From positions 9,211 to 73,210 of the forward strand of contig JACNJE010000101.1 of the NCBI GenBank assembly GCA_014382705.1: a DNA stretch of 64,000 nucleotides, read 5' to 3'. Every line of letters starts with the position of its first letter. Position 1 is the stretch's first letter. The notes beneath the pieces are model-generated. The model was not told the DNA's origin, did not search any database, and saw only the letters and a list, made by a program, of their open reading frames with translations. Below are positions 1 to 64,000 of the stretch, one piece after another. The stretch comes from Verrucomicrobiota bacterium. GTDB taxonomy: Bacteria > Verrucomicrobiota > Verrucomicrobiia > Limisphaerales > UBA1096. Position numbers and translations under genes: made by a program.

Positions 1-779
1 GCCCCCTCAAAAAGTTCGTCCACCTCGCCGAAACAGCGGCTGCCCAGGATGTAGACGTCGCGCCAGAAGTTCAGCAAGCCCCAGTGGGAGTTGTCGAACT
101 CGTCACTCAAAATCTCGCTGAGCACCGGCAGGAACACAAACAAACCGCCCCACAGCATCACCAGTGGCACCGGCCGCGGCATCCACGACACCAGCGCCAA
201 CAGCAACAGCCCGACCGCCACCGAGAGCAGCGCCCCGTAGCCGACGATGCCGAACGCGATCCCGTATTTTTCGCTGAAGTAGTCTCCCGGCTCCCCCAGC
301 AGGCCGTACTCGAGGAACAGCACCAGTGCCGGAAGCGTGGTCGTCAGGCTGATGAGCAGCCCGATCGCCAACAGTTTCCCGAGCGCGTAGTGGATGATGC
401 CGATCCGGCGTGACAAATAGAACATCAGGCCGCCCCGGCTGTGGTCGTTGCCGGCCAGCACCGAGCCGGCGAACGCCAGCAGAATCATCGTCACCGTGCC
501 CTGTGCCAGCATGAAATTAAGGTAAGTGGTGCCGGAACCGTCCAGGTCTTTCAGCATGTTGGTGAGCAGTTTTTCCACCTGCGGAAACTGCTGCCGGAGT
601 GTCGCCAGCAGGTAGATCGCGCCAAACATGAACAGAAAGCTCATCGACGCGACGGCAAACAGCAGCCAAAACAATTTCCGGCGGAAGACCAAATGCAGCG
701 CCGTCCGGGCAATCGGCCAAACGGCAAACCAGACTGGTCGCACTGTTGTCGTTTCGTTTTTCGGCACGGGCAGGCTCAC
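1..779 (-). CDS. ABC-2-type transporter permease (3' end lies outside the window)
   Basis: Absent from the ORF track because it has no stop in the window. Hand translation of the minus strand from GTG at 779 stays open to position 1. It shows several hydrophobic helices (LFWLLFAVASMSFLFMFGAIYLL, LLAIGLLISLTTTLPALVLF, LLSVAVGLLLLALV). A GTGA start/stop overlap links it to the upstream ABC ATPase. Confidence 0.55.
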   Translation of the reverse strand, partial: MSLPVPKNETTTVRPVWFAVWPIARTALHLVFRRKLFWLLFAVASMSFLFMFGAIYLLATLRQQFPQVEKLLTNMLKDLDGSGTTYLNFMLAQGTVTMILLAFAGSVLAGNDHSRGGLMFYLSRRIGIIHYALGKLLAIGLLISLTTTLPALVLFLEYGLLGEPGDYFSEKYGIAFGIVGYGALLSVAVGLLLLALVSWMPRPVPLVMLWGGLFVFLPVLSEILSDEFDNSHWGLLNFWRDVYILGSRCFGEVDELFEG

Positions 780-1735
780 GAGGCCACCCCGCTTTCCCCG
801 CGCTTGGCCAAGCCGACGAGCCGGCGGTACACCGTCCGCAAGTCCATCTCCTCCGGCTCGAGACCAGTCAGCGTCACCCCGGCCCGCTTGGCTAGGCGGA
901 AGAACTGCCGGCTTGCCCACTCTGCGGGAACAACCGCCCGCGCCTGGCCGGGTTCCTCCACGGGCGACACCTCCACGCCGGCCCGTTGCAGTGCCGCGAG
1001 GAAGGCGTCGTTGGCCGCGCCGTTCCCGTTTTTCCAGCGGAGCAAAAACGCGTGCGCCTGGCCCGCAAGCAATTCGTCGAGCGACCCAGAGGCGGCGACT
1101 TGGCCGTTCTCCAAGATGATCGTGTGACGGCAAACGTGCTCGATGTCGCCGAGCAGGTGCGTCGAGAACAGCAGCGACTTGCCGGGCCGCTGCGCGAGCG
1201 ACTTGAGCAACGCGAGCATCGCCGTGCGCCCGTCGGGATCCAGCCCCGAAGTCGGCTCGTCGAGCAACAGCAGATCCGGATCGTGCACCAGCGTCGCCGC
1301 CAGCTTGATGCGCTGGACCATGCCGGCGGAGTAATTCTCGAGCCGCCGATACCGCGCCTCCTCGAGGCCCAGTTGCGACAACAGCTCATGCGCGCGGCGC
1401 AACGCCAGCTTGCGCGGCATCCCATTCAACTCCCCGGACAGACCGACATACTCGATGCCGTTGAGGCCGGGCGTCACGCCTTCGCGCTCCGGCATGTAGC
1501 CGATGCGGCCACGCAGCCCGACGCCGTTCCTGGCCATGTCCGACCCGAACACCCGCGCCGTGCCGCCGGTGTGCCGGACAAGCCCGAGCAAAATCTTGAT
1601 CAGCGTCGATTTGCCCGCGCCGTTCTGCCCGACCAGCCCGATCGCCCCCGGCTCCACCGACAACGACACGCCGTCCAGCGCCAGCACGGAACCATACCGG
1701 TGAGTCAGGGACTCGATTTCAAAAAGCGGCGTCAC
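776..1735 (-). CDS. ABC transporter ATP-binding protein
   Basis: Walker A GQNGAGKST, signature-like YSAGMVQR and Walker B LLLLDEPTSGLD. The 603-aa track ORF is over-extended; I start at GTG 1735 (VTPLFEIESLTHRYG), just downstream of the glycosyltransferase stop. Confidence 0.88.
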   Translation of the reverse strand: MTPLFEIESLTHRYGSVLALDGVSLSVEPGAIGLVGQNGAGKSTLIKILLGLVRHTGGTARVFGSDMARNGVGLRGRIGYMPEREGVTPGLNGIEYVGLSGELNGMPRKLALRRAHELLSQLGLEEARYRRLENYSAGMVQRIKLAATLVHDPDLLLLDEPTSGLDPDGRTAMLALLKSLAQRPGKSLLFSTHLLGDIEHVCRHTIILENGQVAASGSLDELLAGQAHAFLLRWKNGNGAANDAFLAALQRAGVEVSPVEEPGQARAVVPAEWASRQFFRLAKRAGVTLTGLEPEEMDLRTVYRRLVGLAKRGESGVAS

Positions 1736-1755
1736 GAACTTGATCGGCGGGCACG

Positions 1756-2871
1756 CTACACGGGGCCTGCGTCGCGCGCCATGTTTTCCAGCCAGTCGCA
1801 GGTCGGGGGCAGCACGCTCTGCCAGCGGAACCCGAACGACCGCTCCCACGCCGCCGCGCGCATCGCGTCGTATTTCGAGGGGTCGTTGGCCAGGCCGATG
1901 ACGGCCTCGGCCAGGCTCTCCGGCGTCTCGGCTTCGCTGACGAGGCCGGTTTGCCCATGCACGGTCGAGTCCACCAGCCCGCCGACCGGGTAGACCACCA
2001 CAGGCGTGCCCATCGCGTTGGCCTCGATCACGTTGAGCCCCCACCCTTCGCGCATCGACGTGTGCAGCAGCAGGTGCGCCTTTTGCAGCTCGATGTTTTT
2101 CTCCGCGTCGTCGAGGCGACCGGCGATCGTCACGGCATCCGACAGGCCAAGCTCGCCGACCTGTGCCTCGATCCGCCATTGGTCCTGCCCCCAGCCGATG
2201 ATGGTCAACTCCGCCTCGCAGCCCTGTTCGCGCAGCAACGCGAGCGTCCGCACCACGTGATCGACCCGCTTGTTCGGGGCCAACCGAGCGAGGGCAATCA
2301 GCCGCAGCGGCTTGGCCAAGCGCTTGGCCGGGAGGGTCGGCAGCGGCTCGGTGTCGGTGCCGTTTGGCCAGACGCGCACGTCGCGCACGCCGTGGCGGAT
2401 CAACTGTTGGCGGGTTGATTCCGACACGGTCCAAAACGGAACGCCGGCGTACAGCCGCTGGAAAAACCGCTCCTGCGTCTGGCCAACCGCGCTGGTCAGG
2501 CGGCCGTAAAATGCGTGCCAGATCGGCCCAAGCACCTCGTGAATGTAGGCGACGCAGTTCGTGCCGGCCCACCACGGTGCGAACCACGGGAGGCCGTGGT
2601 GCTGGTCGATCACGAGGCCGAACGGCTCGTGTTCGCGGTGGCAGCGACGCGCATGCAAAATGGACGAACCGCGTCCGCCGCCACGGATGATGCGGATGCC
2701 GTCGATCACCGTCTCCGGCTCGGCGCCTTCAAAATCGTTCGCGAACCAAATGACCTCGTGGCCACGCCGCACGAGTTCCGCCATGTGCCGCTGCGTGACC
2801 CGTTCCGCGCCGCCGGCGAGCGGGTTCTCCGGGTCGCGCCAGTTCAGCATGAGGAAACGCAGAGGCGTCAT
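1756..2871 (-). CDS. Glycosyltransferase, GT4/GT-B fold family
   Basis: C-terminal Glycos_transf_1-like region (LLLHTSMREGWGLNVIEANAMGTPVV). ATG at 2871 (MTPLRFLMLNW) overlaps the upstream stop as ATGA. Confidence 0.85.
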   Translation of the reverse strand: MTPLRFLMLNWRDPENPLAGGAERVTQRHMAELVRRGHEVIWFANDFEGAEPETVIDGIRIIRGGGRGSSILHARRCHREHEPFGLVIDQHHGLPWFAPWWAGTNCVAYIHEVLGPIWHAFYGRLTSAVGQTQERFFQRLYAGVPFWTVSESTRQQLIRHGVRDVRVWPNGTDTEPLPTLPAKRLAKPLRLIALARLAPNKRVDHVVRTLALLREQGCEAELTIIGWGQDQWRIEAQVGELGLSDAVTIAGRLDDAEKNIELQKAHLLLHTSMREGWGLNVIEANAMGTPVVVYPVGGLVDSTVHGQTGLVSEAETPESLAEAVIGLANDPSKYDAMRAAAWERSFGFRWQSVLPPTCDWLENMARDAGPV

Positions 2872-3596
2872 GCGGACAGCCCTCCAAACTGCGCAATCAT
2901 CACGGCGTTGGCGTACGGGAACGGCCGGCCGTACTCGCTGGCCAAGGCGGCTTCGGCGTCCACGGATTGCCAAGCCAGGCGGCCGGTGCGCTTGAGAAAC
3001 GTCGCCCGCTCGCTGCCGAGTTGCCCGGCGGCGATCATGCGGTCGAGCGCCGGGTTGTAGCCAAGCGGCAGCGTGATCACGAGTTGCCCGGCAGCGGCCA
3101 GCAACCCCCGGCAGGTCGTGATGGCTTGCGCGATTTTTTCGCCACTGTCGCCGTCCGCCTCGTCGTCGAACCCGATGTGCTCGAAGGTCGAGACGGACAA
3201 AATCAAATCGAACCGCTCGCCCGGCGCGAAGTCGGCGATGTCTTCGTTCACGATGCCGGGGCCGCGCTCGAACTTGTCGAGCACCGTGTGCGCGGTGTCG
3301 AGGTAATGCGGCGTGACGTTACCGACCTCGAGCACGCGTTTGTCTGCGAACCGGCGGAGGAACTCGGCGGCGACCGGCACCTCGACGGCGCGTTCGTTGG
3401 CCCACGTCATGTTGTAGCGGTGATAACAGAGCGGCAACGTTTTGCCCTCAAAAATAAATTCGCGCCTGGCCAAGCGCGGGATGATCCACGGCGCGAACGC
3501 ACACCGCAACGGCTTGAGCAGCAGCTCGCCCGCGCCGAAGCGGCGCACAAACCAAGCGACCTTGCCAACGCCGCTGTTGTACAGGTGCGCTCCCAT
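2868..3596 (-). CDS. Putative class I SAM-dependent methyltransferase-like protein
   Basis: 242-aa ORF with an ATG start. VLEVGNV ... DLILSVSTFEHIGFD resembles methyltransferase motifs I and post-I. Translationally coupled to the GT4 gene. The function is tentative. Confidence 0.55.
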   Translation of the reverse strand: MGAHLYNSGVGKVAWFVRRFGAGELLLKPLRCAFAPWIIPRLARREFIFEGKTLPLCYHRYNMTWANERAVEVPVAAEFLRRFADKRVLEVGNVTPHYLDTAHTVLDKFERGPGIVNEDIADFAPGERFDLILSVSTFEHIGFDDEADGDSGEKIAQAITTCRGLLAAAGQLVITLPLGYNPALDRMIAAGQLGSERATFLKRTGRLAWQSVDAEAALASEYGRPFPYANAVMIAQFGGLSA

Positions 3597-3650
3597 TGTC
3601 AGTCGGACGATTTACCCGTGAACGTCATACCTTTGTGTGGTCGATCGAGC

Positions 3651-3928
3651 TCTCCCTCTCCCCAACGCTCTCCCGCTGGGAGAGTGAGTTTTGGCGTTCG
3701 CGGCACCGTCTTGGAGTGCGATTCTCTGCACCGCTTTGGGATGCTCCGGAATGCGGCAGAGACGGCCGCACTCCAAGACGCTCCTGCGACACACCAGCAC
3801 CGCTTGCCGACCGGGATACTCCGACCGAGTCTTGGGCGGGACGCCCAAGTCGGCACGCGAGACGCGTGCGCTCCCCATTCCCTCTCCCTCAGGGAGAAGG
3901 TGGCCGCAGGCCGGATGAGGGTGAACGC
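3651..3928 (+). repeat. Composite intergenic repeat cluster A (conserved end modules with internal cargo)
   Basis: Left module: CTCCCTCTCCCC..CTCTCCCGCTGGGAGAG. Right module: CCCTCTCCCTCAGGGAGAAGGTGGCCGCAGGCCGGATGAGGGTGAACGC. Both recur inverted at 32846..33056. The interior includes a 45-bp unit (3832..3876) repeated at 11889..11932. Confidence 0.75.
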
Positions 3929-3967
3929 CCGGATGTTTTTTGTGAAAAACACAGTCTGTTTGCCGGG

Positions 3968-4903
3968 TTAGGCCGGGCGCGTCGCGCTGGCGAGCAGCGT
4001 CTCGAAGTGCGGCTCCCCTTCCTCGCGCGACACGACGCTGATGTCGATCTCTCCAAAGCCGGCCGACTCGAGCCACTGGTGCAGTTCGCTCTCGGCAAAG
4101 CCCAGCCAGCGGTCGCCGAACAACTCGCGTGCCTGGTCAAACTTGTGGGCGACGAGGTCGAGAATCATCAACTGCCCGCCGGGCCGGAGGATGCGAAACG
4201 CGCTGGCGATCGCCTGCGCCGGTTCCTCGGCGTGGTGCAGCGCCTGGCTGAGGATTGCGAGATCCACCGACGCGTCGTCGATCGGCGGATGCTGCAGGTC
4301 GCCCTGCCGAAACTCGAGATGAGCCAAGCCGTTTCGCGCCGCCTTGGCCTGGCCAAACTTGACGATCTCCGCCGAGTTGTCCACCGCGATGACGCGTTTG
4401 CATTTGCGCGCGAGCAACTCGCTGAGCAACCCCTCGCCGGAGCCGAGGTCGGCGACGACGATCTCCGGCACGAGCCGGAGCAGCAGTTGGCCAAACGCCT
4501 GCCACGAGCGGCCCGGCCCATACACGCTGTCGAACCGGCCGGCCACATGGTTGAAATAAACAAGATCCTGATTTTCGCGCCGCTCGAGGATGCGCTTCAG
4601 GTTGACGCAGTCGGACGCGTGCTCCGGGATCTCCACCGCGCCAGCGGCCGCCAACTCCACCAACTTGCGGTTGTCCGAGCCGTTGTCCGGGGCGATGCGG
4701 TAGTAGGCGTTTTTGCCGTCGCGACTCGACGTCACGAGGCCGGCCTCCTGCATATGGCCAAGGTGCATCGAGATGCCGGACTGCCGCATATTCGTGATCT
4801 CGGTCAGCTCGCGCACCGTCAACTCGCTCTCGTTGAGCAGCGCGAGCAACCGCACCCGCGACGGGGCGGAGAGGGCGCGCAGTGACTTGAGAGTGGAGGC
4901 CAT
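3968..4903 (-). CDS. ArsR-family HTH regulator fused to a SAM-dependent methyltransferase domain
   Basis: N-terminal ArsR-like wHTH (RVRLLALLNESELTVRELTEITNMRQSGISMHLGHMQEAGLV). C-terminal methyltransferase motif I (VADLGSGEGLLSELLA) and RILRPGGQLMILD. ATG at 4903. Confidence 0.85.
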   Translation of the reverse strand: MASTLKSLRALSAPSRVRLLALLNESELTVRELTEITNMRQSGISMHLGHMQEAGLVTSSRDGKNAYYRIAPDNGSDNRKLVELAAAGAVEIPEHASDCVNLKRILERRENQDLVYFNHVAGRFDSVYGPGRSWQAFGQLLLRLVPEIVVADLGSGEGLLSELLARKCKRVIAVDNSAEIVKFGQAKAARNGLAHLEFRQGDLQHPPIDDASVDLAILSQALHHAEEPAQAIASAFRILRPGGQLMILDLVAHKFDQARELFGDRWLGFAESELHQWLESAGFGEIDISVVSREEGEPHFETLLASATRPA

Positions 4904-4955
4904 GGAGGAGTCTCGCTGGTCGCCGACGGTTGCACCCCGGCCCCGGATATTCAAG

Positions 4956-5885
4956 TCAGGCGTTGAGCACCTCGGCCGCCTTGGCCAAGCTGTCGCCGTC
5001 GCCGACGTTGAGCATCTCGGCGTCGCGATCGATCCGCCGCATGAATCCGCTCAGCGCCTTGCCCGGGCCAAGCTCGATGAATCGCGTCACGCCGCCGGCG
5101 ATCAATGCGCGGATGCACGCCTCCCATTTCACCGGCGAGGTGACTTGATCGACCATCGTGCCGGCGATCGTCCCAGCGGCGGCGTGCGCTTGGCCGGTGA
5201 CGTTGCTGTACACCGGCGTCGTCGGTTCGCGCAACTCGACCTTGGCCAAGGCCTCGGCCAAGCCGGCCTGCGCCGGTTGCATCAACGGCGAATGATACGC
5301 GCCGGCAACCGGCAACGGAATCGCGCGCTTGGCCCCGGCCGCCTTGGCCGCCTCGCAGGCGGCGTCCATTTTGTCGGCGTCGCCGGAGACGACAATTTGG
5401 CCGGGGCAATTGAGATTGGCCAAGCTCACGCCGGCCTGGTCGCAAACCGAGCGCACCGCCTCCTCGTCGAGACCGACGATCGCCGCCATCCCGCCGGCGC
5501 TCGCCTCGCACGCCTCCTGCATCAGCTCGCCCCGGCGGCGCACCACGCGAAGCCCGTCCTCAAAGCCAAGCGCATCGGCCGCGGCCAACGCGGTGAACTC
5601 ACCCAGCGACAAGCCGGCCGTCGCGTCGAACGCCAGTGACGGCACCTGCTCGCGGAGCAGTTGCAGCGCGATCCAGCCGACGAGATAAATCGCCGGTTGC
5701 GCATGCTCGGTCCGCACCAATTCCTCCTCCGGCCCGGAAAAACAAATCCCGCTCAAGCCGTAGCCCAGCACCTCGTCGGCTTGGGCAAACAACGCCTTGG
5801 CCGTGGGATGCGACTCCGCCAAGTCCCGCCCCATCCCAACCCCCTGAGCCCCCTGACCGGCAAACAGCAATGCAGTCTTCGCCAC
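4956..5885 (-). CDS. fabD: Malonyl-CoA:ACP transacylase
   Basis: LLFAGQGAQGVGMG, active-site GLSLGEF and AGAYHSPLM. Start placed at GTG 5885 (VAKTALLFAGQG), giving a typical length of about 309 aa. Confidence 0.9.
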   Translation of the reverse strand: MAKTALLFAGQGAQGVGMGRDLAESHPTAKALFAQADEVLGYGLSGICFSGPEEELVRTEHAQPAIYLVGWIALQLLREQVPSLAFDATAGLSLGEFTALAAADALGFEDGLRVVRRRGELMQEACEASAGGMAAIVGLDEEAVRSVCDQAGVSLANLNCPGQIVVSGDADKMDAACEAAKAAGAKRAIPLPVAGAYHSPLMQPAQAGLAEALAKVELREPTTPVYSNVTGQAHAAAGTIAGTMVDQVTSPVKWEACIRALIAGGVTRFIELGPGKALSGFMRRIDRDAEMLNVGDGDSLAKAAEVLNA

Positions 5886-5932
5886 GGGCAAAACGCTACC
5901 AGCGAAAAGGGGGAGTGTGGAGGGGAAACTTG

Positions 5933-6496
5933 TCAACGCGACCTGTCCGACGGCAAATCGGTGAGGTAACGCGCGTGCGTTCGGGAGGCGATGCATTTTG
6001 TGGCGGACTCTGATCCGCCGGCGGCGCGCAGCACCTCGGCAATTCCTCTGTTGGCGGTCAAATCCAGCGGAGTGCCGTACTCGCAGACTTGGTTGAGTCG
6101 AGCACCGTGGGCGATCAGGAATTTCGTCACCGCTGTGTCTTCTCGCTTGGCTGCGTTGTGCAGTGCGCTGCGGCCGTAATGGTTTCCGGTGGGCACATCC
6201 GCGCCGGCCTCGACCAGCAACCCGAGCACCGGCAGGCTGGCAAACTCCGCTGCGGCGATCAGTGGCGTGGAGCCCCGGCAATCGCGTGCATTCACGTCCG
6301 CGCCGTTGGCCAGAAGCAACCGCACGGCCCCGAGCCGGTCTTCGTCGGCGGCCCGATGCAGCGGCGTGCGGCCGAACGGGTTTCGCTGGTTCACATCGAC
6401 GCCCTTGGCCAAGAGCAGCCGGGCGGTGGCCAAGTCCGAACTGCCGACCGCCTCGTAAAGCGGCGGGTTGCCGGGAGCGTTGGTGGCATTGGCCAA
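5933..6496 (-). CDS. Ankyrin-repeat protein (about 4-5 repeats)
   Basis: Repeated G-TPLH-AA----L--V--LL--GADVN units. The track start is TTG. An in-frame signal-peptide-like ORF lies upstream beyond a TGA (see findings). Confidence 0.75.
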   Translation of the reverse strand: MANATNAPGNPPLYEAVGSSDLATARLLLAKGVDVNQRNPFGRTPLHRAADEDRLGAVRLLLANGADVNARDCRGSTPLIAAAEFASLPVLGLLVEAGADVPTGNHYGRSALHNAAKREDTAVTKFLIAHGARLNQVCEYGTPLDLTANRGIAEVLRAAGGSESATKCIASRTHARYLTDLPSDRSR

Positions 6497-6599
6497 GCTT
6501 GGCCCGCCGGTTTGCCCGGCACCTCAGCCCGCCAAGGCCCCGGCCGCTGCGGTGAGCAAAAGTCGGTGGAGGTGCGAGGCCAACATGTTTCGACGAAGG

Positions 6600-8102
6600 C
6601 TAATCCAAGGGCTTGATTGGGTAAAACTCGGGGGGGGTGCGTTGGCCGGTCATCAGTTTGCGGAGGCGCGTGACGACTTTGGGGTTGTTGGCGGCGACGT
6701 CGCTGGACTCGCTGATGTCCGCCTCCAAATCGTACAGCTGAATCTTGAGCGGGGTTTTGTTGTTTTTGCGGAGGATGTTTTGGCGGAGGGCTTTCCAGCG
6801 TCCGGCCCAGACGGCCTGCTGCCCGCCGTAGCCGGAGAATTCGCGGTAGAGGAATTTGCGCGGGCGCTGCTTTTTGCCAAGCAGCGTGTTGGCGATGCTG
6901 ATGCCGTCGATGTCGGCGGGCGTGCTGGCTTTTTCGCCGATCAAGTCGAGCAGCGTTGGCATCCAGTCCTCGAAGCCGGTCACGACGTCGGAGGTGCTGC
7001 CGGCCTTGATTTTACCGGGCCAACGGACGATGAGCGGCACGCGCACGCCGCCCTCGTACAGCGACCCCTTGAGGCCGCGCAGCGGCTTGACGCTCTCGAA
7101 GAAGTCGTAATCCACCTCGGCCTTCAGGTGCGTGGTGCCGTTGTCGGAGGTGAACACGACGATCGTGTTCTCGGCGAGGCCAAGCTCGGTGACGAGGTCG
7201 AGCACGCGGCCGATGTAGCGGTCCATCCGCGTGATCATCGCGGCGTAGGCGGCGCGCGGGGTGAAGTGCGGCGTGTAGCCGTAGCCGTTGGCCCGGGTGA
7301 ACGGCGGGTCGTCCCATTTCTGCGCGAGGTACGGCTCAAGCTCCTCGTCCGGCACGTGCAGCGCGACGTGCGGGATGAGCGTCGGGTAGTAGAGGAAGAA
7401 CGGCTTGTCGCGGTTTTTGCGGAGGAACGCCAGCGCCTGTTCGTTGATGCGGTCCGGCGCGTAGTCTTGTCCCTTGAAAATGTCGTAGCTGCGCGGGTCG
7501 GCCGGGTCGGTGCCGTTGGCCAACGAGGCATGGCCCGGCACCGGCGGGTGGTTGTTCAGCGGGACGCGCTTGAGGTTGCTCCAGAGATAATTCGGATAAT
7601 AGCTGTGCGCATGGCGCTGGCAGTTGTAGCCGAAAAACCGGTCGAAGCCTTGGTGGATCGGGTCGCCCTCCGAGCCGGGGAAGCCGAGTCCCCACTTGCC
7701 GAACGCGCCGGTGCCGTAGCCGTGGCCGCGGAGCAGCTCGGCGATCGTCTGCTCCGCTGCGGGGATGGGCCGTTGGCCTTCCGGTTTCACTTCGCCGTTG
7801 TTGCGGACGAAGGCGTGGCCGGGGTGCTTGCCGGTCATGAGCACGCAGCGCGACGGCGCACAGACGGCGTTGCCGGAGTAGTTGCGCGTGAAGCGCATCC
7901 CCTGCCTGGCCAAGCGGTCGAGGTTGGGGGTCTTGATTTTTTTCTGGCCGTAGCTGCCCAACTCAGCAAAGCCCAAGTCGTCGGCCATGATGAAAATGAT
8001 GTTCGGCTTGGCCGCCTCGGCCGGCTTGGCCAAGGCCAGCATCGCGGCAGCGGCCAAGGCCAGCTTGGCCAAGCGGGAGAGTCCGGTTTGGAAGGGTTGC
8101 AT
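6600..8102 (-). CDS. Sulfatase (arylsulfatase A family, Cys-type)
   Basis: Signal peptide, IIFIMADDLG and the formylglycine motif CAPSRCVLMTG. ATG 8102 (MQPFQTGLSRLAKLALAAAAMLA) chosen over the longer track ORF. Confidence 0.9.
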   Translation of the reverse strand: MQPFQTGLSRLAKLALAAAAMLALAKPAEAAKPNIIFIMADDLGFAELGSYGQKKIKTPNLDRLARQGMRFTRNYSGNAVCAPSRCVLMTGKHPGHAFVRNNGEVKPEGQRPIPAAEQTIAELLRGHGYGTGAFGKWGLGFPGSEGDPIHQGFDRFFGYNCQRHAHSYYPNYLWSNLKRVPLNNHPPVPGHASLANGTDPADPRSYDIFKGQDYAPDRINEQALAFLRKNRDKPFFLYYPTLIPHVALHVPDEELEPYLAQKWDDPPFTRANGYGYTPHFTPRAAYAAMITRMDRYIGRVLDLVTELGLAENTIVVFTSDNGTTHLKAEVDYDFFESVKPLRGLKGSLYEGGVRVPLIVRWPGKIKAGSTSDVVTGFEDWMPTLLDLIGEKASTPADIDGISIANTLLGKKQRPRKFLYREFSGYGGQQAVWAGRWKALRQNILRKNNKTPLKIQLYDLEADISESSDVAANNPKVVTRLRKLMTGQRTPPEFYPIKPLD

Positions 8103-8552
8103 CTGGCCGGGCAGCCTCACACAGCGGCGGGTGGCGAACAAGAAATCCTGAACGACCGGACGGCAAAAAAAAGCCGGCCAAGCCTCAGCTTGACCGGCCA
8201 AAGTTCTTTCCGGAGCGCCAAGGTTGGGGAAACCTTCAAGCTCTCCGGTGAATTGCCAGATTGATGCGATGTCAGCAAAAGTAGACATCCACGACAGCAC
8301 TCGCATCAGACACCGTGCGAACTGCGGCGAGTAGTCATCGGGCCGGTTTTTTTGTCAAGCACTTTTTTTGAGTGCCTACGACTCCCTTCCCACGATTATC
8401 GCGCATTCGTTGCCGCAAAACGGTAACTTTTGACACGGTAAGCACGTATTTTCGGGTCGGCATTGCGACTGCTCTGACACCGGCACGTTTGAGCTACGCC
8501 GTTGACGAAGGCGGCTTTTGGCCTATGTTTCCCACGTCAAATTGAATCGACC

Positions 8553-9980
8553 ATGAAAAAGACACTCATCGCAACGTTGCTCGTCTCGGCGGTCTCGCTT
8601 AGCCAAGCGGCGGATTGGCCCAACTGGCGCGGCCCGGATTACAACGGCATCTCGCAGGAAACGGACTGGTTCGAGAAATGGGGCTCGAGCGGCCCCAAGC
8701 GGCTTTGGAACGCCTCGGTCGGCACCGGCTTTGCCGCCGTCTCGGTGGCGGACGGGAGGGTGTTCACGATGGGCAACAAGTCCAACAAGGACACGGTCTA
8801 CGCGCTGGACGAGGCCACCGGCGAGACGCTCTGGAAATACACCTACAGTTCGCCACTCTCCCCCAACTCCTACGACGGCGGCCCCAACGCCACCCCGACG
8901 GTGGACGGCGACCGGGTTTACACCTTCAGCAAGGACGGGCAGGTATATTGCCTCGAGGCGGCCACGGGGAAGCGGGTCTGGTACAAAAAACTGGTCAACA
9001 CGTACAAGGTAAAGAAACCAACCTGGGGTCACGCCAGTTCGCCTTACATCACCGGGGATCGGGTGATCCTCAACGCCGGGACGCACGGCTTGGCGCTGGA
9101 CAAACACACCGGCAATTTGCTTTGGAAAACCGGAACCACCGCCGCCGGTTACGCAACGCCGGTGCCGTACGATCACTTGGGCACTCCGGCGTTGGTGATC
9201 TTCGGCAAATCCAAGGCTTACGGGGTCCGAATCCGCGATGGTGCCAAGCTGTGGAGCAAGACGTTCCAGGACCGGTACCAGACCAACGCCGCCGACCCGA
9301 TCCTTTACAACGGCAACATTTTCCTCACCACCAACTCCAAGGACGGGGAGATGATCCAGTTGCGGGGCAGTGCCGGGTCGTCGGTCCACACGCTGTGGAA
9401 AAACCGGGACATGAGCATCCATTTCAACCCGCCGGTGGTGGTGGGCGACTACCTGTACGGCTTTGACGGGCGCGTCAACAACAGCGACGACCTGCGCTGC
9501 ATCAACCTGAAAACCGGCGACACCGAGTGGTCAAAAAGCTCGATCCCGTGCGGCTCGATCATGGCCTCCGACGGCAAGCTGATCGTCCTGAGCCGCAAGG
9601 GCGACCTCTACGTCGCCGAGGCGTCGCCGAGCCGTTTCAAGCAACTGGCCAAGTCCAAGGTCCTCACCGGCACCTGCTGGACGGTGCCGGTCCTGGCCAA
9701 CCGCAGCCTCTATGTCCGCAACTCGCGCGGCACGCTCTACAAGCTGCAGATGAGCGAGCAAGTCGTCGAGCCGCAGCCGCTGGCCGTCAGCCTCAACGGT
9801 GCCCAGCTCGAGTTCTCTTGGCCGGCAAAGGGCGACTTCATCCTTGAGTCCACCGTTGCGCTTGGCCAAGCGGCCGACTGGAGCGAGGTCGGCAGCGGCA
9901 CCGCCAAGGAGGACAACCGCAACGTCGTCCGCGTCCGGCCAAGCGCGGCTCAACAATTCTTCCGGCTCCGCAGCGAATGA
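8553..9980 (+). CDS. Secreted PQQ-like beta-propeller repeat protein (BamB-like fold)
   Basis: Signal peptide [31 protein letters not shown] lead-in and repeated 'V.alD..TG...W' blades. C-terminal module of about 70 aa ending QQFFRLRSE. Confidence 0.85.
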
Positions 9981-10735
9981 GCTTGGCCAAGCGCAACGGC
10001 TTCACGCTGATCGAGCTGCTGGTCGTCATCGCGATCATCGCCATCCTCGCCGCGCTGCTGCTGCCGGCCCTGGCCAGTGCCAAGGAACGCGCCCGGCGGA
10101 CGAACTGCAAGAACCACATCCGCCAATTCCTGCAGGTGGCCCACATGTACGGCGGCGACAATGAGCAAAAGCTGCCCAGCGGCCTGTCGGACGCCAAGGA
10201 TCCCATGGACGACCACACACCGCTGATCTCCACGCCGATCCGCGCCGCCCTGCTCAAGTATGCCCCGTTCCGCATCTACGAATGCTCCAACCTCGGCAAG
10301 CCGTTCGGCAACCCACGAGGCTGGCTGTTCGAGGGCTGGGGCTACGTCATCGGCTACAACTATCTCGGCGGCCATTACCAGACCCCGTGGCCGGCGATGG
10401 GTGAGTTCCAGGGCTGGATCTCCCCGCAAACCTTGACCGACAACCCCAGCCTGCCGCTCGTCACCGACCTCAACACCTGGTCGCCCGGCTTCATGCACAC
10501 CCTCGCCCCGCACGGCCCAAGCGGCCCGATCCTGTTCGACTACAACACCGACGAGACCGGCGATCGCGACTACTCAAACCCAAGCGCGGAGGGGGCGTCG
10601 TCGAGGGATCTCGGCGCCGACGGCGGCAACGTCGGCTGGCTCGACGGCTCCGTCCGCTGGAAGGACATCGACCAGATGAAGCCGTACCGCGGCTCGCAAT
10701 TGTGGGGCGAAGACGGCGCCTTCACCGTCTGGTGA
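9977..10735 (+). CDS. Prepilin-type N-terminal cleavage/methylation domain protein (DUF1559-like)
   Basis: [25 protein letters not shown] leader and C-terminal [13 protein letters not shown] motif. ATGA overlap with the upstream gene. Confidence 0.9.
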
Positions 10736-10748
10736 GCATCGCCGTTTT

Positions 10749-10824
10749 GGGGAGCGGGAGGGGCAAGTTCCACCTTGCCCCATTTCAAAATTCATTTGGG
10801 ACGAGGTGGAACTCGTCCCTCCCC
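10749..10824. repeat. Twin-hairpin repeat R1, copy a
   Basis: GGGGCAAG-ttccac-CTTGCCCC, a 16-nt AT-rich spacer, then GGGACGAG-gtggaa-CTCGTCCC. The two loops are complementary. Further copies lie at 32938..33005 and 34439..34543. Confidence 0.8.
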
Positions 10825-10915
10825 GGCCGATTCCGGCGCATGTTCCCAGCTGAACGCCTGCAAAAGGTCACCGGTGGGCATTGCCAGAATGGGCTGCGTT
10901 GTGTAAACCATTTCC

Positions 10916-11719
10916 GTGCCGAGCGACTCCCCCAGCATCCTCCTGCTGATCCCCGCCTACAACGAGGAGTCCCGCATCGGCCCGGTGCTCGAGGCGTACG
11001 CGCGCTATTTCCGGGAGCATCATCCGGACCGATTCCACCTCGTCGTCGTGCTCAACGGCTGCACCGACGACACGCTCGGCGTCGTTGAGCGCGCCTCGGC
11101 TCAGTTTCCCGAGATCAGCCACGTCAACATCCCCGAGCCGGTCGGCAAGGGCGGCGCATTGATCGAGGGACTCAAACTCGCGCCCGAGGCCGACCTCGCC
11201 GGCTACGTCGATGCCGACGGCGCCACCCCGCCCGCCGCCTTCGACGAGCTCATTACCGAATGCACCACCGTCGACTGCGTGATCGGCTCCCGCTGGATGG
11301 CCGGCTCGGTGCTGCGACAGGAACAAACCTTCCGGCGGCAATTCGCCAGCCGCGTCTTTCACGCGATCGTGCAGGGCCTGTTTTGGATGGGCATCCGCGA
11401 CACCCAATGCGGGGCCAAGGTGATGCGCCGCGAAGCCGTCGAGGCGATCCACAGCCAACTCACCGTCGCCGACATGGCATTCGACATCAATCTGCTCTAC
11501 GCCCTCAAGCGCTCCGGCTACACCGTGCGCGAACTGCCGACCGAATGGACCGACCAGGTCGGCTCCAAAGTGGAGATGGGCCGCACCTCGCTGGTGATGC
11601 TGCTGTCCGTGATCCGGCTGCGGCTCTACTACTCGCCCCTGTACCGGTTGCTCGCCCCGCTGCGCCCGCTTGAGGCGTGGCTCTACCGCAAACTCAGCGC
11701 CCCCCCACCGCTCAAGTAA
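10916..11719 (+). CDS. GT2-family glycosyltransferase (dolichyl-phosphate sugar synthase-like)
   Basis: LLLIPAYNEE, NGCTDDT, VDADG and DTQCGAKV motifs typical of GT-A/GT2 enzymes. GTG start. Confidence 0.85.
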   Translation: MPSDSPSILLLIPAYNEESRIGPVLEAYARYFREHHPDRFHLVVVLNGCTDDTLGVVERASAQFPEISHVNIPEPVGKGGALIEGLKLAPEADLAGYVDADGATPPAAFDELITECTTVDCVIGSRWMAGSVLRQEQTFRRQFASRVFHAIVQGLFWMGIRDTQCGAKVMRREAVEAIHSQLTVADMAFDINLLYALKRSGYTVRELPTEWTDQVGSKVEMGRTSLVMLLSVIRLRLYYSPLYRLLAPLRPLEAWLYRKLSAPPPLK

Positions 11720-11888
11720 CCCCCGCTTGGCCAAGCGGCGAGAGCAAACCCGATTTATACCCCGAAGGGGCTTGGCCAAGTGCGAGGTAGGGACGGCTGT
11801 TCCCAGCCGTCCGTGTCGTGCGGCGCGCCTTGTGCTTTGAAATACGCCCTCGGCGCGCTGGGACAGCTCGCCCTGCCTTCAATACGCC

Positions 11889-11932
11889 TTGGCGGGACGC
11901 CAAGCCGGGCACGCGGGCCGCGTGCGCTCCCC
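11889..11932. repeat. Intergenic repeat R3, copy 2 (hairpin GCACGCG-nnn-CGCGTGC)
   Basis: TTGGCGGGACGCCAAGCCGGGCACGCGGGCCGCGTGCGCTCCCC matches 3832..3876 with a few substitutions or indels. The hairpin stem is conserved and the loop differs. Confidence 0.7.
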
Positions 11933-12020
11933 GTGGCGTCAGCTGGGCTTGGCCGAGCGGACTCGCCCCTCAAACACCGCGCTTCGCTAAGGCGACCGCA
12001 ATCAGAATCGTGTACGGAAA

Positions 12021-14528
12021 TTAATTACCTGCTAACGATTCGCGCTCTTTGATCAATAGCTCGAGCAAGAATTTGTCGGATAAACCGTTTTCGTTGCCCT
12101 CCAAATTAGCAAGACAATCTTTTGCTGTTTGCCATGTTTTTTCTGATTCTGCTTGTCGATTCGTTTTAAAATGAATCATTGATAGTAATGCATTATTCAG
12201 CCCCGGTAAGAAGGGATGGGTGGCTGATGTGTATGAAAGCGACCGATCACACCATTGCTCAGCCGTTGTCATATCACCCGAACGGTACTCCACAATAGCC
12301 ATAGTGAAACAAAACCAATTATAATAATTAGTCCCTTCCTTTGTTCTGCCTAATGCCTGTTGAGCATAATTACGGGCTAGCTCGACTTGTTTTGCGTCAA
12401 TTTTCAAAAAAATAGATCCTTTTGCAAGTCGCTCAAACGTAGTGTCATGTTTTGGCTCATGGAACCTATCAAACATTTTTTGGCAATAAGTTGAATATGC
12501 ATCGACATCACCTGTTTTGGCAATTAATGACGCCCCTAACTGCCACCACATTGTCGCAAAGTTTTCATTTCCATGAGGCGATTCCTCCTCGAGTTTAACA
12601 AATGTGTACACCCAGTTTTTTGCCTGATCAAAATTGCCTAATGCCAAGTTAATCCGGCTTGCATATAATTTGGAATACTTATGTTGTGGATCAGTTTTGT
12701 TTGCGGCATTGATGGCCACCAACGCCGAATCAAAATCGCCATTCCGAGCATAGCCTCCAGATTTCTGTCTCATCGATTCGGCAAATTGTGGCAAGCCGCC
12801 TTGTTGCCCCTGCATAATTTCCAAAGCCTTGTCCACGTCTTCCTGTGATAACTCCTGTCCACTTACAAGGGCCAGAATCGCCTTTTCTTCGTTTTCCTTG
12901 GCCTGTTTCCAGGCGAACCCGGCGATGATGGATGCGGTGATGGCGACTACCGATAAAACGGTCGCTAAAATGGCTCGCCGTTTTTGGGTGATGGCCAAGC
13001 GCTCCATGGCTTCCGCTTTTGCCTGCTCGGCCTCGGCTCGTTCCTGCTCGGCCTTGGCCAAGGCTTGGGCCTGGGCCAGTTCGCGTTGGCGGGCCTCTTC
13101 GCGTTCACGCTCCTCCCGAACGGCCTCGTCGTGAGATTGGTCAAGGAAGGCCATGGCCTCGTCGAAGCCGGCAAAGTAGTGGTCGGCCCAGGTCTTGTTG
13201 GGCTTGGTTTCCTCACGCCATGAGAGGGCGATCTGCAGGTCGGGGTCGCGGTAGTAGCCGGCCTTGCCCTCTTGATACAGGCTGCTGGTGTCGGCGAGGC
13301 GGCGGTAGATCTTGGCCGACTGCGCCTCGTCGTCCACCCAGTCGCGCAGGCGGCGCCAGGCGCGCATGAGGCTTTCGTGGGAGATGTCGATGACGGTCTT
13401 GGGCGTGATTTCGGCCTCGCCGCTGGGCATGAGGAAGGTGCGGCCCTGCCGGCGGAAGGCGTCCACCACGGCGCGGATTTTGGGCTCCTCCTTCTCGATG
13501 ATCTCACACAGTTCACGGAACTGCATCGGCCGCCGGATGCCTCGGTTTTGGTCCACCTTCTCGGTGAGCGCCTTGAACAGTTTCTCGGCGATCCAGCGGT
13601 GCCCGTCGTCCGCCAGTTCGGCGTGAACCTCGTCGGCGTGGCGGCTGAGTGCCTCATCCATCCCGCCGGTGGCCTGGTAATGGTCGAGGTCAAGCGGGCC
13701 GTCCGCGCCGCTCTCATCCCAGTAATCCCATGTGCGCATGAGGGCGTGCTGGAGGATCGGCAACTGGTCGGGGTCGTCACCGATATCGTTAAGCAATCGC
13801 TGGACAAGGCGGGAGGTGATCTCGCGCTGGCCGACAGCCACCGGCCCCTCGATGGCCTGCCGGCGCTGGTTGCGATTGAGGCGCGGGATGAGGTATTCGC
13901 CGTCGTTGACCGCCTCGGCCAGGCCGCGGAACTGCGCGCAGTCGCCGAGAAAATCGGAGCGCATGGTGAGCACCACGTAAACCGGCAGGTCGATCTGCTC
14001 GCTCGCCTCGAGCAGCAGCGTGATGAAGTGCCCGGCCTCCTCCTCCGACAGCCCGCTCATGCGGCGGAAGCGGAAGATTTCCTCGAACTGGTCGACGACC
14101 AAAAGCAGGTTGGTGTTCTCCGGCAGGTCGCCCTGCTTGACGGCCTCGACCAGCCCCATGCCGCTGCGGGCAAGCGAGGCGCGGACGTGCGAGTGGATGT
14201 GATCCTCGCCGGCGTCGTGGATGTCGGCCTCGATGAGCGCCTCGGCGAGGTTGGTCAGCGGATCGCCCCCGGGGCGCATGACGGCGACCTCCCACGACGA
14301 GCCGGCGGTGGCCATGGTGCCGCCGTGCAGTTCCGGCAGCAGCCCGGCGCGGACGAGCGATGACTTGCCGCTTCCGGAAACGCCGACCACTGCGAGGAAT
14401 CGTGTTTTGCGCAAGCGCGTCAGCAGCTCGGCGGTCTGTTCCTCGCGGCCGAAGAAGAGGAATTTTTCCTCAATCTGAAACGGGCGGAGTCCGGGGAAGG
14501 GATTGAAATGTGCGTCTTGTGGGTTCAT
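12021..14528 (-). CDS. STAND-class NTPase (nSTAND/NACHT-like) with coiled coil, one TM helix and C-terminal TPR-like repeats
   Basis: NPFPGLRPFQIEEKFLFFGRE lead-in, Walker A GVSGSGKSS (about 14358..14384) and Walker B-like LLLVVDQFEEIF. Glu/Ala/Arg-rich coiled coil and a TM helix AILATVLSVVAITASIIAGFAW (12909..12974). About 295 aa of TPR-like sequence follow, encoded by markedly lower-GC DNA. Confidence 0.85.
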   Translation of the reverse strand: MNPQDAHFNPFPGLRPFQIEEKFLFFGREEQTAELLTRLRKTRFLAVVGVSGSGKSSLVRAGLLPELHGGTMATAGSSWEVAVMRPGGDPLTNLAEALIEADIHDAGEDHIHSHVRASLARSGMGLVEAVKQGDLPENTNLLLVVDQFEEIFRFRRMSGLSEEEAGHFITLLLEASEQIDLPVYVVLTMRSDFLGDCAQFRGLAEAVNDGEYLIPRLNRNQRRQAIEGPVAVGQREITSRLVQRLLNDIGDDPDQLPILQHALMRTWDYWDESGADGPLDLDHYQATGGMDEALSRHADEVHAELADDGHRWIAEKLFKALTEKVDQNRGIRRPMQFRELCEIIEKEEPKIRAVVDAFRRQGRTFLMPSGEAEITPKTVIDISHESLMRAWRRLRDWVDDEAQSAKIYRRLADTSSLYQEGKAGYYRDPDLQIALSWREETKPNKTWADHYFAGFDEAMAFLDQSHDEAVREEREREEARQRELAQAQALAKAEQERAEAEQAKAEAMERLAITQKRRAILATVLSVVAITASIIAGFAWKQAKENEEKAILALVSGQELSQEDVDKALEIMQGQQGGLPQFAESMRQKSGGYARNGDFDSALVAINAANKTDPQHKYSKLYASRINLALGNFDQAKNWVYTFVKLEEESPHGNENFATMWWQLGASLIAKTGDVDAYSTYCQKMFDRFHEPKHDTTFERLAKGSIFLKIDAKQVELARNYAQQALGRTKEGTNYYNWFCFTMAIVEYRSGDMTTAEQWCDRSLSYTSATHPFLPGLNNALLSMIHFKTNRQAESEKTWQTAKDCLANLEGNENGLSDKFLLELLIKERESLAGN

Positions 14529-14534
14529 GGCGTG

Positions 14535-16031
14535 TCAGTTGGCGAGCTTGGCTTGGGCAACAAAGGGGGCGAGGACGGCGGCATCGAAACCGCCCGGCTG
14601 GGTCAGCACCTCGGCGAAGTGAGTCTTGAAACGGCTTTTCCGGCGGTCCTCCGGCGGGGCGACAAGGACGACCTTGGCGCCTATTGGCTTGGTGCGACCG
14701 AAACCAGGCGCCTGCATCAGGTCCATCACCTTCATCTCGACCCACGAGCGGCCCCCGGCCCCGTAATAGATCAGCACCGCGTCGCAGAGGGTGAGTTTTT
14801 GGCGGTGGGCCTTGGCGATGTCGGATTCCTCCCCCTCGAACAGGGGCAGCGACACCTCGAAGCCCTGCGCGAAAAGGTAGTCCTCCAACGGCTCGATCGC
14901 CTCCTCGTCACGGGCGTCGCAGATCAGATAAACGTTGGCGGCGGCGGGCGCTTGGCCAAGCGCGGTCGGCTCCGGGGCGGTCGGCTTGGCCTTGGGCTTG
15001 AGCCGCTCGAGCAGGTAGCCCTTCAGGTTATCGAGCGACTCCTCGACGATCTCCGCGCCGGCATGCGTCGCGTCGTCCTCGTTGATGCGGCGGATGAAGT
15101 CGATCTGCCGGTCGTCCCCGGCGACCACGCCGCGCGGCAGCCAGATGATCCGCTCGAGGCCGGACTCGCGGCTCAACTCGGCGGCGATCTGGTTTTGCAA
15201 ATCCGCCACTGACCGGTCGGCCTCCTCCGGAATCATCCCGTACCGGGCGCCGACCATGTGCACGGCCAGGTCGCAGCGCTTGAGGATGTCGCGCAGAAAA
15301 TCGCACAGCTCCGGCCCGACCAGCGGCAGATTGTTCTCCGGCAGCACACGGTGGCCGCGCTCGACCAGCTCGCGCTTGATGCGGTCGCGCTCCGGCTGCA
15401 CGTCGGTCGTCGTCGCGGCGAGAAATATGGTCTTCGCATCGGCGCTGATTTCGGGCGTCTCGACCTCCGCCGCGCCGCCGCCGTCGTAGTTTTTCAGCAG
15501 GCCGCAAATCTCGTAGGCGAGGTCGTAAATGCGGGAGAAATAATTTTGCCGCGCCTGCTCGCCGAACGCCTCGTCGTACTCGACGAGCCGTCCCGTGTCG
15601 GCGTCAAAGTCAAAAAACTCAAACCCGATGATGCTCTGCAACACCGGCGGCAGGTGACCGGGAATCTCCCCCGGATCCACCGGCGTCTTGACGACCTTGA
15701 AAAGGCGCGACCGGTCGCCCACTTGGATGCCGCCCGACTCGGTTGCCTCCCGGTAAAACTCGTTGAGCTCGCGCAGGCACCACTCCGACTTCATGTAGCG
15801 CGGGCTCATGATGGAGATCATCACCTTGGCCCCCTTGAAGGCGTTCATGATTTTCTCGTCGAAAATATCGTTGCCCTGGATTTTCTGGTCGCGCCAGATG
15901 TTGGGCTTCTCTCCGAGCAACTGCCCGAGGCGAACCTCGAGAACACGGTGAAACTGGGTGATCCAGCCCTTCTGCCCCTCGGTCAGCGGCTGGTCGTCAA
16001 TGTGGGCGTAACTGATAAATACGTCATTCAT
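14535..16031 (-). CDS. TIR domain protein with two further TIR-like/DUF4062-like Rossmann modules
   Basis: VFISYAHIDD ... ISIMSPRYMKSEWCLRELNEF, with the conserved Glu codon at 15768..15770. Second module TIFLAATTTDVQPERDRIKREL...CDLAVHMVGARYG. Third module NVYLICDARDEEAIEPLEDYL...CDAVLIYYG. ATG 16031 with an upstream AGGGAG. A 6-nt spacer separates it from the STAND gene. Confidence 0.85.
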   Translation of the reverse strand: MNDVFISYAHIDDQPLTEGQKGWITQFHRVLEVRLGQLLGEKPNIWRDQKIQGNDIFDEKIMNAFKGAKVMISIMSPRYMKSEWCLRELNEFYREATESGGIQVGDRSRLFKVVKTPVDPGEIPGHLPPVLQSIIGFEFFDFDADTGRLVEYDEAFGEQARQNYFSRIYDLAYEICGLLKNYDGGGAAEVETPEISADAKTIFLAATTTDVQPERDRIKRELVERGHRVLPENNLPLVGPELCDFLRDILKRCDLAVHMVGARYGMIPEEADRSVADLQNQIAAELSRESGLERIIWLPRGVVAGDDRQIDFIRRINEDDATHAGAEIVEESLDNLKGYLLERLKPKAKPTAPEPTALGQAPAAANVYLICDARDEEAIEPLEDYLFAQGFEVSLPLFEGEESDIAKAHRQKLTLCDAVLIYYGAGGRSWVEMKVMDLMQAPGFGRTKPIGAKVVLVAPPEDRRKSRFKTHFAEVLTQPGGFDAAVLAPFVAQAKLAN

Positions 16032-16117
16032 GATACTCTGGCTCCCTCTGACAAATTGCGGTGGACGGGAGTTAAAGGAACCGGCCATCCATTGTAAACC
16101 AAAAAACCGCGCACGCA

Positions 16118-16158
16118 CTTGGCCAAGCGAACGACAGCTCGCACGCGCTTGGCCAAGC
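16118..16158. repeat. Two copies of the iterated palindrome in the divergent promoter region
   Basis: GCACGCACTTGGCCAAGCGA and GCACGCGCTTGGCCAAGCGG lie about 29 bp apart, between the TIR gene start (16031) and the cyclase gene start (16169-16211). Confidence 0.9.
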
Positions 16159-16168
16159 GGGAAATGGT

Positions 16169-18199
16169 TTGCTCCGCCCGCGCGGTTTGGGGCACGGTTT
16201 TGTGCATCCAGTGAAAGGGAGCGACGAACCATCCCCCCAATCGCCCGCTGGCGACGCCACGGCGGCGGACGCCTTGGCCAAGGTTCGCGAGCAGGGCGGT
16301 AGCCTGGCCGGGCTGCGGACGGTTTGGGAAAAGCGGCGGCGCAACGCCTGGGCGGGGGACGTCGCGGTGTACCGCCAGGCGGTCGGCGCGGCGCTGAAGC
16401 TGGGCGAGGCGTTCCTGGCCTACGACATCGCCCGCGAGGGGTTGCAGATCTTTGCCGGGGATGTCCGGCTGCTGCAGTTGCAGGCGCTGGCGCTGGCCCG
16501 CACCGGGGCGACGCAGCGTGCCAGCGCGATTCTCGTCGGGTTGCGCGAACAGGGACAGGACGACGAGGAGACGTTCGGCATCCTCGCGCGCACGCACAAG
16601 GATTTGTGGATGATCGCCGGGACGGAGGAGGAGCGCGAACATCACCTCCGCCGCAGCCTGGACGATTACCTCAAGGGCTACGAATGCTCGGGCGGCTATT
16701 ACACCGGCATCAACGCCGCCTCGATGGCACTCGTCGCCGGGGAGACGGAGACCGCCCGGCGCATCGCCGGTGAGGTCCGCCGCCTCTGCGAGGAGGGAAT
16801 GGCCAAGGGCGGGCCGGAGTCGCCGGAGTCGTACTGGCTGCTGGCCACCGCCGCCGAGGCGGCGCTCGTCTCGCGCGACCTGGAATCGGCCCGGGTCAAT
16901 TACACCCGCGCCACGACCGAGAGCAACCCGGGCGCCGCCGAGGTGAGCCGCACGCGGGGCCAGGCGCGGTTTTTGCTCAAGTCGCTGGGCGAGGAGGAGC
17001 GATTGCTGGACGACTGCTTTGTGCTGCCGCGGATCGGCCTGTTCACCGGGCACATGCTCGACCGGCCCGACCGGCCGTCCGCCCGGTTCCCCGCCGCGCT
17101 GGAGGAGACGGTTCGCGCCGAGATCGAGGCGTGCGTGGAACGGCGGGACGTGCGGATCGGTTATTGCTCGCTCGCCTGCGGCGGGGACATGCTGTTTGCG
17201 GAATCGATCCTCAAGCGCGGCGGCGAGGTGCACATCTTTTTGCCGTTCAACATCGAGGAATTCATCAAATCCAGCGTGCGGTTCATCCCGCGGGACGACC
17301 TGGTGGAGCGGTTTCACCGCGTGCTCGACAACGCCGCAAGTGTGCGGATTCTCAACGAGCATGGCGACCCCGACGATGGTGCCGCCTACGATTTCTGCAA
17401 CCGCGTCCTCGCCGGGTCGGCCATCCTCAAGAGCCAGTTTCTCGGCATGGACATCGCCCCCATCCTGCTGTGGGACGGCAATCGCGGCGACGGCGGCGGC
17501 GGCACCGAGTCGGTCCGCAACTACTGGCGAGACGCCATCCATCATGAGGCCGAGATCGTGCCGATGGACCGGATTCTCGCCGATGCCGTGGCCGGCGGAC
17601 TGGCCGCGACCGAGCCGGATCCCCGGCCGCCCAGCCCGGCCACCGGATCGGACGACCGAACCCCACAGGAAATCCGCGCGATGCTCTTTGCCGATGTTGT
17701 CGGGTTTTCCAAATGGCCGGAGCAGTGCGTCCCGCTGTTCATCCGCGAGGTCCTCGGCCGCGTGGCGGCGATCCAGGAGCGGGACGATGCCCGGCCGCTT
17801 TACGTCAACACCTGGGGCGACGCCATTTGCGCCGTGTTCGAAGACGTCGAGACGGCGGGACACTTCGCGCTGGCGCTGCAAAACACCCTCCGCGAGACCG
17901 ACTGGGAAACCACTGACCTGCATCGGGACGTCCGCTTCCGCATCGGCCTGCACGCCGGGCCGGTGTACAAATGCTTCGACCCCCTGCTTGGCCGGGACAC
18001 CTACAACGGGGCGCACGTCAACCGGGCCGCCCGAATCGAGCCGGTCGCCGTGGAGGGGCAAATCTTCGCGAGCGACGCATTCGCCGCGCTGGCCGTCATC
18101 GCGAAGACGGAAGATTTTCTTTGCGACTACGCCGGCACGCGCGAACTCCCCAAGGGCGCCGGGATGCTCGCCACCTTCCTCATCCGCCCAGCCCACTGA
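16169..18199 (+). CDS. TPR-like (DUF4071-type) / SLOG-like / class III adenylate-guanylate cyclase fusion protein
   Basis: N-terminus ILARTHKDLW and GGYYTGINAAS. Middle IGLFTGH..SLACGGDMLFAESILKRGGEVHIFLP..LLWDGNRGDGGGGTES (LOG/SLOG-like). C-terminus FADVVGFS, TWGDAICAVF and GAHVNRAARIE. The start is uncertain (TTG 16169, GTG 16202 or GTG 16211). Confidence 0.85.
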   Translation: MLRPRGLGHGFVHPVKGSDEPSPQSPAGDATAADALAKVREQGGSLAGLRTVWEKRRRNAWAGDVAVYRQAVGAALKLGEAFLAYDIAREGLQIFAGDVRLLQLQALALARTGATQRASAILVGLREQGQDDEETFGILARTHKDLWMIAGTEEEREHHLRRSLDDYLKGYECSGGYYTGINAASMALVAGETETARRIAGEVRRLCEEGMAKGGPESPESYWLLATAAEAALVSRDLESARVNYTRATTESNPGAAEVSRTRGQARFLLKSLGEEERLLDDCFVLPRIGLFTGHMLDRPDRPSARFPAALEETVRAEIEACVERRDVRIGYCSLACGGDMLFAESILKRGGEVHIFLPFNIEEFIKSSVRFIPRDDLVERFHRVLDNAASVRILNEHGDPDDGAAYDFCNRVLAGSAILKSQFLGMDIAPILLWDGNRGDGGGGTESVRNYWRDAIHHEAEIVPMDRILADAVAGGLAATEPDPRPPSPATGSDDRTPQEIRAMLFADVVGFSKWPEQCVPLFIREVLGRVAAIQERDDARPLYVNTWGDAICAVFEDVETAGHFALALQNTLRETDWETTDLHRDVRFRIGLHAGPVYKCFDPLLGRDTYNGAHVNRAARIEPVAVEGQIFASDAFAALAVIAKTEDFLCDYAGTRELPKGAGMLATFLIRPAH

Positions 18200-18217
18200 C
18201 CCGCTTGGCCAAGCGGG
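18200..18217. repeat. 18-bp perfect palindrome CCCGCTTGGCCAAGCGGG
   Basis: Begins on the base after the cyclase stop codon (TGA 18197..18199). This is the longest version of the iterated palindrome I found in the window. Confidence 0.95.
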
Positions 18218-18291
18218 CACGGGGAACAGACGCGGGCCGCGTTTGTTCTTCCGGCGGGCCGACGGGATGCGGCTTGGCCAGCCGGTCAACG

Positions 18292-20937
18292 TCAGTCCAG
18301 AATGCGGACTCGGTAGAATTGTGCCGCGCCCAAGTCGCCGCGCGGGTCGGCCCAGTCGACACGCCCCGCGTCGTTGGTCACCTCGTCCACGCCGATCCAG
18401 CCGGCCAGGTCGCTCGACGACTCGATGAGATAAATCTCGCCCGGCCAGCCGAGGATCGACAGGCCCGGCCCTTCCGCGCCGAGCGTCAGCGTCAGGACCA
18501 CGCCGTTGCCGGCCATGCCATCCAGTTCGTCGTCGAGGATCAACGGCTGCGGTTCGGCGTTGCCGCCATCGCCGTCCGGCTTGGCCAGTTCGCTGCCGAG
18601 CTTGCCGCCGCGTTGGCGCAGCAGTTCGCCGGTCTCGGTGCGGCGGTAGCGCAGCGCGATGTCGAGCGCCGTGCGGCCGGCCTTGTCGAGTGCGTTGACG
18701 TCCGCCCCCTTGTCGAGCAGCAGCAGCGCGATCTCCTTGCGGCCTTTTTGGGCGGCGTAATGCAGCACGGTCTTTTTCCGCTTGTTCGCCGAGGCGTTGA
18801 TGTCGGCCTTGTTCTCGACGAGCACGCGTACCACCTCGATGTAGCCGTTGTAGGCCGCATATTGCAGGGCTGTGTAGCCGCCCCGGTTGCCGGCGTTCAC
18901 GTCGCCGCCGTTCTCGATGAAGCGCCGGACCGCATCGGCGTAGCCGTGGGCCGCTGCGTAGTGAATGTCGGTCTCGGCGCGAAGCTCCTTGCCGGTGCGC
19001 GCGCCCTTGGCCAAGAGCAGCTCCACCAGCGCGTCGTTCTTGCGTGATACCGCATCGTCGAGCGGCGTCTTCCTTCGCTTGTCCAGCACGTTGACCGCCG
19101 CCCCCGCGTCGAGCAGCCGCTTGGCCAAGTCGAGGTTGCCGTTGTGATAGGCGACGTAATGCAGCGCCGTCTTGCCGCTCTTGCCGGCCAAGGCAACATC
19201 GGCCTTGGCCTCGAGCAACACTTTGGCCACCTCGACATGCCCCTTCTTCGCGGCCAGGTGCAACGCCGTGTAGCCGGACTTGTTCCTGCCGTTCACGTCG
19301 ACCCCGGCAGCCAGATGCGTCTTCACCGCATCAACGAGCCCAAGCTGGGCCGCGGAAAAAATCGAGCCGGCGGCCTTGAGTTCCTTGCCGGTTTTGCCGC
19401 CCTTCTCGCGCAGCAACGTGGCGATCTCCTTTTTCTTCCCGGCGAAATCGAGCGCCGTCTTGCCCTTGCGCTGCGCGTTCACGTTGGCGCCCTTTTCGAT
19501 CAGCAATGCCGCCGCCTCCTTTTGCCCGCGCCGTACCGCGAGGTGCAACGCCGTGTAACCCTGCTTGTTGGCGGCATTCACGTCCGCGCCGCCCTCGAGG
19601 TGCTTCTTGATCGCCTCGAGATCGCCCACCCCGGCGGCAGCGAAAATATTTTCCGCAGCGGCCAATTCCCTGCCCGTCTTGCCGCCTTTGCTCCGGAGCA
19701 GTTCCGCCAACTCGGTGCGTTTCCTCGACACCGCGTAGTCGAGCGGCGTCTTATTTTTGCCGTCCTTGGCGTTGACCGGTGCTCCCGCGTCGAGCAGCCG
19801 CTTGGCCAAGTCGAGGTTGCCGTTGTAATAGGCGACGTAATGCAGCGCCGTCTTGCCGCTTTTGCTCGCGGCGGCGATGTCGGCCTTGGCCTCGAGCAAC
19901 GCCGCAGCGGCAGCCGCTTGGCCGCGCTTGGCTGCGAGATGCAGTGCCGTGTAGCCGCCCTTGTTTTTGGCGTTCACGTCCGCGCCGCCCTCAAGGTGTT
20001 TCTTGATGGCGTCGAGATCGCCCACCTCGGCGGCGGCGAAAATATTCTCGGCGGCGGCCAGTTCCTTCGCCGTCTTGCCGCCCTTGGCACGGAGCAACTC
20101 AACAACTTCGGTGCGCTTCTTCGCGATGGCGTAGTCGAGCGGCGTCTTGTTTTTCTTGTCCTTGGCATTGACTGCCGCGCCCTTCTCCAGCAGCAGCGCA
20201 GCGGTGGCTTTGCGGCCATTCTGCGCGGAGTAGTGCAGCGCCGTTTTCTGGTACTTGTCGGCGAGGGTGACGTCGGCCTTGGCCTCAAGCAGCAATGCCG
20301 CCGCGTCCAGTTGCCCGGCGCTCGCCGCGAAGTGCAACGCCGTTTGCCTGTGTTTGTTCAGGGCATTCACGTCGACACCGGCCTCGAGGTGTTTCTTGAG
20401 GGCCGCGATCGAGCCGATCTTTGCGGCAACGTAAATCGACTTCGCCGCCGCGGCGTCGCTCTTGCTCGTCACGCCGACGCTGCGGAGGTAGGCGGCCAGT
20501 TCCCGCTTGGCCTCGCCCCCGGCGAGGTCGAGTGCGGTGCGCCCCTTTTTGTCCTTGGCCGCGAGGTCGGCCTTGGCCTCGACCAGGAGCTTGGCCAAGG
20601 CGAGTTGATTGTACTGCGCGCAGTAGTGCAGCGGCGCCTTTTTGCTTTTGCTCCGCAGGTTGATGTCCGCGCCGTTGGCCAAGGCGAACTCTGCCACAGC
20701 CACCTGGCCGCTCCGGATTGCGACATGCAAAATCGAGTAGCCGTCCTTGTTTTGGTCGTCGATCTTGTTTTCCTTGGCGAGGAAGCCGTTGATCGCCTCG
20801 ACATCCCCCTCGGCAGCGGCCTGCCAAATGTTGGCGGGAGGGTTCTTCTCCGGGTTTTCCTGGGCCTGTGCGGTGGCTGTGCATCCCGCAGCAGCAATCA
20901 CTGCGGCGGCCAAGATGTTGTGAAACGTCCTCATCAT
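18292..20937 (-). CDS. Secreted ankyrin-repeat protein (881 aa) with C-terminal beta-sandwich-like module
   Basis: Signal peptide MMRTFHNILAAAVIAAAGCTATAQA. More than 20 ankyrin repeats are organised in about 95-131-aa super-repeats, each ending KGGKTGKEL. The C-terminus ends AAQFYRVRILD. ATG at 20937. Confidence 0.9.
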   Translation of the reverse strand: MMRTFHNILAAAVIAAAGCTATAQAQENPEKNPPANIWQAAAEGDVEAINGFLAKENKIDDQNKDGYSILHVAIRSGQVAVAEFALANGADINLRSKSKKAPLHYCAQYNQLALAKLLVEAKADLAAKDKKGRTALDLAGGEAKRELAAYLRSVGVTSKSDAAAAKSIYVAAKIGSIAALKKHLEAGVDVNALNKHRQTALHFAASAGQLDAAALLLEAKADVTLADKYQKTALHYSAQNGRKATAALLLEKGAAVNAKDKKNKTPLDYAIAKKRTEVVELLRAKGGKTAKELAAAENIFAAAEVGDLDAIKKHLEGGADVNAKNKGGYTALHLAAKRGQAAAAAALLEAKADIAAASKSGKTALHYVAYYNGNLDLAKRLLDAGAPVNAKDGKNKTPLDYAVSRKRTELAELLRSKGGKTGRELAAAENIFAAAGVGDLEAIKKHLEGGADVNAANKQGYTALHLAVRRGQKEAAALLIEKGANVNAQRKGKTALDFAGKKKEIATLLREKGGKTGKELKAAGSIFSAAQLGLVDAVKTHLAAGVDVNGRNKSGYTALHLAAKKGHVEVAKVLLEAKADVALAGKSGKTALHYVAYHNGNLDLAKRLLDAGAAVNVLDKRRKTPLDDAVSRKNDALVELLLAKGARTGKELRAETDIHYAAAHGYADAVRRFIENGGDVNAGNRGGYTALQYAAYNGYIEVVRVLVENKADINASANKRKKTVLHYAAQKGRKEIALLLLDKGADVNALDKAGRTALDIALRYRRTETGELLRQRGGKLGSELAKPDGDGGNAEPQPLILDDELDGMAGNGVVLTLTLGAEGPGLSILGWPGEIYLIESSSDLAGWIGVDEVTNDAGRVDWADPRGDLGAAQFYRVRILD
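19103..19219. repeat. Near-identical intragenic DNA repeat (partner at 19784..19900, offset 681 bp)
   Basis: CCCGCGTCGAGCAGCCGCTTGGCCAAGTCGAGGTTGCCGTTGT.ATAGGCGACGTAATGCAGCGCCGTCTTGCCGCT is shared with 2 mismatches over about 75 bp. It encodes SGKTALHYVAY.NGNLDLAKRLLDAGA in both copies. Confidence 0.85.
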
Positions 20938-21102
20938 TTGCGGGCAACGTAGGTGAGCGGGGCGGGTTGTAACAGGGAAAAACGGACTCATGCCACGGTC
21001 CTTAGCACACAGAGTACCATCGGGAAAAACGGCTGGTTTTGGCCATATTGGAGGCAAAAAAACAGGGTCAAGCGCGTGATCCGGGCGCAGTGGATGTGCC
21101 GC

Positions 21103-22638
21103 TCACTCCGCCGCGCTTGGCCAAGGCCAGTCGCCGTCCTCCCACTCGATCGGTTTGCGCTTGCTCTCCCCGTACACGAACCGGCCGCCATCGTCAGTTT
21201 CGTTGTAACCAATGGAGTACAGCGTGAACGTCCCGTCAGCATCCCGCCGGTACACCAATCCGGCGTCGCTGAACCAGTCGCCCGGCACGGTGGCCAGCCA
21301 CTCCGGCGACAGGGCGGTGAGGCTCGCCGGGTAACTGCCGTTGGCCAAGCGATGACTCTCCAGCGCCGTGACGATGAGCGCCTGGTCGATTGTTGCCTGG
21401 CTGGCCGACATTCTGATCCCCATCTTGTCATACGCAGGCAGCAGCATCATCGCGAAGACGTGGTACGGGGTGAAGCCTTCTCGCAGCGTCCGCACTTCCT
21501 CGTCCAACGATTTGAACCCGTTGGCCGCCAAGCGGCGGTTCTCCAGATCAATTCCCGCCAAGATATTCTCCGTGACGATGCGGTTGATGTGAAACTGATT
21601 TTGATAAAGCCAACCGTCCGGCATGCCAACCCCAACGGGCATCGACCCTCCCGTGACCCTCTCCAACTCTCCCGTCGCATTGCCGCCGCCGCCTCGCATC
21701 CGATCCATCCAATGGTTGATCATGTTTCGCTCGCCGCGAAAACACCGGGCCATCCCCTCCATCAGGTTGATCGGCTGCAACGCCTCGCGCAGCTTGGCCC
21801 ACTGCGCCGCCGACCATTTGTGATCGACCGCTCCCTCCCAATACGGCTGCAGGCCAACCTGAAGGATGGCCACGCGCACCAGTTGCGAAATGAGCAGCGG
21901 CTCATTGGCGAAGCTCTCGGCCAAGCGGATCGATGTCACCGTGTCGTGCAGCGCCCCCTCCGTGTCGCCCTTGGCCAGGCGCGCCGAGGCCCGCAGCGAA
22001 AAGAGCACCGCCGCCTGTTTCGTCACCTGCAGATGCGGGAGGAGCGCGGTGAAGGCGTCCTCGTAACGGATGTCGAACCGGCTGTGCGGCCGGCGCACAT
22101 CGCTGGCCAGCGTGGCCATGTCGGCCGCGTACGGCTCCAACGCGGCCACCACGGTATCCACCGGCGTGGCGCCCTTGGCCGGGGGATTGTCCCTCCCCAG
22201 AAGCGCCTCCTCCCACGACGCAAAATCCCTCCGCTGCCCATGCTGCCAACCGAAGGAGCTTCGCGGCGAGCGTTCCAGTTTAAAACGGTCCTTTGCCACA
22301 TCGAGCGCCGCCGGGTCACGGGGTTTGCCGTCTTCGTCGCGGTCAAACAACGGCTCGAACAACGCCGACTTGGCAAAGTTTTGGTCGTCCGGCACCTCCG
22401 GCGGGACGACGCTCGCGAGATCAAACGTCTCGCCCTTGGCCTCCCACTCCGCTTTCCACGTCTCCCACTTCGTGCGACCGCGCCAGTTTTCAACCTGCCA
22501 AGCGGTGGTGATCAGCGCGATGACCGAAACAAACGCGATGAACAGGCGCTTCAAAATCCGCGCACTGAACAGCCACCGGAAGAATCGTGCAAATGTCGGC
22601 ACGCCGGAAACGTAACCGCGTTTTGGCAAAAACGACAT
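21103..22638 (-). CDS. Hypothetical membrane-anchored protein
   Basis: 511-aa ORF with an ATG start and one N-terminal TM helix (LFIAFVSVIALITTAWQV). I recognise no domain. It is on the same strand as the ankyrin gene, 165 bp upstream. Confidence 0.65.
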   Translation of the reverse strand: MSFLPKRGYVSGVPTFARFFRWLFSARILKRLFIAFVSVIALITTAWQVENWRGRTKWETWKAEWEAKGETFDLASVVPPEVPDDQNFAKSALFEPLFDRDEDGKPRDPAALDVAKDRFKLERSPRSSFGWQHGQRRDFASWEEALLGRDNPPAKGATPVDTVVAALEPYAADMATLASDVRRPHSRFDIRYEDAFTALLPHLQVTKQAAVLFSLRASARLAKGDTEGALHDTVTSIRLAESFANEPLLISQLVRVAILQVGLQPYWEGAVDHKWSAAQWAKLREALQPINLMEGMARCFRGERNMINHWMDRMRGGGGNATGELERVTGGSMPVGVGMPDGWLYQNQFHINRIVTENILAGIDLENRRLAANGFKSLDEEVRTLREGFTPYHVFAMMLLPAYDKMGIRMSASQATIDQALIVTALESHRLANGSYPASLTALSPEWLATVPGDWFSDAGLVYRRDADGTFTLYSIGYNETDDGGRFVYGESKRKPIEWEDGDWPWPSAAE

Positions 22639-22709
22639 GACAAAAAACTCACGCGAAGCCGCGCTTGGCCAAGCGGGTTGGCTCGGGCATGATTCGGGCA
22701 GATCGCGCC

Positions 22710-24731
22710 ATGCATGAGGTGAGTTTTTTGCAGGATCTGGCCGTGGTCATGATCGCCGCCGGCATTGTGACCGTGCTGTTTCAGCGCCTCAAGCAACCGG
22801 TGGTGCTGGGCTACATCGTCGCCGGCGTCCTCATCGGCCCGCACTGGCTCGAGCTTATCAAGGGGCAGGATGCCATCAAGTCGCTCGCCGAGCTGGGCAT
22901 GGTGTTCCTGATGTTCTCACTCGGCCTCGAGTTCAACCTGCGCAAGCTCCGACGCGTGGCTGCCACCGCGCTGGTCGCCGCGCCGCTGGCGATTTTGCTG
23001 ATGGTGTTCGCCGGCTATCAGGTCGGCCAACTGATGGGCTGGACGCCGGTGAGCAGCCTGTTTCTCGGCGCGATTATTTCGATCGCCTCGACGTCGGTGA
23101 TCGTGAAGGTGCTGCAGGAGATGAAGCGCGACCGCGAACCGTTCGCCGGGTTGATCTACGGCATCCTGATCGTGGAGGATCTGCTCGGCGTGGTGATGAT
23201 CGTGCTGCTCACCGGCATCGCGTCCACTGGCGACCTTGGCCTGCAATCGATGGCCGCCTCCACCGGAAAGCTGCTGGTGTTCCTTGTGACCGTGCTGGTG
23301 GTCGGGCTGCTGCTCGTGCCGCGACTGCTCAATTTTGTCGCCCGGTTCGAGAGCAATGAGCGGCTGTTGGTCGCCGTGCTGGGGCTGTGTTTCGGCACGG
23401 CGCTCGTCGCAGCCAAGCTGGGATTCAGCGTGGCGCTGGGGGCGTTCCTCGTCGGCGCGGTGATGGCCGAGTCGGCGCAGAGCCGGCGGATCGAGTCGCT
23501 GGTGGAGCCGGTGCGCGACCTGTTCACGGCGGTGTTTTTCGTGGCGATCGGCCTGTTGGTGAACCCGGTGCTGCTGTGGCAGCACATCGTGCCCATCATC
23601 GGAATCTCGCTGGTGGTGATGGTTGGGCAGATCGCCGGCAACACGTTTGGCACCGTGGTGGCCGGGCACGATTTCCGCACCGCCGTGCGGGTCGGCACCG
23701 GCCTGTCGCAGATCGGGGAGTTCTCGTTTGTCATCGCCACGCTGGGCCTGACGATGGGTGTCACCGACCCGAGCCTGTACCCGATCGTTGTCGGCGTGGC
23801 GCTGGTCACAACGCTGTTCACGCCGCTCTGGATTCGCAACGCCGACGGGCTGGCCGACGGGCTGCTGCGGGCCTCGCCCAAGCCGCTGGCCGGCTACCTC
23901 GCGCTTTACAAGGATTGGGTCGAGCGTTTCAAGGGGGGCCAATGGAACAGCCTCGCGTGGAAGCTCTCTCGCAAGTGGCTGCTGCAAATGGCGGTCAACA
24001 TGGCGCTGGTGGCGGGGCTGCTGATCGGCGCCGCGACCCTCTACCGGCTCAAGCCGGCCTGGCTGGTGGAGTGGAAACTGGAACCGGACACGCTGCGCGC
24101 GGCGCTGTGGGTGGCGGCGCTGGTGTTGTCGCTGCCGATGCTCATTGCCAATCTGCGCAAGCTGCAGGCGCTCGGCATGCTGATCTCGGAGGCGACCGTC
24201 CGGCGCGAGTCGGCCGGCCAGCGCACGCAGTCACTCCGCGCGGTGGTGGCCAATGTCTGCCTCGTCGCCGGCACGGCCGGGATGGTTCTCTGCGTGTTGC
24301 TGCTCAGCTCCGCGCTGTTGCCGCCGCTCGGCGTGATGCTGGCGTTGGCGGTGGTACTGGTGGTGGTGGCCTGGCTGCAATGGCGCTTTCTCGTGCGTGT
24401 CTACGCCCGGGCGCAAATCGCGCTCAAGGAAACGTTTGAGGCCAACGAGCTTGGCCAAGCGGAGGCCGAGGCCGCCGACCTGCCCGCCGGTCTGCTGGAG
24501 GCCGCGCACTTGGACAGCGTGCGCTTGGCCAACGGCAGCCCGGTGATCAATCAGCGAATCGGCGAACTGGATTTGCGCACAAACACCGGCGTGAGCATTG
24601 TGGGCATCGAGCGTGACGGCGAGCGCATCGTCAACCCCGGCCCGGAGGAGACGCTGATCGAGGGCGACCGGTTGCTGCTGCTCGGCGAGGGCACCCATCT
24701 CCCCAAAGCCAAGGCCGAACTGAGCCCTTAA
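22710..24731 (+). CDS. Cation:proton antiporter (CPA2/Kef-type) with C-terminal RCK_C (TrkA-C) domain
   Basis: FLQDLAVVMIAAGIVTVLFQRLKQPVVLGYIVAGVLIGPH, multiple TM helices, and a C-terminal LRTNTGVSIVGIERDGERIVNPGPEETLIEGDRLLLLG. ATG 22710. Confidence 0.85.
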   Translation: MHEVSFLQDLAVVMIAAGIVTVLFQRLKQPVVLGYIVAGVLIGPHWLELIKGQDAIKSLAELGMVFLMFSLGLEFNLRKLRRVAATALVAAPLAILLMVFAGYQVGQLMGWTPVSSLFLGAIISIASTSVIVKVLQEMKRDREPFAGLIYGILIVEDLLGVVMIVLLTGIASTGDLGLQSMAASTGKLLVFLVTVLVVGLLLVPRLLNFVARFESNERLLVAVLGLCFGTALVAAKLGFSVALGAFLVGAVMAESAQSRRIESLVEPVRDLFTAVFFVAIGLLVNPVLLWQHIVPIIGISLVVMVGQIAGNTFGTVVAGHDFRTAVRVGTGLSQIGEFSFVIATLGLTMGVTDPSLYPIVVGVALVTTLFTPLWIRNADGLADGLLRASPKPLAGYLALYKDWVERFKGGQWNSLAWKLSRKWLLQMAVNMALVAGLLIGAATLYRLKPAWLVEWKLEPDTLRAALWVAALVLSLPMLIANLRKLQALGMLISEATVRRESAGQRTQSLRAVVANVCLVAGTAGMVLCVLLLSSALLPPLGVMLALAVVLVVVAWLQWRFLVRVYARAQIALKETFEANELGQAEAEAADLPAGLLEAAHLDSVRLANGSPVINQRIGELDLRTNTGVSIVGIERDGERIVNPGPEETLIEGDRLLLLGEGTHLPKAKAELSP

Positions 24732-26188
24732 CCTTCGGCCGTCTTCGGCTTGAGTTGGGGGAAGAGCAGGACGTCGCGGATGCTCTCCTGACCCAGCAGC
24801 ATCATGATCAGCCGGTCGATGCCGATGCCAATCCCGCCCGCCGGCGGCATGCCGTGCTCGAGCGCGGTGAGAAAATCCTCATCGAGTTTTTGCTGCTCTT
24901 CGCCGGCTTGGTTTTGCAACGCCTCGCGCTGGGCCACGGGGTCGTTTTGCTCGGTGTAGGCCGGGGCGATTTCCTGCCCGTTAATGCAGCACTCGAACAC
25001 CTCGATCGTCGTCGGGTCGTCCGGCGTGAGCTTGGCCAGCGGGATCAGTTCCTTCGGCAAATGCGTGACGAATGTCGGCTGGATCAGCGTCGGCTCGATG
25101 AGCTTCTCGAACAGGCCGTTGGTCACTTCGTAGTCCACGTAGTCGGGGCCGATCTCTGCGCCGAGGTCGATGGCGCGTTTGCGGCGTTCGTCCGGCGTGA
25201 CGTCGAACCAGTCGTCGCCGCCCTTCTCGCGGATCAACTCCTTGTACTTCACGCGGCGCCACGGGCCGGTGAGGTTAATCGTGCGGGTGACGTTGCCCTC
25301 GGCGTCTTTGTGCTCGATGACGAGCGTGCCGACGACCTTCTCGGCGACACGCGTGATCATCGATTCGAGCAGCTCCATCATCGTCTCATAGTCGCCGAAC
25401 GCCTGGTACGCCTCGAGCATCGTGAACTCCGGGTTGTGCCGTGGCGAGATGCCTTCGTTGCGGTAGTTGCGGCCGATCTCAAACACACGGTCCATCCCGC
25501 CGACAAGCAGCCGTTTCAAGTACAGCTCGAGCGCGATACGCAGATAAAACTCGCAGCCCAGCGCGTTGTGCTTCGTGACGAACGGCTGTGCCGCCGCGCC
25601 GCCGGGAACCGACTGCATCGTCGGCGTCTCCACCTCGATGAAGCCGCGCTCATGCATGAAGTCGCGAATCTCGCGGATGATCGCGCTGCGCTTGTAAAAG
25701 ACCTGCTTGACGTCGTCGTTGGCGATGAGGTCGAGGTAGCGTTGGCGGTAGCGCGTCTCGATGTTCGAGAGGCCGTGCCACTTGGCGGGGAGCGGCCGGA
25801 GCGCTTTGCCGACGACGGTGAACTCCGCCGCCTTGAGCGTGATCTCCTCCGTGCGCGTCGTGAACATCGTCCCTTTCACGCCGATGAAATCGCCGAGGTC
25901 GAGTTTTTTGAGCACCTCGAACGCCTCGTCGCCGAGCGCGTTTTTCTGCGCGTAAACCTGCATCCGATCGGAGCCGTCGCGGATGTCGAGAAAGACACTT
26001 TTGCCCATCGTGCGGAACGCGGTCATGCGCCCGGCCAGCGCGACTTCAAGGCCTTCCTCGTAGTTTTCCCGCGCCCCGGCGCACGTCCCGTCCGGGGTGA
26101 ACTTGTTGGCGAACGGCTCGATACCCTTCTCACGCAACGCGGCCAGATTGGCCCGGCGCTGCTCGATCAATGAATTTTCCTCTTCCAT
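24728..26188 (-). CDS. lysS: Lysine--tRNA ligase (class II)
   Basis: [22 protein letters not shown]-fold region, [17 protein letters not shown] and [18 protein letters not shown] 26188 ([10 protein letters not shown]). Confidence 0.95.
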
Positions 26189-26233
26189 GAAACTCCCAAA
26201 AAAGGGCGCACAGTTAATCATCCCGCCGCCCGC

Positions 26234-26302
26234 TTGGCCAACGAAAGTTTTGCGCTTGGCCAAGCGTTGACGCCTCCCTCCCTCCCGCTAGACTTGGCCA
26301 AG
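26234..26302. repeat. Three copies of the iterated palindrome in one 5' intergenic region
   Basis: CGCTTGGCCAACG (26231), CGCTTGGCCAAGCG (26253..26266) and ACTTGGCCAAGCG (26292). The last ends 10 nt before the hydrolase ATG. Confidence 0.9.
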
Positions 26303-26311
26303 CGACCCATC

Positions 26312-27184
26312 ATGAAGACACGACTTTCAACCCTCCCCCTGCTTGGCTTGGCCGCCGCGCTGGTTGCCGCCGGTTGCACCACGCCCAAGCTCGCCCAGCA
26401 AAAACGGGTCGTTTACGGCGAACGCAACGAGCACGAACTGGCCTATGAGTTTCTGCAGCCTCGGAAACCCAACGGCCTCGGCGTTGTGGTGATGGTGAGC
26501 GGCAGTTGGCGGTCGAACCCCGACGACTTCAAGCCGATGATGGGCAAGGCGTTCCTGCGGCGCGGCTACTCGATGTTCGCCGTGTCGCACCTCTCCCAGC
26601 CCAAGGCGACCATCCCGGAGATTTACGACGATGTCACCCGCGCCGTGCAACACATCCGCAAGCACGCCGATGAGTACGGCATCGATCCCGGCCAACTCGG
26701 GGTCGTCGGGGCCAGCGCCGGCGGTCACTTGAGCCTCATGGTGGCCACCCGCGGCAAGGAGACTACCGGCAAACCGGACGGACTCGTCCGGGCGGTGGCG
26801 ATTTTCTTCCCGGTCACCGACGTGCTCAACCCGGGCAACCCGGCCAAGACGGAAGAGGACGGCGGGCCGTCAAACCGATTCCGAAAGCTGTTCGGCGTCG
26901 ACCCGGACGACCTCGACGCGTGGCACCGGGTCGGCCGCGAGTTGTCGCCGCTCTACCACGTTGACGGCGACACGCCGCCGGTGCTGATCATTCACGGGGA
27001 CGACGACGAGGTGGTGTCGTTCCGGCAATCCGAGTGGTACATCGAGGCCGCCGAAAAGCACGGGGCCAAGGCCAAGCTCATCCGCAAGCGGGGTAAGGGC
27101 CACGGCTGGGCAACGATCCTGTGGGACATGCGAAGGTTCGCCAAATGGTTTGACGAACACCTCGAACCGCCCGCCGCCGACTGA
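26312..27184 (+). CDS. Alpha/beta hydrolase lipoprotein (esterase/peptidase S9-like)
   Basis: Lipobox LVAAGC, nucleophile elbow GASAGGHLS, and later IIHGDDDEVV and GKGHGW. Confidence 0.85.
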   Translation: MKTRLSTLPLLGLAAALVAAGCTTPKLAQQKRVVYGERNEHELAYEFLQPRKPNGLGVVVMVSGSWRSNPDDFKPMMGKAFLRRGYSMFAVSHLSQPKATIPEIYDDVTRAVQHIRKHADEYGIDPGQLGVVGASAGGHLSLMVATRGKETTGKPDGLVRAVAIFFPVTDVLNPGNPAKTEEDGGPSNRFRKLFGVDPDDLDAWHRVGRELSPLYHVDGDTPPVLIIHGDDDEVVSFRQSEWYIEAAEKHGAKAKLIRKRGKGHGWATILWDMRRFAKWFDEHLEPPAAD

Positions 27185-27298
27185 CGCTCACCCCGCTTGG
27201 CCAAGGCGGAACTTGCAACGGGACGGCCTTTGCGGTACTCAACTCGCCCGCGTTTTCACGCGGTTTCCCCGCTTCGGCCCCAACCGGGGCATTTGCCA

Positions 27299-28516
27299 AT
27301 GGCATTGATTGTACAGAAATTCGGCGGGTCGTCGGTGGCCAACATCGACCGCATCCGCAACGTCGCCAACCGTGTGGCCGAGTACCGCCTCCGCGGCGAC
27401 CAGGTCGTCGTGGTCGTCTCGGCGATGAAGGGCGTCACCGACAACCTCATCGACATGGCCACGTCGCTCATGCCGGTGCCGAGCGAGCGCGAGATGGACA
27501 TGCTGCTCTCCACCGGCGAACAGACCACGATCGCCCTGCTGGCCATCGCGCTGCAGTCGATGGACATCCCGGCCGCGTCGCTCACCGGCGCGCAGGCCGG
27601 CATCGTGACGGATGGCGTCCACTCGAAAGCGAAGATCCGAAACATCACGCCCAAGAAAATTCACGCCCTGCTCGACGCCGGCAACGTGACCATCGTCGCC
27701 GGGTTCCAGGGCGAGACGAGCGAGGGCCACATCACCACGTTTGGCCGCGGCGGCTCCGACCTCACGGCGATCGCGCTGGCCTCCGCGCTCAAGGCCGACC
27801 TCTGCCAGATTTACACCGACGTCGACGGTGTCTACACCAGCGACCCGCGCCTCGTGCCCACGGCGAAAAAACTCGAGGAGGTTTCGTACGACGAGATGCT
27901 CGAGCTGGCCAGCCTCGGCGCGAAGGTGATGCAGTCGCGCTCGGTGGAGTTTGCCAAGAAGTTCGGTGTCATTTTTGAAGTTCGCTCCAGCCTCAACGAC
28001 AACCCCGGAACCCTCGTGAAGGAAGAAACCCAAAGCATGGAGGACGTCGTGATTCGCGGCGTGTCGCTCGACAAGAACCAGGCCAAGGTCACGCTCGTCG
28101 GCGTGCCGGACAAGCCGGGCATGGCCGCCCGCGTGTTCCAGCAACTGGCCGACTTGGCGATCAATGTGGACATGATCGTGCAGAATGTCAGCCACGGCAG
28201 CGACACCCCGGCGACGGATCTGTCATTCACCATCGACAAGCCGGACGTGGCCAAGGCGCAGGGCGTCATCAACGGCATGCGCGGCGACATCGGCTTCGGC
28301 GAGGCGCTCACCGACGAGGCCATCGGCAAGCTCTCGATCGTCGGCGTCGGCATGCGCAGCCACTCCGGCATCGCGGCCAAGGTGTTCGAGGTGCTGGCCG
28401 GGGCCGGCGTCAACATCCAGATGATTTCCACCAGCGAGATCAAGATCTCCGTCGTCATCGGCATCGACAAGGCGGAGGAAGCCACCCGCGCCGTCCACGA
28501 CGCCTTCCTCGGCTGA
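27299..28516 (+). CDS. lysC: Aspartate kinase
   Basis: MALIVQKFGGSSVAN, VVVVSAMKGVTD and GFQGE..GHITTFGRGGSD, followed by two C-terminal ACT domains. Confidence 0.95.
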   Translation: MALIVQKFGGSSVANIDRIRNVANRVAEYRLRGDQVVVVVSAMKGVTDNLIDMATSLMPVPSEREMDMLLSTGEQTTIALLAIALQSMDIPAASLTGAQAGIVTDGVHSKAKIRNITPKKIHALLDAGNVTIVAGFQGETSEGHITTFGRGGSDLTAIALASALKADLCQIYTDVDGVYTSDPRLVPTAKKLEEVSYDEMLELASLGAKVMQSRSVEFAKKFGVIFEVRSSLNDNPGTLVKEETQSMEDVVIRGVSLDKNQAKVTLVGVPDKPGMAARVFQQLADLAINVDMIVQNVSHGSDTPATDLSFTIDKPDVAKAQGVINGMRGDIGFGEALTDEAIGKLSIVGVGMRSHSGIAAKVFEVLAGAGVNIQMISTSEIKISVVIGIDKAEEATRAVHDAFLG

Positions 28517-28589
28517 CGCGCTTGGCCGGCGGCCCCGCGCCATGTAACCTCCGGCTAAGCGGCCACGTATCATTGGCTGGTGTTTTCGG

Positions 28590-29198
28590 ATGAACCGCCC
28601 CCGACAGATTTCAATGCTTGCCGCGCTGCTGGCGCTGGCTTGCGCTTGGCCGGGCGCCTTGGCCGCACCGGCCAAGGCGAAGCCGGTAATCACCGACATC
28701 GACGGCAAAATCCACTCGCCGTTCGCCTCCGCCAAGACCAAGGCGGTCGTGTTCCTTTTTCTGCTGCGCGACTGCCCGGTGTCCAACGTCTACGCGCCGG
28801 AGATCACGCGCATTCACGGCGACTATGCCAAGAAAGGCGTCGCGCTCTACCTCGTGCACCCCGCCCGCGACACCGACGCCAAGGCGGCCCGCGCCCACGC
28901 AAAGGAGTACAAACTGAGCGCACCGATCGTGCTCGACCACGACCACAAATTGACCCGCTTGGCCAAGGTGGAAGTCACCCCCGAGGCGGCGGTGTTCGAC
29001 GGCAAAGGGCGCTTGGTGTACCGTGGGCGCATCGACAACCTCTACGCCGATTTTGGCAAAAAACGGTTCAAGCCGACCCGGCGCGACCTGCGCGACACGC
29101 TCGACGCGCTGCTCGCCGGCAAGCGCTTGGCCAAGCGCACCACCGAGGCGATCGGCTGCTACATCGACTTTTCCAATGACAAAAAAAATGACAAATAA
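28590..29198 (+). CDS. Secreted thioredoxin-fold (redoxin/AhpC-TSA-like) protein
   Basis: Signal peptide, VVFLFLLRDCPVSN (CxxS) and PEAAVFDGKGRLVYRGRIDN, typical of the redoxin fold. Confidence 0.7.
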   Translation: MNRPRQISMLAALLALACAWPGALAAPAKAKPVITDIDGKIHSPFASAKTKAVVFLFLLRDCPVSNVYAPEITRIHGDYAKKGVALYLVHPARDTDAKAARAHAKEYKLSAPIVLDHDHKLTRLAKVEVTPEAAVFDGKGRLVYRGRIDNLYADFGKKRFKPTRRDLRDTLDALLAGKRLAKRTTEAIGCYIDFSNDKKNDK

Positions 29199-30855
29199 AC
29201 TCATCCGCGCCGGGCTGGCGCTGGCCGGTTTCGCCGCGCTGCAATCGAGCGCGACCGCTGCGGCCAAGGCCAAGCCGACGTTCACCGAGGACATCGCGCC
29301 GATCATCTACAACAACTGCACCGAGTGCCATCGCGATGGCCAGGCCGCGCCGTTCACGCTCCGGACCTACAGCGACGTGAAGAAACGCGCCCGCCTCATC
29401 AGCAAGGTGACACAGGACGGCTACATGCCGCCGTGGCATCCGGTCGAGGGCCACGGCAAGTTCGTCGACGAACGCCGCCTCACCGCCGACGAGTTGGCCA
29501 CGCTGAAAAACTGGCACAAGAGCGGCATGGCCGAGGGACCGGCCGACAAGCTGCCCGAGCCGCCCCAGTTCGCCAGCGACTGGCTGCTCGGCAAGCCGGA
29601 CCTGATCGTGCAGATGCCCAAGGCCTACACCGTGAAGGCCGACGGCCCGGACATTTACCGCAACTTCGTGATCCCGCTCGACCTGAAGGAGGAGAAGTGG
29701 GTCGCCGGCTTTGAGGTGCGCCCCTCGGCGCGAGCGGTGCTGCATCACGTGATCCTGCGCATCGACCAGACCGGCGAATCCCGCAAGGCCGACGGCGCAA
29801 AGGGGACTCCCGGTTTCAGTGGCATGCGCGGCATCGGCCGCAGCGCGCGCGGCTCGCGCCGAGGCGGCAGCAACGACGTCTTCTCCGGCAGCCTCGGCGG
29901 ACTCGGCGGCTGGGCCGTTGGTGGCACCCCTCGGATTCTCCCGTTGGGCTTGGCCCGCAAGCTCCCCGCTGGAGCCGACATCGTGCTGAACTCCCACTTT
30001 CACCCCTCCGGCAAGGAGGAGGATGAACAGACCACCATCGGCCTTTACTTCACCGACAAAAAACCAGAGCGCACCCTGATCGGCTTCCAGATACCGCCCG
30101 TGTTCGGCAGCATCTCCGGCCTCGACATCCCAGCCGGCGAAAGCAACTACGAACTCGCCAGCAAGTTCACCACCCCGGTAGCTATCGACCTGATTGGCGT
30201 CGGCGCGCACATGCATTACATCGGCCACACCGCCAAAGCCACCGCCACGCTGCCGGACGGCACCGTCAAGCCGCTGTTTTACATCGACGACTGGGATTTC
30301 AACTGGCAGGGCCGCTACACGTACGACAAACCGCTCCGCCTCCCGGCCGGCACGACCGTCGAGGGCAGCGTCACCTTCGACAACTCAGACGCCAACCCGC
30401 ACAACCCGTTCAACCCGCCTCGCCGCATCAAGTGGGGACTCGAGTCCACCGACGAGATGGGCAGCGTCATCTTCAGCGCCGTGCCCGCGAACGAGGCGGA
30501 TCTTGACGAGTTCAACGCCGCCGTCCGCGATCACGTCATCGACGAGGCCCGCCTGATGGCCGAGCGCCGACTCGGCGAACGCGCCGGGGGTGGTCGAAGC
30601 GGCCGCGGGGGCAACATCGCCAACCGGCTGGAACAATTCCGCAACCGCCGCCCCGGAAGCAACAGCGGCAGCCGGCTCGGCGGCGACTGGCGCGGACGGC
30701 TGGGCGCGCGCCTCAAGGAACTGGACAAAAACAACAACGGCGAAATCGAGCCGGACGAAATCGACGACCGCTCCCGCCGCACCATCCGCTTCATCGACAC
30801 CAACAAGGACGGCCGAGTCAGCAAGGAAGAACTCAGCCGCATCAGCGGCCGCTGA
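29176..30855 (+). CDS. Secreted CxxCH heme-motif / copper type II (PHM/DBH-like) monooxygenase-like protein with C-terminal EF-hand pair
   Basis: Signal peptide, NNCTECHRDGQAAPF..MPPW, and His clusters VLHHVIL, NSHFHPSG and AHMHYIGH. Two EF-hand loops, DKNNNGEIEPDE and DTNKDGRVSKEE. The alternative ATG at 29188 is also possible. Confidence 0.7.
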   Translation: MTKKMTNKLIRAGLALAGFAALQSSATAAAKAKPTFTEDIAPIIYNNCTECHRDGQAAPFTLRTYSDVKKRARLISKVTQDGYMPPWHPVEGHGKFVDERRLTADELATLKNWHKSGMAEGPADKLPEPPQFASDWLLGKPDLIVQMPKAYTVKADGPDIYRNFVIPLDLKEEKWVAGFEVRPSARAVLHHVILRIDQTGESRKADGAKGTPGFSGMRGIGRSARGSRRGGSNDVFSGSLGGLGGWAVGGTPRILPLGLARKLPAGADIVLNSHFHPSGKEEDEQTTIGLYFTDKKPERTLIGFQIPPVFGSISGLDIPAGESNYELASKFTTPVAIDLIGVGAHMHYIGHTAKATATLPDGTVKPLFYIDDWDFNWQGRYTYDKPLRLPAGTTVEGSVTFDNSDANPHNPFNPPRRIKWGLESTDEMGSVIFSAVPANEADLDEFNAAVRDHVIDEARLMAERRLGERAGGGRSGRGGNIANRLEQFRNRRPGSNSGSRLGGDWRGRLGARLKELDKNNNGEIEPDEIDDRSRRTIRFIDTNKDGRVSKEELSRISGR

Positions 30856-31930
30856 GAGCAGCGACCAGACCCTCAAGCTGCCCGCGGGTGTGTTCACTGG
30901 AGATGGCGAAGCGATAAAAGGCGCCCTCGCTTCCCGTTGGGTAACGGATGCACGACGGGTAAATCCCGGTGGCCAACAGCCGACGGCGCATCGCCGACGC
31001 TTGTTTTCCGGAGCAATCGAGGCTGAACACCGGGAACGCCGTGTCGCCAACCGGCAGCCCATCGGCGAGTAACTTCCCCTTCACGAACGCGATGTTGCGG
31101 CGCAGCCGCTTGGCCAAGCCGGGGCGGGTGCGGAGCAGCTCGAGCGATGCCAGCGTGGCCTTGGCCAAGCCGGACGGCAGCGAGCTGCTTCCGGTGACGA
31201 CTGGGTTGCCGTCGAGCAATGCCGCCCGCAGCCAGCGCGGCCCCAGGATCGCCCCGCCAAAACTCCCCAGCGCCTTGCTGAACACGATCGACCGGATCAC
31301 GCGCCGCCCGGCCAATCCGCAATGTTCGGCCGTGCCGCGCAGCCGCTCGCCCAACACGCCCGCGCCGTGGGCGTCGTCGATCCACAGCGTGGCCAAGCGC
31401 GGGAGCCGCTTGGCCAAGCCATCCAGCGGTGCGATGCGGCCGGTCGCGCCAAAGACGCCGTCGGTCATCAACACCACCCGCTTGGCCGTGCGGCGGCGGC
31501 TCAACCGCTTGGCCAAGTCATCGGCATCGCAGTGGCGGTAACACACCACCGGACAGCCAAGAAATTGCGCGGCGTCACGCAGGCTCATGTGCGCCTTCTC
31601 GTCGATGAATGCCGCGTCGAACCGCCCCTCGGCCGCCTGGCCAAGCGCGAGATTCGCGAGGTAGCCGTCGCCAACAACGGTAGCGGTTTCGCTGCCGAAA
31701 AACTGCACCAGCGACGCTTCGAGTGCGTCGTGCGCCGGATGGTTGCCGGTGGTCATTCGCGATGCGCCGGTGCCCAGTCCGTCACTCGCCGCCGCCCGCG
31801 CGTGGGCCTGGAGCAGCCGGGGATGCCGCGCAAGCCGATAGTAGTCGCACCCGCCAAAGTAGATCAGCCGCCTGCCGCGATAGCGCACGTGCGTGGCCCC
31901 GTCCGGCTGGATGGCTGCGGGCAGACTCAC
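30842..31930 (-). CDS. PLP-dependent acyl-CoA transferase, 8-amino-7-oxononanoate synthase (BioF/Kbl) family
   Basis: GTGASRMTTGNHPAHDALE, WIDDAHGAGVLG and IVFSKALGSFGGAI (PLP lysine). GTG 31930 overlaps the upstream stop as GTGA. Confidence 0.8.
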   Translation of the reverse strand: MSLPAAIQPDGATHVRYRGRRLIYFGGCDYYRLARHPRLLQAHARAAASDGLGTGASRMTTGNHPAHDALEASLVQFFGSETATVVGDGYLANLALGQAAEGRFDAAFIDEKAHMSLRDAAQFLGCPVVCYRHCDADDLAKRLSRRRTAKRVVLMTDGVFGATGRIAPLDGLAKRLPRLATLWIDDAHGAGVLGERLRGTAEHCGLAGRRVIRSIVFSKALGSFGGAILGPRWLRAALLDGNPVVTGSSSLPSGLAKATLASLELLRTRPGLAKRLRRNIAFVKGKLLADGLPVGDTAFPVFSLDCSGKQASAMRRRLLATGIYPSCIRYPTGSEGAFYRFAISSEHTRGQLEGLVAALSGR

Positions 31931-32820
31931 GGCTTGGCCGGCGGCGGGTCGAGTTTTTGCAGGATGCCCGCCTTCAGCTCGGCGTACTGCGTTTCGCGCA
32001 CCTTGGCCAACTGCGCGCGCGCGGCGTCCGCCTGCCCAAGGTGCGCGTGGATGCGGGCAAGGTGAATCCGCACCCCCTCCGCCTCGACCGGCGACGGCGC
32101 GATCGCGAGGGCATCGTTCCACGCGGCGAGGGCGGCCTTGGCATCGAACGGCTGCGTGCCCAGTTGCGCCATGGCGGCGTCGGCGGCAAGGGTGAAATTT
32201 TTCGGGTCGAGCGCGCGCGCCTTTTTGAACAGCCCTATCGACTTGGCCCCCACTGCGGCACGGTCGATCAAGTAGTAGCGCGCCGCCTCGCCGGGATACG
32301 AAAAAATCAGCGTGGCGAGATTTCGCAGGTAAAGCGGCTCCATTGGAGCAAGTGCACCGGCTTTTTCAAAATGCCGGAGTGCCTCGGGGATGTTGCCCAT
32401 TTTGCCGTGCGCCTTGCCGAGGTTGTTCCATGCAACCGGGTTTTTCGGCGCCCGCTCAAGCGCCTTTTTCCACTGCGCCATCGCCTTGTCGATCTCGTTG
32501 AGGTCGCTGAAATAACTGCCGTACGCCAGCCGCGCACGGACGTGGCCGGAGTGGCGACTGAGGAACGACTCGTACGCCTCGCCGACCTTGCTGAGCCGCT
32601 GACGCACCTGCAGGTCGAGGGACGCGGGATCGGTGCCGGCCTGTTTCGCGGCGAGTTTCGCGTTGTCGCGAATCCATTCGTCGACCTCGTCGTGCGCCTT
32701 GTCGTCCAGCTCGAGCAGTTGGCGAAACTCCCGCTCGGCCGCCGCGTCCGACGCACCCACCGGCTTGGCCACCTCTGCCACCGCTTGGCCGGGCGGAAGC
32801 AGAAGCGCCGCCATCAACAT
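31927..32820 (-). CDS. Secreted TPR-repeat protein
   Basis: Signal-like MLMAALLLPPGQAVA followed by TPR-like helices (AWNNLGKAHGKMGNIPEALRHFEKA). The upstream ATG at 32859 lies inside a repeat element, so I prefer ATG 32820. Confidence 0.65.
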   Translation of the reverse strand: MLMAALLLPPGQAVAEVAKPVGASDAAAEREFRQLLELDDKAHDEVDEWIRDNAKLAAKQAGTDPASLDLQVRQRLSKVGEAYESFLSRHSGHVRARLAYGSYFSDLNEIDKAMAQWKKALERAPKNPVAWNNLGKAHGKMGNIPEALRHFEKAGALAPMEPLYLRNLATLIFSYPGEAARYYLIDRAAVGAKSIGLFKKARALDPKNFTLAADAAMAQLGTQPFDAKAALAAWNDALAIAPSPVEAEGVRIHLARIHAHLGQADAARAQLAKVRETQYAELKAGILQKLDPPPAKP

Positions 32821-32845
32821 CGCAGCCAAACAGCGCCTTTCGCGA

Positions 32846-33056
32846 GCGTTCACCCTCATCCGGCCTGCGGCCGCCTTCTCCCTGGGGGAGAAGGCACCAT
32901 GCCGCCCGCGCTTGGCCAAGCGAGGCTGGGAGGGCGCGGGAGGGGCAAGTTCCACCTTGCCCCATTTTATGTTTTGTTTGGGGCGAGGTGGAACTCGCCC
33001 CTCCCAAACGTTGGCCAAGCTCCCTCTCCCAGCGGGAGAGGGCCGGGGAGAGGGAG
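32846..33056 (-). repeat. Composite intergenic repeat cluster B (same end modules as cluster A, inverted; cargo is R1 copy b at 32938..33005)
   Basis: GCGTTCACCCTCATCCGGCCTGCGGCCGCCTTCTCCC..GGGAGAAGG at one end and CTCCCTCTCCCAGCGGGAGAGGGCCGGGGAGAGGGAG at the other. Two palindrome copies lie at 32919..32932 and 33010..33020. Confidence 0.75.
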
Positions 33057-33149
33057 AAAGCGAAATATTTTTTCTGGATCGCAGCAGATTCACGCGCACG
33101 GAACCGTTTCGCGGATCGGGGCAATTTTCAAGTTTCGAGTAATCCGCTT

Positions 33150-33175
33150 GAAACTGGAAACGTGAAACTTGAAAC
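33150..33175 (+). repeat. Four tandem GAAAC heptads (exact 7-bp phase)
   Basis: GAAAC at 33150, 33157, 33164 and 33171. An inverted GTTTC lies at 33132..33136. The array sits directly upstream of, or overlapping, the folC start. Confidence 0.8.
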
Positions 33176-34473
33176 TCCCCGAAGTGACGTATTCCGAGGC
33201 GATCGATTCCCTGCTCGACCTGACCCTGTTCGGCTCAAAGCTGGGGCTGGACACCCCCCGGCGGCTCGCCGCGTTGGCCGGCTCGCCGCACGAGCGGCTG
33301 CGGTTCATCCACGTCGCCGGCACCAACGGCAAAGGCTCGGTCTGCGCGATGCTCGAGTCGATCTACCGCGAGTCCGGCCTGCGCACAGGGCTGTTCACCT
33401 CGCCGCACCTCGTGTCGTTCCGCGAGCGGATGCAGGTCAATCGCGAGCTGATCCCGGAGGAGACGCTCGCCCGGCTGACGGCGCAGCTCCGCGACTTCGC
33501 CGCAGAACTTCCAGAGGGCCAAGGGCCGACTTTTTTTGAGATGGCCACGGTGATGGCGCTGTGCCATTTCGCCGAGCAGGCGTGCGACATCGTGCTGTGG
33601 GAAACCGGCTTGGGCGGCCGGCTCGACGCGACGAATATCGTCACGCCGCTGGCCAGCGTGATCACCAACATCGGGCTCGACCACACACGCTGGCTCGGCG
33701 AAACGCACGCCGCCATCGCCGCCGAGAAGGCCGGCATCATCAAGCCCGGCGTCCCGGTGCTGACGTCGGTCGATCACCCGGAGGCGCTGGCGGTGATCCG
33801 TGCCGAGGCGGCGCGGCACGGCGCGGAATTGACCGAGCTTGGCCAAGCGGAGGACACGATCGACCTGCCGCTGGTCGGACCGCATCAACAAACCAACGCA
33901 GCCTTGGCCGGGGCGGTGGCCGAGCAGCTGCAGCCGGAGTTGCCGGTGTCGCCCGGGGCGGTGCACGACGGCTTGGCCAAGGTGCATTGGCCGGGGCGGC
34001 TGCAGCTTGTCCGGCGCGGCGCGCAGACGGTGCTGCTCGACGGCGCGCACAACGCCGAGGGCGCGGCGATGCTGCGGCAGGCGATTGCGGAGGCGCTCGA
34101 CGGCGAGCCGCCGGTGCTTATCCTCGGTATGCTGAATGAAAAGGACGGCGCGGGCTTTTGCGCCGAGATGGCGCCGTTGGCCAAGCGCATCGTTTTGTCG
34201 CCGGTGGACAGCGGCAACTCTGCTGAACCACGGGAGTTTGAGGCGCCGTGCCGGGCCGCCAACCCGGCGGCGGCGGTCGAGGTTGCGGAGTCGCTTGGCC
34301 AAGCGCTGGATCGTTGCACCGCCGAGCCGTTCGTCGTGGTCACCGGCTCGTTTTACCTCGTGGGCGAGGCGATGGAGCGGCTCGGGCTGGCTCCATCGCC
34401 GACCCAGGCCGAGCTGCGACTCAACGACTGGGGCGCTGCGGGAGGGGCGAACTCCACCTCGCCCCCCATTTGA
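33169..34473 (+). CDS. folC: Bifunctional folylpolyglutamate synthase / dihydrofolate synthase
   Basis: HVAGTNGKGSVCAML and LFTSPHLVSFRERM, with a Mur-ligase-type C-terminal domain. The start may be GTG 33184 rather than TTG 33169. The last 15 or so codons lie in repeat R1 copy c. Confidence 0.9.
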   Translation: MKLPEVTYSEAIDSLLDLTLFGSKLGLDTPRRLAALAGSPHERLRFIHVAGTNGKGSVCAMLESIYRESGLRTGLFTSPHLVSFRERMQVNRELIPEETLARLTAQLRDFAAELPEGQGPTFFEMATVMALCHFAEQACDIVLWETGLGGRLDATNIVTPLASVITNIGLDHTRWLGETHAAIAAEKAGIIKPGVPVLTSVDHPEALAVIRAEAARHGAELTELGQAEDTIDLPLVGPHQQTNAALAGAVAEQLQPELPVSPGAVHDGLAKVHWPGRLQLVRRGAQTVLLDGAHNAEGAAMLRQAIAEALDGEPPVLILGMLNEKDGAGFCAEMAPLAKRIVLSPVDSGNSAEPREFEAPCRAANPAAAVEVAESLGQALDRCTAEPFVVVTGSFYLVGEAMERLGLAPSPTQAELRLNDWGAAGGANSTSPPI

Positions 34474-34543
34474 GACCACTCGATTTGATTCATTTTAGAG
34501 CCGCAACGTACGGAAAGTGGGACGAGTTGGGACTCGTCCCCCC
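34439..34543. repeat. Twin-hairpin repeat R1, copy c (degenerate, long spacer)
   Basis: GGGAGGGGCGAACTCCACCTCGCCCC, about 62 nt of spacer, then GGGACGAGTTGGGACTCGTCCC. It overlaps the folC 3' end and stop codon. Confidence 0.65.
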
Positions 34544-34614
34544 CTTGAGTGTGCCGGGTGGATTTCGGATTGACTTGGCAGGGGGAGGTTCGGCATAAAG
34601 CTGGGCGACGGCGA

Positions 34615-34689
34615 GGCGCGTTCGTCTATCGGTTAGGACGCTGCCCTCTCAAGGCGGAAAGACGAGTTCGATTCTCGTACGCGCTACCA
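34615..34689 (+). tRNA. tRNA-Glu (anticodon CUC), CCA encoded
   Basis: Hand-folded cloverleaf. Acceptor GGCGCGT/ACGCGCT, anticodon stem CTGCC/GGCGG with loop CTCTCAA, T-arm ACGAG-TTCGATT-CTCGT, and discriminator A followed by CCA. Confidence 0.85.
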
Positions 34690-34717
34690 TCTCGCCGACA
34701 CCGCGGCCGGCAAACCC

Positions 34718-35086
34718 ATGACACCGTTTCAAATCATCTTCACTCCCGCCGCTGCCGCCGAGCTGGGCACGCTGCCGAAGGAGCTGCAGTTGGAGATCCT
34801 CGGCGAGTTTCGCGGACTGCCCAACGATGTGCGCAGTGACGAGATGGACAACTTCGGCAAGCTCAACCGCGACGGGCGGCACCTGTTCCGCTTTCGGCTC
34901 GGCAATTACCGGGTGTACTTCGAGCGGCACGATCTGGGCGTGTTGATCCACCGCATCCTGCACGCGAAGAAACAGCTCCGGGATTTTCTTTACCGCAACA
35001 AGCTGCCGGGCGGGGAGGATCGCGTGCTGGAGGAGACGCCGGAATTCTGGAAGCTGATCGAGTCGGCCAAGTCGGCCGCCTGTTAG
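34718..35086 (+). CDS. RelE/ParE-superfamily toxin-like protein (no adjacent antitoxin seen)
   Basis: FTPAAAAELGTLPKELQLEILGEF ... LFRFRLGNYRVYFERHDLGVLIHRILHAKK matches the RelE/ParE beta-core pattern. It starts 28 nt after the tRNA. Confidence 0.65.
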   Translation: MTPFQIIFTPAAAAELGTLPKELQLEILGEFRGLPNDVRSDEMDNFGKLNRDGRHLFRFRLGNYRVYFERHDLGVLIHRILHAKKQLRDFLYRNKLPGGEDRVLEETPEFWKLIESAKSAAC

Positions 35087-35704
35087 CTACTGCAGATCCT
35101 CGCCCAACTCGACGTTCCAATACGCCATGTCGAGGAAGTGCCGCCAGCTCTCGTGGTAATGCAGGCTGAAGCGCACCTGCATAAACGGATGCCACCGCGG
35201 CTTGCGCGGCTGCCGGATCAGGTGCATCCCGGCCTGCTCCGGCGTGCGGTTGGATTTGCGCGAATTGCACGGGACGCAGGAGCAGACGATGTTCTCCCAC
35301 GAGGTCGGGCCGTCCAGTTGCCGTGGCACGACGTGATCCAGATTGAGATCCCGCGTGTCATGTTTTTTGCCGCAGTATTGGCAGGTGTTCTTGTCACGCT
35401 GAAAAATATTGTGCCGCGTGAACTTGACCTCCTTGCGCGGCACGCGATCGTACACCATCAGCAGGATGACGCGCGGCAGGCGCAGCTTGATGCTCACGCC
35501 GTGGATGCTCTCCGGATCCGGCTTCTCCTCGGACAGATCAGCCCATTGGTGAAAGCCGAACGTGTTGAAGTCGCCGTTCTCACTGTGCACAACCTGCGCG
35601 TTGCCCTCGAAGAGCATCGTCAATGCCCTGCGGGCGGAACAGATGTTCACCGCCTGCCAAAGTCGGTTCAGTACCAGAACCGGCTGATGTAACAGCGCTT
35701 CCAT
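35087..35704 (-). CDS. HNH endonuclease
   Basis: CQYCGKKHDTRDLNLDHVVPRQLDGPTSWENIVCSCVPCNSRK (HNH with Cys4 zinc motif). ATG 35704 preferred; ATG 35740 is possible. Confidence 0.8.
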   Translation of the reverse strand: MEALLHQPVLVLNRLWQAVNICSARRALTMLFEGNAQVVHSENGDFNTFGFHQWADLSEEKPDPESIHGVSIKLRLPRVILLMVYDRVPRKEVKFTRHNIFQRDKNTCQYCGKKHDTRDLNLDHVVPRQLDGPTSWENIVCSCVPCNSRKSNRTPEQAGMHLIRQPRKPRWHPFMQVRFSLHYHESWRHFLDMAYWNVELGEDLQ

Positions 35705-35825
35705 GGCCGGAAAAAGTGGCCGGGAAGCTATCACGGCCATTTTGCCGGAGTCAAACCCCAACGAAAACAATGAGTTTGGCCTTCAATCCGGCGCTGGCGG
35801 ATGATAAAGCGGCGGCAGCGTTCAC

Positions 35826-37310
35826 ATGAAAAAACTCACTCCCCTCCTCACCGCGTGCCTGTTCGCGCTTGGCCAAGCGACCCCCGAAGCGGCCAAGCGG
35901 CCGAATATCCTGTTCATGATGTCCGACGACCACGCCTCCGAGGCGATCGGCGCTTACGGCTCGTGGCTCAAGGAATATTGCCACACACCGACCCTCGACC
36001 GGCTCGCCGCCGAGGGGATGCGCTTCACCAATGTCTGCTGCAACAACTCCATCTGCTCGCCGAGCCGCGCCAGCATCATCAGCAGCCAATACTCACACGT
36101 CACCGGCGCGCTTAACCTCGGCTGCAAACTCAAGCCGAACGCCCCGAGCTACATCCGTGAGTTGACCAACAACGGCTACGAGACCTGTGTCGTCGGCAAG
36201 TGGCACATGCAACAGTTTCCACGCGGCGTCGGCGATTACGCGGTGACCGTTGGCCAGGGCAGTTACTTCAACCCGACCCTGCACCGGCCCGACGGCACCC
36301 GCGAAAAGTACAACGGCTACTACGCCGACCGCTACACCGACTGGGCGCTTAAATGGTTGAAGAAACGCAACAAGGAAAAGCCGTTTTACCTCAGCCTGCA
36401 CTTCAAGGGGCCGCACGAATATTTCGAGTACCCCGAGCGCTGGGCCAAGCTGCACGACGGCGTCAAGATTCCCGAGCCCCCCAGCCTGCACGAGGACATC
36501 ACCAAGACCAGCCCACTGCTCAAGGGCAAACATTACTCCGTCATGTACGACGACGAGGGGCCAAAAAGTTTTTACCTCGTTTATCAGGACTTCATGGCCA
36601 AGCGCTCCGCCGATCCCGCTGAGCGCCGCTCGCTCGCCTACCAGCATCTCATCCACAAATACCTCCGCTGCGTCGCCGCGATCGACGACAATGTCAAACG
36701 CGTGCTCGACCATCTGCGGGCCGAAGGCACCCTCGACAACACGCTCATCATCTACACCAGCGACCAGGGCTATTGGCTGGGCCAGCACAACATGCACGAC
36801 AAACGGCTCATCCTCGAGGAGTCGCTGAAGATGCCGTTTATCGTCCGGTATCCGCGCGAAATCAAAGCCGGCAGCGTCAGCCCCAAGCTCGGCATGAACA
36901 TCGACTTCGGCCCGACCATGCTCGACTACGCCGGCGTGAACATCCCAAGCGTGATGCAGGGCGTGAGCCTCCGGCCGCTGCTCCGGGGCGAAGTGCCAGT
37001 CGACTGGCGGGAGTCGATTTTCTACGCCTACTACAACCGATCCCCCAAGCATTGGGGCATCCGCACCGAGCGCTACAAGCTAATCCGCTTCCCCGACACC
37101 GAGGCCATCGAGTTTTACGACCTCCAAGAGGATCCGCAGGAAATGTACAACCGCGCCGCCGAACCCGGCTTCCAAAAACAAATCGCCGCCACCCAAAAAA
37201 AACTGGATACCCTAATGACCAACACCGGCGTCACCCGAGAATTCCTCCTCAAAAAAATGGGCGACAACACCAAACTCCCCCCGCGCATCCACAAAAAACG
37301 GAGAAAATAA
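35826..37310 (+). CDS. Sulfatase (Cys-type)
   Basis: Signal peptide, NILFMMSDDH and CSPSRASIISS. Confidence 0.9.
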   Translation: MKKLTPLLTACLFALGQATPEAAKRPNILFMMSDDHASEAIGAYGSWLKEYCHTPTLDRLAAEGMRFTNVCCNNSICSPSRASIISSQYSHVTGALNLGCKLKPNAPSYIRELTNNGYETCVVGKWHMQQFPRGVGDYAVTVGQGSYFNPTLHRPDGTREKYNGYYADRYTDWALKWLKKRNKEKPFYLSLHFKGPHEYFEYPERWAKLHDGVKIPEPPSLHEDITKTSPLLKGKHYSVMYDDEGPKSFYLVYQDFMAKRSADPAERRSLAYQHLIHKYLRCVAAIDDNVKRVLDHLRAEGTLDNTLIIYTSDQGYWLGQHNMHDKRLILEESLKMPFIVRYPREIKAGSVSPKLGMNIDFGPTMLDYAGVNIPSVMQGVSLRPLLRGEVPVDWRESIFYAYYNRSPKHWGIRTERYKLIRFPDTEAIEFYDLQEDPQEMYNRAAEPGFQKQIAATQKKLDTLMTNTGVTREFLLKKMGDNTKLPPRIHKKRRK

Positions 37311-37384
37311 ACCAAGCGCTTGGCCTGTGGAAGGGAAGGGAGGATTCATGTTGACTCTCGGGCAACGAGCCACAAGCATCGCCC

Positions 37385-37615
37385 ATGAACATGACGGCGG
37401 AAAAAATTGTAACCGAAGCGCTGGGGCTTTCACCTCAAGCACGGGCATTCGTGGCCGAACGCTTGATCGAGAGCCTCGACGCCGATCCCGGAGCGGAGTT
37501 GTCACCTGCCTGGAGAGAGGAAATCCAAAAGCGCTGCCGGGAGGTGGATGAAGGCGTTGTCGAACTTCGCGACGCCGCAGATGTTTTCAAAAAAGCCTAC
37601 GCATCGCTGGGATGA
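37385..37615 (+). CDS. Putative addiction-module antitoxin
   Basis: 76-aa acidic helical protein (LSPQARAFVAERLIESLD..LSPAWREEIQKRCREVDEG). ATGA overlap with the downstream toxin gene. Confidence 0.7.
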   Translation: MNMTAEKIVTEALGLSPQARAFVAERLIESLDADPGAELSPAWREEIQKRCREVDEGVVELRDAADVFKKAYASLG

Positions 37616-37902
37616 ACCCCATTCGTTTCCACCCCGTAGCGGAGTCGGAAATGATCGATGCGGCAGCGTGGTACGAGGCCAAGCGGGTCGGCTTGGGCAG
37701 GCGATATCTCAGTTCTGTTCAGGATGCGATCAACCGAATCGAGTTGAATCCCGAGCTATTCCCGTTTGTCGAGGGTGATGTCCGCCGGTGCTTGGCCAAG
37801 ACGTTTCCTTTCGGAATACTTTTTCGGGTTGAACCAAACTTGATTGAAATAACAGCCGTCATGCACCTCCATCGTGATCCAGATGATTGGAGAACCCGAT
37901 AA
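37612..37902 (+). CDS. Type II toxin, RelE/ParE family
   Basis: 96 aa; FHPVAESEMIDAAAWYE ... FPFGILFRVEPNLIEITAVMHLHRDP. Confidence 0.8.
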   Translation: MNPIRFHPVAESEMIDAAAWYEAKRVGLGRRYLSSVQDAINRIELNPELFPFVEGDVRRCLAKTFPFGILFRVEPNLIEITAVMHLHRDPDDWRTR

Positions 37903-37910
37903 AGCCCCTC

Positions 37911-37942
37911 ACTTGTCAGTAACAAGAGCCGACCCCGTCATG
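37911..37942 (+). repeat. 32-bp imperfect direct repeat (partner at 38226..38257)
   Basis: ACTTGTCAGTAACAAGAGCCGACCCCGTCATG versus ACTTGTCAATAACAAGAACCGACCCCGTCACG (29/32 identical). Each contains the hairpin CTTGT-nnnnn-ACAAG. Confidence 0.85.
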
Positions 37943-38384
37943 TTAGTTTTACTCTCGTTCGCCGGGGAGTGTTAGCTAACGGTTTCGAGCTTAACATCGT
38001 CTTTTTGACTTGGCGTTTCTTCAATTATCGGACTGACCCTTTCCCCTCCGGGATAGGTCACGCCAACGCTTGGCCAAGCGCCGGGCTGATATCCCGCAGG
38101 GATTCCGTTTTGCAGCCCCAGGTTGAATCAAAAGATTCCACCTTGGGAACAAAGCCCCAAAAGAAACCAACCCTGAAAGCGGTTGAACAAAAACAGAGTC
38201 ACCAACCGCACCGCCTAAACCCGCGACTTGTCAATAACAAGAACCGACCCCGTCACGCGATACCGCATGGCCAAAACATACATTATTTATCACTTATGTC
38301 AATAACTTTCAACAACTATTTTGGAGGTTTCCAGAAGTGCCCTTTATTATTTGGCCTGATTTGGGCAGGGAGCTTTCGGCGCTA

Positions 38385-39920
38385 TTATGGTTCAGAATCA
38401 GTCCTCGTTGAACCGTCTGGCATTGTGCAATTTATAAAAACAGGGCGTTCCCACTTATTGAGTGAATCCATATTTTTCCAATCAACAATTTTACCATGAT
38501 CAGGTCCCGACGAAAAATAAGTAAATTTCAATTGTGCTCCTCTAAAATTACAATTTCGAATTGTCATGGTTGTGACCACTTCAACGATGATATTTGCACC
38601 CGAAAAGTCACAGTTTCTAAATAGTCCCTCAAAGTAATTACCAGAGTTTTGTCGCGTACTACCACTGATGTACTGCAAATTAGCATTTCTAAAAGATGAG
38701 TTTTCAATTATGTGCCCTCTCTGTTCAAGAACAATTCCGCTCAAGTCTTTCCCGTCAAAATTTTTATTGCTCCAATCGGAATGAATAGCAGCACTAAACA
38801 CAGCAAGATCATATCCTTGAGCACTGACATTCCCTGCCGGACCTTTTGGGCCAGCTGGACCGGCCACACCTTGTAGTCCTTGCGGACCTCTTGGACCTTC
38901 ACTGCCTTGCGCGCCTTTAGGCCCCAGTGGCCCCGGGATTCCCTGCGGCCCCTCGGGGCCTCTATTCCCTCTTGGCCCAACCAATCCCTGTGAACCCTCG
39001 GGCCCCGCAATGCCCTGTGGCCCCGCCGATCCTTGTGGTCCCTCTGGCCCTCTGATGCCTTGCGCCCCCTGCAAGTTTACCCACTCTCCCCAAGTTCCAT
39101 CCGGGTTCTGCAGTGTCAGCTTTGTTCCTGCCCACTGATGCGCCAATGTCGGCTCAACTGCCTCCGCAGCTGTCGTAACTACCCATTGCCCTCCCGCTGC
39201 TCCATCTGTGTTGGCGGTATCATTAAACAGATCCACTACCACTTTCCGTCCATCCTTCGAACCGGTAGCCGGAAGTATGATCACTTCATCGGTGATCTGC
39301 TTGGCACCGTTGTCCACCAGTTTCCTGCTCTCGTACTCATCCCCGGCCAATGTTGGCACCTTCAGCGAAACCTTGCCGCTGCCAAGCCCGGTTCCTCCCC
39401 GGTAGATGCTCAGCTTGATTTGTTTCTGCCGATACTCCTGCAGCCCCGGGTGCGGCAGCTCAAGCACCACTCCATCAGTCCCAGCCGACACTCCAATCCG
39501 GTACACGCCACCAATTTCGTTCTCGCCTATCGCTTCGCCCAAGCTGTAGGTGCCCGAAGATTCTGCCGGTGGAAGGTTCGTAATGGGGACAATGCTCTGA
39601 ACCGGCTCTTGAGGCTTGGGCTCCTCACCCGGTCCGGATGGCTCTGACTCGACCTTGAAGAACACTTTTTGGTCAGTTTCGGTACGATAGAAGAACACAA
39701 TATTTTCTCCCGTCCCATCTCCTCCGCCGAGCAGTTTCCACCCAGTTTTCTTCGCCGGATCACTCGTCCCGTAAACGTTGTAGGAGTAGCCCTTCTGGGA
39801 GTTGAACTCGACTTTGACGGATCGCTCAATGTCGAGCTGGACGTTCTGGGCTTGAAGCGTGGTGACGGAAAAAACCAACACCAATGCGGCAAAAACTCTT
39901 CCTGAATACCGGCAATTCAT
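38385..39920 (-). CDS. Secreted collagen-like (G-X-Y) protein with C-terminal pentapeptide-repeat region
   Basis: Signal peptide, then 26 uninterrupted G-X-Y triplets ([13 protein letters not shown]...GPKGPAGN). C-terminal [22 protein letters not shown] and [11 protein letters not shown]. The gene is much lower in GC (about 33-45% in the blocks I counted). Confidence 0.85.
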
Positions 39921-40013
39921 AACACCCGAAGAGTAACCAGCCTTAAGGCTAAATCAACCCCCGTTGAGGTTCGGCGGTTTCAACAGGTTAAGGAATCATT
40001 AGGGCAAGGCGCG

Positions 40014-41519
40014 TTAATTTTTTTGCTGCTTTTTTTGTTGGGCGGCTTTGCGCTTGGCTTGAGCCTCGGTGCGTTTTTGGGCTTGGGCTTTTTTGTGGTT
40101 GGCGACGATTGAGGGGTCGTATTTGCCGCCATACTGGTCGCGGAGGGTGTTGCAGCGGGTGCGGAGGCGGTTGAGCGCTTTTGCGTAATCCGGGTCGGTG
40201 GCGAGATTCTTCAACTGATCCGGGTCTTTTCGCAGGTCGTGCAGGTATTCGTACGGCGGTTCCTGCTGGAAGTAGCGGGCGTAAACGTAGCGGCGGCCGC
40301 GCACGCCTTCCCACTTCGGGATGGTGGCGTTTTCCATCAAGTGCTCGCAGAAGGTGTCTTTGCGCCAACCCTTCGTTTTTTCTCCGTTCATGATCGGCTG
40401 AAGGCTGTGGCCTTGATAATGTGCGGGCACCTCGGCGGCGGCGTAGCTGAGAATGGTCGGGGCGATGTCGGTGTTGAGCGCCATTTGGGCGGCCACTTTG
40501 CCGCGTTGTTTTTTTGTGGTGCGCGGGTCGTAAATGATGAGCGGCACGCGCAGGGATTCCTCGTAATGCGACCATTTGCCGGCGAAGCCGCGCTGGCCCT
40601 CGTAGTAGCCGTTGTCGCCGGAGAAGATGATGATGGTGTTCCTGGCCAAGCCGGTTTTTTCGAGATGCTGTGTCACGCGATCGATGACGTTGTCGATGCC
40701 GCTGATCATGCGGTAGTAGGCCCGCAGGTTGGTGGCGTATTTTTCCGGCGTGTCCCAGCGCCAAAAGTAGCGGATGCGGTTCATCGACTTTTTCATAAAT
40801 TCAGGATGGCTCTCAAAAATTTTCGAATCAGCCAAGCGCGGCGCCTGGATCGGGACATCCTCGTACAGCCCGTCGACTGCCTTGGGCCAGGGGAAGTGGC
40901 CGATGCCGGGTCGCTTGTCACCGTCCTCGGCATGGGCAGCGTTGAAACTGACAGACAGGCAAAACGGAGCACCGCCTTTTTGTTGGTCGATGAACTCGAT
41001 CGCGCGGTCGCCGGCCAGTTCGGTCTCGTGACGCAGCGAGCCGTCCGGCTGTTTTTTGGAGTAGGGGCCGCGCCCGATCGGCTGGAAGGAGTCGAACATC
41101 GTCTCGCGATCGGCTTGGCCGACTTTGACGCCAAACTTGCCGATGAAGCCGGTTCGATAGCCGGCCCGGCGCAGCACCGCCGGGTAGCTCGCTTGGCTGA
41201 ATTTGCCGGCGATCGGCGGCGTGCCGAAGGTAAACTGGTGCGTCCGCTCGTAAAGGCCGGTCAGGAGGGTGGCCCGGCTGGCGGCGCAGATCGACGTGGT
41301 GACAAACATATTGCTGAACCGGACGCCCTCCTTGGCCAAGCGATCCAAGGTTGGCGTTTTCAAAAACGGGTGGCCGGCGCAGCCCAAGCGATCCCAGCGA
41401 TGGTCGTCGGACAGGAAAAAAAGGATGTTCGGCCGCTCAGCGGCCTTGGCCAAGGGCGCGGCCGGGGCGGCAAGCAAAATGGCAAATAACGCCGCCGAGA
41501 TGGTAAATGGAGCTTTCAT
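40014..41519 (-). CDS. Sulfatase (Cys-type) with Lys/Gln-rich C-terminal tail
   Basis: Signal peptide, [10 protein letters not shown] and [11 protein letters not shown]. The tail reads [26 protein letters not shown]. Confidence 0.9.
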
Positions 41520-41659
41520 GCGGGGCGGAGTATAAACTTGGCCATGCGCTTGGCCAAGCGGGGGTGAGGCGAAAAAAAGCCGGTATTTGGCGAAAAAAGT
41601 GCATAAACAGGGGTTGACACGGGGCGGAGGTTCTGGTCTGATTCCCGCCCTTTTTGGAG

Positions 41660-41971
41660 ATGTACGCAGTCGTAAAAACGGGAGGCAAGCAATACAAGGT
41701 GACCGAGGGCGCCACCATCGAGGTGAATCGCGTGAGCGGTGACGAGGGCAGTGCCCTGACCATCGACACGGTGCTGATGGTCAACCAGGACGGATCCGTG
41801 AAGATCGGCACCCCGACGATCGATGGGGCCAAGGTCGAGGCCGAGGTCGTCCGCCACACGCGCGGCCCGAAGCTCGTGATCTGGAAAATGAAGCGACGCA
41901 AGGGTTACCGCAACAAGGGTGGACACCGGCAGGATCTTTCCGTTCTCAAGATCAACAAGATTAGCGCATAA
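41660..41971 (+). CDS. rplU: 50S ribosomal protein L21
   Basis: [20 protein letters not shown] 41660 with an upstream GGAG. Confidence 0.95.
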
Positions 41972-41972
41972 C

Positions 41973-42233
41973 ATGGCACACAAGAAAGGACAAGGCAGTT
42001 CCCGCAACGGCCGCGACAGCGCAAGCCAGCGGCTGGGCGTCAAGAAATTCGGCGGGCAACCGGTGATCGCCGGCAACATTCTCGTCCGCCAGCGAGGCAC
42101 CAAGTTCAACCCCGGCCGCAACGTCGGCATGGGACGCGACTGGACGCTGTTCGCGCTGGCTGACGGCCGTGTGCAGTTCGACAAGGGCGGCCGCCGCATC
42201 AACGTGGTTACCGAGGAAACCGCGGCGAACTAG
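41973..42233 (+). CDS. rpmA: 50S ribosomal protein L27
   Basis: [29 protein letters not shown]. Confidence 0.95.
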
Positions 42234-42255
42234 GCGAGAGCGCTGACAATTTCGA

Positions 42256-42289
42256 ATGGCGGGGCAAACGGCCTCGCCATTTTTGTTTT
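42256..42289 (+). terminator. Rho-independent terminator after rplU-rpmA
   Basis: 10-bp stem ATGGCGGGGC / GCCTCGCCAT (one G-U pair) with a 5-nt loop, followed by TTTTTGTTTT. Confidence 0.8.
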
Positions 42290-42328
42290 GACCCGGCCCC
42301 GGTTCCGGGCCGATGTCCCCCCACCCCG

Positions 42329-43450
42329 ATGTTTGTCGATTCAGTCAAAGTCCAGGCCAGGGCCGGCAAGGGCGGCAACGGTTGCCTTGCGTTTTCGCAT
42401 GAACCGTTCAAGCCCAAGGGCGGGCCGTGCGGCGGTGACGGCGGCAAGGGGGGCGATGTCATCCTGCAGGCCGACCACGACATCAACAACCTCATCGCGC
42501 AGTATTACGCGCCGCACCTTTACGCCAAGGACGGACGGCCCGGCGAGGGCAAGGGCAAGACCGGGCGCGGCGGAAGGAAGCTCATCGTCAAGGTTCCGTG
42601 CGGCACGCTGGTGTGGAAACTCCCGCCGCCCAAGCCGACCGCCGGGGAGCGGGACGTGCCCGTGCACCGCTCGCTTGGCCAAGCGGAGGCGCTGGAAATC
42701 AACCTCGAAGCCGAGCCGGAGGAGTTGCCCGGAGACGCATTAACAGAAGCGGAAGTCGTCGCCGACCTGACGGAGCACGGGCAACAGTTCGTGCTGTGCG
42801 CGGGAGGGCGCGGCGGGAAGGGCAACATGCACTTCACCACCTCGACCCGGCAGGCGCCGCGGTTCGCACAGGACGGCGAGGCGGGCGAGGAGGGCCATTA
42901 CCGGCTCGAGTTGCGCCTGATCGCCGAGATCGGCCTCGTCGGCTACCCGAACGCCGGCAAGTCCACCCTGCTTTCGGCGATCTCCTCAGCGCAGCCGAAG
43001 ATTGCCGCCTACCCGTTCACCACGCTGCACCCGAACATTGGCATCGTGGAGCTTGCCGATTACAGCCGGTTGACCGTGTGCGACATCCCGGGAATCATCG
43101 AGGGGGCGCACGACAACGTCGGCCTGGGCCACGCGTTCCTGCGGCACATCCTGCGGTGCCGCGTGCTGGTGCTGCTGATCGACATGGCCGGCACCGACGA
43201 GCGCGAGCCGTGGGATGATTACACCCAACTGCTCACCGAGCTGGAATTGTACGACCCGGCGCTGATCCACCGCCCGCGCCTGGTCGCCGCCAACAAGATG
43301 GACGAGGAGGCCGCGCCGGACAAACTGAAGGCGTTCCGGGCCAAGCTTGGCCAAGTGGAGGTGGTGGAGATTGCCGCCGCGTTCGACCTTGGCCTCGAGG
43401 AATTAAAAAACAAGATGCAACAGATCGTTGCCGCAACCCGTGAAGATTGA
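42329..43450 (+). CDS. obgE: GTPase Obg/CgtA
   Basis: MFVDSVKVQARAGKGGNGCLAF, GGDGGKGGDV and GGRGGKGNMHF. G-domain GYPNAGKST, DIPGIIEGA and NKMD. It carries an unusual insertion of about 45 aa (see findings). Confidence 0.95.
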   Translation: MFVDSVKVQARAGKGGNGCLAFSHEPFKPKGGPCGGDGGKGGDVILQADHDINNLIAQYYAPHLYAKDGRPGEGKGKTGRGGRKLIVKVPCGTLVWKLPPPKPTAGERDVPVHRSLGQAEALEINLEAEPEELPGDALTEAEVVADLTEHGQQFVLCAGGRGGKGNMHFTTSTRQAPRFAQDGEAGEEGHYRLELRLIAEIGLVGYPNAGKSTLLSAISSAQPKIAAYPFTTLHPNIGIVELADYSRLTVCDIPGIIEGAHDNVGLGHAFLRHILRCRVLVLLIDMAGTDEREPWDDYTQLLTELELYDPALIHRPRLVAANKMDEEAAPDKLKAFRAKLGQVEVVEIAAAFDLGLEELKNKMQQIVAATRED

Positions 43451-43453
43451 TTT

Positions 43454-44557
43454 ATGCTGAGAGCCGGAATTGTCGGGCTGCCCAACGTCGGCAAGTCCAC
43501 TTTGTTCAACGCCGTCACCCGGACCCACAAGGCGGAGTCGGCCAACTACCCATTCTGCACCATCGACCCCAACGTCGGTGTTGTGACCGTGCCGGATGAA
43601 AGGCTCGAGGTGCTCGGTAACATTTCCGGCTCAGCGGAGATCATCCCGGCCTCGGTGGAGTTCGTCGACATCGCCGGGCTGGTAAAGGGCGCCTCCGCCG
43701 GCGAGGGGCTGGGCAACCAGTTCCTGAGCCATATCCGAGAAGTGGACGCGATCGTGCATGTCGTACGCTGCTTCGAAGACGGCGACATTCACCACGTCGA
43801 CGGCAGCATCGACCCGGTGCGCGACATTGAGACAATATCAACCGAGCTGATCCTCGCCGATCTGGAGGCAGTGCAGCGGCGGAGTGACAAGCTGAACAAG
43901 GAGGCCAAGCGCGGTGACAAGGAGGCGGCGGCGCTGGTGGCACTCATTCAAAAAATCGAGCCGCACCTTGGCGAGGGCAAACCGGCAATCACCTGCGAGT
44001 TGAGCGACGACGAAGCCGTCTTGGCCAAGCGGCTCTTCCTGCTCTCGGCCAAGCCGACGTTGTTCGCCGCGAACCTGAAGGACACCGAGTTGGCTGAGGC
44101 CGAGACCAACCCGCATGTCGTAAAGGTGCGCGAATACGCCACCGAACATCACGGTTGCGAAACGGTGGCAATCAGCGCGCAGATCGAGAGTGAACTGGTG
44201 GATTTATCCTGCGATGAGGCGGCTGAATTCCTCTCCGAGATGGGCGTAACAGAGAGTGGCGCCGAGCAGTTGATCCACAAGGCGTATGTGCTGCTGGGCC
44301 TGCAGACCTATTTCACGACCGGCGAAAAAGAGACCCGGGCCTGGACGATCCGCATCGGCGACACCGCGCCCAAGGCGGCCGGCGTAATCCACGGCGATTT
44401 TGAGCGTGGCTTCATCAAGGCTGAGACCGTATCGTACGCCGACTTGGCCGCCTGTGGCTCGATTGCTGCTGCCCGCGACAAGGGCCTGTACCGGATGGAG
44501 GGCAAGGAATACGTCGTGCAGGAAGGCGACGTGATGCTGTTTAAATTCAACGTTTGA
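43454..44557 (+). CDS. ychF: Redox-regulated ATPase YchF
   Basis: [28 protein letters not shown] and a C-terminal TGS-like domain ending MLFKFNV. Confidence 0.95.
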
Positions 44558-44581
44558 CCGGCCAAGCGCTTGGCCAAGCCG

Positions 44582-45778
44582 ATGAGCAACGAACGACCGG
44601 TTTATCTCGACAACAACGCCACGACGCGGGTCGCGCCCGAGGTCGTCGAGGCGATGTTGCCGTGCCTCACCGAGCATTGGGGCAACCCGTCGAGCGCGTA
44701 CGACATGGCCATCGCCCCGGCCCGCATGATCGCCGACGCACGCGAACAGGTGGCCAAGCTGATCGGTGCCGACCCGCGCCACATCGTCTTCACAAGCTGC
44801 GGTACCGAGAGCAACAACACCGCCATCCAAAGCGCACTCCACTGCAATCCGGCCAAGCGGCACGTCATCACCTCGGCCGTCGAGCACTCGGCCAACATCA
44901 AGCTATGCCGCCTGCTCGAGAAACGCGGCTACGAGACGACGTTCCTTCCGGTCGACCTCGACGGCGGCATCGACCTGTGCGATCTGCAGGACGCGATCCG
45001 GCCCGACACCGCAATCGTCTCGCTCATGTGGGCGAACAACGAGACCGGCGTGCTGTTCCCGGTGGAGGAACTGGCGGCGATCTGCCGCAGCCACGGCGTG
45101 CTGTTCCACACCGACGCCGTTCAAGTCGCCGGCAAACTGCCGATCGACGTTCATCAACTCGGCGTCGATTTTCTCTCCCTCTCCGCCCACAAGCTGCGCG
45201 CACCCAAGGGCATCGGCCTGCTTTACGTCAAGCCGGGCGCGCCGTTTCAACCGTACATCATCGGCGGCGGGCAGGAACGCGGCCAGCGCGGCGGCACCGA
45301 GAATGTTGCCAACATCGTCGCCTTTGGAAAAGCGGCCGAGCTGGCACTGGGCCACATTGACGATGAAAACACGCGGGTGCGCGCCCTTCGTGACCGGCTC
45401 GAGCGCGGCATCCTGCAGGCCATCCCCGGTTCCGTGCGAAACGGCGGGGGCGAGCCAAGGCTCCCGAACACGACAAACATCGGCTTCGACGGCGTCGAGG
45501 CCGAGGCGATCCTGCTGTTACTCGACCGCGAGGGCATCTGCGCCTCGAGCGGCTCGGCCTGCACCACCGGCTCGATCGAGCCGTCACACGTGCTGGAGGC
45601 GATGAATGTGCCGTTGTCGCGCTCGAAAGGATCGCTGCGCTTCAGCCTGGGGCAGGACAACACGGAGGCGGACGTAAACCGGGTGCTGGAGAAACTGCCA
45701 GCGATCGTTTCGCGTTTGCGCGACGCCTCCCCCGAGCCGCTTGGCCAAGCGGAAGCACACTTGGCCAACGCAGACTAG
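44582..45778 (+). CDS. Cysteine desulfurase (NifS/IscS class V aminotransferase)
   Basis: VYLDNNATT, FTSCGTESNN, SAHKLRAPKGIG (PLP lysine) and SSGSACTTG (active-site Cys loop). Confidence 0.9.
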   Translation: MSNERPVYLDNNATTRVAPEVVEAMLPCLTEHWGNPSSAYDMAIAPARMIADAREQVAKLIGADPRHIVFTSCGTESNNTAIQSALHCNPAKRHVITSAVEHSANIKLCRLLEKRGYETTFLPVDLDGGIDLCDLQDAIRPDTAIVSLMWANNETGVLFPVEELAAICRSHGVLFHTDAVQVAGKLPIDVHQLGVDFLSLSAHKLRAPKGIGLLYVKPGAPFQPYIIGGGQERGQRGGTENVANIVAFGKAAELALGHIDDENTRVRALRDRLERGILQAIPGSVRNGGGEPRLPNTTNIGFDGVEAEAILLLLDREGICASSGSACTTGSIEPSHVLEAMNVPLSRSKGSLRFSLGQDNTEADVNRVLEKLPAIVSRLRDASPEPLGQAEAHLANAD

Positions 45779-46917
45779 CTCAACGCGGCGACGAACGACT
45801 TCATCGCCTCCTCCTGTTCCAACATCGACTCGACCAGCCTGAACTGCACGCGGGCGCGGTCGAGGTTTTGGCCCTCGCGGTGCACGCGAAAGTAGGTGTC
45901 GCCGTTCAAGTGATCGGTCAGGAAGCGGATGCCCAAAATAAGCGTGATGACTTTGCCGGACACCGCGAGGTGATCCCGCTCGGCTTGGGTCAGGAATTCG
46001 CCCGCCTCGGCAAGGTAGCCCTTGGCCAACTCCTCGAAATACTCCATCCGCATGGTCACCTTGGCCAGATCGCGCTCGTCCTCGGCGGCCGGGCTGGTGA
46101 GCGTGCGCATCATGTCGCCGAAATCGTAGTGCACCAATCCCGGCATCACCGTGTCGAGGTCGACGATACAGACCACCTCGCCGCTGTCGCTATCTAGCAG
46201 CACGTTGTCGATCTTCGTGTCGTTGTGGGTGATGCGTAGCGGCAGTTCGCCCCGCTCGTGGGCATCAAGCAGCAGGCTGACAGTGCCGCGGTGTTGCCGG
46301 CAGAAATCGATCTCGGCCTGCGCCCCGGCGAGCCGACCGACGCTGTCCTCGGCGACGGCCTTTTCGAGCGCCTCGAGCCGCAACCGGCCGTTGTGAAACT
46401 TCGGGATGGTTTCCTGAACCTGCTCAGGCGGGAGGTCGGCGAGCCGTTTTTGGAACAGGCCAAACGCGCGCCCCACCTGGCCGGCCTGGGACGACTGCCC
46501 GGCGACGTGCGTCGAGGTCACCCGCTCGATGAAGACGTAGGCCCGCCAGTAATTCCCGTCTCGATCCCGGTAATATGGCGCGCCGCCCCGGGTCGGCACA
46601 AGCGTCATCGTGCGGCGCGTCAGGTCTTGCCGGGTTTCTGCGCCGATTTTTTTACGCAGATGCTCGGTGGTCAGCTTGACGTTTTGCATGACCAACTCGG
46701 GGTACGGGAACACGTGGTGGTTGATGCGCTGCAGAATGTAGCGGATCGGCGTGCCGCCCTGCCGGCAAGTGACGATGTAGGTGTCGTTGATGTGGCCCTT
46801 GATCCAGGCATGGCCCTCCTCGAACTCGGCCACGATTTGAAACTGAGCGACCAGTTTTTCCAGATTGAACCCGTTGACCTCCGTCACGTCCCCCCGTTGA
46901 TTGGTTTTTTTCGGCAC
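45775..46917 (-). CDS. Aminoglycoside/hexosamine-kinase-like phosphotransferase (APH family)
   Basis: HINDTYIV, catalytic loop ITHNDTKIDNVLLD and IVDLDTVMPG. Start placed at GTG 46917 so that it does not overlap nrdJ; the start is uncertain. Confidence 0.7.
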   Translation of the reverse strand: MPKKTNQRGDVTEVNGFNLEKLVAQFQIVAEFEEGHAWIKGHINDTYIVTCRQGGTPIRYILQRINHHVFPYPELVMQNVKLTTEHLRKKIGAETRQDLTRRTMTLVPTRGGAPYYRDRDGNYWRAYVFIERVTSTHVAGQSSQAGQVGRAFGLFQKRLADLPPEQVQETIPKFHNGRLRLEALEKAVAEDSVGRLAGAQAEIDFCRQHRGTVSLLLDAHERGELPLRITHNDTKIDNVLLDSDSGEVVCIVDLDTVMPGLVHYDFGDMMRTLTSPAAEDERDLAKVTMRMEYFEELAKGYLAEAGEFLTQAERDHLAVSGKVITLILGIRFLTDHLNGDTYFRVHREGQNLDRARVQFRLVESMLEQEEAMKSFVAALS

Positions 46918-46937
46918 CAGTTCAAGCGCAAACTCGC

Positions 46938-46953
46938 CCGCTTGGCCAAGCGG
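46938..46953. repeat. 16-bp palindrome CCGCTTGGCCAAGCGG filling the nrdJ-kinase spacer
   Basis: Lies between the nrdJ stop (46955) and the kinase start (46917). Confidence 0.95.
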
Positions 46954-46954
46954 C

Positions 46955-49900
46955 TCAGGAACAGCCGAGGCTCTCGCCGCAGTTGAGGCACTTGAAACAG
47001 GCGCCGTTGCGGACGGTGACGTTGCCGCAGGTCGGGCAGGTCGGCGCGTCCTCCATGAAGTGCGCCACCGACTGGCTGATCGCCGAGCCGTCGTGGCTGT
47101 GCGAGTGCGCCGCCGCGCGCTCCACCGATTCACCATCCCCGCCCCCGCTCACCGGCAACTCGACGACCGGCTTGTTGACGCGCTTGGCCTCGGCCTGGCG
47201 CAAGCCGGGGATGTCCAGTTCCTGCTGGTCATCATCGCTCTTGGTCCGCTCGAAATAACCGGGGATAAACTGGATGCCCATCCAGCGGAATACGTAGTCG
47301 ATAATCGACTTGGCATGGCGGATCTGCGGATTCTTGGTGAAGCCGGACGGCTCGAACCGCTGGTGGGTGAACTTGCGCACCAACGCATCCAGCGGCACGC
47401 CGTATTGCAGGGAGATGCTGGTCAGCGCGGCGACGCTGTCCATCAGGCCGCCGATGGTCGAGCCCTCCTTGGCCATGGTGATGAACATCTCGCCGGGGTG
47501 GCCGTCCTCAAACAGGCCAATGGTCAGGTAACCCTCGTGCCCGGCGATGTCAAACTTGTGCGTGACCGCCGAGCGGGTCTCCGGCAGACGGCGCCGGAGG
47601 GGTTGGTCGATCTGCTTCTGCAGACCGACCAACTGATCCTCCAGTTCCTTGATCCGCTGATCCGCCGGGGTGGCGGATTCACTCTCAGTCCCCTCGCCGG
47701 TCTTGGCGGTATTGAGCGGCTGGGACCGCTTCGAGCCGTCACGATAAATCGCGACACACTTGAGCCCCAGTCGCCACGCCTGGTCATACGCGTTGGTGAT
47801 GTCCGCAACCGTGCACTCACTGGGGAGGTTCACGGTCTTGGAGATCGCCCCGCTGATGAACGGCTGGGCAGCGGCCATCATCTTCAGATGCGCCATGTAG
47901 TGAATGCTGCGCTCGCCCCGGAATGGCTTGAACGCGCAGTCGAACACATCCAGATGTTCGGGCTTGAGCCCGCTTCTACGGGTGTCCCCGTCCTCCTTGA
48001 CGTCCTCGATGGAGTCAAATTCTTCCACGTGCGAGACGATCTGCTTCACCTCGTCCGCCGTGTAGCCCAGCCGCGACAACGCCTCGGGAACCGTGCGGTT
48101 CACGATCTTCAGCGTGCCGCCGCCGGCCAGCAGCTTGTACTTTACCAGCGCGATGTCCGGCTCGACGCCGGTCGTGTCGCAGTCCATCAGGAACGCGATC
48201 GTGCCGGTCGGTGCCAACACTGTGACCTGCGCATTGCGGTAGCCGTGTTCGTCGCCCTTGGCCAGGGCCTCCTCCCAGCAGTCGCGGGCGGCGTCCTTCA
48301 AATATCCAAAATCATCGCTTGGCTGGATCTCCTCCACGGCGTCGCGGTGCAACTGCATGACGCCGCGCATCGACTCGACATTGTCCTTGGCCAGCGGCTT
48401 GGCCACGCCGGTGCAGCGGGCGTCGCGGTAGCCGGAGAAGGCACCCTTCACGCCGGCCAATTCCGCAGATTGCTCGTAGGCATGCCCGGTCATGATCGAC
48501 GTGATCGCCCCAGCCAAGGCGCGGCCCTCGTCCGAGTCGTACGGCAGCCCGTAACTCATGACCAGCGAACCCAGGTTCGCAAAGCCGAGGCCTAGCGTGC
48601 GGAAAATGTGCGAGTTCTCGGCGATCGGCTGGGTCGGGTAGCTGGCGTTGTCGACGAGGATTTCCTGTGCGGTGATGAAGATGCGCACTGCCGCCTTGAA
48701 CCGGTCGATGTCGAACCCGCCGTCCTCGCGCTTGAAGCGCATCAGGTTCAGCGAGGCCAAGTTGCAGGCGGTGTTATTGAGGAACACGTACTCGGAGCAC
48801 GGGTTGGTCGAGTGGATCGGCTCGGTGCCCTTGCAGGTGTGCCATTTCTGGATGGCCCCGTCGTACTGTAAGCCGGGATCCCCGCAAATCCAGGTGCCCT
48901 CCGAAATCTTGTTCAGCAGCCCAGAGGCGTCCTTCTTTTCAAGATTCTCCCCGGTGGTCACGGCGCGCGTCCACCAGTCGCCGTCGTCGTTCGCGGCCTG
49001 CATGAACTCATCGCTGACGCGCACCGACAGGTTCTCGTTCTGGTACATGACGCTGCCGTAGGCGTCGCCGTTGTACGAGCCGTCGTAGCCCTGCTCGATC
49101 AGCGCCCACGCCTTTTTCTCCTCCTCCTGCTTGGCGTCGATGAACTCCTCGATGTCGCCATGCCAGTCGCGGATGGTGTTCATCTTGGCCGCGCGCCGGG
49201 TCTTGCCGCCGGAACGCACCACGTTGGCCACCTGATCATACACCCGCAGGAACGACATCGGGCCGCTCGGGGCGCCGCCGCCGCTGATCGCTTCGAGCTT
49301 GGATCGGATCGGCGTGAGGTCGGTGCCGGTGCCGGAGCCGAACTTGAAAAGCATCCCCTCGCTTTGCGCCAGTTGCAGGATCGACTCAAGGTCGTCATCG
49401 ACCGACTGGATGAAACAGGCGCTGCCCTGCGGGTATTCGTATTGCGACGTGGCACGCTTCGCTTGGCCAAGCGCCTCGTCGTAATGCCAGTTGCCTTGTG
49501 CCGAGTCGTTGCCGATGCCGTACTCGTGGTGCAGCCCGACATTGAACCAGACCGGCGAGTTGAACGCACCGTGCTGGTTCAGGCAGAGCCACGACAATTC
49601 GTCGTAAAACACCTCGCCATCCTTCTTGCTGAAGTAACCGTCCTGGACGCCCCAGTCGGCGATGGTGCGGGCCACGCGGTAAATCAACTGCCTCACGGAT
49701 GTCTCACGCTGCGGCGTGCCCTGTTCGCCGAAAAAGTATTTCGAAACCACCACCTTGGTCGCGAGTTGCGACCACCCCTTGGGCACCTCGACATCTTCCT
49801 GCTTGAAAATGATGTTGCCTCCCTCGTCGGTGATCTCGGCCGTGCGCTTGTCCCACTCGAGTTCGTCGTAGGGACTGCGCTTGGCATCGCTGAACATCCG

Positions 49901-50032
49901 CTCGATCCGGATACACGAACTCTTTTTGCCCTTGGCCAAGCCACCTCGCTTGGGGGCAGTGACTTTGGGGGCCGCGGTGCGGCGGGTAGAACGGGAGGCG
50001 GGTGCGGTCAAATTTTCGTTGGCATCAATCAT
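46955..50032 (-). CDS. nrdJ: Adenosylcobalamin-dependent ribonucleotide reductase (class II)
   Basis: 1025 aa; LATKVVVSKYFFG, NPCSEYVFLNNTACNLASLNL (active-site Cys/Glu region) and C-terminal CPTCG...CFKCLNCG. Confidence 0.95.
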   Translation of the reverse strand: MIDANENLTAPASRSTRRTAAPKVTAPKRGGLAKGKKSSCIRIERMFSDAKRSPYDELEWDKRTAEITDEGGNIIFKQEDVEVPKGWSQLATKVVVSKYFFGEQGTPQRETSVRQLIYRVARTIADWGVQDGYFSKKDGEVFYDELSWLCLNQHGAFNSPVWFNVGLHHEYGIGNDSAQGNWHYDEALGQAKRATSQYEYPQGSACFIQSVDDDLESILQLAQSEGMLFKFGSGTGTDLTPIRSKLEAISGGGAPSGPMSFLRVYDQVANVVRSGGKTRRAAKMNTIRDWHGDIEEFIDAKQEEEKKAWALIEQGYDGSYNGDAYGSVMYQNENLSVRVSDEFMQAANDDGDWWTRAVTTGENLEKKDASGLLNKISEGTWICGDPGLQYDGAIQKWHTCKGTEPIHSTNPCSEYVFLNNTACNLASLNLMRFKREDGGFDIDRFKAAVRIFITAQEILVDNASYPTQPIAENSHIFRTLGLGFANLGSLVMSYGLPYDSDEGRALAGAITSIMTGHAYEQSAELAGVKGAFSGYRDARCTGVAKPLAKDNVESMRGVMQLHRDAVEEIQPSDDFGYLKDAARDCWEEALAKGDEHGYRNAQVTVLAPTGTIAFLMDCDTTGVEPDIALVKYKLLAGGGTLKIVNRTVPEALSRLGYTADEVKQIVSHVEEFDSIEDVKEDGDTRRSGLKPEHLDVFDCAFKPFRGERSIHYMAHLKMMAAAQPFISGAISKTVNLPSECTVADITNAYDQAWRLGLKCVAIYRDGSKRSQPLNTAKTGEGTESESATPADQRIKELEDQLVGLQKQIDQPLRRRLPETRSAVTHKFDIAGHEGYLTIGLFEDGHPGEMFITMAKEGSTIGGLMDSVAALTSISLQYGVPLDALVRKFTHQRFEPSGFTKNPQIRHAKSIIDYVFRWMGIQFIPGYFERTKSDDDQQELDIPGLRQAEAKRVNKPVVELPVSGGGDGESVERAAAHSHSHDGSAISQSVAHFMEDAPTCPTCGNVTVRNGACFKCLNCGESLGCS

Positions 50033-50143
50033 GGGTTGTCTGGGTTTGCGTCTGGTTCAGGGACAGATAACCTCGCTTCAGGGCGTTTTTTGTGTTCAAC
50101 CGCCCCAGTAAGCTCAGTCGAACTGGGCAACAGGCGAAGTGTT

Positions 50144-50192
50144 ACCACAATCTGTTGGGGTAGCAAGTTTTTTTTACCACAAATTGTTGTGT
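50144..50192 (-). promoter_or_regulatory. Putative pair of NrdR boxes upstream of nrdJ
   Basis: ACCACAATCTGTTGGG (50144..50159) and ACCACAAATTGTTGTGT (50176..50192). Both are imperfect palindromes resembling the acaCwAtATaTwGtgt consensus. They are spaced 32 bp apart and lie 112-160 nt upstream of the nrdJ ATG. Confidence 0.5.
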
Positions 50193-50264
50193 TTTTACCG
50201 GTGTCGTCTCATGCCGCCAACTTCCTTGCAGCCCAAGTGATTGAAGCCCAGAATCTTCGGTGAC

Positions 50265-50609
50265 ATGGCAAATTACTGGATCGAGCAACTGGACGAGGTG
50301 GAGCCGACCCCGTGCCCCTGCGGCTTGGCCAAGCGCGCATTCGTTGGCCGGCCGGAGGCCGTGGCCAGCCTGCACGAGGTCGACATCAAGCGGGATTCCG
50401 CAGTGCATTACCACAAACGGACGACCGAAATCTACCTCGTGCTGGAGGGGGAGGGGCATCTCGAGCTGGACGGCGAACGGGTGCCGGTCAAGCCGATGAG
50501 TGCCGTGTACATCAAGCCGGGCTGCCGCCACCGCGCCGTGGGCCGGTTGAAAATCATCAACATCCCCGTCCCGGCCTTCGACCCTGCCGACGAGTGGCTC
50601 GACGAGTGA
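50265..50609 (+). CDS. Cupin-domain protein
   Basis: HYHKRTTEIYLVLEGEGHLELDGERVPVKPMSAVYIKPGCRH, matching cupin motifs 1 and 2. Confidence 0.7.
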   Translation: MANYWIEQLDEVEPTPCPCGLAKRAFVGRPEAVASLHEVDIKRDSAVHYHKRTTEIYLVLEGEGHLELDGERVPVKPMSAVYIKPGCRHRAVGRLKIINIPVPAFDPADEWLDE

Positions 50610-50698
50610 GGGGTCCGCTTTCAGCTTGCGTCCAGTGGGTGATTGCCGATTGAATCCCCCGCCCTGCGGGAGGCGTCAAGGTTGCCCCGTTTTATCGC

Positions 50699-51295
50699 AT
50701 GCACACGTTCATACTTTTTTTGCTCGGAGTCACCTCGGTGATCAGCCTCGCGTTCATCATCGACCGCGGCCTTGCCCTGCGGCGCAACGTCATCCTCCCG
50801 CCTCCGGTGGTGGACAGCCTGGAGCGCTGCCAGACCCGCAGCGACGTGAACACCCTGCTGCGGTTCTGCCAGCAGCACGAGCGCGCGCCGCTGGCACGGC
50901 TGGCCACGGCGGCCATCGAGCATCTCGAGTGGGCCAAGCCGGACAACGTCGAGGCGCTGCAGACGCGCGCCCGTCACGAGGTCAGCCGGATGGAGCGCGG
51001 CATGGTGGTGCTGGAAATCATCACCGGCATCGCGCCGCTGCTGGGCCTCGTCGGCACGGTGTTCGGGCTGATCGAGATTTTCGGCGAGATGACTTCGGAC
51101 CAGGTGGACACAACCAAGTTTGCCAGCGGCATTTCCCTCGCGCTTTACGCCACCCTCTCGGGCCTGAGCATCGCCATTCCTTCGCTCGTCGCGTGGAGCA
51201 TCTACAATAAGCGGATCGAGACGTTTGCCATCGAGATGGAGACGCTGCTCGACAAGTTCCTCCGCCGGCAATACCCGGCGGCTCCCAGCAGTTAA
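50699..51295 (+). CDS. MotA/TolQ/ExbB proton-channel family protein
   Basis: Three TM helices; ITGIAPLLGLVGTVFGLIEIF. Confidence 0.85.
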   Translation: MHTFILFLLGVTSVISLAFIIDRGLALRRNVILPPPVVDSLERCQTRSDVNTLLRFCQQHERAPLARLATAAIEHLEWAKPDNVEALQTRARHEVSRMERGMVVLEIITGIAPLLGLVGTVFGLIEIFGEMTSDQVDTTKFASGISLALYATLSGLSIAIPSLVAWSIYNKRIETFAIEMETLLDKFLRRQYPAAPSS

Positions 51296-51309
51296 CCCAG
51301 CCGCCGCCG

Positions 51310-51735
51310 ATGCGATTCATCCCGCGCAAAAGCCGAAAACCCCCGACGGTCATCATCGTGGCGCTGATCGACGTGCTGATGGTGGTGCTCATTTTCATGG
51401 TGGTATCGACGACCTTCACGAACCAGGCCGCCGTGAAACTCGCGCTGCCGGAGTCGTCCCAGGCCAAGGCCACCCCCGCGCCGGCGGTGAGCGACCACCT
51501 TGTTGTCACCGTGGCCAAGGAGGAACCGCACATTTACCTTGGAAGCGATCCGGTGGAACCCGGTGCCCTGGAGGCCGAGTTGAAGACGGCAGTCGAGGCC
51601 AATCCCAAACTAGAACTCTCCATCCGGGCCGACACCGACGCGCCGTTTGGGATGATCATCAAGGTGATGGACGCGGCCAAGGCGGCGGACATCACGTCCG
51701 TGAAGGCGTACACAAGGGAGCCCGGCGGCAAATGA
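51310..51735 (+). CDS. ExbD/TolR family protein
   Basis: N-terminal TM IIVALIDVLMVVLIFMVV, followed by a periplasmic domain (IRADTDAPFGMIIKVMDAAKAA). Confidence 0.85.
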   Translation: MRFIPRKSRKPPTVIIVALIDVLMVVLIFMVVSTTFTNQAAVKLALPESSQAKATPAPAVSDHLVVTVAKEEPHIYLGSDPVEPGALEAELKTAVEANPKLELSIRADTDAPFGMIIKVMDAAKAADITSVKAYTREPGGK

Positions 51736-52223
51736 TCGACATCCCTCCCCCCGACAGCCTGCACCTCTCGTCGGCCACCGGCTGGCTGCAGCTCGGCAAC
51801 GCGGAGGAGGCGCTGGCCGACTTGGCCAAGGTGTCGGACGAGCACCGGGAACACCATGAGGTGCTGCATCTCGAGTGGCACATCCACGCCCGCAACAAGG
51901 AGTGGGAGCGGTGCGCGGCCATCGGCGGCGTCATGGCGAAGCGCCACCCCGACGACCCTGCCGGGTGGATCAACCAAGCCAACGCGCTGTTTTACCTCAA
52001 GCGCGGCCGTGAGGCGTTCGACCTGCTCGAGCCGGTGTGCCTGCAATTCCCCGAGAACGAGGCCATCCCGTATAACCTCGCCTGCTATGCCTGCCAGTTC
52101 GGCGAGCTCGACCTGGCGCTGGACTGGTTTCAGGCGGCGGAACAAATCGGCGACCCGGAGAAAATCCGCGAGGTGGCGCTGATGGATCCCGACATGGAGC
52201 CGATCTGGAACCAGATCCAGTAA
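51732..52223 (+). CDS. TPR-like helical repeat protein
   Basis: ATGA overlap with the ExbD-like gene. 163 aa with helical repeats (GWLQLGNAEEALADLAKV, PYNLACYACQFGELDLALDWF). It forms only the tail of a longer track ORF. Confidence 0.6.
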   Translation: MIDIPPPDSLHLSSATGWLQLGNAEEALADLAKVSDEHREHHEVLHLEWHIHARNKEWERCAAIGGVMAKRHPDDPAGWINQANALFYLKRGREAFDLLEPVCLQFPENEAIPYNLACYACQFGELDLALDWFQAAEQIGDPEKIREVALMDPDMEPIWNQIQ

Positions 52224-52271
52224 GTGAGCCGTCGGCCGTGAGCGGTGAGCCGTAACCGCGACTAAAACTCC

Positions 52272-53096
52272 TTGCGCTTGGCCAAGCGATGGGGTCAAAC
52301 AACCGGCGTGCCGGACTGGCTGACATCAATCCTCCTCGGGATCATCGAGGGCATCACGGAGTTTCTCCCGATCTCCTCCACCGGCCACCTGTTGCTAACA
52401 CAGCAACTTGGCTGGCTGAAGCCGCAGTCGGACACGTTCATCATCGCCATCCAGAGCGGCGCGGTGCTGGCGGTGCTGTTCAACTTCACCGACCGCGTCA
52501 AGCAGCTCACCCTCCGCTGGCGCGAACCGGGGGCGCGCGACTACCTGGCCAAGCTGCTCGTGGCGTTCGCCATCACCGGCGCCGGTGGCTTGGCCATCGA
52601 CACGCTTGGCTTCGAACTGCCGAAAGAGGTGCTGCCGGTGGCGGTGGCACTGCTGGCGGGCGGCGTGCTGTTTGTCGTGGTGGAAAAAATGGTCGGCGAC
52701 CGGCCCGGCTTGGCCAAGGTCACCTGGACGATTGCCATTGCCATCGGGTTTGCCCAACTGCTCGCGGCGGTGTTTCCCGGTGCATCGCGCTCCGGGGCGA
52801 CGATTCTGATCGCGCTGCTGATGGGGCTGCGGCGCGTGCCGGCAATCGAATTCACGTTCCTGCTCGGCGTGCCAACGCTGCTGGCGGCCGGCGCGTACAA
52901 GGTGCTCAAGGCGGTGCGCGCCGAGTCGGTGTCGGAGGATTGGGGACAGTTGATCCTGGCCACGGGAGTCTCCGCCATTACCGCATTTGTGTCAGTTAGA
53001 TGGCTGTTGCGCTACATCGAGACACACACTTTCGTGGCGTTTGGCTGGTACCGCATCGCGCTCGGCCTGGGGCTGCTGGTGGTTGTGGCATGGTGA
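52272..53096 (+). CDS. uppP: Undecaprenyl-diphosphate phosphatase
   Basis: GIIEGITEFLPISSTGHL and GASRSGATI. The start may be GTG 52308 rather than TTG 52272. Confidence 0.9.
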   Translation: MRLAKRWGQTTGVPDWLTSILLGIIEGITEFLPISSTGHLLLTQQLGWLKPQSDTFIIAIQSGAVLAVLFNFTDRVKQLTLRWREPGARDYLAKLLVAFAITGAGGLAIDTLGFELPKEVLPVAVALLAGGVLFVVVEKMVGDRPGLAKVTWTIAIAIGFAQLLAAVFPGASRSGATILIALLMGLRRVPAIEFTFLLGVPTLLAAGAYKVLKAVRAESVSEDWGQLILATGVSAITAFVSVRWLLRYIETHTFVAFGWYRIALGLGLLVVVAW

Positions 53097-53252
53097 CGCC
53101 ACGACCGAATGAGGCATTGCGGTTGACGCCCCGGATCATTGGGCCACAATGACCCCGCTGCCATCGCTTGGCCACAGGGCCACGGATCGCAAGCTCATTT
53201 GCCGTAACCATTTTGCCACGTGGGATGTAGTACAGTGGCACGGATTGATTAC

Positions 53253-54422
53253 ATGATTCAAACAGATCAACTGTCCCCACGCCTCGCCTTGCTCTTTGCG
53301 GGCGCGATGGTGCTTGCGGGCTGCAGCGCGGAGTCCAACGGCAAAGGGGGCAAGGCCGGCGCGGACAAGAAAAGCGAATCGGCGCGAAAGGAAAAAGCCG
53401 TACTGGTGGAACTGACCGAAGTGAAGCGGGGGATGATCGAGTCTGTCCTCGAGCGCTCCGCGCCGCTCGAGGCGGAGGCGCAGGTGGAGGTGGCCGCCCG
53501 CACGTCCAACCCGGCCATCGAGCTGCTCGTCGAGGAGGGCGACACAGTGGAAAAGGACCAGGTGCTGCTGCGCCTTGAGAGCGACAAGCAGAAGAACGAC
53601 CACGACCAGGCCAAGAGCCAGCTCGACAAGGAGCAGGTCGACTTTGACCGGCAGGAGTCCCTGTACAAGGACAACCTGATCAGCGAGCAGGAGTACCGCA
53701 ATGCGCAATTCTCCCTCACCCAGCGGCGACTGGCGTTCGAGGAGGCCAGGCGCCAGTTCGAGTACACCGAGGTGCGGGCGCCGATCAAGGGAACGATCAC
53801 CCTGCGCGACGTGAAGGTCGGCGACCAGGTCGGCAGCGGCCGGAAGATTTTCGAGATCATCGACTTCGACTCCACGGTGGCGATCATCCACGTGCCGGAG
53901 CAATACCTGCCCAAGCTCCGGCCGGACATGGAGGCGCGACTGATCTCCAACACGCTCGGCGACACGGTGTTTGGCGGCTACGTGAAACGCATCTCACCCA
54001 TCGTCGAGGCGCGCGCCGGGACGATCAAGGTCACCGTCGGCCTGAAGGAACCGGGGGCGCTGCGGCCCGGCATGTGGGTGGACGTCGAGCTGGTGCTCGA
54101 GACAAAGCAGGACGCGCTGTTAATCCCGAAAAAATCGATCGTGTACGACAACGACCAGACGTTTGCCTACACGCTGCACACCGGCACCAACGGCGTGAAG
54201 CGCGTCAAGCGCCGCCTGGTCCTGCCGCTCAATACCGACAAGGTTAACATCGAGCCAAGCGAAGGGTTTGAGCCCGGGGAAAAAGTGGTCATCGCCGGGC
54301 AATCCGGACTGAAGGAAAATTCCCGTGTTCGCGAGCTGGGCGATCCCGACCCGGACGCGGAACAACCCGCCGACACGACCGCCAGCACCAACGCCCCAGC
54401 CACCACCAAGAGCGGGACGTAA
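53253..54422 (+). CDS. Efflux RND periplasmic adaptor (membrane fusion protein), lipoprotein
   Basis: Lipobox LAGCS, a coiled-coil hairpin, YTEVRAPIKGTITLRDVKVGDQV and a beta-barrel/MP domain. Confidence 0.85.
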   Translation: MIQTDQLSPRLALLFAGAMVLAGCSAESNGKGGKAGADKKSESARKEKAVLVELTEVKRGMIESVLERSAPLEAEAQVEVAARTSNPAIELLVEEGDTVEKDQVLLRLESDKQKNDHDQAKSQLDKEQVDFDRQESLYKDNLISEQEYRNAQFSLTQRRLAFEEARRQFEYTEVRAPIKGTITLRDVKVGDQVGSGRKIFEIIDFDSTVAIIHVPEQYLPKLRPDMEARLISNTLGDTVFGGYVKRISPIVEARAGTIKVTVGLKEPGALRPGMWVDVELVLETKQDALLIPKKSIVYDNDQTFAYTLHTGTNGVKRVKRRLVLPLNTDKVNIEPSEGFEPGEKVVIAGQSGLKENSRVRELGDPDPDAEQPADTTASTNAPATTKSGT

Positions 54423-54443
54423 TTTCGCGCCATCCGACCCGGA

Positions 54444-57400
54444 ATGGAGTCCCCGCACCACAAACCCAACTTCACGACCGACCGGCCGGTCGCGGTGCTG
54501 ATGGTGTTTCTGGCTGCAGTGGTTTTCGGTTTCTTCTCATTCAAGCAACTGCCGATGACGCTCATGCCGGAGATGAGCTACCCGACCCTCACCGTCCGCA
54601 CCGAGTACCCGGGCGCGGCGCCGGAGGAGGTCGAGAACGACGTCAGCCGCCCGATCGAGGAGGCGCTCGGGGTCGTCAACGGGCTGAACGAGATCAGCAG
54701 CATCAGCCGGGCCGGCGTGAGCGACGTGGTGCTGGAGTTCGTCTGGGGCACGCCGATGGTCGACGCGATCCAGAACACCCTCGAGAAGCTCGACCTCGTC
54801 TACCTCCCGCGCGAGGCGGAGAAGCCGCTGCTCCTGCATTACGACCCGTCGCTCGACCCGGTGATGGAGCTGAGCCTGTCCGGCTCCGGTCTGCGTTACC
54901 GGGGGGACGAGGGCCAGCGGCGGCTGCGGCGCATCGCGGAGCTGCAGGTCAAGCGGGCCATCGAGCCGATCACCGGGGTGGCGGCGGCGCGGGTGCGCGG
55001 CGGGCTGGAGGAGGAGATCCACGTCCTGATCGACGAGGCCAAGCTGCAACGGGTCAACCTCTCCATCAACGATGTCATCCGGCGGCTCCGGGCGGAGAAC
55101 ATCAACGCCGCCGGCGGCCGGATCAGCGAGGGCGGCGCGGAATACATGATCCGCACCGTCAACGAATACCAGCGACTCGAGGAGATCGAGGACACGATCG
55201 TGTTCCGCCGCGAGGGCCGCGAGATCCGGGTGAAAGACCTTGGTCAAGTGGTGCACGGCCAGCGGGACCGCGAAATGCTCACCCACACCAACGGGGAAGT
55301 GAGCGTGCAGATCGACATCTACAAGGAGGCCGACGCCAACATGGTCGACGTGGCCGGACGAGTCCGGGCGCTGGTTGGCAAGCCCGTGTTCAAGGGCAAA
55401 CCGGAGACCCCGGGCGACGGGGCCGCCGGCCGCAGCGGATCGGGCCGGCGCTCTTCCCGCTCCGGCGGTATTCAACGGGAGGAGTTTCTCTCGATGTTCC
55501 GCGGCCCCACGCTGTCGGCCAAGCTCAACTCGGAGGAACAGGCCAAGCTGCGCGTGGTGGCCGACCGCTCCATCTTCATCAACAACAGCATCTCGGAGGT
55601 GAAACAAACGGCCTATTACGGCGGGATGCTGGCCATCATCGTCCTGCTGCTCTTTTTGCGCGACCTGCGCACGACCGCCATCATCGCCGTCAGCATCCCG
55701 ATCTCGATCCTCGTGACGTTCGCGCCGCTGAACATCCTCGACGTGTCGCTCAACATCATGTCGCTCGGCGGCCTCGCGATGGGCATCGGCATGCTGGTGG
55801 ACTCCTCCATCGTGGTGCTCGAGTCGATCTATCGCTGCCGCGAGGAGGGCGACTCGACCCGCAACGCCGCCATCCGCGGGACGACCGAGGTGCGGGGCGC
55901 GGTGATCGCCTCGACGCTCACGTCGATCTGCGTCTTTTTCCCGATGGTGTTTGTCGAGGGGTTGGCCGGGCAGGTGTTCAGCGACCTGGGCCTGACGGTG
56001 GTCACCTCGCTCATCGCCGCGCTGATCGTGGCGGTGCTGTTCATCCCGATGCTTGCCAGCCGCACCGGGTTCCAGTTGAAAGCCGGCGCCGGCATGGTCG
56101 GCCACGCGCTCGGCTCGATTCGGGGCCGGCTCAGCCTGCGCGCCTTTTGGCTGCTGTTTTTCCTGCCGCTTGGCCTGCTGCTGCTGGTGATGATCGGCGT
56201 GGATTTCCTCTACGCCGATTGGGCGTTGGAGAACAACGACAATCCGCGCGGCCCGACGGAGGTGGATTACTGGGCCGAGGCCGTTGCCGTCTTCACGATG
56301 TGGAGAGCCTTCTGCATCATCCCATTTTACATCGCCCTCATCCAGCGCGTCCACGATCGCGGCCGGTCGGCCTGGTGGCTGTTCGCCCTGTTCCCGATCT
56401 TCGAGGCGCTGTTCCTGCCGGGGCAGGCCGGGGACAACCGGTACGGCGCGGCGGGATCGGGGCAGTTGCGCTTGGCCAAGCTGTGGGGGGCGTTCCGGTC
56501 ATTTGACGAGAGCCGCCAACGCAACGCCAGACTGTTCCTCATCGCCTCGCCCTATTACGCCCTCCGCCTGGCCGTGGCGCTGCTGCTGGAGCTGATCGGG
56601 CTGACCGTGTACTGGGTCATCCGCGCGGTGGCGGCTGTCGCCTACGGCGTCTACTGGGTGATCCGGAAGATCGGGGCCGCGCTTGGCCAAGCGTTGTCCC
56701 GGCTTGGCCGCGACCACGCCGCCGGGGAGGCGGTGGACACCGCCAACGGGCTTTACCCGAGACTCATCCGCTGGGCCTTGGCCAGCCCCGCCGCGATGCT
56801 CGCGCTGATCATCGGTTGCTTCGGCCTGACGTGGTGGGTCGGCAAGCAACTCGAGACGGAACTGCTGCCAGAGGTGCACCAGAGCGAGTTCACCTTCGAG
56901 GCCTCCCTGCCGGTCGGCACGCCGCTGGAGGAGACGGTAAAACTGCTCGGCGGGGTGGAGCAAAAAATCCTCGACTCCATGGAGGACGGGGAAAGCAAAA
57001 TCGACGCGCTGCTGGTGATGTACGGCTTCGACACCACGAACATGAAACGCTCCGACGAGGGCGAGCACTCGGCCAAGTTCAAGGTGCTGCTCAAGCCAAC
57101 AGACAATCCGAAGCGGACCGAGCAGGAGGTCATCGCCCGGCTGCGCGACCTGTTCGCCGAGGTGCCGGACGTCACCACCCGCGTCACGCGGCCGGTGCTG
57201 TTCAGCTCGAAGAAGCCGGTGGTCATCCAGATCAACGGCGACGATCTGCCGGAACTGAAGCAATACTCCGACGAGGCCACCGCGATGCTCTCGAAAAAAC
57301 CGGAGCTGGCCGACGTCGAGCCGACGCTGCGCAGCGGCGCGCCGGAGGTGCAGATCACCTACGACCGGCAACAGATCATCCGGCACGGGCTGAACCTGAA

Positions 57401-58301
57401 CTCGGTGGCCGAGCAGGTGCGCGACATGGTCAAGGGCTCCGAGGCGACGCGCTTCAACCGGCGCGACCGCCGCGTGCCGGTTGTCGTGCGCCTGGCCGAG
57501 AAGGATCGCGAACAGGTCGCCGACGTCGGCAAACTCACCATCAACCCCGGCGGCGACACGCCGATCCCGCTCAACTCGATCGCCAAGCTGACGGTCGGCG
57601 AGGGGCCAAGCGAGATCCGGCGCATCGACGGCAAGCGGGTCGCGCTGGTGCAGGCGAACATCGGCGCCGGGTCGCTGGGGACGGCGGTCGATGCGGCCAG
57701 GAGCACGCTGAAGGAGGGGATTGACCTGCCGATTTACATGCAGTTCTTCATCACCGGACAGAACCGGGAATGGGAACGCAGCCGAACGAGCCTCTACCTC
57801 GCGCTTGGCCTGAGCCTGTTCCTCGTCTACGTGATCATGGCGTCGCAGTTCGAGTCACTCGTGCAGCCGTTCATCATCATGTTCACCATCCCGATGGCGT
57901 TCGTCGGCACGGTGCTGGGGCTCAAGGGACTTGGCTTCAACCTCTCGGTGGTGGTGTTCCTCGGCATGATCATGCTGGCTGGCATCGTGGTGAACAACGC
58001 CATCGTGCTGGTGGACTACGCCAACCGGCTCCGCGGCCGAGGCCTGGCCCTGCGCGAGGCGATCATCCAGGCCGGTTGCGTGCGCCTGCGCCCGATTTTG
58101 ATGACCACCGCCACCACCGTGCTGGGCCTGCTGCCGATGGCGCTTGGCCTCGGGGACGGCGCGGAGATCCGCACGCCGATGGCCGTCGCCGTGATCTGCG
58201 GGCTGCTGACCTCCACCGTGCTGACGCTGCTGGTCATCCCGACGATCTATTATTTGTTCGGCCTCGCCGGCGAGCGCCTGTTCCAGTCGAGGGAGGAATA
58301 G
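54444..58301 (+). CDS. RND efflux permease (1285 aa) with a DUF805-like membrane insertion of about 200 aa in the TM6-TM7 loop
   Basis: AcrB-type N- and C-terminal halves. The insert contains VDYWAEAV...IQRVHDRGRSAWWLFALFPIF...PGQAGDNRYG. Confidence 0.9.
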   Translation: MESPHHKPNFTTDRPVAVLMVFLAAVVFGFFSFKQLPMTLMPEMSYPTLTVRTEYPGAAPEEVENDVSRPIEEALGVVNGLNEISSISRAGVSDVVLEFVWGTPMVDAIQNTLEKLDLVYLPREAEKPLLLHYDPSLDPVMELSLSGSGLRYRGDEGQRRLRRIAELQVKRAIEPITGVAAARVRGGLEEEIHVLIDEAKLQRVNLSINDVIRRLRAENINAAGGRISEGGAEYMIRTVNEYQRLEEIEDTIVFRREGREIRVKDLGQVVHGQRDREMLTHTNGEVSVQIDIYKEADANMVDVAGRVRALVGKPVFKGKPETPGDGAAGRSGSGRRSSRSGGIQREEFLSMFRGPTLSAKLNSEEQAKLRVVADRSIFINNSISEVKQTAYYGGMLAIIVLLLFLRDLRTTAIIAVSIPISILVTFAPLNILDVSLNIMSLGGLAMGIGMLVDSSIVVLESIYRCREEGDSTRNAAIRGTTEVRGAVIASTLTSICVFFPMVFVEGLAGQVFSDLGLTVVTSLIAALIVAVLFIPMLASRTGFQLKAGAGMVGHALGSIRGRLSLRAFWLLFFLPLGLLLLVMIGVDFLYADWALENNDNPRGPTEVDYWAEAVAVFTMWRAFCIIPFYIALIQRVHDRGRSAWWLFALFPIFEALFLPGQAGDNRYGAAGSGQLRLAKLWGAFRSFDESRQRNARLFLIASPYYALRLAVALLLELIGLTVYWVIRAVAAVAYGVYWVIRKIGAALGQALSRLGRDHAAGEAVDTANGLYPRLIRWALASPAAMLALIIGCFGLTWWVGKQLETELLPEVHQSEFTFEASLPVGTPLEETVKLLGGVEQKILDSMEDGESKIDALLVMYGFDTTNMKRSDEGEHSAKFKVLLKPTDNPKRTEQEVIARLRDLFAEVPDVTTRVTRPVLFSSKKPVVIQINGDDLPELKQYSDEATAMLSKKPELADVEPTLRSGAPEVQITYDRQQIIRHGLNLNSVAEQVRDMVKGSEATRFNRRDRRVPVVVRLAEKDREQVADVGKLTINPGGDTPIPLNSIAKLTVGEGPSEIRRIDGKRVALVQANIGAGSLGTAVDAARSTLKEGIDLPIYMQFFITGQNREWERSRTSLYLALGLSLFLVYVIMASQFESLVQPFIIMFTIPMAFVGTVLGLKGLGFNLSVVVFLGMIMLAGIVVNNAIVLVDYANRLRGRGLALREAIIQAGCVRLRPILMTTATTVLGLLPMALGLGDGAEIRTPMAVAVICGLLTSTVLTLLVIPTIYYLFGLAGERLFQSREE

Positions 58302-58447
58302 CCAAGCGGGGAGGCATCCCGGAGACGCCCTTATATTCGCACGTGATGTAACAAAATGGACGTTGCGAAAGTAGTGTTGAAGAGCCGTGGTTGTTCATGC
58401 GTTTTGCCATGCCCGCTTGGCCAAGCGCTTGGCCAGGGCCGATAGCG

Positions 58448-61400
58448 ATGCAAGCCAACAAATTAGCCACTGAGATCACGCGGCTGTCCCTGAGCCGCAA
58501 GGTCACGGTGTTCGTCATGTTCCTGACGATCCTGGCCGTTGGCATGATCGCAGTGAACCGGCTGCCGCTGGAAAAATATCCCAGGGGCTGGGAGGGGCAT
58601 TACATCCGCATCCGCACCGGCTGGAGCTCCGGCGTGCCACAGGAGGCGATGGAAAAAATAGGCCTCCCGATGGAGGAGGAACTCAGCACCGTCCGCGGCA
58701 TCCAGTCGATGAGGACGCGCAGCTCGCGATCCGCCGCCGAGGTCAGCCTGCATTTCAAGCGCGACACCGACATGGACGTCGCCTACCGGGAGGTACGCGA
58801 CCGGATGGAGCGCGCCTCCCTGCGTTTCCCCGAGGGGGTGGATGATTATCGGATTTACAAGTACGGCGGCACCAGCTCGACCGTCTGCCGCATGAGCATC
58901 CGCTACAACGACGACACCGACCTTTATGCCAATGTTGAGAAACACGTCATTTGGCCCCTGCAACGGATCGACGGGGTGGCGGATGTCAACGTGCGGATAC
59001 ACCGGAAGGAAATCCAGATCGAGGTGGACAAGGATCGCGCCGAGGCGTACGGCCTGAGCATCAGCCGGCTGTCGAGCCGGTTGCGCGGGGATAATTTCAC
59101 CCTGTCGAGCGGCACCGTGATCGATGGCGGGAAAAAGTACCTGCTCAAGTCCGCCAGCACCTTTCACTCGATGCAGGAACTGGCAGACATCCCGTTGACC
59201 GACACGGTCTACCTCCGGGATGTCGCCACCATCAAGTATGCGGAGAACGACATTTACCAGCACACCGGACGGTGGAACCGGATGCAGTCCGCCCGGGTGG
59301 ATGTCGCCAAGGAAAGCGAGGCCAACACCGTGGAGGTGGGCCGCAAGGTCGCCGCCGCCATCAAGGAAATCCAGAAGAACCCCGAGTTGGCCGACTACGA
59401 GATTTACCCGTACCAGAACTACGGGGACATCATCAAGACACAGCTCAACAGCCTGACGAACAACGGCCTTTACGGCGCGTTGATGGCCGGGGTGGTGCTC
59501 TATTTTTTCCTCCGCCAATTCCGCTTGACGATGATCATCGCGCTGGCGATTCCGCTCTGCCTGTTCATCTCCATGACGGTCATGTTCTTCGCGGGTGACA
59601 CGCTGAACATGACCTCGATCCTCGGGCTGGTGATCTGCGTCGGACTGCTGGTGGACAACTCCGTGGTGGTCGCGGAGAACATTCACCGGCATTACCAGTC
59701 CGGCCTGTCGCGCAGGGAGGCCTGCATGAGGGGGGTCGGGGAGATCGGGCTGGCAGTCACCACGGCCACGCTCACCACGGTCATCGTGTTTCTTCCGTCG
59801 GTGCTGGTTGGGGGCGAGATGCGGTTCATGCTGTATCAACTGGCGCTGCCGGTGGTGTCGGCGCTGCTGGCGTCGCTGGGCACGGCCATCATTTTTATTC
59901 CCCTCTCGGTTTACCTGACCGTGAACTCGATGCGCCCCGACGCGAACGTCCGGCGCAAACGCATGCGGGATCACGTCAGGAACGCTCTGGCGACGGCCTA
60001 CAACTGGACGTTTGAGCGGTTCAACAACGGGTACAACAAGGCCCTGAACTACTATCTCGGGCGGCGGCTGGACCTGGCGTTCATCCTGATCGTGCTGCTT
60101 TCCGCCACTTATTTTTACGGGCTCAAAAAAATCGAGGTCACCGGGCACCGCGACAACGACCGCGAAGAATTCCATATGCGAATGCGCTTTCCCGATCACT
60201 TCACCATCGACGAAAAGAACGCCTATTTCCAACAGCTGGAAAACATCGTGGAGACGAACAAGGTGCAGCTCGGCATTTCCAGCTACCGGGTGGAGTTCAG
60301 CAACTCCTCGCACGGGGAGTTTGAGGCCAATTACGCGCGGGAGAAAGCCAAGGAAGCCCTCCCAACAGAGGAGGTGCCGGACAAGCTGTTTTCGCTGTTG
60401 CCCGAGATCCCGGGGGTCAGGGTCTACTACTCCGGCATGGACACCGGCGGTGAAAAACGGAATGACGAACGATCCCGGCACCATATCCGGCTGGTCGGTG
60501 ACGATCTCCGGCAACTGGAGGAAGCCGGCGAGATGCTGAGGCCGGTGTTCGAGAATATTCCCGGGGTGCTGTCACTGGAGGACAAGGATTCGGACGATGC
60601 CCCGAACGAGATGGCGCTGGTGGTTGACCGGGACCGGGCCAGCTCCATTGGGATCAGCCCAGACTCCATCGGCGGCGTGGTCAGCAGCGCGCTGCGCGGC
60701 CGGTCGCTCTCGCGGTTCAACAGCAACGGCCGGCAGATCCCGGTTCTCATGCGATTCAGCGAGGAGGACCGGGCCGAGCTGGATGACATCAACAACTACC
60801 GCGTCCGGAGTGATGACGGGCGCTACGCCTCCATCGGCTCGCTCACCCGGCCGGCGATGTTGAAGAGCGAGTCCTCCATCAACCGATCCGACAAGAAGGT
60901 CAGCTACTACATCAGCATGAAGCTCAAGTCGGGGGAGGAACGCGAAGCCCGCAAGGCCATTCATGAGGCGCAAAAAAACATCGACCTGCCCGAGGGCGTC
61001 TCCTTCAGCGAGATCAAGATGACGTTCGACGACGGCGAAATCAGCAGGAGCCTGGTCGCCATGGCGCTCTCAATCGTCTTCATCTACATGCTCATCGCGT
61101 TCCTGTTCGAGAGCCTGCTGATGCCGCTCTCCATCGTGCTGACGATCCCGCTGGCGGCCATCGGGTCGATCTGGGTGCATTACCTGACCGGGACGGAGAT
61201 CGATGACATGGGCATCGTCGGCGGCATCCTGTTGATCGGGGTGGTGGTGAACAACGGCATCGTGCTCATCGACTACGTCAACCGGCTCCGCCTGGGCGGC
61301 ATGGAGCGCACCAAGGCCCTGCTGCTGGCGACGCGCCACCGATTCCGCCCGATCGTAATGACGGCGCTGACGACCATCTTCGGCATGATCCCGCTGACGT

Positions 61401-61597
61401 TTTCCGACGCGGAGATGGGGCGCAGCTTCGACAGCTTTGGGCTCATGATCATCGGCGGAATGGCCTCGGCCACGCTGTTCACCCTGCTGGCGGTGCCGGT
61501 GTTTTACACGCTTATCGACGACGCCCAGCAGGCCCTTCGCAACACCCTGGCCACCGTCCTCGGCCGAAGCACGCCCAAGCCAAGCGCCGCCCGGTAA
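58448..61597 (+). CDS. RND efflux permease (paralog 2)
   Basis: 1049 aa from ATG 58448; ITRLSLSRKVTVFVMFLTILAVG, GLLVDNSVVVAENI and VVVNNGIVLIDY. Confidence 0.9.
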   Translation: MQANKLATEITRLSLSRKVTVFVMFLTILAVGMIAVNRLPLEKYPRGWEGHYIRIRTGWSSGVPQEAMEKIGLPMEEELSTVRGIQSMRTRSSRSAAEVSLHFKRDTDMDVAYREVRDRMERASLRFPEGVDDYRIYKYGGTSSTVCRMSIRYNDDTDLYANVEKHVIWPLQRIDGVADVNVRIHRKEIQIEVDKDRAEAYGLSISRLSSRLRGDNFTLSSGTVIDGGKKYLLKSASTFHSMQELADIPLTDTVYLRDVATIKYAENDIYQHTGRWNRMQSARVDVAKESEANTVEVGRKVAAAIKEIQKNPELADYEIYPYQNYGDIIKTQLNSLTNNGLYGALMAGVVLYFFLRQFRLTMIIALAIPLCLFISMTVMFFAGDTLNMTSILGLVICVGLLVDNSVVVAENIHRHYQSGLSRREACMRGVGEIGLAVTTATLTTVIVFLPSVLVGGEMRFMLYQLALPVVSALLASLGTAIIFIPLSVYLTVNSMRPDANVRRKRMRDHVRNALATAYNWTFERFNNGYNKALNYYLGRRLDLAFILIVLLSATYFYGLKKIEVTGHRDNDREEFHMRMRFPDHFTIDEKNAYFQQLENIVETNKVQLGISSYRVEFSNSSHGEFEANYAREKAKEALPTEEVPDKLFSLLPEIPGVRVYYSGMDTGGEKRNDERSRHHIRLVGDDLRQLEEAGEMLRPVFENIPGVLSLEDKDSDDAPNEMALVVDRDRASSIGISPDSIGGVVSSALRGRSLSRFNSNGRQIPVLMRFSEEDRAELDDINNYRVRSDDGRYASIGSLTRPAMLKSESSINRSDKKVSYYISMKLKSGEEREARKAIHEAQKNIDLPEGVSFSEIKMTFDDGEISRSLVAMALSIVFIYMLIAFLFESLLMPLSIVLTIPLAAIGSIWVHYLTGTEIDDMGIVGGILLIGVVVNNGIVLIDYVNRLRLGGMERTKALLLATRHRFRPIVMTALTTIFGMIPLTFSDAEMGRSFDSFGLMIIGGMASATLFTLLAVPVFYTLIDDAQQALRNTLATVLGRSTPKPSAAR

Positions 61598-61699
61598 CCC
61601 CGGTAACCTTTCCCGCCCGGCGGGTGTAGATGCACGGGGAGTGTCCCGGCCCGGGAAACATTGACTCTTTCCCGGCTTGGTTTCACCTTCTTCGTTACT

Positions 61700-61723
61700 G
61701 CTTGGCCAAGCGCTTGGCCAAGC
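61700..61723. repeat. Perfect tandem dimer of the 12-mer palindrome (GCTTGGCCAAGC x2)
   Basis: GCTTGGCCAAGCGCTTGGCCAAGC ends 10 nt before the ATG of the third RND gene. Similar dimers, partly degenerate, lie at 2310..2330, 44561..44580 and 58415..58437. Confidence 0.95.
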
Positions 61724-61732
61724 GGCAGATCA

Positions 61733-64000
61733 ATGGAAACACACGAACTGGCGGCCCGGATCACGCGATTGTCCCTCAATCGCCCGGTGACGATGTTTGT
61801 GCTGTTCCTCACGATCATCATCGTCGGGGTGATCGCCGCCAGCCGGCTCAAGCTCGAGCTGTTCCCGCAAGGCTTCGAGGGCCACTCGCTGCAGGTGCGC
61901 GTGCCGTGGAACGCCTCCGTGCCGCAGGAGGTGATGGACAAGCTGGCCCTCCCGCTCGAGGAGGAGCTGAGCACGGTGCGGGGCGTCGACTCGATGCGCT
62001 CCTCCTGCTCCTCCCGGGGCGCCTCGGTCTACCTGAACTTCAAGCAAGGCACCGACATGGCCGTGGCCTACCGCGAGGTGCGCGACCGGGTGGAGCGGGC
62101 CAGGCTGCGCTTCCCCGACGACGTCGAGCGGGCGTACGTCTACAAGATGGACGCCTCCGGGTTCCCGGTCTGCATGATCGGCATCGCCTACGAGACGGAC
62201 GGCGACCTGTACGACCTGGTCAACAAGCATATCATCATGCCGCTCTCGCGCCTCGACGGCGTGGCCAACGTCGAAACCCGGGGCCTGATGGAGAAGGAGA
62301 TCATCATCGAGGCCGACAAGGATCGCACCGAGGCGTACGGCCTGAACATTTACGACCTTTCCCGACAGTTGCGCGGCGACAACTTCACGCTGGCGAGCGG
62401 CAACGTCCGCGACGGCGGCAAGAAATATCTCCTTAAATCCTCCAGCGCCTACCGGACAATGGAGGAACTGCGCCACCTGCCGTTGAGCACCAATGTGGTT
62501 CTCAGCGACGTCGCCGTGCTGAAGTACGAGCCGGAGGAACGGCGCTTCGCCGCCCGCGTGAACGGCAAGCAGGCGATGATGGTGACGGTCGTCAAGGAGA
62601 GTCAGGCCAACACCGTCGAGGTCTGCGACCTTATCGAGGCCGAGGTGGAGCGGATTCAGGCCAACCCGGCGTTGAAGGGCTTCGACCTGAACATCCACAT
62701 GAACCAGGGGAGCATCGTGATGGAGCAGCTCAACACCCTGTTCACCAACGGCCGGATCGGCGCCTTCTTCGCCGCCTGCGTGTTGTACATCTTCCTGCGC
62801 CGGGCGCGGATGACGCTGATCATCGCCGGGGCCATCCCGCTCTGCCTGTTCATCGCCGTGGCCACGATGTACTTCGCCGGCGAGAGCCTGAACCTGCTGA
62901 CCATCCTCGGCCTGGTGCTGTGCGTCGGGCTGCTGGTGGACAACTCCGTGGTGGTCGCCGAGAATATTCAGCGTCATTACCAAGCCGGCATGAGCCGCCG
63001 CGACGCCTGCATCAAGGGCGTGCAGGAGATCGGCCTGGCCATCACCACGGCCACGTTCACCACGGTGATCGTGTTCCTGCCGGCCGTGCTGGTGGAGGGC
63101 GAGATGCGTTTCTTCATGATGCGCCTGGCCCTGCCGGTGGTAGTGGCGCTGCTTGCCTCGCTGGGCGTGGCGCTGGCGTTCATCCCGCTCTGCGTCTACC
63201 TGACGCTCTCCTCCCGGACGGGCTCACCGTCCGCTTGGCCAAGCCGCATGGCAGCGACGTTCCGTGTCCGGCTTGGCAGGCTGTACGAGGCATCGTTCGG
63301 CCGGTTCAGCCGCGGATACAACCGGGCGCTTGGCTACTACTTGAAGCGCCGGCTGGACTTGGGCTTCCTGCTCATCGCCCTTCTGGCCGCCACGTTTTTT
63401 TACGCCTACGAGAAGGTCGGCTTCTCGCCCCAGCAGGAGGAGGAGATGTCGTCGTTCCACCTGTCGTTCCGCTTTCCCAGCCGATTCACCTTCGACGAGC
63501 GCACCGAATACTTCAAGGAGGTCGAGAGAATACTCAACGCACGGAAGGACCACTACGAGCTGGACGGGTTCATTGTCTTTTACAGCACCTGGTTCGGCTC
63601 GCTGGAGGGGTGGTTCGCGCGGAACCGGGAGGGCATCGTGCCGACACGCGAGGTGGCCGAGCGAATCTACAAGGAACTGCCCGAGCGGCCCGGCCTGAAG
63701 ATTCATTATCAGCGCTTCGGCGAGGAGGAGGAACGGCAGGACCGCAAGGAACGGCATTACGTCCGGCTGGTTGGCGACGACCCCGAGCTGCTTGAGAATA
63801 TCGCCGACGACCTCAAGCCGATCTTTCGCAACATTCCGGGCGTGGTCGCCCTGCAGGAGCGCGAGGACGATACCCCCAACGAGCTGGCGCTAATCGTCGA
63901 CCGCGACCGCGCCAGCGCCATCGGGGTGAACCCCTCCACCCTCGCTGGCATGGTCGGCAACGCCCTGCGCGGCAGCACCCTCCCGCGCTTCAGCAGCGAC
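61733..64000 (+). CDS. RND efflux permease (paralog 3; 3' end outside the window)
   Basis: Absent from the ORF track because it has no stop in the window. Hand translation from ATG 61733 is open to 64000 and parallels paralog 2 (ITRLSLNRPVTMFVLFLTIIIVG, GLLVDNSVVVAENI). Confidence 0.85.
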   Translation, partial: METHELAARITRLSLNRPVTMFVLFLTIIIVGVIAASRLKLELFPQGFEGHSLQVRVPWNASVPQEVMDKLALPLEEELSTVRGVDSMRSSCSSRGASVYLNFKQGTDMAVAYREVRDRVERARLRFPDDVERAYVYKMDASGFPVCMIGIAYETDGDLYDLVNKHIIMPLSRLDGVANVETRGLMEKEIIIEADKDRTEAYGLNIYDLSRQLRGDNFTLASGNVRDGGKKYLLKSSSAYRTMEELRHLPLSTNVVLSDVAVLKYEPEERRFAARVNGKQAMMVTVVKESQANTVEVCDLIEAEVERIQANPALKGFDLNIHMNQGSIVMEQLNTLFTNGRIGAFFAACVLYIFLRRARMTLIIAGAIPLCLFIAVATMYFAGESLNLLTILGLVLCVGLLVDNSVVVAENIQRHYQAGMSRRDACIKGVQEIGLAITTATFTTVIVFLPAVLVEGEMRFFMMRLALPVVVALLASLGVALAFIPLCVYLTLSSRTGSPSAWPSRMAATFRVRLGRLYEASFGRFSRGYNRALGYYLKRRLDLGFLLIALLAATFFYAYEKVGFSPQQEEEMSSFHLSFRFPSRFTFDERTEYFKEVERILNARKDHYELDGFIVFYSTWFGSLEGWFARNREGIVPTREVAERIYKELPERPGLKIHYQRFGEEEERQDRKERHYVRLVGDDPELLENIADDLKPIFRNIPGVVALQEREDDTPNELALIVDRDRASAIGVNPSTLAGMVGNALRGSTLPRFSSD

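Follow-up and report, generated by a model that had tools for sequence, protein, structure and literature searches.

A HIP-like iterated palindrome in a clade of uncultured marine Verrucomicrobia

One clade of uncultured marine Verrucomicrobia, to which it is restricted, carries the 12- to 14-base DNA palindrome cgCTTGGCCAAGcg at roughly one copy per kilobase. The word acts at the level of the DNA, overriding both codon and amino-acid choice. Very probably it is a lineage-wide signal resembling the cyanobacterial HIP1, and not a mobile element, a by-product of coding or an artefact. The reading that we prefer, with a probability of roughly 0.4, is that of a HIP-type genome word recognized by a dimeric protein, serving as a self-tag and spread by biased fixation; the specific self-tag mechanism is put forward tentatively, at somewhat worse than even odds.

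In the window, the whole 64-kb stretch analyzed here, which comes from an uncultured marine Verrucomicrobium, the 8-bp core TTGGCCAA was counted 74 times versus 1.29 expected, a 57-fold excess. The 12-mer GCTTGGCCAAGC was present in 34 exact copies spanning positions 802 to 63244, versus 0.02 expected from 100 dinucleotide-preserving shuffles and 0.011 from a first-order Markov chain, a roughly 1,700 to 3,000-fold excess. The first-pass annotation had come close with about 34 12-mers, whose coordinates were correct, about 73 cores, about 61 copies of CTTGGCCAAG (exactly 61 were found, besides 21 of CGCTTGGCCAAGCG) and a chance expectation of order 0.01 per 64 kb. The 16-mers that it listed at 11723, 14948, 29123, 45737 and 46938 and the 18-mer CCCGCTTGGCCAAGCGGG at 18200-18217 are all present. 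Only one of its four tandem dimers is exact (61700-61724), those at 2310, 44560 and 58414 being an exact unit joined to a degenerate or partial one, and a fifth, imperfect dimer lies at 41538-41560. GGCC itself is not avoided (796 copies versus about 640 by our own base-composition estimate). With rising mismatch load, the observed/expected ratio of the 12-mer dropped smoothly through 3040, 83, 6.5, 2.4, 1.3 and 1.0, the same gradient as described for uptake sequences (PMC1939737). The GGCC centre is almost invariant, and information content falls off towards both ends (C 90%, G 66%, C 59%). No conservation was detected past about 3 to 4 bases on either side and different copies have no flanking sequence in common past about 14 bp, bearing out the earlier view that they are not one mobile family with long common flanks.

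As had been proposed, copies lie both in genes (53) and in spacers (21). Shuffling of synonymous codons left 6.5 ± 2.3 genic cores versus 52 observed, and the reading frames of the genic copies are strongly skewed (39:12:2). Leu-Ala-Lys is spelled TTGGCCAAG in 31 of 42 cases, while TTG makes up only 14% of Leu codons, and Leu-Gly-Gln is spelled CTTGGCCAA in 11 of 18, CTT accounting for only 7%. The tripeptide Leu-Ala-Lys itself occurs 42 times versus roughly 10 expected from our own amino-acid-composition estimate. Motif-free relatives have other residues at the protein positions where the copies sit, such as Val/Ile-Ala/Ser-Lys/Arg at the YchF site. Inside genes, point substitutions were shown to create the copies, at protein positions where Leu-Ala-Lys or Leu-Gly-Gln is tolerated.

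The first copy (802-813, 12-bp GCTTGGCCAAGC; copies are given without strand) reads TTG-GCC-AAG (Leu-Ala-Lys) in an ABC-transporter gene, 776-1687(-), and this frame recurs at 4980-4989 (10-bp CTTGGCCAAG), 5240-5251 (12-bp variant CCTTGGCCAAGG) and 5416-5423 (8-bp core), the core at 4487-4494 reading xTT-GGC-CAA. A glycosyltransferase gene, 1756-2871(-), holds the imperfect tandem dimer at 2310-2333, in which GCTTGGCCAAGC is followed by the degenerate second unit GCTTGGCCGGGA. An ankyrin gene, 5933-6586(-), carries CTTGGCCAAG at 6404-6413 and a core at 6489-6496, and a sulfatase gene, 6600-8306(-), carries the 12-bp variant CGTTGGCCAACG at 7514-7525, CTTGGCCAAG at 8025-8034 and GCTTGGCCAAGC at 8063-8074. 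The 14-bp CGCTTGGCCAAGCG at 9859-9872 reads CTT-GGC-CAA-GCG (Leu-Gly-Gln-Ala) in the gene 8553-9980(+), and GCTTGGCCAAGC at 9981-9992 forms codons 2-5 of a prepilin-type gene, 9977-10735(+). An nSTAND NTPase gene contains the 14-bp variant GCCTTGGCCAAGGC (13051-13064) and a TIR-domain gene, 14535-16031(-), the 16-bp GCGCTTGGCCAAGCGC (14948-14963); a second such 16-mer, at 29123-29138, encodes Arg-Leu-Ala-Lys-Arg. In the ankyrin-repeat gene 18292-20937(-), CTTGGCCAAG lies at 19006-19015 and 20590-20599 and a core at 20675-20682, and the 10-bp copies at 19120-19129 and 19801-19810 are duplicates within an internal repeat. A Na+/H+ exchanger gene uses the Leu-Gly-Gln frame at 24449-24460 (12 bp); the rare Trp-Pro and Ala-Trp-Pro-Ser frames are found at 21116-21125 (10 bp) and 63233-63244 (12 bp). 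Four copies fall in an aminotransferase gene, 30842-31930(-), two of 12 bp (31108-31119, 31408-31419) and two of 10 bp (31160-31169, 31508-31517), and four in a Mur-ligase gene, at 33837-33848 (12 bp), 33972-33981 (10 bp), 34177-34184 (core) and 34292-34305 (14 bp, Leu-Gly-Gln-Ala frame).

Further 14-bp copies are located in a sulfatase gene, 35826-37310(+), at 35866-35879, in the class II ribonucleotide reductase (RNR) gene at 49460-49473 and in an AcrB-type gene, 54444-58301, at 56680-56693, the last two genes also holding a 10-bp copy (49931-49940, in the N-terminal part according to the public gene call) and a 12-bp copy (56470-56481), respectively. The cupin gene has a 12-bp (50323-50334) and bacA a 10-bp copy (52709-52718). 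Other genic copies are the variant CCTTGGCCAAGG at 16272-16283, 10-bp forms at 28958-28967 and 51821-51830, and cores at 21341-21348, 24525-24532, 32003-32010 and 45761-45768.

The palindrome is also present in two related genomes, L004 and L005 (YchF 86-89% identical). Compared with L005, the pair free of ascertainment bias (about 78% DNA identity), 14 of 21 sites in the window were conserved versus a background of 0.18 for 8-mers (p = 9e-7), while in L004, the closest relative, just 4 of 11 were kept, which is the background level. Among metagenome pairs of 72-80% identity, 66% of motif sites were conserved versus 17% of all 8-mers and 23% of one-mismatch variants, so that orthologous sites are indeed held far above background. 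Both relatives retain the 10-bp ychF copy (44020-44029, Leu-Ala-Lys), the 16-bp CCGCTTGGCCAAGCGG at the 3' end of an aminotransferase gene (45737-45752) and the core of the variant CCTTGGCCAAGG in a sulfatase gene, 40014-41519(-), at 41444-41455; the 10-bp copy in the same gene (41331-41340) is retained in L005 and lost in L004, and L005 retains the genic core at 46022-46029. In obg, which has a second, 10-bp copy at 43346-43355, L004, L005 and motif-free relatives have residues other than the Leu-Gly-Gln-Ala encoded by the 14-bp copy at 42672-42685. Where the tripeptide was conserved, the same nine nucleotides encoded it at 83% (Leu-Ala-Lys) and 90% (Leu-Gly-Gln) of motif sites, versus 38% overall and 9-18% for non-motif codings. 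In genes, orthologous copies differed by single substitutions that fell mostly on the outer T/A bases, and between genes by indels of 10-12-bp units. These comparisons show that existing copies are held by a constraint on the nucleotide sequence as such, which extends to synonymous positions. Between near-identical contigs (95-100%), motif sites were 87% conserved versus 85% for any 8-mer, and therefore the constraint is invisible on short time scales, which fits weak selection or restoration, neither of them proven. The present data fit selection and biased repair or conversion alike, and the two cannot be separated.

Core density in the window was about fourfold higher between genes (3.8 versus 0.9 per kb, p = 6e-7), and 12 of the 21 14-mers were intergenic, a 13-fold higher density (p = 2e-8). 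A cruder analysis of the metagenome contigs, in which ascertained pairs were masked and genes were called as longest ORFs, so that the TTG of the motif can itself serve as a start, gave no such enrichment (0.94 versus 0.81 per kb). Density was highest in divergent spacers (9 copies in 1.55 kb, 5.8 per kb): 16032-16201 (CTTGGCCAAG at 16118-16127, CGCTTGGCCAAGCG at 16146-16159), 22639-22709 (CGCTTGGCCAAGCG at 22662-22675), 26189-26311, delimited by our own gene starts (core at 26234-26241, CGCTTGGCCAAGCG at 26253-26266, 10 bp at 26293-26302), 32821-33183 (14 bp at 32909-32922, core at 33011-33018) and the sulfatase/rplU spacer 41520-41659, where degenerate TTGGCCAT and 14-bp CGCTTGGCCAAGCG form the imperfect dimer at 41538-41560. 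The convergent spacer 11720-12020 holds the 16-bp CCGCTTGGCCAAGCGG at 11723-11738, starting 4 nt past a stop codon, and CTTGGCCAAG at 11771-11780; in the convergent spacer 18200-18291 the longest copy, the 18-mer (18200-18217), directly follows one. Co-directional spacers contain a 10-bp copy (27196-27205, in 27185-27334), a 14-bp copy (52275-52288, in 52224-52307), an imperfect dimer of a 14-bp unit and the near-unit GCTTGGCCAGGG (58414-58437, in 58302-58447) and the exact dimer GCTTGGCCAAGC GCTTGGCCAAGC G (61700-61724, in 61598-61732). A 1.07-kb ORF-poor spacer, 37311-38384, has a 10-bp (37791-37800) and a 14-bp copy (38067-38080). The partial unit GGCCAAGC plus 12-bp GCTTGGCCAAGC (44560-44579) fills the 24-bp ychF/aminotransferase spacer, L004 lacking about one unit (10 aligned bases), and the 16-mer at 46938-46953 (spacer 46888-46954), one base 3' of the RNR stop codon, is a two-unit tandem in L005 and likewise in L004, with a degenerate second unit. 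Between genes, the word was thus shown to reach its full 14-18 bp and to vary by 10-12-bp unit indels.

Marine metagenome contigs (roughly 0.85 Mb) and the two related genomes carried about 0.6-2.4 copies per kb, and 118 marine contigs had 0.56-1.0 extra cores per kb. By comparison, the word is virtually absent from 77 other loci, sister Verrucomicrobia among them (0.016 cores per kb), and 29 other Verrucomicrobia loci had 0.02, which upholds the proposed lineage specificity. An assembly artefact was ruled out, since the palindrome recurs at equal density in assemblies made independently (Logan, ENA, JGI, Tara and NCBI MAGs).

The first-pass annotation had suggested a HIP1-like iterated palindrome, and over-representation, the codon-shuffle test, the lack of shared flanks, the clade restriction and the conservation of orthologous sites all agree with this. 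The footprint, with its invariant centre, outward decay and full form where coding constraint is absent, is typical of a dimeric reader, and a sequence-specific homodimeric protein may read the duplex, each monomer binding one CGCTTGG half-site. The palindrome would tag DNA of the own lineage in DNA uptake and/or homologous recombination, and through this role biased fixation (molecular drive plus weak selection) would spread and maintain it, as proposed for USS/DUS and lately for HIP1, which is likewise hyper-abundant and was long unexplained, but belongs to a different phylum. HIP1 makes transformation more efficient and may have a Chi-like action (bioRxiv 10.1101/2024.09.10.611283), and it is correlated with DNA-uptake machinery (bioRxiv 10.64898/2026.06.24.733823). 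Unlike the verrucomicrobial palindrome, Chi and the uptake sequences known so far lack symmetry. The motif could be linked to no reader protein, competence gene or recombination factor, and no obvious one lies in the 64-kb window. To our knowledge, these uncultured bacteria are not known to be naturally competent.

In Elhai's model for HIP1, an unlikely explanation here, an orphan methyltransferase acts at GGCC or TGGCCA and repair of a methyl-directed or very-short-patch type turns near-matches into the full word as a neutral by-product. The word's invariant centre belongs to the classical targets of methyltransferases and restriction enzymes, neither GGCC nor TGGCCA is avoided, one-off variants, like those of HIP1, differ from the word chiefly in its outer bases (PMC4390886), and restoration by repair would explain long-term persistence beside ordinary short-term change. 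An m5C-type TGGCCA modification without REBASE match was reported from a marine MAG that may not belong to this clade (PMC8919816). However, a conserved word of 12-14 bp exceeds the usual target length, one-mismatch variants showed no preference for standing opposite the motif in orthologues (4-13%), and C-to-T products at the central GGCC were not overrepresented among the variants. Searches of the window and about 0.95 Mb of motif-bearing contigs, a redundant sample that is too small to exclude a methyltransferase, turned up neither a methyltransferase of the m5C, Dam, CcrM or TaqI type nor a Vsr homologue.

Slightly less likely still is the role that Xu, Lawrence and Durand put forward for HIP1, in which the copies would be sites of a nucleoid-associated or chromosome-organizing protein and be selected for folding of the chromosome. 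The palindromic 14-bp footprint would suit a dimeric DNA-binding protein, sites are conserved much as has been reported for HIP1 (PMC5861425), and spacers, above all divergent promoter regions, are densest. A structural role does not, however, predict enrichment of copies in phage, no candidate protein was identified, and the scale of the expected periodicity, 10-90 kb, compares with a window of 64 kb.

A hairpin or terminator role is unlikely, given that density peaks in divergent promoter spacers, in which transcripts do not end. REP-type stem-loops that stop transcription or shield mRNA 3' ends, with genic copies decayed or incidental, are very improbable. The RNA hairpin suggested earlier does fold, and the 16-18-mers and the dimer form stable stems (-6.8, -10.1 and -21 kcal/mol, the last with the 12-bp stem of 61700-61724); the copies at 11723, 18200 and 46938 start 0-4 nt past stop codons, that in the ychF/aminotransferase spacer starts 3 nt past one, and 14-mers prefer spacers. 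However, folding is weak for the common 12-mer (-1.1 kcal/mol) and 14-mer (-3.5 kcal/mol), which do no better than shuffles (41 of 200 in the case of the 14-mer), no T-run follows the inspected long copies, 53 of 74 copies are genic with conserved synonymous sites, and the sequence itself is fixed where compensatory changes would be tolerated.

Insertion of 12-bp units by a transposase or nuclease, as a miniature mobile element or scar, is hardly credible: tandem dimers and intergenic unit indels between relatives would fit it, but replication slippage explains the indels equally, frames are skewed, the mismatch gradient is smooth, shared flanks, terminal repeats and target duplications are lacking, and the window holds no transposase or RAYT. 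For genic copies, an insertion origin is largely refuted, as they align to relatives without indels and differ by substitutions.

Two putative acquired islands contained 5 cores versus 11.9 expected (P = 0.02), and a phage contig bears the palindrome at 0.6 per kb; both the lower island density and the phage copies were counted in favour of a self-tag.

The 12-mer GCTTGGCCAAGC was found 34 times in the window, against an expectation of 0.02 copies from dinucleotide-preserving shuffles and 0.011 from a first-order Markov chain, and its 8-mer core TTGGCCAA was found 74 times against 1.29 expected, an over-representation of more than 1,000-fold and 57-fold, respectively. The same nested palindrome occurs as the 10-mer CTTGGCCAAG (61 copies) and the 14-mer CGCTTGGCCAAGCG (21 copies), and its longest forms are six 16-mers and one 18-mer (18200-18217). 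TTGGCCAA reaches 1,156 cores per Mb, and no other palindromic 8-mer in the window comes close, the runner-up CGCCGGCG being present 15 times. The counts that a first-pass annotation had made by reading the sequence were right almost to the digit (about 34 12-mers, 61 10-mers and 73 cores). One of the tandem dimers it had listed is exact (61700-61724), while those at 2310, 44560 and 58414 turned out to consist of an exact unit beside a degenerate one, as does a further imperfect dimer at 41538. The flank logo reads C (59%), G (66%) and C (90%) ahead of the core and carries no signal more than 3-4 bases out on either side. One-mismatch variants of the 8-mer (24, 12, 5, 2, 4, 7, 9 and 23 by position) lie mostly at the outer positions, and the central GGCC is nearly invariant among them. 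Gap lengths between cores showed no significant heterogeneity along the window, and the largest gap, 3.8 kb, is what we would estimate for 73 gaps averaging 855 bp.

Within the window, 53 of the 74 cores (72%) are genic and 21 are intergenic. The genic cores are read as TTG-GCC-AAG (Leu-Ala-Lys, LAK; 39 copies), CTT-GGC-CAA (Leu-Gly-Gln, LGQ; 12 copies) or in the TGG-CCA frame (2 copies). LAK is encoded as TTGGCCAAG in 31 of 42 cases, although TTG makes up 14% of the leucine codons, and LGQ as CTTGGCCAA in 11 of 18, although CTT accounts for 7% of the leucine and CAA for 34% of the glutamine codons. When synonymous codons were shuffled within each gene, 6.5 +/- 2.3 genic cores were obtained against 52 observed (the count at that stage; the later total is 53), and 0.5 genic 12-mers against 20. 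The tripeptide LAK is itself inflated in the window proteins (42 occurrences versus 14 for LAR, 12 for LAE and 6 for LAQ), where we estimate roughly 10 from composition alone. At the copy in YchF, three motif-bearing genomes encode LAK, while motif-free relatives have Val-Ala-Lys, Val-Ser-Arg, Ile-Ser-Lys or Ile-Ala-Arg, and at the two copies in Obg the residues vary even between close relatives. Therefore, the word reshapes tolerant protein positions, and not the reverse: it is imposed at the DNA level, and an origin as a by-product of coding or codon usage is ruled out by the synonymous shuffle, the codon tables and the differing residues in motif-free relatives.

The window has a G+C content of 63% and encodes sulfatases, three AcrB-type pumps, ankyrin-repeat proteins, a class II ribonucleotide reductase and an rplU-rpmA-obg-ychF cluster, and proteins identical to its own are found on contigs of several independent metagenome assemblies. 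Its YchF shares 89% and 86% identity with that of two motif-bearing uncultured Verrucomicrobia MAGs, L004 ('MAG 15', QOAX01000086.1) and L005 (a Tara Oceans bin), respectively, and at most 74% with that of other Verrucomicrobia. L004 and L005 carry 8 cores in 10 kb and 21 cores in 15 kb, respectively, whereas 77 other loci retrieved by the same protein (1.19 Mb) hold 19 cores (0.016 per kb) and no copy of the 10-mer, and 29 other Verrucomicrobia loci hold 0.02 cores per kb. At least 118 metagenome contigs, whose record names indicate marine surveys, contain two 12-mers no more than 30 bp apart. With these two ascertained copies discounted, further cores numbered 0.56-1.0 per kb in the related marine contigs of 50-63% G+C (about 0.82 Mb with a GC fraction of at least 0.5) and about 0.1 per kb in the few contigs under 50% G+C. 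Thus, the word marks a widespread marine clade with a range of base compositions, and its earlier description as lineage-specific is borne out by repeating the count in relatives. The highest density was observed on contig L137 (JGI26061J44794_1000436, 1-13402), with 32 cores in 13.4 kb (2.4 per kb), all in unique flanks. A locus of Verrucomicrobia MGR_bin444 (L008, 95-400) contains eight tandem 43-bp units, each with ggTTGGCCAAcc; its 8 cores, considered at one point as carriers of a variant flank, belong to this one local array and are unrelated to the dispersed word. A scan of viral sequences in IMG/VR yielded no paired motifs, and single 14-mer matches were at chance level with the exception of contig L270 (IMGVR_UViG_3300032087_002358, 1-13670), which encodes a large terminase, a DnaB-type helicase and an exonuclease and carries 8 cores in 13.7 kb, five of them with an AAGC flank. 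The contig probably represents a phage or prophage belonging to the motif-bearing lineage. In the literature, a search for a repeat with this sequence returned primers and unrelated sequences only and nothing on palindromes of Verrucomicrobia; no description of the word was found in this incomplete coverage, and a MAG paper may mention it.

To follow the gain and loss of copies, positions 40003-49111 of the window were aligned with L004 (88% identity) and L005 (78%). In genes, presence or absence of a site comes down to single substitutions, e.g. TTGGCCAA versus CTGGCCAA, TTGGCCAG or ATGGCCAT, whereas between genes the relatives differ by indels of a 10-12-bp unit. The spacer 3' of ychF is about one unit shorter in L004 than in the other two sequences, and the spacer 3' of the reductase gene holds a single unit in the window but two in each relative, the second one of L004 being degenerate. 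The observed-to-expected ratio of the 12-mer falls smoothly over 0 to 5 mismatches (3040, 83, 6.5, 2.4, 1.3 and 1.0). The same graded profile in uptake sequences reflects gradual build-up through point mutation (PMC1939737), and variants of HIP1, the highly iterated palindrome (HIP) of cyanobacteria, likewise show a gradual point-mutation profile (PMC4390886).

Since contigs fetched through motif pairs are biased, these pairs were masked before conservation was counted, and a first, biased estimate was replaced by counts from masked pairs and protein-retrieved loci. At 72-80% DNA identity, 66% of the exact cores were conserved, compared to 17% of all 8-mers and 23% of the one-mismatch variants; the corresponding values were 57, 33 and 36% at 80-88% identity, 77, 63 and 59% at 88-95%, and 87, 85 and 84% at 95-100%, these pairwise counts not being independent because one site recurs in several contig pairs. 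The cleanest figure comes from the unbiased pair of the window and L005, in which 14 of 21 sites were kept against a background of 0.18 (p = 9e-7). Where the tripeptide is conserved at 72-88% identity, all nine coding bases are identical at 83% (LAK) and 90% (LGQ) of the motif sites, a share that drops to 38% across all conserved tripeptides and to 9-18% where LAK or LGQ has a non-motif coding, and therefore synonymous positions within the word are constrained. That motif sites are not conserved in excess among near-identical contigs is compatible with weak purifying selection and equally with restoration through biased repair or conversion. Of 11 window sites, L004, the closest relative, has kept 4 (background 0.41), and its 10 kb contain one 12-mer. 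Several sites that the window shares with the more distant L005 have undergone mutation or deletion in L004 (949-10073, aligned to window 40003-49111), and five of the differences are losses by parsimony, as the window and L005 both have the site. The word may thus be eroding in the L004 lineage.

When a HIP is taken to be a short, GC-rich perfect palindrome that is at least 15-fold over-represented relative to composition-aware models, the word belongs to this class: over-representation, density, presence in genes and spacers, outer-position variants and site conservation were each found in the window or in its relatives and contigs, so that every HIP-class test that was run agreed with the initial proposal of a HIP1-like iterated palindrome. 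It is not HIP1 proper, being CTTGGCCAAG and not GCGATCGC, in Verrucomicrobia and not in cyanobacteria. Like HIP1 (GCGATCGC) and the alternate cyanobacterial HIPs (GGGATCCC, CAGGCCTG and others), the word is short, GC-rich and perfectly palindromic, and its approximately 1,150 cores per Mb lie within the 300-2700 per Mb of HIP1. Both occupy genes and spacers, override codon use and have outer-position variants and extended forms; both are conserved at orthologous sites above background, and both are lineage-restricted and missing from some relatives. The word differs from HIP1 in its unrelated sequence and other phylum, its longer conserved stretch (12-14 bp), its clear enrichment and extension between genes and its 12-bp tandem dimers. 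What makes it interesting is that it replicates the HIP phenomenon independently and offers, for comparison, a sister lineage in which the word may be eroding.

The function of HIPs has been unsettled for about 30 years, with methylation-linked repair, chromosome structure and DNA uptake as candidates. The present data call for a force that recognizes a specific sequence and acts on duplex DNA throughout the genome of one clade. The reading that we prefer, with a probability of about one in three, is that the word serves as a self-DNA tag in DNA uptake and/or recombination and spreads by molecular drive. Its reader would be a homodimeric DNA-binding protein, the graded palindromic footprint of about 14 bp being such as a protein of this kind would leave. 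We favor the self-DNA tag because the dynamics of the uptake sequences USS and DUS are closely parallel and HIP1 enhances transformation and may act like Chi (bioRxiv 10.1101/2024.09.10.611283), and because two putative acquired islands in the window are sparser in the word (5 cores versus 11.9 expected, P = 0.02) and the word is present on the phage contig. USS of Pasteurellaceae and DUS of Neisseriaceae resemble the word in their frequency of about 1 per kb, a strong core with weaker flanks, genic copies in the least costly frames and a non-coding excess; they too are shared by a clade of related species and accumulate by point mutation, and the graded mismatch profile expected from this was found for the word. 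However, USS and DUS are asymmetric, while the word is a perfect palindrome. Chi sites of RecBCD/AddAB are likewise over-represented short words, and the word could, like them, mark self DNA for recombination, but Chi lacks symmetry and follows the orientation of replication. The B. subtilis Chi, AGCGG, lies within the extended arm AAGCGG (a lead only). In a slightly less probable reading, the HIP phenomenon would have evolved a second time, independently, outside cyanobacteria, with a dimeric uptake or recombination protein reading the word, possibly without DNA methylation.

A ratchet of methylation-coupled repair would be an unlikely, though the next best, explanation. HIP1 is tied to the methyltransferases DmtA/DmtC, whereas no cognate methyltransferase was found so far for the word in the window or in about 0.95 Mb of contigs, a sample too small to speak against one per genome, and the footprint of about 14 bp exceeds most methyltransferase targets. 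There is no obvious reader among the window proteins, which include no DNA methyltransferase, Vsr, RAYT or transposase (Y1 type included), the sole methyltransferase being of an ArsR-fused small-molecule type. The 5,337 open reading frames (ORFs) of the motif-bearing contigs (about 0.95 Mb, where a several-Mb genome may hold perhaps one such gene) were screened with sequence motifs and then by phmmer searches using M.HaeIII, Dcm, Dam, Vsr, CcrM and M.TaqI as queries, candidates being checked against Pfam, and no DNA methyltransferase or Vsr was detected. Candidates from NPPY/DPPY patterns were unrelated proteins, and the one weak phmmer match was a PQQ beta-propeller protein. GGCC and TGGCCA are not avoided in the window, and unprotected restriction activity on them is thus unlikely. 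Hiraoka et al. (PMC8919816) describe an m5C-type TGGCCA candidate modification without REBASE match in a marine MAG, together with five Verrucomicrobia MAGs, perhaps not of this clade, without methylated motifs or methyltransferase genes. Less likely again is a nucleoid-structuring site, the second of the roles considered for HIPs.

A function as a hairpin appears improbable, although the word is clearly enriched between genes. With gene coordinates corrected by public gene calls from contigs with identical proteins, the 5.5 kb of intergenic DNA in the window holds 21 cores (3.8 per kb versus 0.9 per kb in genes; binomial p = 6e-7) and 12 of the 21 14-mers (p = 2e-8). Divergent spacers carry 9 copies (5.8 per kb), co-directional spacers 7 (2.9 per kb) and convergent spacers 5 (3.4 per kb). 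In our reading, the full target is a palindrome of 14 bp or longer that coding constraint truncates within genes. The intergenic enrichment was not recovered when the metagenome contigs were analyzed more crudely; this outcome is judged unreliable because genes were called there as longest ORFs, which often start at the motif's own TTG, and the ascertained motif pairs were masked. As for the RNA hairpins that the first-pass annotation had envisaged, substantial stems are formed by the 16-18-mers and the dimer only, while the 12-mer (-1.1 kcal/mol) and the 14-mer (-3.5 kcal/mol) fold no better than shuffled sequences. No T-runs follow the long copies in the contexts inspected, and tRNA-Glu is the only known RNA family (Rfam) in the window. 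Given also the genic copies and the nine in divergent spacers, an intrinsic terminator or REP-like hairpin cannot account for the bulk of the copies. Like REP/BIME elements with their RAYT, the word is a short palindromic repeat, capable of forming hairpins, enriched in spacers and sometimes tandem; however, REPs are extragenic, imperfect, 20-40 nt long and have a GTAG-type head, whereas the word is perfect, 8-18 bp long and mostly genic, and neither RAYT nor Y1 transposase was seen in the window. A mobile element is the least probable explanation, since flank logos and repeat families are alike over the word only, with nothing conserved past about 14 bp and no MITE-like terminal repeats or target-site duplications, in agreement with the earlier view that the copies are not one dispersed family with long shared flanks. 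The word is not a REP, MITE or terminator.

To our knowledge, HIPs have been studied almost solely in cyanobacteria. An unrelated word from a different phylum, alike in its population-genetic signature (it is over-represented, overrides codon use, is conserved at its sites and is confined to a clade), provides a natural and independent replicate, which can test whether the associations of HIP1 with orphan methyltransferases and DNA-uptake machinery are general. As the word may be eroding in the L004 lineage, comparing gene content across motif-rich, eroding and motif-free relatives could identify the responsible gene, and such a reader would help to settle the purpose of HIPs. In practical terms, the word offers an inexpensive way of assigning contigs, and possibly phages, to this marine lineage during binning, and it could flag recently acquired DNA in such genomes.

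Several other features of the window were recorded. On the minus strand at 12021-16031, in DNA of slightly lower GC with 2 motif cores only, an nSTAND1 NTPase (835 aa) adjoins a TIR and DUF4062 protein (498 aa) in a defence-like pair. The region 34615-40000 begins with tRNA-Glu(CTC), followed by a ParE-like toxin (34718-35086), an HNH endonuclease (35087-35617, minus strand), a sulfatase, a 1.07-kb ORF-poor spacer (37311-38384) and a collagen-repeat protein (38385-39920, minus strand) in 54% GC DNA; it looks like an integrated, motif-poor island. An AcrB-type RND pump of 1285 aa (54444-58301) has a DUF805 domain inserted at residues 558-669, and two more AcrB paralogues lie 3' of it (58448-61597 and 61733 onward). 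The gene of an 881-aa ankyrin-repeat protein (18292-20937, minus strand) contains internal DNA repeats with periods of 393-396 and 681 bp, and the motif copies at 19120 and 19801 are mutual duplicates through its internal repeat.

What the first reader, a model, noticed from the sequence alone, without database searches (positions are those of the whole stretch)
12021..18199. TIR-fold protein and membrane STAND NTPase operon facing a TPR/DUF4071-SLOG-like-cyclase fusion: candidate uncharacterised nucleotide-signalling conflict system
Seen in the sequence: a 498-aa TIR protein (14535..16031) has a conserved Glu in SEWCLRELNEF. After a 6-nt spacer comes an 835-aa STAND NTPase (12021..14528) with Walker A GVSGSGKSS and Walker B-like LLLVVDQFEE. 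The NTPase continues into a coiled coil, one TM helix and about 295 aa of TPR-like repeats. Divergently transcribed, 140-180 bp away, is a 676-aa fusion (16169..18199). It combines a DUF4071-type TPR region, a LOG/SLOG-like Rossmann module (SLACGGDMLFAESILKRGGEVHIFLP ... DGGGGTES) and an apparently intact class III cyclase domain. Established knowledge: TIR domains with this Glu consume NAD+ and generate signals or act as effectors (Thoeris ThsB, TIR-STING). The ThsA SLOG domain receives the TIR-made ADPR isomer. STAND NTPases (Avs/NLR-like) are invader sensors. Class III cyclases make the signal in Pycsar. Inference: sensor, signal generator, signal receiver and second-messenger synthase are all present, in a wiring I cannot match to a named system. 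The differences are a SLOG-like module fused to a cyclase rather than to SIR2 or a TM effector, and a TIR paired with a transmembrane STAND. A two-tier cascade (TIR product to SLOG-cyclase to cNMP) is conceivable.
Basis: partly seen in the sequence, partly recalled or inferred. Interest (0 to 1): 0.88.

Follow-up and report, generated by a model that had tools for sequence, protein, structure and literature searches.

The report
TIR, membrane STAND and SLOG-cyclase module
A marine Verrucomicrobium encodes a TIR enzyme paired with a membrane-spanning NLR-like ATPase next to a cyclase that carries two predicted sensors for TIR-made nucleotides; this trio recurs across phyla and looks like an undescribed Thoeris-like relay that turns one messenger into another.

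Summary
All three genes and every quoted motif are present. Profile and structure searches confirm the four domain calls: TIR_2+DUF4062, nSTAND1, TPR-S/DUF4071 plus a YpsA-like SLOG fold, and a class III cyclase with its catalytic residues intact. No PADLOC or NCBIfam model names the system.

The TIR and nSTAND1 genes form an obligate pair. In about 80 related loci the STAND gene always follows the TIR gene. All 48 complete partners have one TM helix followed by a hypervariable C-terminus. In this window that C-terminus is a recent low-GC import (GC3 0.9 falls to 0.35 at the TM helix).

The cyclase is a facultative partner. Of 41 cyclase loci with full flanks, 25 have a TIR gene within 5 kb, in several phyla, clades and orientations. 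One protein fuses nSTAND1 to TPR-S-SLOG-cyclase directly behind a SIR2-TIR gene. Close relatives nevertheless carry the cyclase alone or the pair alone.

Best reading (about 0.45): a split, membrane-anchored NLR-like receptor activates the TIR. The TIR's NAD-derived product is sensed by TPR-S/SLOG and switches on the cyclase. Signal direction, the defence role and the cNMP target are all untested. I rate it a new variant of a known kind.

The parts
14535..16031 (-). TIR-DUF4062 protein gene (498 aa). It has three alpha/beta domains: TIR at aa 1-183 (nt 15483-16031), DUF4062 at aa 200-345 (nt 14997-15434), and an unassigned Rossmann-like domain at aa 365-498 (nt 14538-14939). The candidate catalytic Glu88 lies in W84-C85-x-x-E88.
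   Evidence: Pfam TIR_2 1e-14 and DUF4062 4e-8. W84 and E88 are invariant in 20 homologues down to 39% identity; C85 is in all but the two most distant. AlphaFold gives three domains at pLDDT 75. Foldseek hits plant TIRs, SARM1, AbTir and TLR1, plus the CMP N-glycosidase BcmB.
12021..14528 (-). Single-pass transmembrane nSTAND1 NTPase gene (835 aa), 6 nt downstream of the TIR gene. Layout: NTPase module aa 10-421 (nt 13266-14501), coiled coil about aa 463-515, TM helix aa 520-538 (nt 12915-12971), and a TPR-like C-terminal module aa 541-835 (nt 12024-12905).
   Evidence: Pfam nSTAND1 1e-102. Walker A GVSGSGKSS and Walker B LLLVVDQFEE are present. One TM helix sits at the same position in 48 of 49 complete-ORF homologues (the exception is a 395-aa ORF too short to reach it). 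TPR hits on the C-terminal 299 aa.
12021..12960 (-). Low-GC 3' part of the STAND gene, encoding the predicted extracytoplasmic sensor module. It looks like a recently imported segment.
   Evidence: GC is 0.43 here against 0.66 for the 5' part. GC3 falls from about 0.9 (aa 51-450) to about 0.35 (aa 550-835), with the break at the TM helix. The module is replaced by WD40+discoidin+LamG in the 85%-identical orthologue L008. Only 5 database relatives were found.
16211..18199 (+). TPR-S - SLOG - class III cyclase protein gene (662 aa from GTG 16211; the ORF opens at TTG 16169, and aa numbers below use the 676-aa ORF). TPR-S/MAP3K_TRAF_bd about aa 84-260 (nt 16418-16948). YpsA-like SLOG aa 283-470 (nt 17015-17578). 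Cyclase aa 504-672 (nt 17678-18184).
   Evidence: Pfam hits. SLOG fold from model m13bbb9d3a73d against PDB 2nx2, E 9e-7, TM 0.65/0.70. Cyclase residues D509, D551, R591, N618, R622 and K662 align to the catalytic residues of solved cyclases; the base-specifying positions are N547 and T611.
16032..16210 (.). Divergent intergenic region between the TIR and cyclase genes. It holds two copies of the genome-wide palindrome CTTGGCCAAG, at 16118 and 16148.
   Evidence: Sequence read and palindrome count. No sigma-70-like promoter matched here.

Best explanation
This is a modular, Thoeris-like TIR signalling system built on a split, membrane-anchored NLR-like receptor.

Shown:
- The TIR-DUF4062 and nSTAND1 genes form a constant two-gene operon.
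- The nSTAND1 protein has a cytoplasmic NTPase, one TM helix and a hypervariable C-terminus. That C-terminus should face the periplasm.
- The neighbouring protein combines TPR-S, a YpsA-like SLOG fold and a catalytically intact class III cyclase.
- This cyclase family is genomically linked to TIR genes across phyla, and in one case it is fused to nSTAND1.

Inferred:
- Ligand binding by the outer sensor makes the STAND NTPase oligomerise.
- The oligomer brings partner TIR domains together, and they cleave NAD+ (Glu88) into an ADP-ribose-derived messenger.
- That messenger is bound by TPR-S and/or SLOG.
- Binding drives dimerisation and activation of the cyclase, which converts the first messenger into a cyclic mononucleotide.

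The nucleotide made cannot be predicted, because the base-specifying residues are N547 and T611 rather than K/D or E/C. The cNMP target is unknown.
For: Domain identities. The candidate catalytic Glu is invariant in the TIR family and in the second TIR family, 'TIR2'.

Obligate pair: the STAND gene lies immediately downstream of the TIR gene in every one of about 80 loci that has downstream sequence.

TM helix and variable C-terminus.

Linkage seen from the cyclase side:
- 18 of 80 loci carry the pair.
- 25 of 41 loci with 5-kb flanks on both sides carry a TIR gene within 5 kb.
- This holds in at least 5 cyclase clades and in divergent, co-directional and convergent arrangements, often 0-170 bp apart.

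Common denominator: the neighbours differ in architecture (TIR-DUF4062+nSTAND1, TIR-TM-ectodomain, TIR-nSTAND1-WD40). What they share is the TIR domain. TIR2 has essentially no other cytoplasmic domain, which argues that the TIR product is what reaches the cyclase protein.

Rosetta stone: P0353 is nSTAND1-TPR-S-SLOG-cyclase. It is collinear with the window's two proteins and is encoded directly behind a SIR2_2+TIR_2 gene, the two ORFs overlapping by 4 nt.

Precedent: the ThsA SLOG domain binds 3'cADPR. The Thoeris VIII effector ThsI carries a TPR domain that was earlier predicted to act in TIR signalling, and ThsI responds to cADPR (bioRxiv 10.64898/2025.12.03.692087).
Against: No biochemical step has been tested.

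The cyclase gene and the TIR-STAND pair are gained and lost independently at this very locus. Relatives L001/2/4/5/6/13 have the cyclase only. L097 and L087 have the pair only.

Most TIR-nSTAND1 pairs in marine metagenome contigs that have 3-10 kb of upstream flank lack an adjacent cyclase gene.

No cNMP-binding effector is conserved nearby, and the window is housekeeping context.

Some family members, including the fusion P0353, have Ser in place of the transition-state Asn of the cyclase.

I could not confirm that the ThsI TPR domain is Pfam TPR-S, because the defining paper was not retrievable.
Confidence: 0.45

Rival explanations
1. The modules are independent. TIR-DUF4062 + nSTAND1 is a self-contained Avs/NLR-like abortive-infection pair in which the TIR simply depletes NAD+. 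The TPR-S-SLOG-cyclase is an unrelated physiological signalling cyclase that happens to sit in the same variable chromosomal spot.
For: The pair occurs without the cyclase in most loci sampled from the TIR side. It also occurs without it in close relatives (L087, L097). The cyclase is kept in syntenic relatives that lack the pair. The cyclase family is very large, with at least 527 species and 5036 SLOG clusters.
Against: A TIR gene lies within 5 kb in 25 of 41 fully flanked cyclase loci. This holds across phyla, clades and orientations, and the genes are often operonic. nSTAND1 is fused to the whole TPR-S-SLOG-cyclase behind a TIR gene. Both non-catalytic domains of the cyclase protein belong to families tied to TIR signalling.
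Confidence: 0.2
2. The flow runs the other way, as in Pycsar or Pucsar. The cyclase protein is the sensor and signal generator, and its cNMP activates the TIR protein as an NAD+-depleting effector. DUF4062 or the third domain would act as the cNMP sensor.
For: There is a weak PycC hit (5.6e-5). A 2026 preprint abstract describes cyclase-made cGMP activating TIR effectors (listed; the text was not retrievable). In L166 the partner is SIR2+TIR, a typical NADase effector architecture. The TIR protein has two extra domains of unknown role.
Against: TIR2 neighbours have no cytoplasmic domain other than TIR that could sense cNMP. No CAP-type cNMP-binding domain was found in any partner. This model leaves SLOG and TPR-S, which are known or predicted receivers of TIR products, without a ligand. 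It also leaves the STAND sensor redundant.
Confidence: 0.15
3. The link is a direct protein complex with no small-molecule relay. The TPR-S region of the cyclase protein docks on the nSTAND1 oligomer. TIR and cyclase are then two parallel effectors of one receptor.
For: In the fusion P0353, TPR-S follows the NTPase directly, where STAND proteins usually carry their repeat arrays. P0331 has a second STAND-TPR-S-SLOG arrangement that includes a cyclase.
Against: The window's STAND already has its own TM helix and C-terminal module. Many cyclase loci have a TIR2 neighbour with no STAND at all. The strictly conserved loop and glycine-rich motifs of the SLOG domain suggest a small ligand.
Confidence: 0.15

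Closest known systems
Thoeris systems (ThsB TIR plus an effector with a ligand sensor; type I ThsA SIR2-SLOG, type VIII ThsI hydrolase-TPR)
   Same: Both have a TIR with a catalytic-Glu motif. Both have a neighbouring protein with a SLOG fold and a TPR-type sensor, which are the two domain kinds reported or proposed to read TIR-made ADPR derivatives.
   Different: The output domain is a class III nucleotide cyclase, not a killing or depleting effector. The TIR is operonically tied to a transmembrane STAND NTPase rather than sensing on its own. ThsB models score far below threshold. No cyclase effector was found among the text and supplements of the 29-type survey.
Antiviral STAND NTPases (Avs, bNACHT) and plant TIR-NLRs
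   Same: Both follow the effector - NTPase - variable sensor logic. The C-terminal sensor is hypervariable and exchangeable. The TIR acts as the N-terminal partner, and it is actually fused in L041. As in plant TNL-to-EDS1 signalling, a TIR product would be read by a separate receptor.
   Different: The NTPase belongs to the nSTAND1 clade. The effector is on a separate polypeptide. There is a conserved TM helix between NTPase and sensor, so the sensor should be extracytoplasmic.
nSTAND1-centred conflict systems of Kaur, Burroughs, Iyer and Aravind (eLife 2021, PMC8195603)
   Same: The NTPase clade is the same. TIR/DrHyd-type effectors and lectin-fold C-terminal domains (LamG, discoidin) occur in relatives.
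   Different: The systems described there are STAND-FGS/NPCBM types with EADs and DGRs. I found no mention of a TM helix, of the TIR-DUF4062 partner or of a TPR-S-SLOG-cyclase in the text I could read.
Pycsar / Pucsar (class III-like cyclase plus a cNMP-activated effector)
   Same: Both have a class III cyclase domain next to a TIR protein. The PycC hit is weak.
   Different: There is no cNMP-binding effector. The cyclase carries TPR-S and SLOG sensor domains. The score is 20 bits.
Animal ASK1/MAP3K5 regulatory region (Pfam MAP3K_TRAF_bd, formerly DUF4071)
   Same: The TPR scaffold is homologous (Pfam 8e-9).
   Different: There is no kinase, and the context is bacterial, with SLOG and cyclase domains.

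Membership tests
Thoeris | TIR-domain protein with the catalytic glutamate | tested here: met
   TIR_2 1e-14. W84 and E88 are invariant. The fold matches NADase TIRs.
Thoeris | TIR protein matches curated ThsB/Thoeris models at threshold | tested here: not met
   PADLOC ThsB1 E 0.0012, 16 bits. NCBIfam ThcB4 12 bits against a cut-off of 220.
Thoeris | Adjacent effector carrying a sensor domain for the TIR product (SLOG, Macro, TPR and others) | tested here: met
   YpsA-like SLOG fold and TPR-S in the divergently transcribed neighbour.
Thoeris | Effector output that kills or arrests the cell (SIR2, TM pore, nuclease, hydrolase) | tested here: not met
   The output domain is Guanylate_cyc with intact catalytic residues.
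Thoeris | Phage-triggered production of an ADPR-derived signal, and phage defence | not testable with these tools
   Needs expression, phage challenge and LC-MS.
STAND NTPase, nSTAND1 clade | Match to the nSTAND1 profile with Walker A and Walker B | tested here: met
   PF20703 1.2e-102 over aa 10-421. GVSGSGKSS and LLLVVDQFEE are present.
Avs / antiviral STAND | Single polypeptide: N-terminal effector, NTPase, C-terminal sensor; cytosolic | tested here: not met
   The effector is on a separate gene 6 nt upstream. A conserved TM helix follows the NTPase. No Avs model hit in PADLOC.
Pycsar | PycC-type cyclase plus an adjacent effector with a cNMP-binding domain | tested here: not met
   PycC 20 bits only. 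No cNMP-binding domain in the neighbours.
Class III nucleotidyl cyclase | Two metal-binding Asp, the transition-state Asn and Arg, and the phosphate-binding Arg and Lys | tested here: met
   D509, D551, R591, N618, R622 and K662 align with solved cyclases. The base-specifying pair is non-canonical (N547, T611).
SLOG superfamily (YpsA-like) | Rossmannoid SLOG fold with glycine-rich loops | tested here: met
   Foldseek: YpsA 2nx2 E 9e-7, TM 0.65/0.70, then ShosA, DprA, MoCo carrier and LOG. No sequence-level match.
SLOG superfamily (YpsA-like) | Binding of a cADPR-type ligand (as in ThsA), as opposed to catalysis (as in LOG) | not testable with these tools
   Needs binding assays or a co-structure.
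TPR-S (PF20308) | Match above the Pfam gathering score | tested here: met
   74.4 bits against a cut-off of 27.6. TPR-S precedes this SLOG subfamily in all ten family members scanned.

The most novel reading that the evidence does not exclude
This would be a bacterial 'outside-in' innate-immune-like pathway. Single-pass membrane receptors with hypervariable, exchangeable ectodomains switch on a cytoplasmic TIR NADase. The receptors are either nSTAND1 NTPases with a separate TIR partner or direct TIR-TM-ectodomain proteins, which have the same topology as Toll-like receptors. A dedicated TPR-S/SLOG receiver then converts the NAD-derived messenger into a cyclic mononucleotide. The result is a two-tier second-messenger relay, analogous to plant TNL-to-EDS1 signalling, and it may serve surface surveillance rather than cytoplasmic phage sensing.
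Probability: 0.3. Interest if true: 0.9.

Novelty: new variant of a known kind. Interest (0 to 1): 0.72.

Why it matters
If the relay is real, it would be the first case I found in the searchable literature of a TIR-derived messenger being converted into a cNMP messenger. In the characterised Thoeris types covered by the literature I could read, the effector kills the cell or depletes a metabolite directly. This would link the two large families of bacterial nucleotide signalling.

It would also show STAND/NLR-like NTPases and TIR proteins acting as transmembrane receptors with exchangeable outer sensors, a topology otherwise associated with animal Toll-like receptors. The GC3 break inside the STAND gene is a clear example of sensor-module swapping.

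The system is common in under-studied phyla (Verrucomicrobiota, Acidobacteriota) and absent from defence-system catalogues. It also gives a concrete test for what TPR-S and this SLOG subfamily bind.

Tried and rejected
- PADLOC and NCBIfam scans gave only sub-threshold ThsB, PycC and FxsC hits, so no named system applies.
- A sequence profile of the SLOG module against PDB found nothing, even at E 10. Only the fold comparison worked.
- Profile-profile comparison of the three TIR-protein domains was inconclusive. DUF4062 against the third domain gave E 0.04 with a topologically sensible alignment, and the other pairs gave nothing. I therefore do not claim a duplication.
- The papers that define TPR-S and SLOG (Burroughs 2015; Burroughs & Aravind 2020) and the Pucsar preprint could not be retrieved. 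Statements about them rest on memory or on citing papers.
- Supplements of the 2026 STAND survey did not contain 'nSTAND' or DUF4062.
- A homologue search with the C-terminal sensor module found only 5 relatives and gave no clue to its ligand.
- The promoter and terminator scan gave nothing useful in the divergent region.
- I considered that the locus lies in a defence island and rejected it, because the flanks are housekeeping genes.
- I considered the hydrophobic segment to be an accident and rejected it, because it is present at the same place in 48 of 49 complete-ORF homologues.
Full report
**Observation**

- The STAND gene is 12021..14528(-), 835 aa.
- The TIR ORF opens further upstream (to 16232). 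More than 100 homologues start at MNDVFISYAH, which fixes the 498-aa product 14535..16031.
- The TIR stop and the STAND start are 6 nt apart.
- The cyclase ORF opens at TTG 16169. An identical database protein is 662 aa, and the alignment points to GTG 16211 as the start.
- All quoted motifs are in the translations.

The window comes from a marine Verrucomicrobiota genome with about 64% GC. Homologues of 80-96% identity occur in such MAGs. The surrounding genes are housekeeping: lysS, aspartokinase, folC, obg, ychF, ribonucleotide reductase and RND pumps. This is not a defence island.

**Domain assignments**

Pfam results:
- TIR protein: TIR_2 (1e-14) and DUF4062 (4e-8).
- STAND protein: nSTAND1 (1e-102, aa 10-421), plus TPR hits in the last 299 aa.
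- Cyclase protein: TPR-S (1e-20), overlapping MAP3K_TRAF_bd (the former DUF4071, 8e-9), and Guanylate_cyc (2e-11).

PADLOC and NCBIfam give only sub-threshold ThsB, PycC and FxsC hits. No catalogued system matches.

The unassigned middle of the cyclase protein (aa 280-472) has no PDB relative at the sequence level. It folds with pLDDT 85 into a Rossmannoid domain. Its best structural matches are YpsA (E 9e-7, TM 0.65/0.70), followed by ShosA, DprA, the MoCo carrier protein and LOG.

The cyclase domain aligns with solved cyclases. Both metal-binding Asp residues (D509, D551) are present, as are R591, N618, R622 and K662. The two base-specifying positions are N547 (invariant in the family) and T611 (T, S or C in the family). 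Adenylyl cyclases have K/D there and guanylyl cyclases have E/C. The enzyme looks active, but its substrate cannot be read from the sequence.

The TIR protein has an invariant W84-x-x-x-E88 motif with a near-invariant C85. Its model has three alpha/beta domains. The N-terminal one matches NADase TIRs: RUN1, RPP1, SARM1 and AbTir.

**The TIR-nSTAND1 pair is an obligate module with a membrane-receptor design**

I examined 80 metagenome loci retrieved with the TIR protein and 5 loci from exact look-ups. In every locus with sequence downstream of the TIR gene, an nSTAND1 gene follows immediately.

Of 49 complete ORFs, 48 have exactly one strongly hydrophobic helix at aa 490-540, right after the NTPase and coiled coil; the exception is a 395-aa ORF too short to reach that point. 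A C-terminus of entirely different length and content follows, giving totals of 825-2161 aa. Examples:
- TPR-like in the window.
- WD40 + discoidin + LamG in the 85%-identical orthologue L008.
- LamG in L081.
- 3-keto-disaccharide-hydrolase-like + ankyrin in L083.
- Long TPR arrays in Acidobacteriota.

The NTPase must be cytoplasmic, so the variable module should be extracytoplasmic. This is inference. It is consistent with the lectin-type domains and with the neighbouring ankyrin protein, which has a signal peptide.

The window's gene is a compositional chimera. GC3 is about 0.9 for aa 51-450 and about 0.35 for aa 550-835, and the break lies at the TM helix. The sensor module was therefore imported recently from a low-GC relative. 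L089 (GC 0.47) has an 82%-identical module. In 5.8 billion proteins only five relatives of the module were found.

**Linkage to the cyclase gene**

The TPR-S-SLOG-cyclase family is large. It occurs in at least 527 species of Verrucomicrobiota, Acidobacteriota, Cyanobacteria and other phyla, and many members carry an extra N-terminal RyR domain.

Among 80 genome loci, 18 carry the TIR-DUF4062/nSTAND1 pair beside the cyclase gene. These fall in at least three cyclase clades and in divergent, co-directional and convergent arrangements. L085 adds another Verrucomicrobial case.

Another 19 loci carry a second TIR family, which I call TIR2 here. TIR2 is an N-terminal TIR with an invariant S-x-W-V-x-x-E motif, one TM helix at aa 200-230 and a variable C-terminus. 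That C-terminus is WD40 in Verrucomicrobiota and an unknown domain of about 400 aa in Acidobacteriota. The TIR2 gene often lies 0-170 bp from the cyclase gene. L041 has a TIR-nSTAND1-TM-WD40 fusion abutting the cyclase gene.

Of the 41 cyclase loci with at least 5 kb on both sides, 25 have a TIR gene within 5 kb: 13 the pair, 16 TIR2 and 4 both.

A profile search with the SLOG domain found 5036 clusters at 50% identity. All ten family members I scanned had TPR-S in front of the SLOG domain. Three architectures stand out:
- P0353 is nSTAND1-TPR-S-SLOG-cyclase. It is 36% identical to the window's cyclase protein over aa 61-670. Its N-terminus aligns with the window's STAND through Walker A and Walker B. 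Its gene lies directly behind a SIR2_2+TIR_2 gene, overlapping it by 4 nt. The same three components are thus packed into two genes.
- P0331 is cyclase-STAND-TPR-S-SLOG. It sits next to TCAD9-TPR-S and RyR genes.
- P0343 has GAF in front of the TPR-S-SLOG-cyclase module.

**Limits of the linkage**

At this same syntenic position, close relatives show every combination:
- Cyclase plus pair: the window, L008, L010, L086, L088, L098 and L099.
- Cyclase only, with the glycosyltransferase gene directly adjacent: L001, L002, L004, L005, L006 and L013.
- Pair only: L097, where the ankyrin gene abuts the TIR gene, and L087, which has other neighbours.

From the TIR side, only about 3 of 26 loci with at least 3 kb of upstream flank have the cyclase gene. 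The cyclase is therefore a frequent but facultative neighbour. If the functional link exists, it may also work in trans.

**Mechanism**

The literature I could read says the following:
- The ThsA SLOG domain binds 3'cADPR.
- The type VIII Thoeris effector ThsI responds to canonical cADPR. [quoted passage not shown]
- From memory, that prediction is the origin of Pfam TPR-S and of its link to the ASK1 scaffold. I could not retrieve the paper.

The cyclase protein therefore carries two domains of the kinds that read TIR products. Its varied genomic partners share only the TIR domain, and TIR2 proteins have no other cytoplasmic domain. I therefore favour this order of events: outer sensor, STAND oligomerisation, TIR activation, NAD-derived messenger, TPR-S/SLOG binding, cyclase dimer activation, cNMP.

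Only the domain identities and the genomic and fusion linkage are shown. Every biochemical step is inferred.

Rivals:
- The modules are independent (0.2).
- Reverse, Pycsar-like flow with the TIR as NADase effector (0.15).
- A direct STAND-TPR-S protein complex without a small-molecule relay (0.15).

Nothing identifies the cNMP target. In one Acidobacterial lineage a cluster of GAF protein, S8 peptidase, sigma-like and anti-sigma genes lies convergent to the cyclase gene. This may be plain synteny.

**Comparison with known systems, and novelty**

The logic is Thoeris-like (a TIR plus a SLOG/TPR receiver) and NLR-like (effector, STAND, variable sensor). Defining features of each named family fail:
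- The ThsB models are not met.
- The output is a cyclase, not a toxic effector.
- The effector is split from the STAND.
- A TM helix separates the NTPase from the sensor.
- There is no cNMP-binding effector, as Pycsar would require.

nSTAND1 systems with TIR/DrHyd effectors and lectin-type sensors were outlined by Kaur et al. 2021 (PMC8195603). In the text and supplements available to me, I found no description of the TM design, of the TIR-DUF4062 partner or of the TPR-S-SLOG-cyclase partner. Two defining Aravind-lab papers could not be read, so a prior computational mention cannot be excluded.

I rate this a new variant of a known kind, with interest 0.72.

Noticed in passing
window, whole length (e.g. 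11726, 11771, 16118, 16148, 18204): The 10-bp palindrome CTTGGCCAAG occurs 61 times in 64 kb, against 0.11 expected from shuffles. That is about one copy per kb, inside genes and between them. It resembles the cyanobacterial HIP1 highly iterated palindrome. No copy lies in the low-GC 3' part of the STAND gene.
   Followed up: partly
window 12021-12960 versus 13000-14528: There is a sharp compositional break inside one intact gene. GC3 is about 0.9 upstream and about 0.35 downstream of the TM helix of the STAND NTPase, which indicates a recent swap of the sensor module.
   Followed up: yes
L017:5110-9312, L047:12065-13954, L067:13059-14975 and about 16 other loci: A second TIR family lies next to the cyclase family. 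It consists of an N-terminal TIR (KYWAFISYSH...S.WV..E), one TM helix at aa 200-230 and a variable C-terminus, which is WD40 or an unknown domain of about 400 aa. This is the topology of a Toll-like receptor.
   Followed up: partly
L166:6604-11264: A SIR2_2+TIR_2 gene overlaps by 4 nt the start of an nSTAND1-TPR-S-SLOG-cyclase fusion gene. A transposase and a DUF932 gene lie nearby, which suggests a mobile context.
   Followed up: partly
L167:4209-11642: A RyR-domain gene, a TCAD9+TPR-S gene and a cyclase-STAND(NB-ARC-like)-TPR-S-SLOG gene lie in a row. This is another conflict-system-like setting for the TPR-S-SLOG module.
   Followed up: no
L038:12002-15384, L045:12037-15421 and 5 similar Pyrinomonadaceae loci: A conserved cluster lies convergent to the cyclase gene: a zf-HC2 anti-sigma-like gene, a sigma-70-like gene of about 350-360 aa, an S8 peptidase and a stand-alone GAF protein. 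It could be a cNMP-responsive output, or it could be plain synteny.
   Followed up: partly
L075:16529-17677, L079:16543-17712, L052:12013-13170: A conserved secreted protein of 382-389 aa, with a signal peptide and no Pfam hit, follows the STAND gene in the Acidobacterial loci that carry the short (~920-aa) nSTAND1, whether the cyclase gene is co-directional (L075, L079) or convergent (L052).
   Followed up: no
window 37612-39920: A low-GC gene (38385..39920, GC3 0.51, signal peptide) sits beside a small ParE/RelE-like ORF (37612..37902) in an otherwise high-GC housekeeping region. It is probably a separate recent insertion.
   Followed up: no
window 18292-22638: A 921-aa ankyrin-repeat protein with a signal peptide and lipobox, and a 511-aa protein with no Pfam hit, are syntenic with the cyclase gene in relatives. 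Ankyrin repeats outside the cytoplasm appear to be normal in this organism.
   Followed up: no
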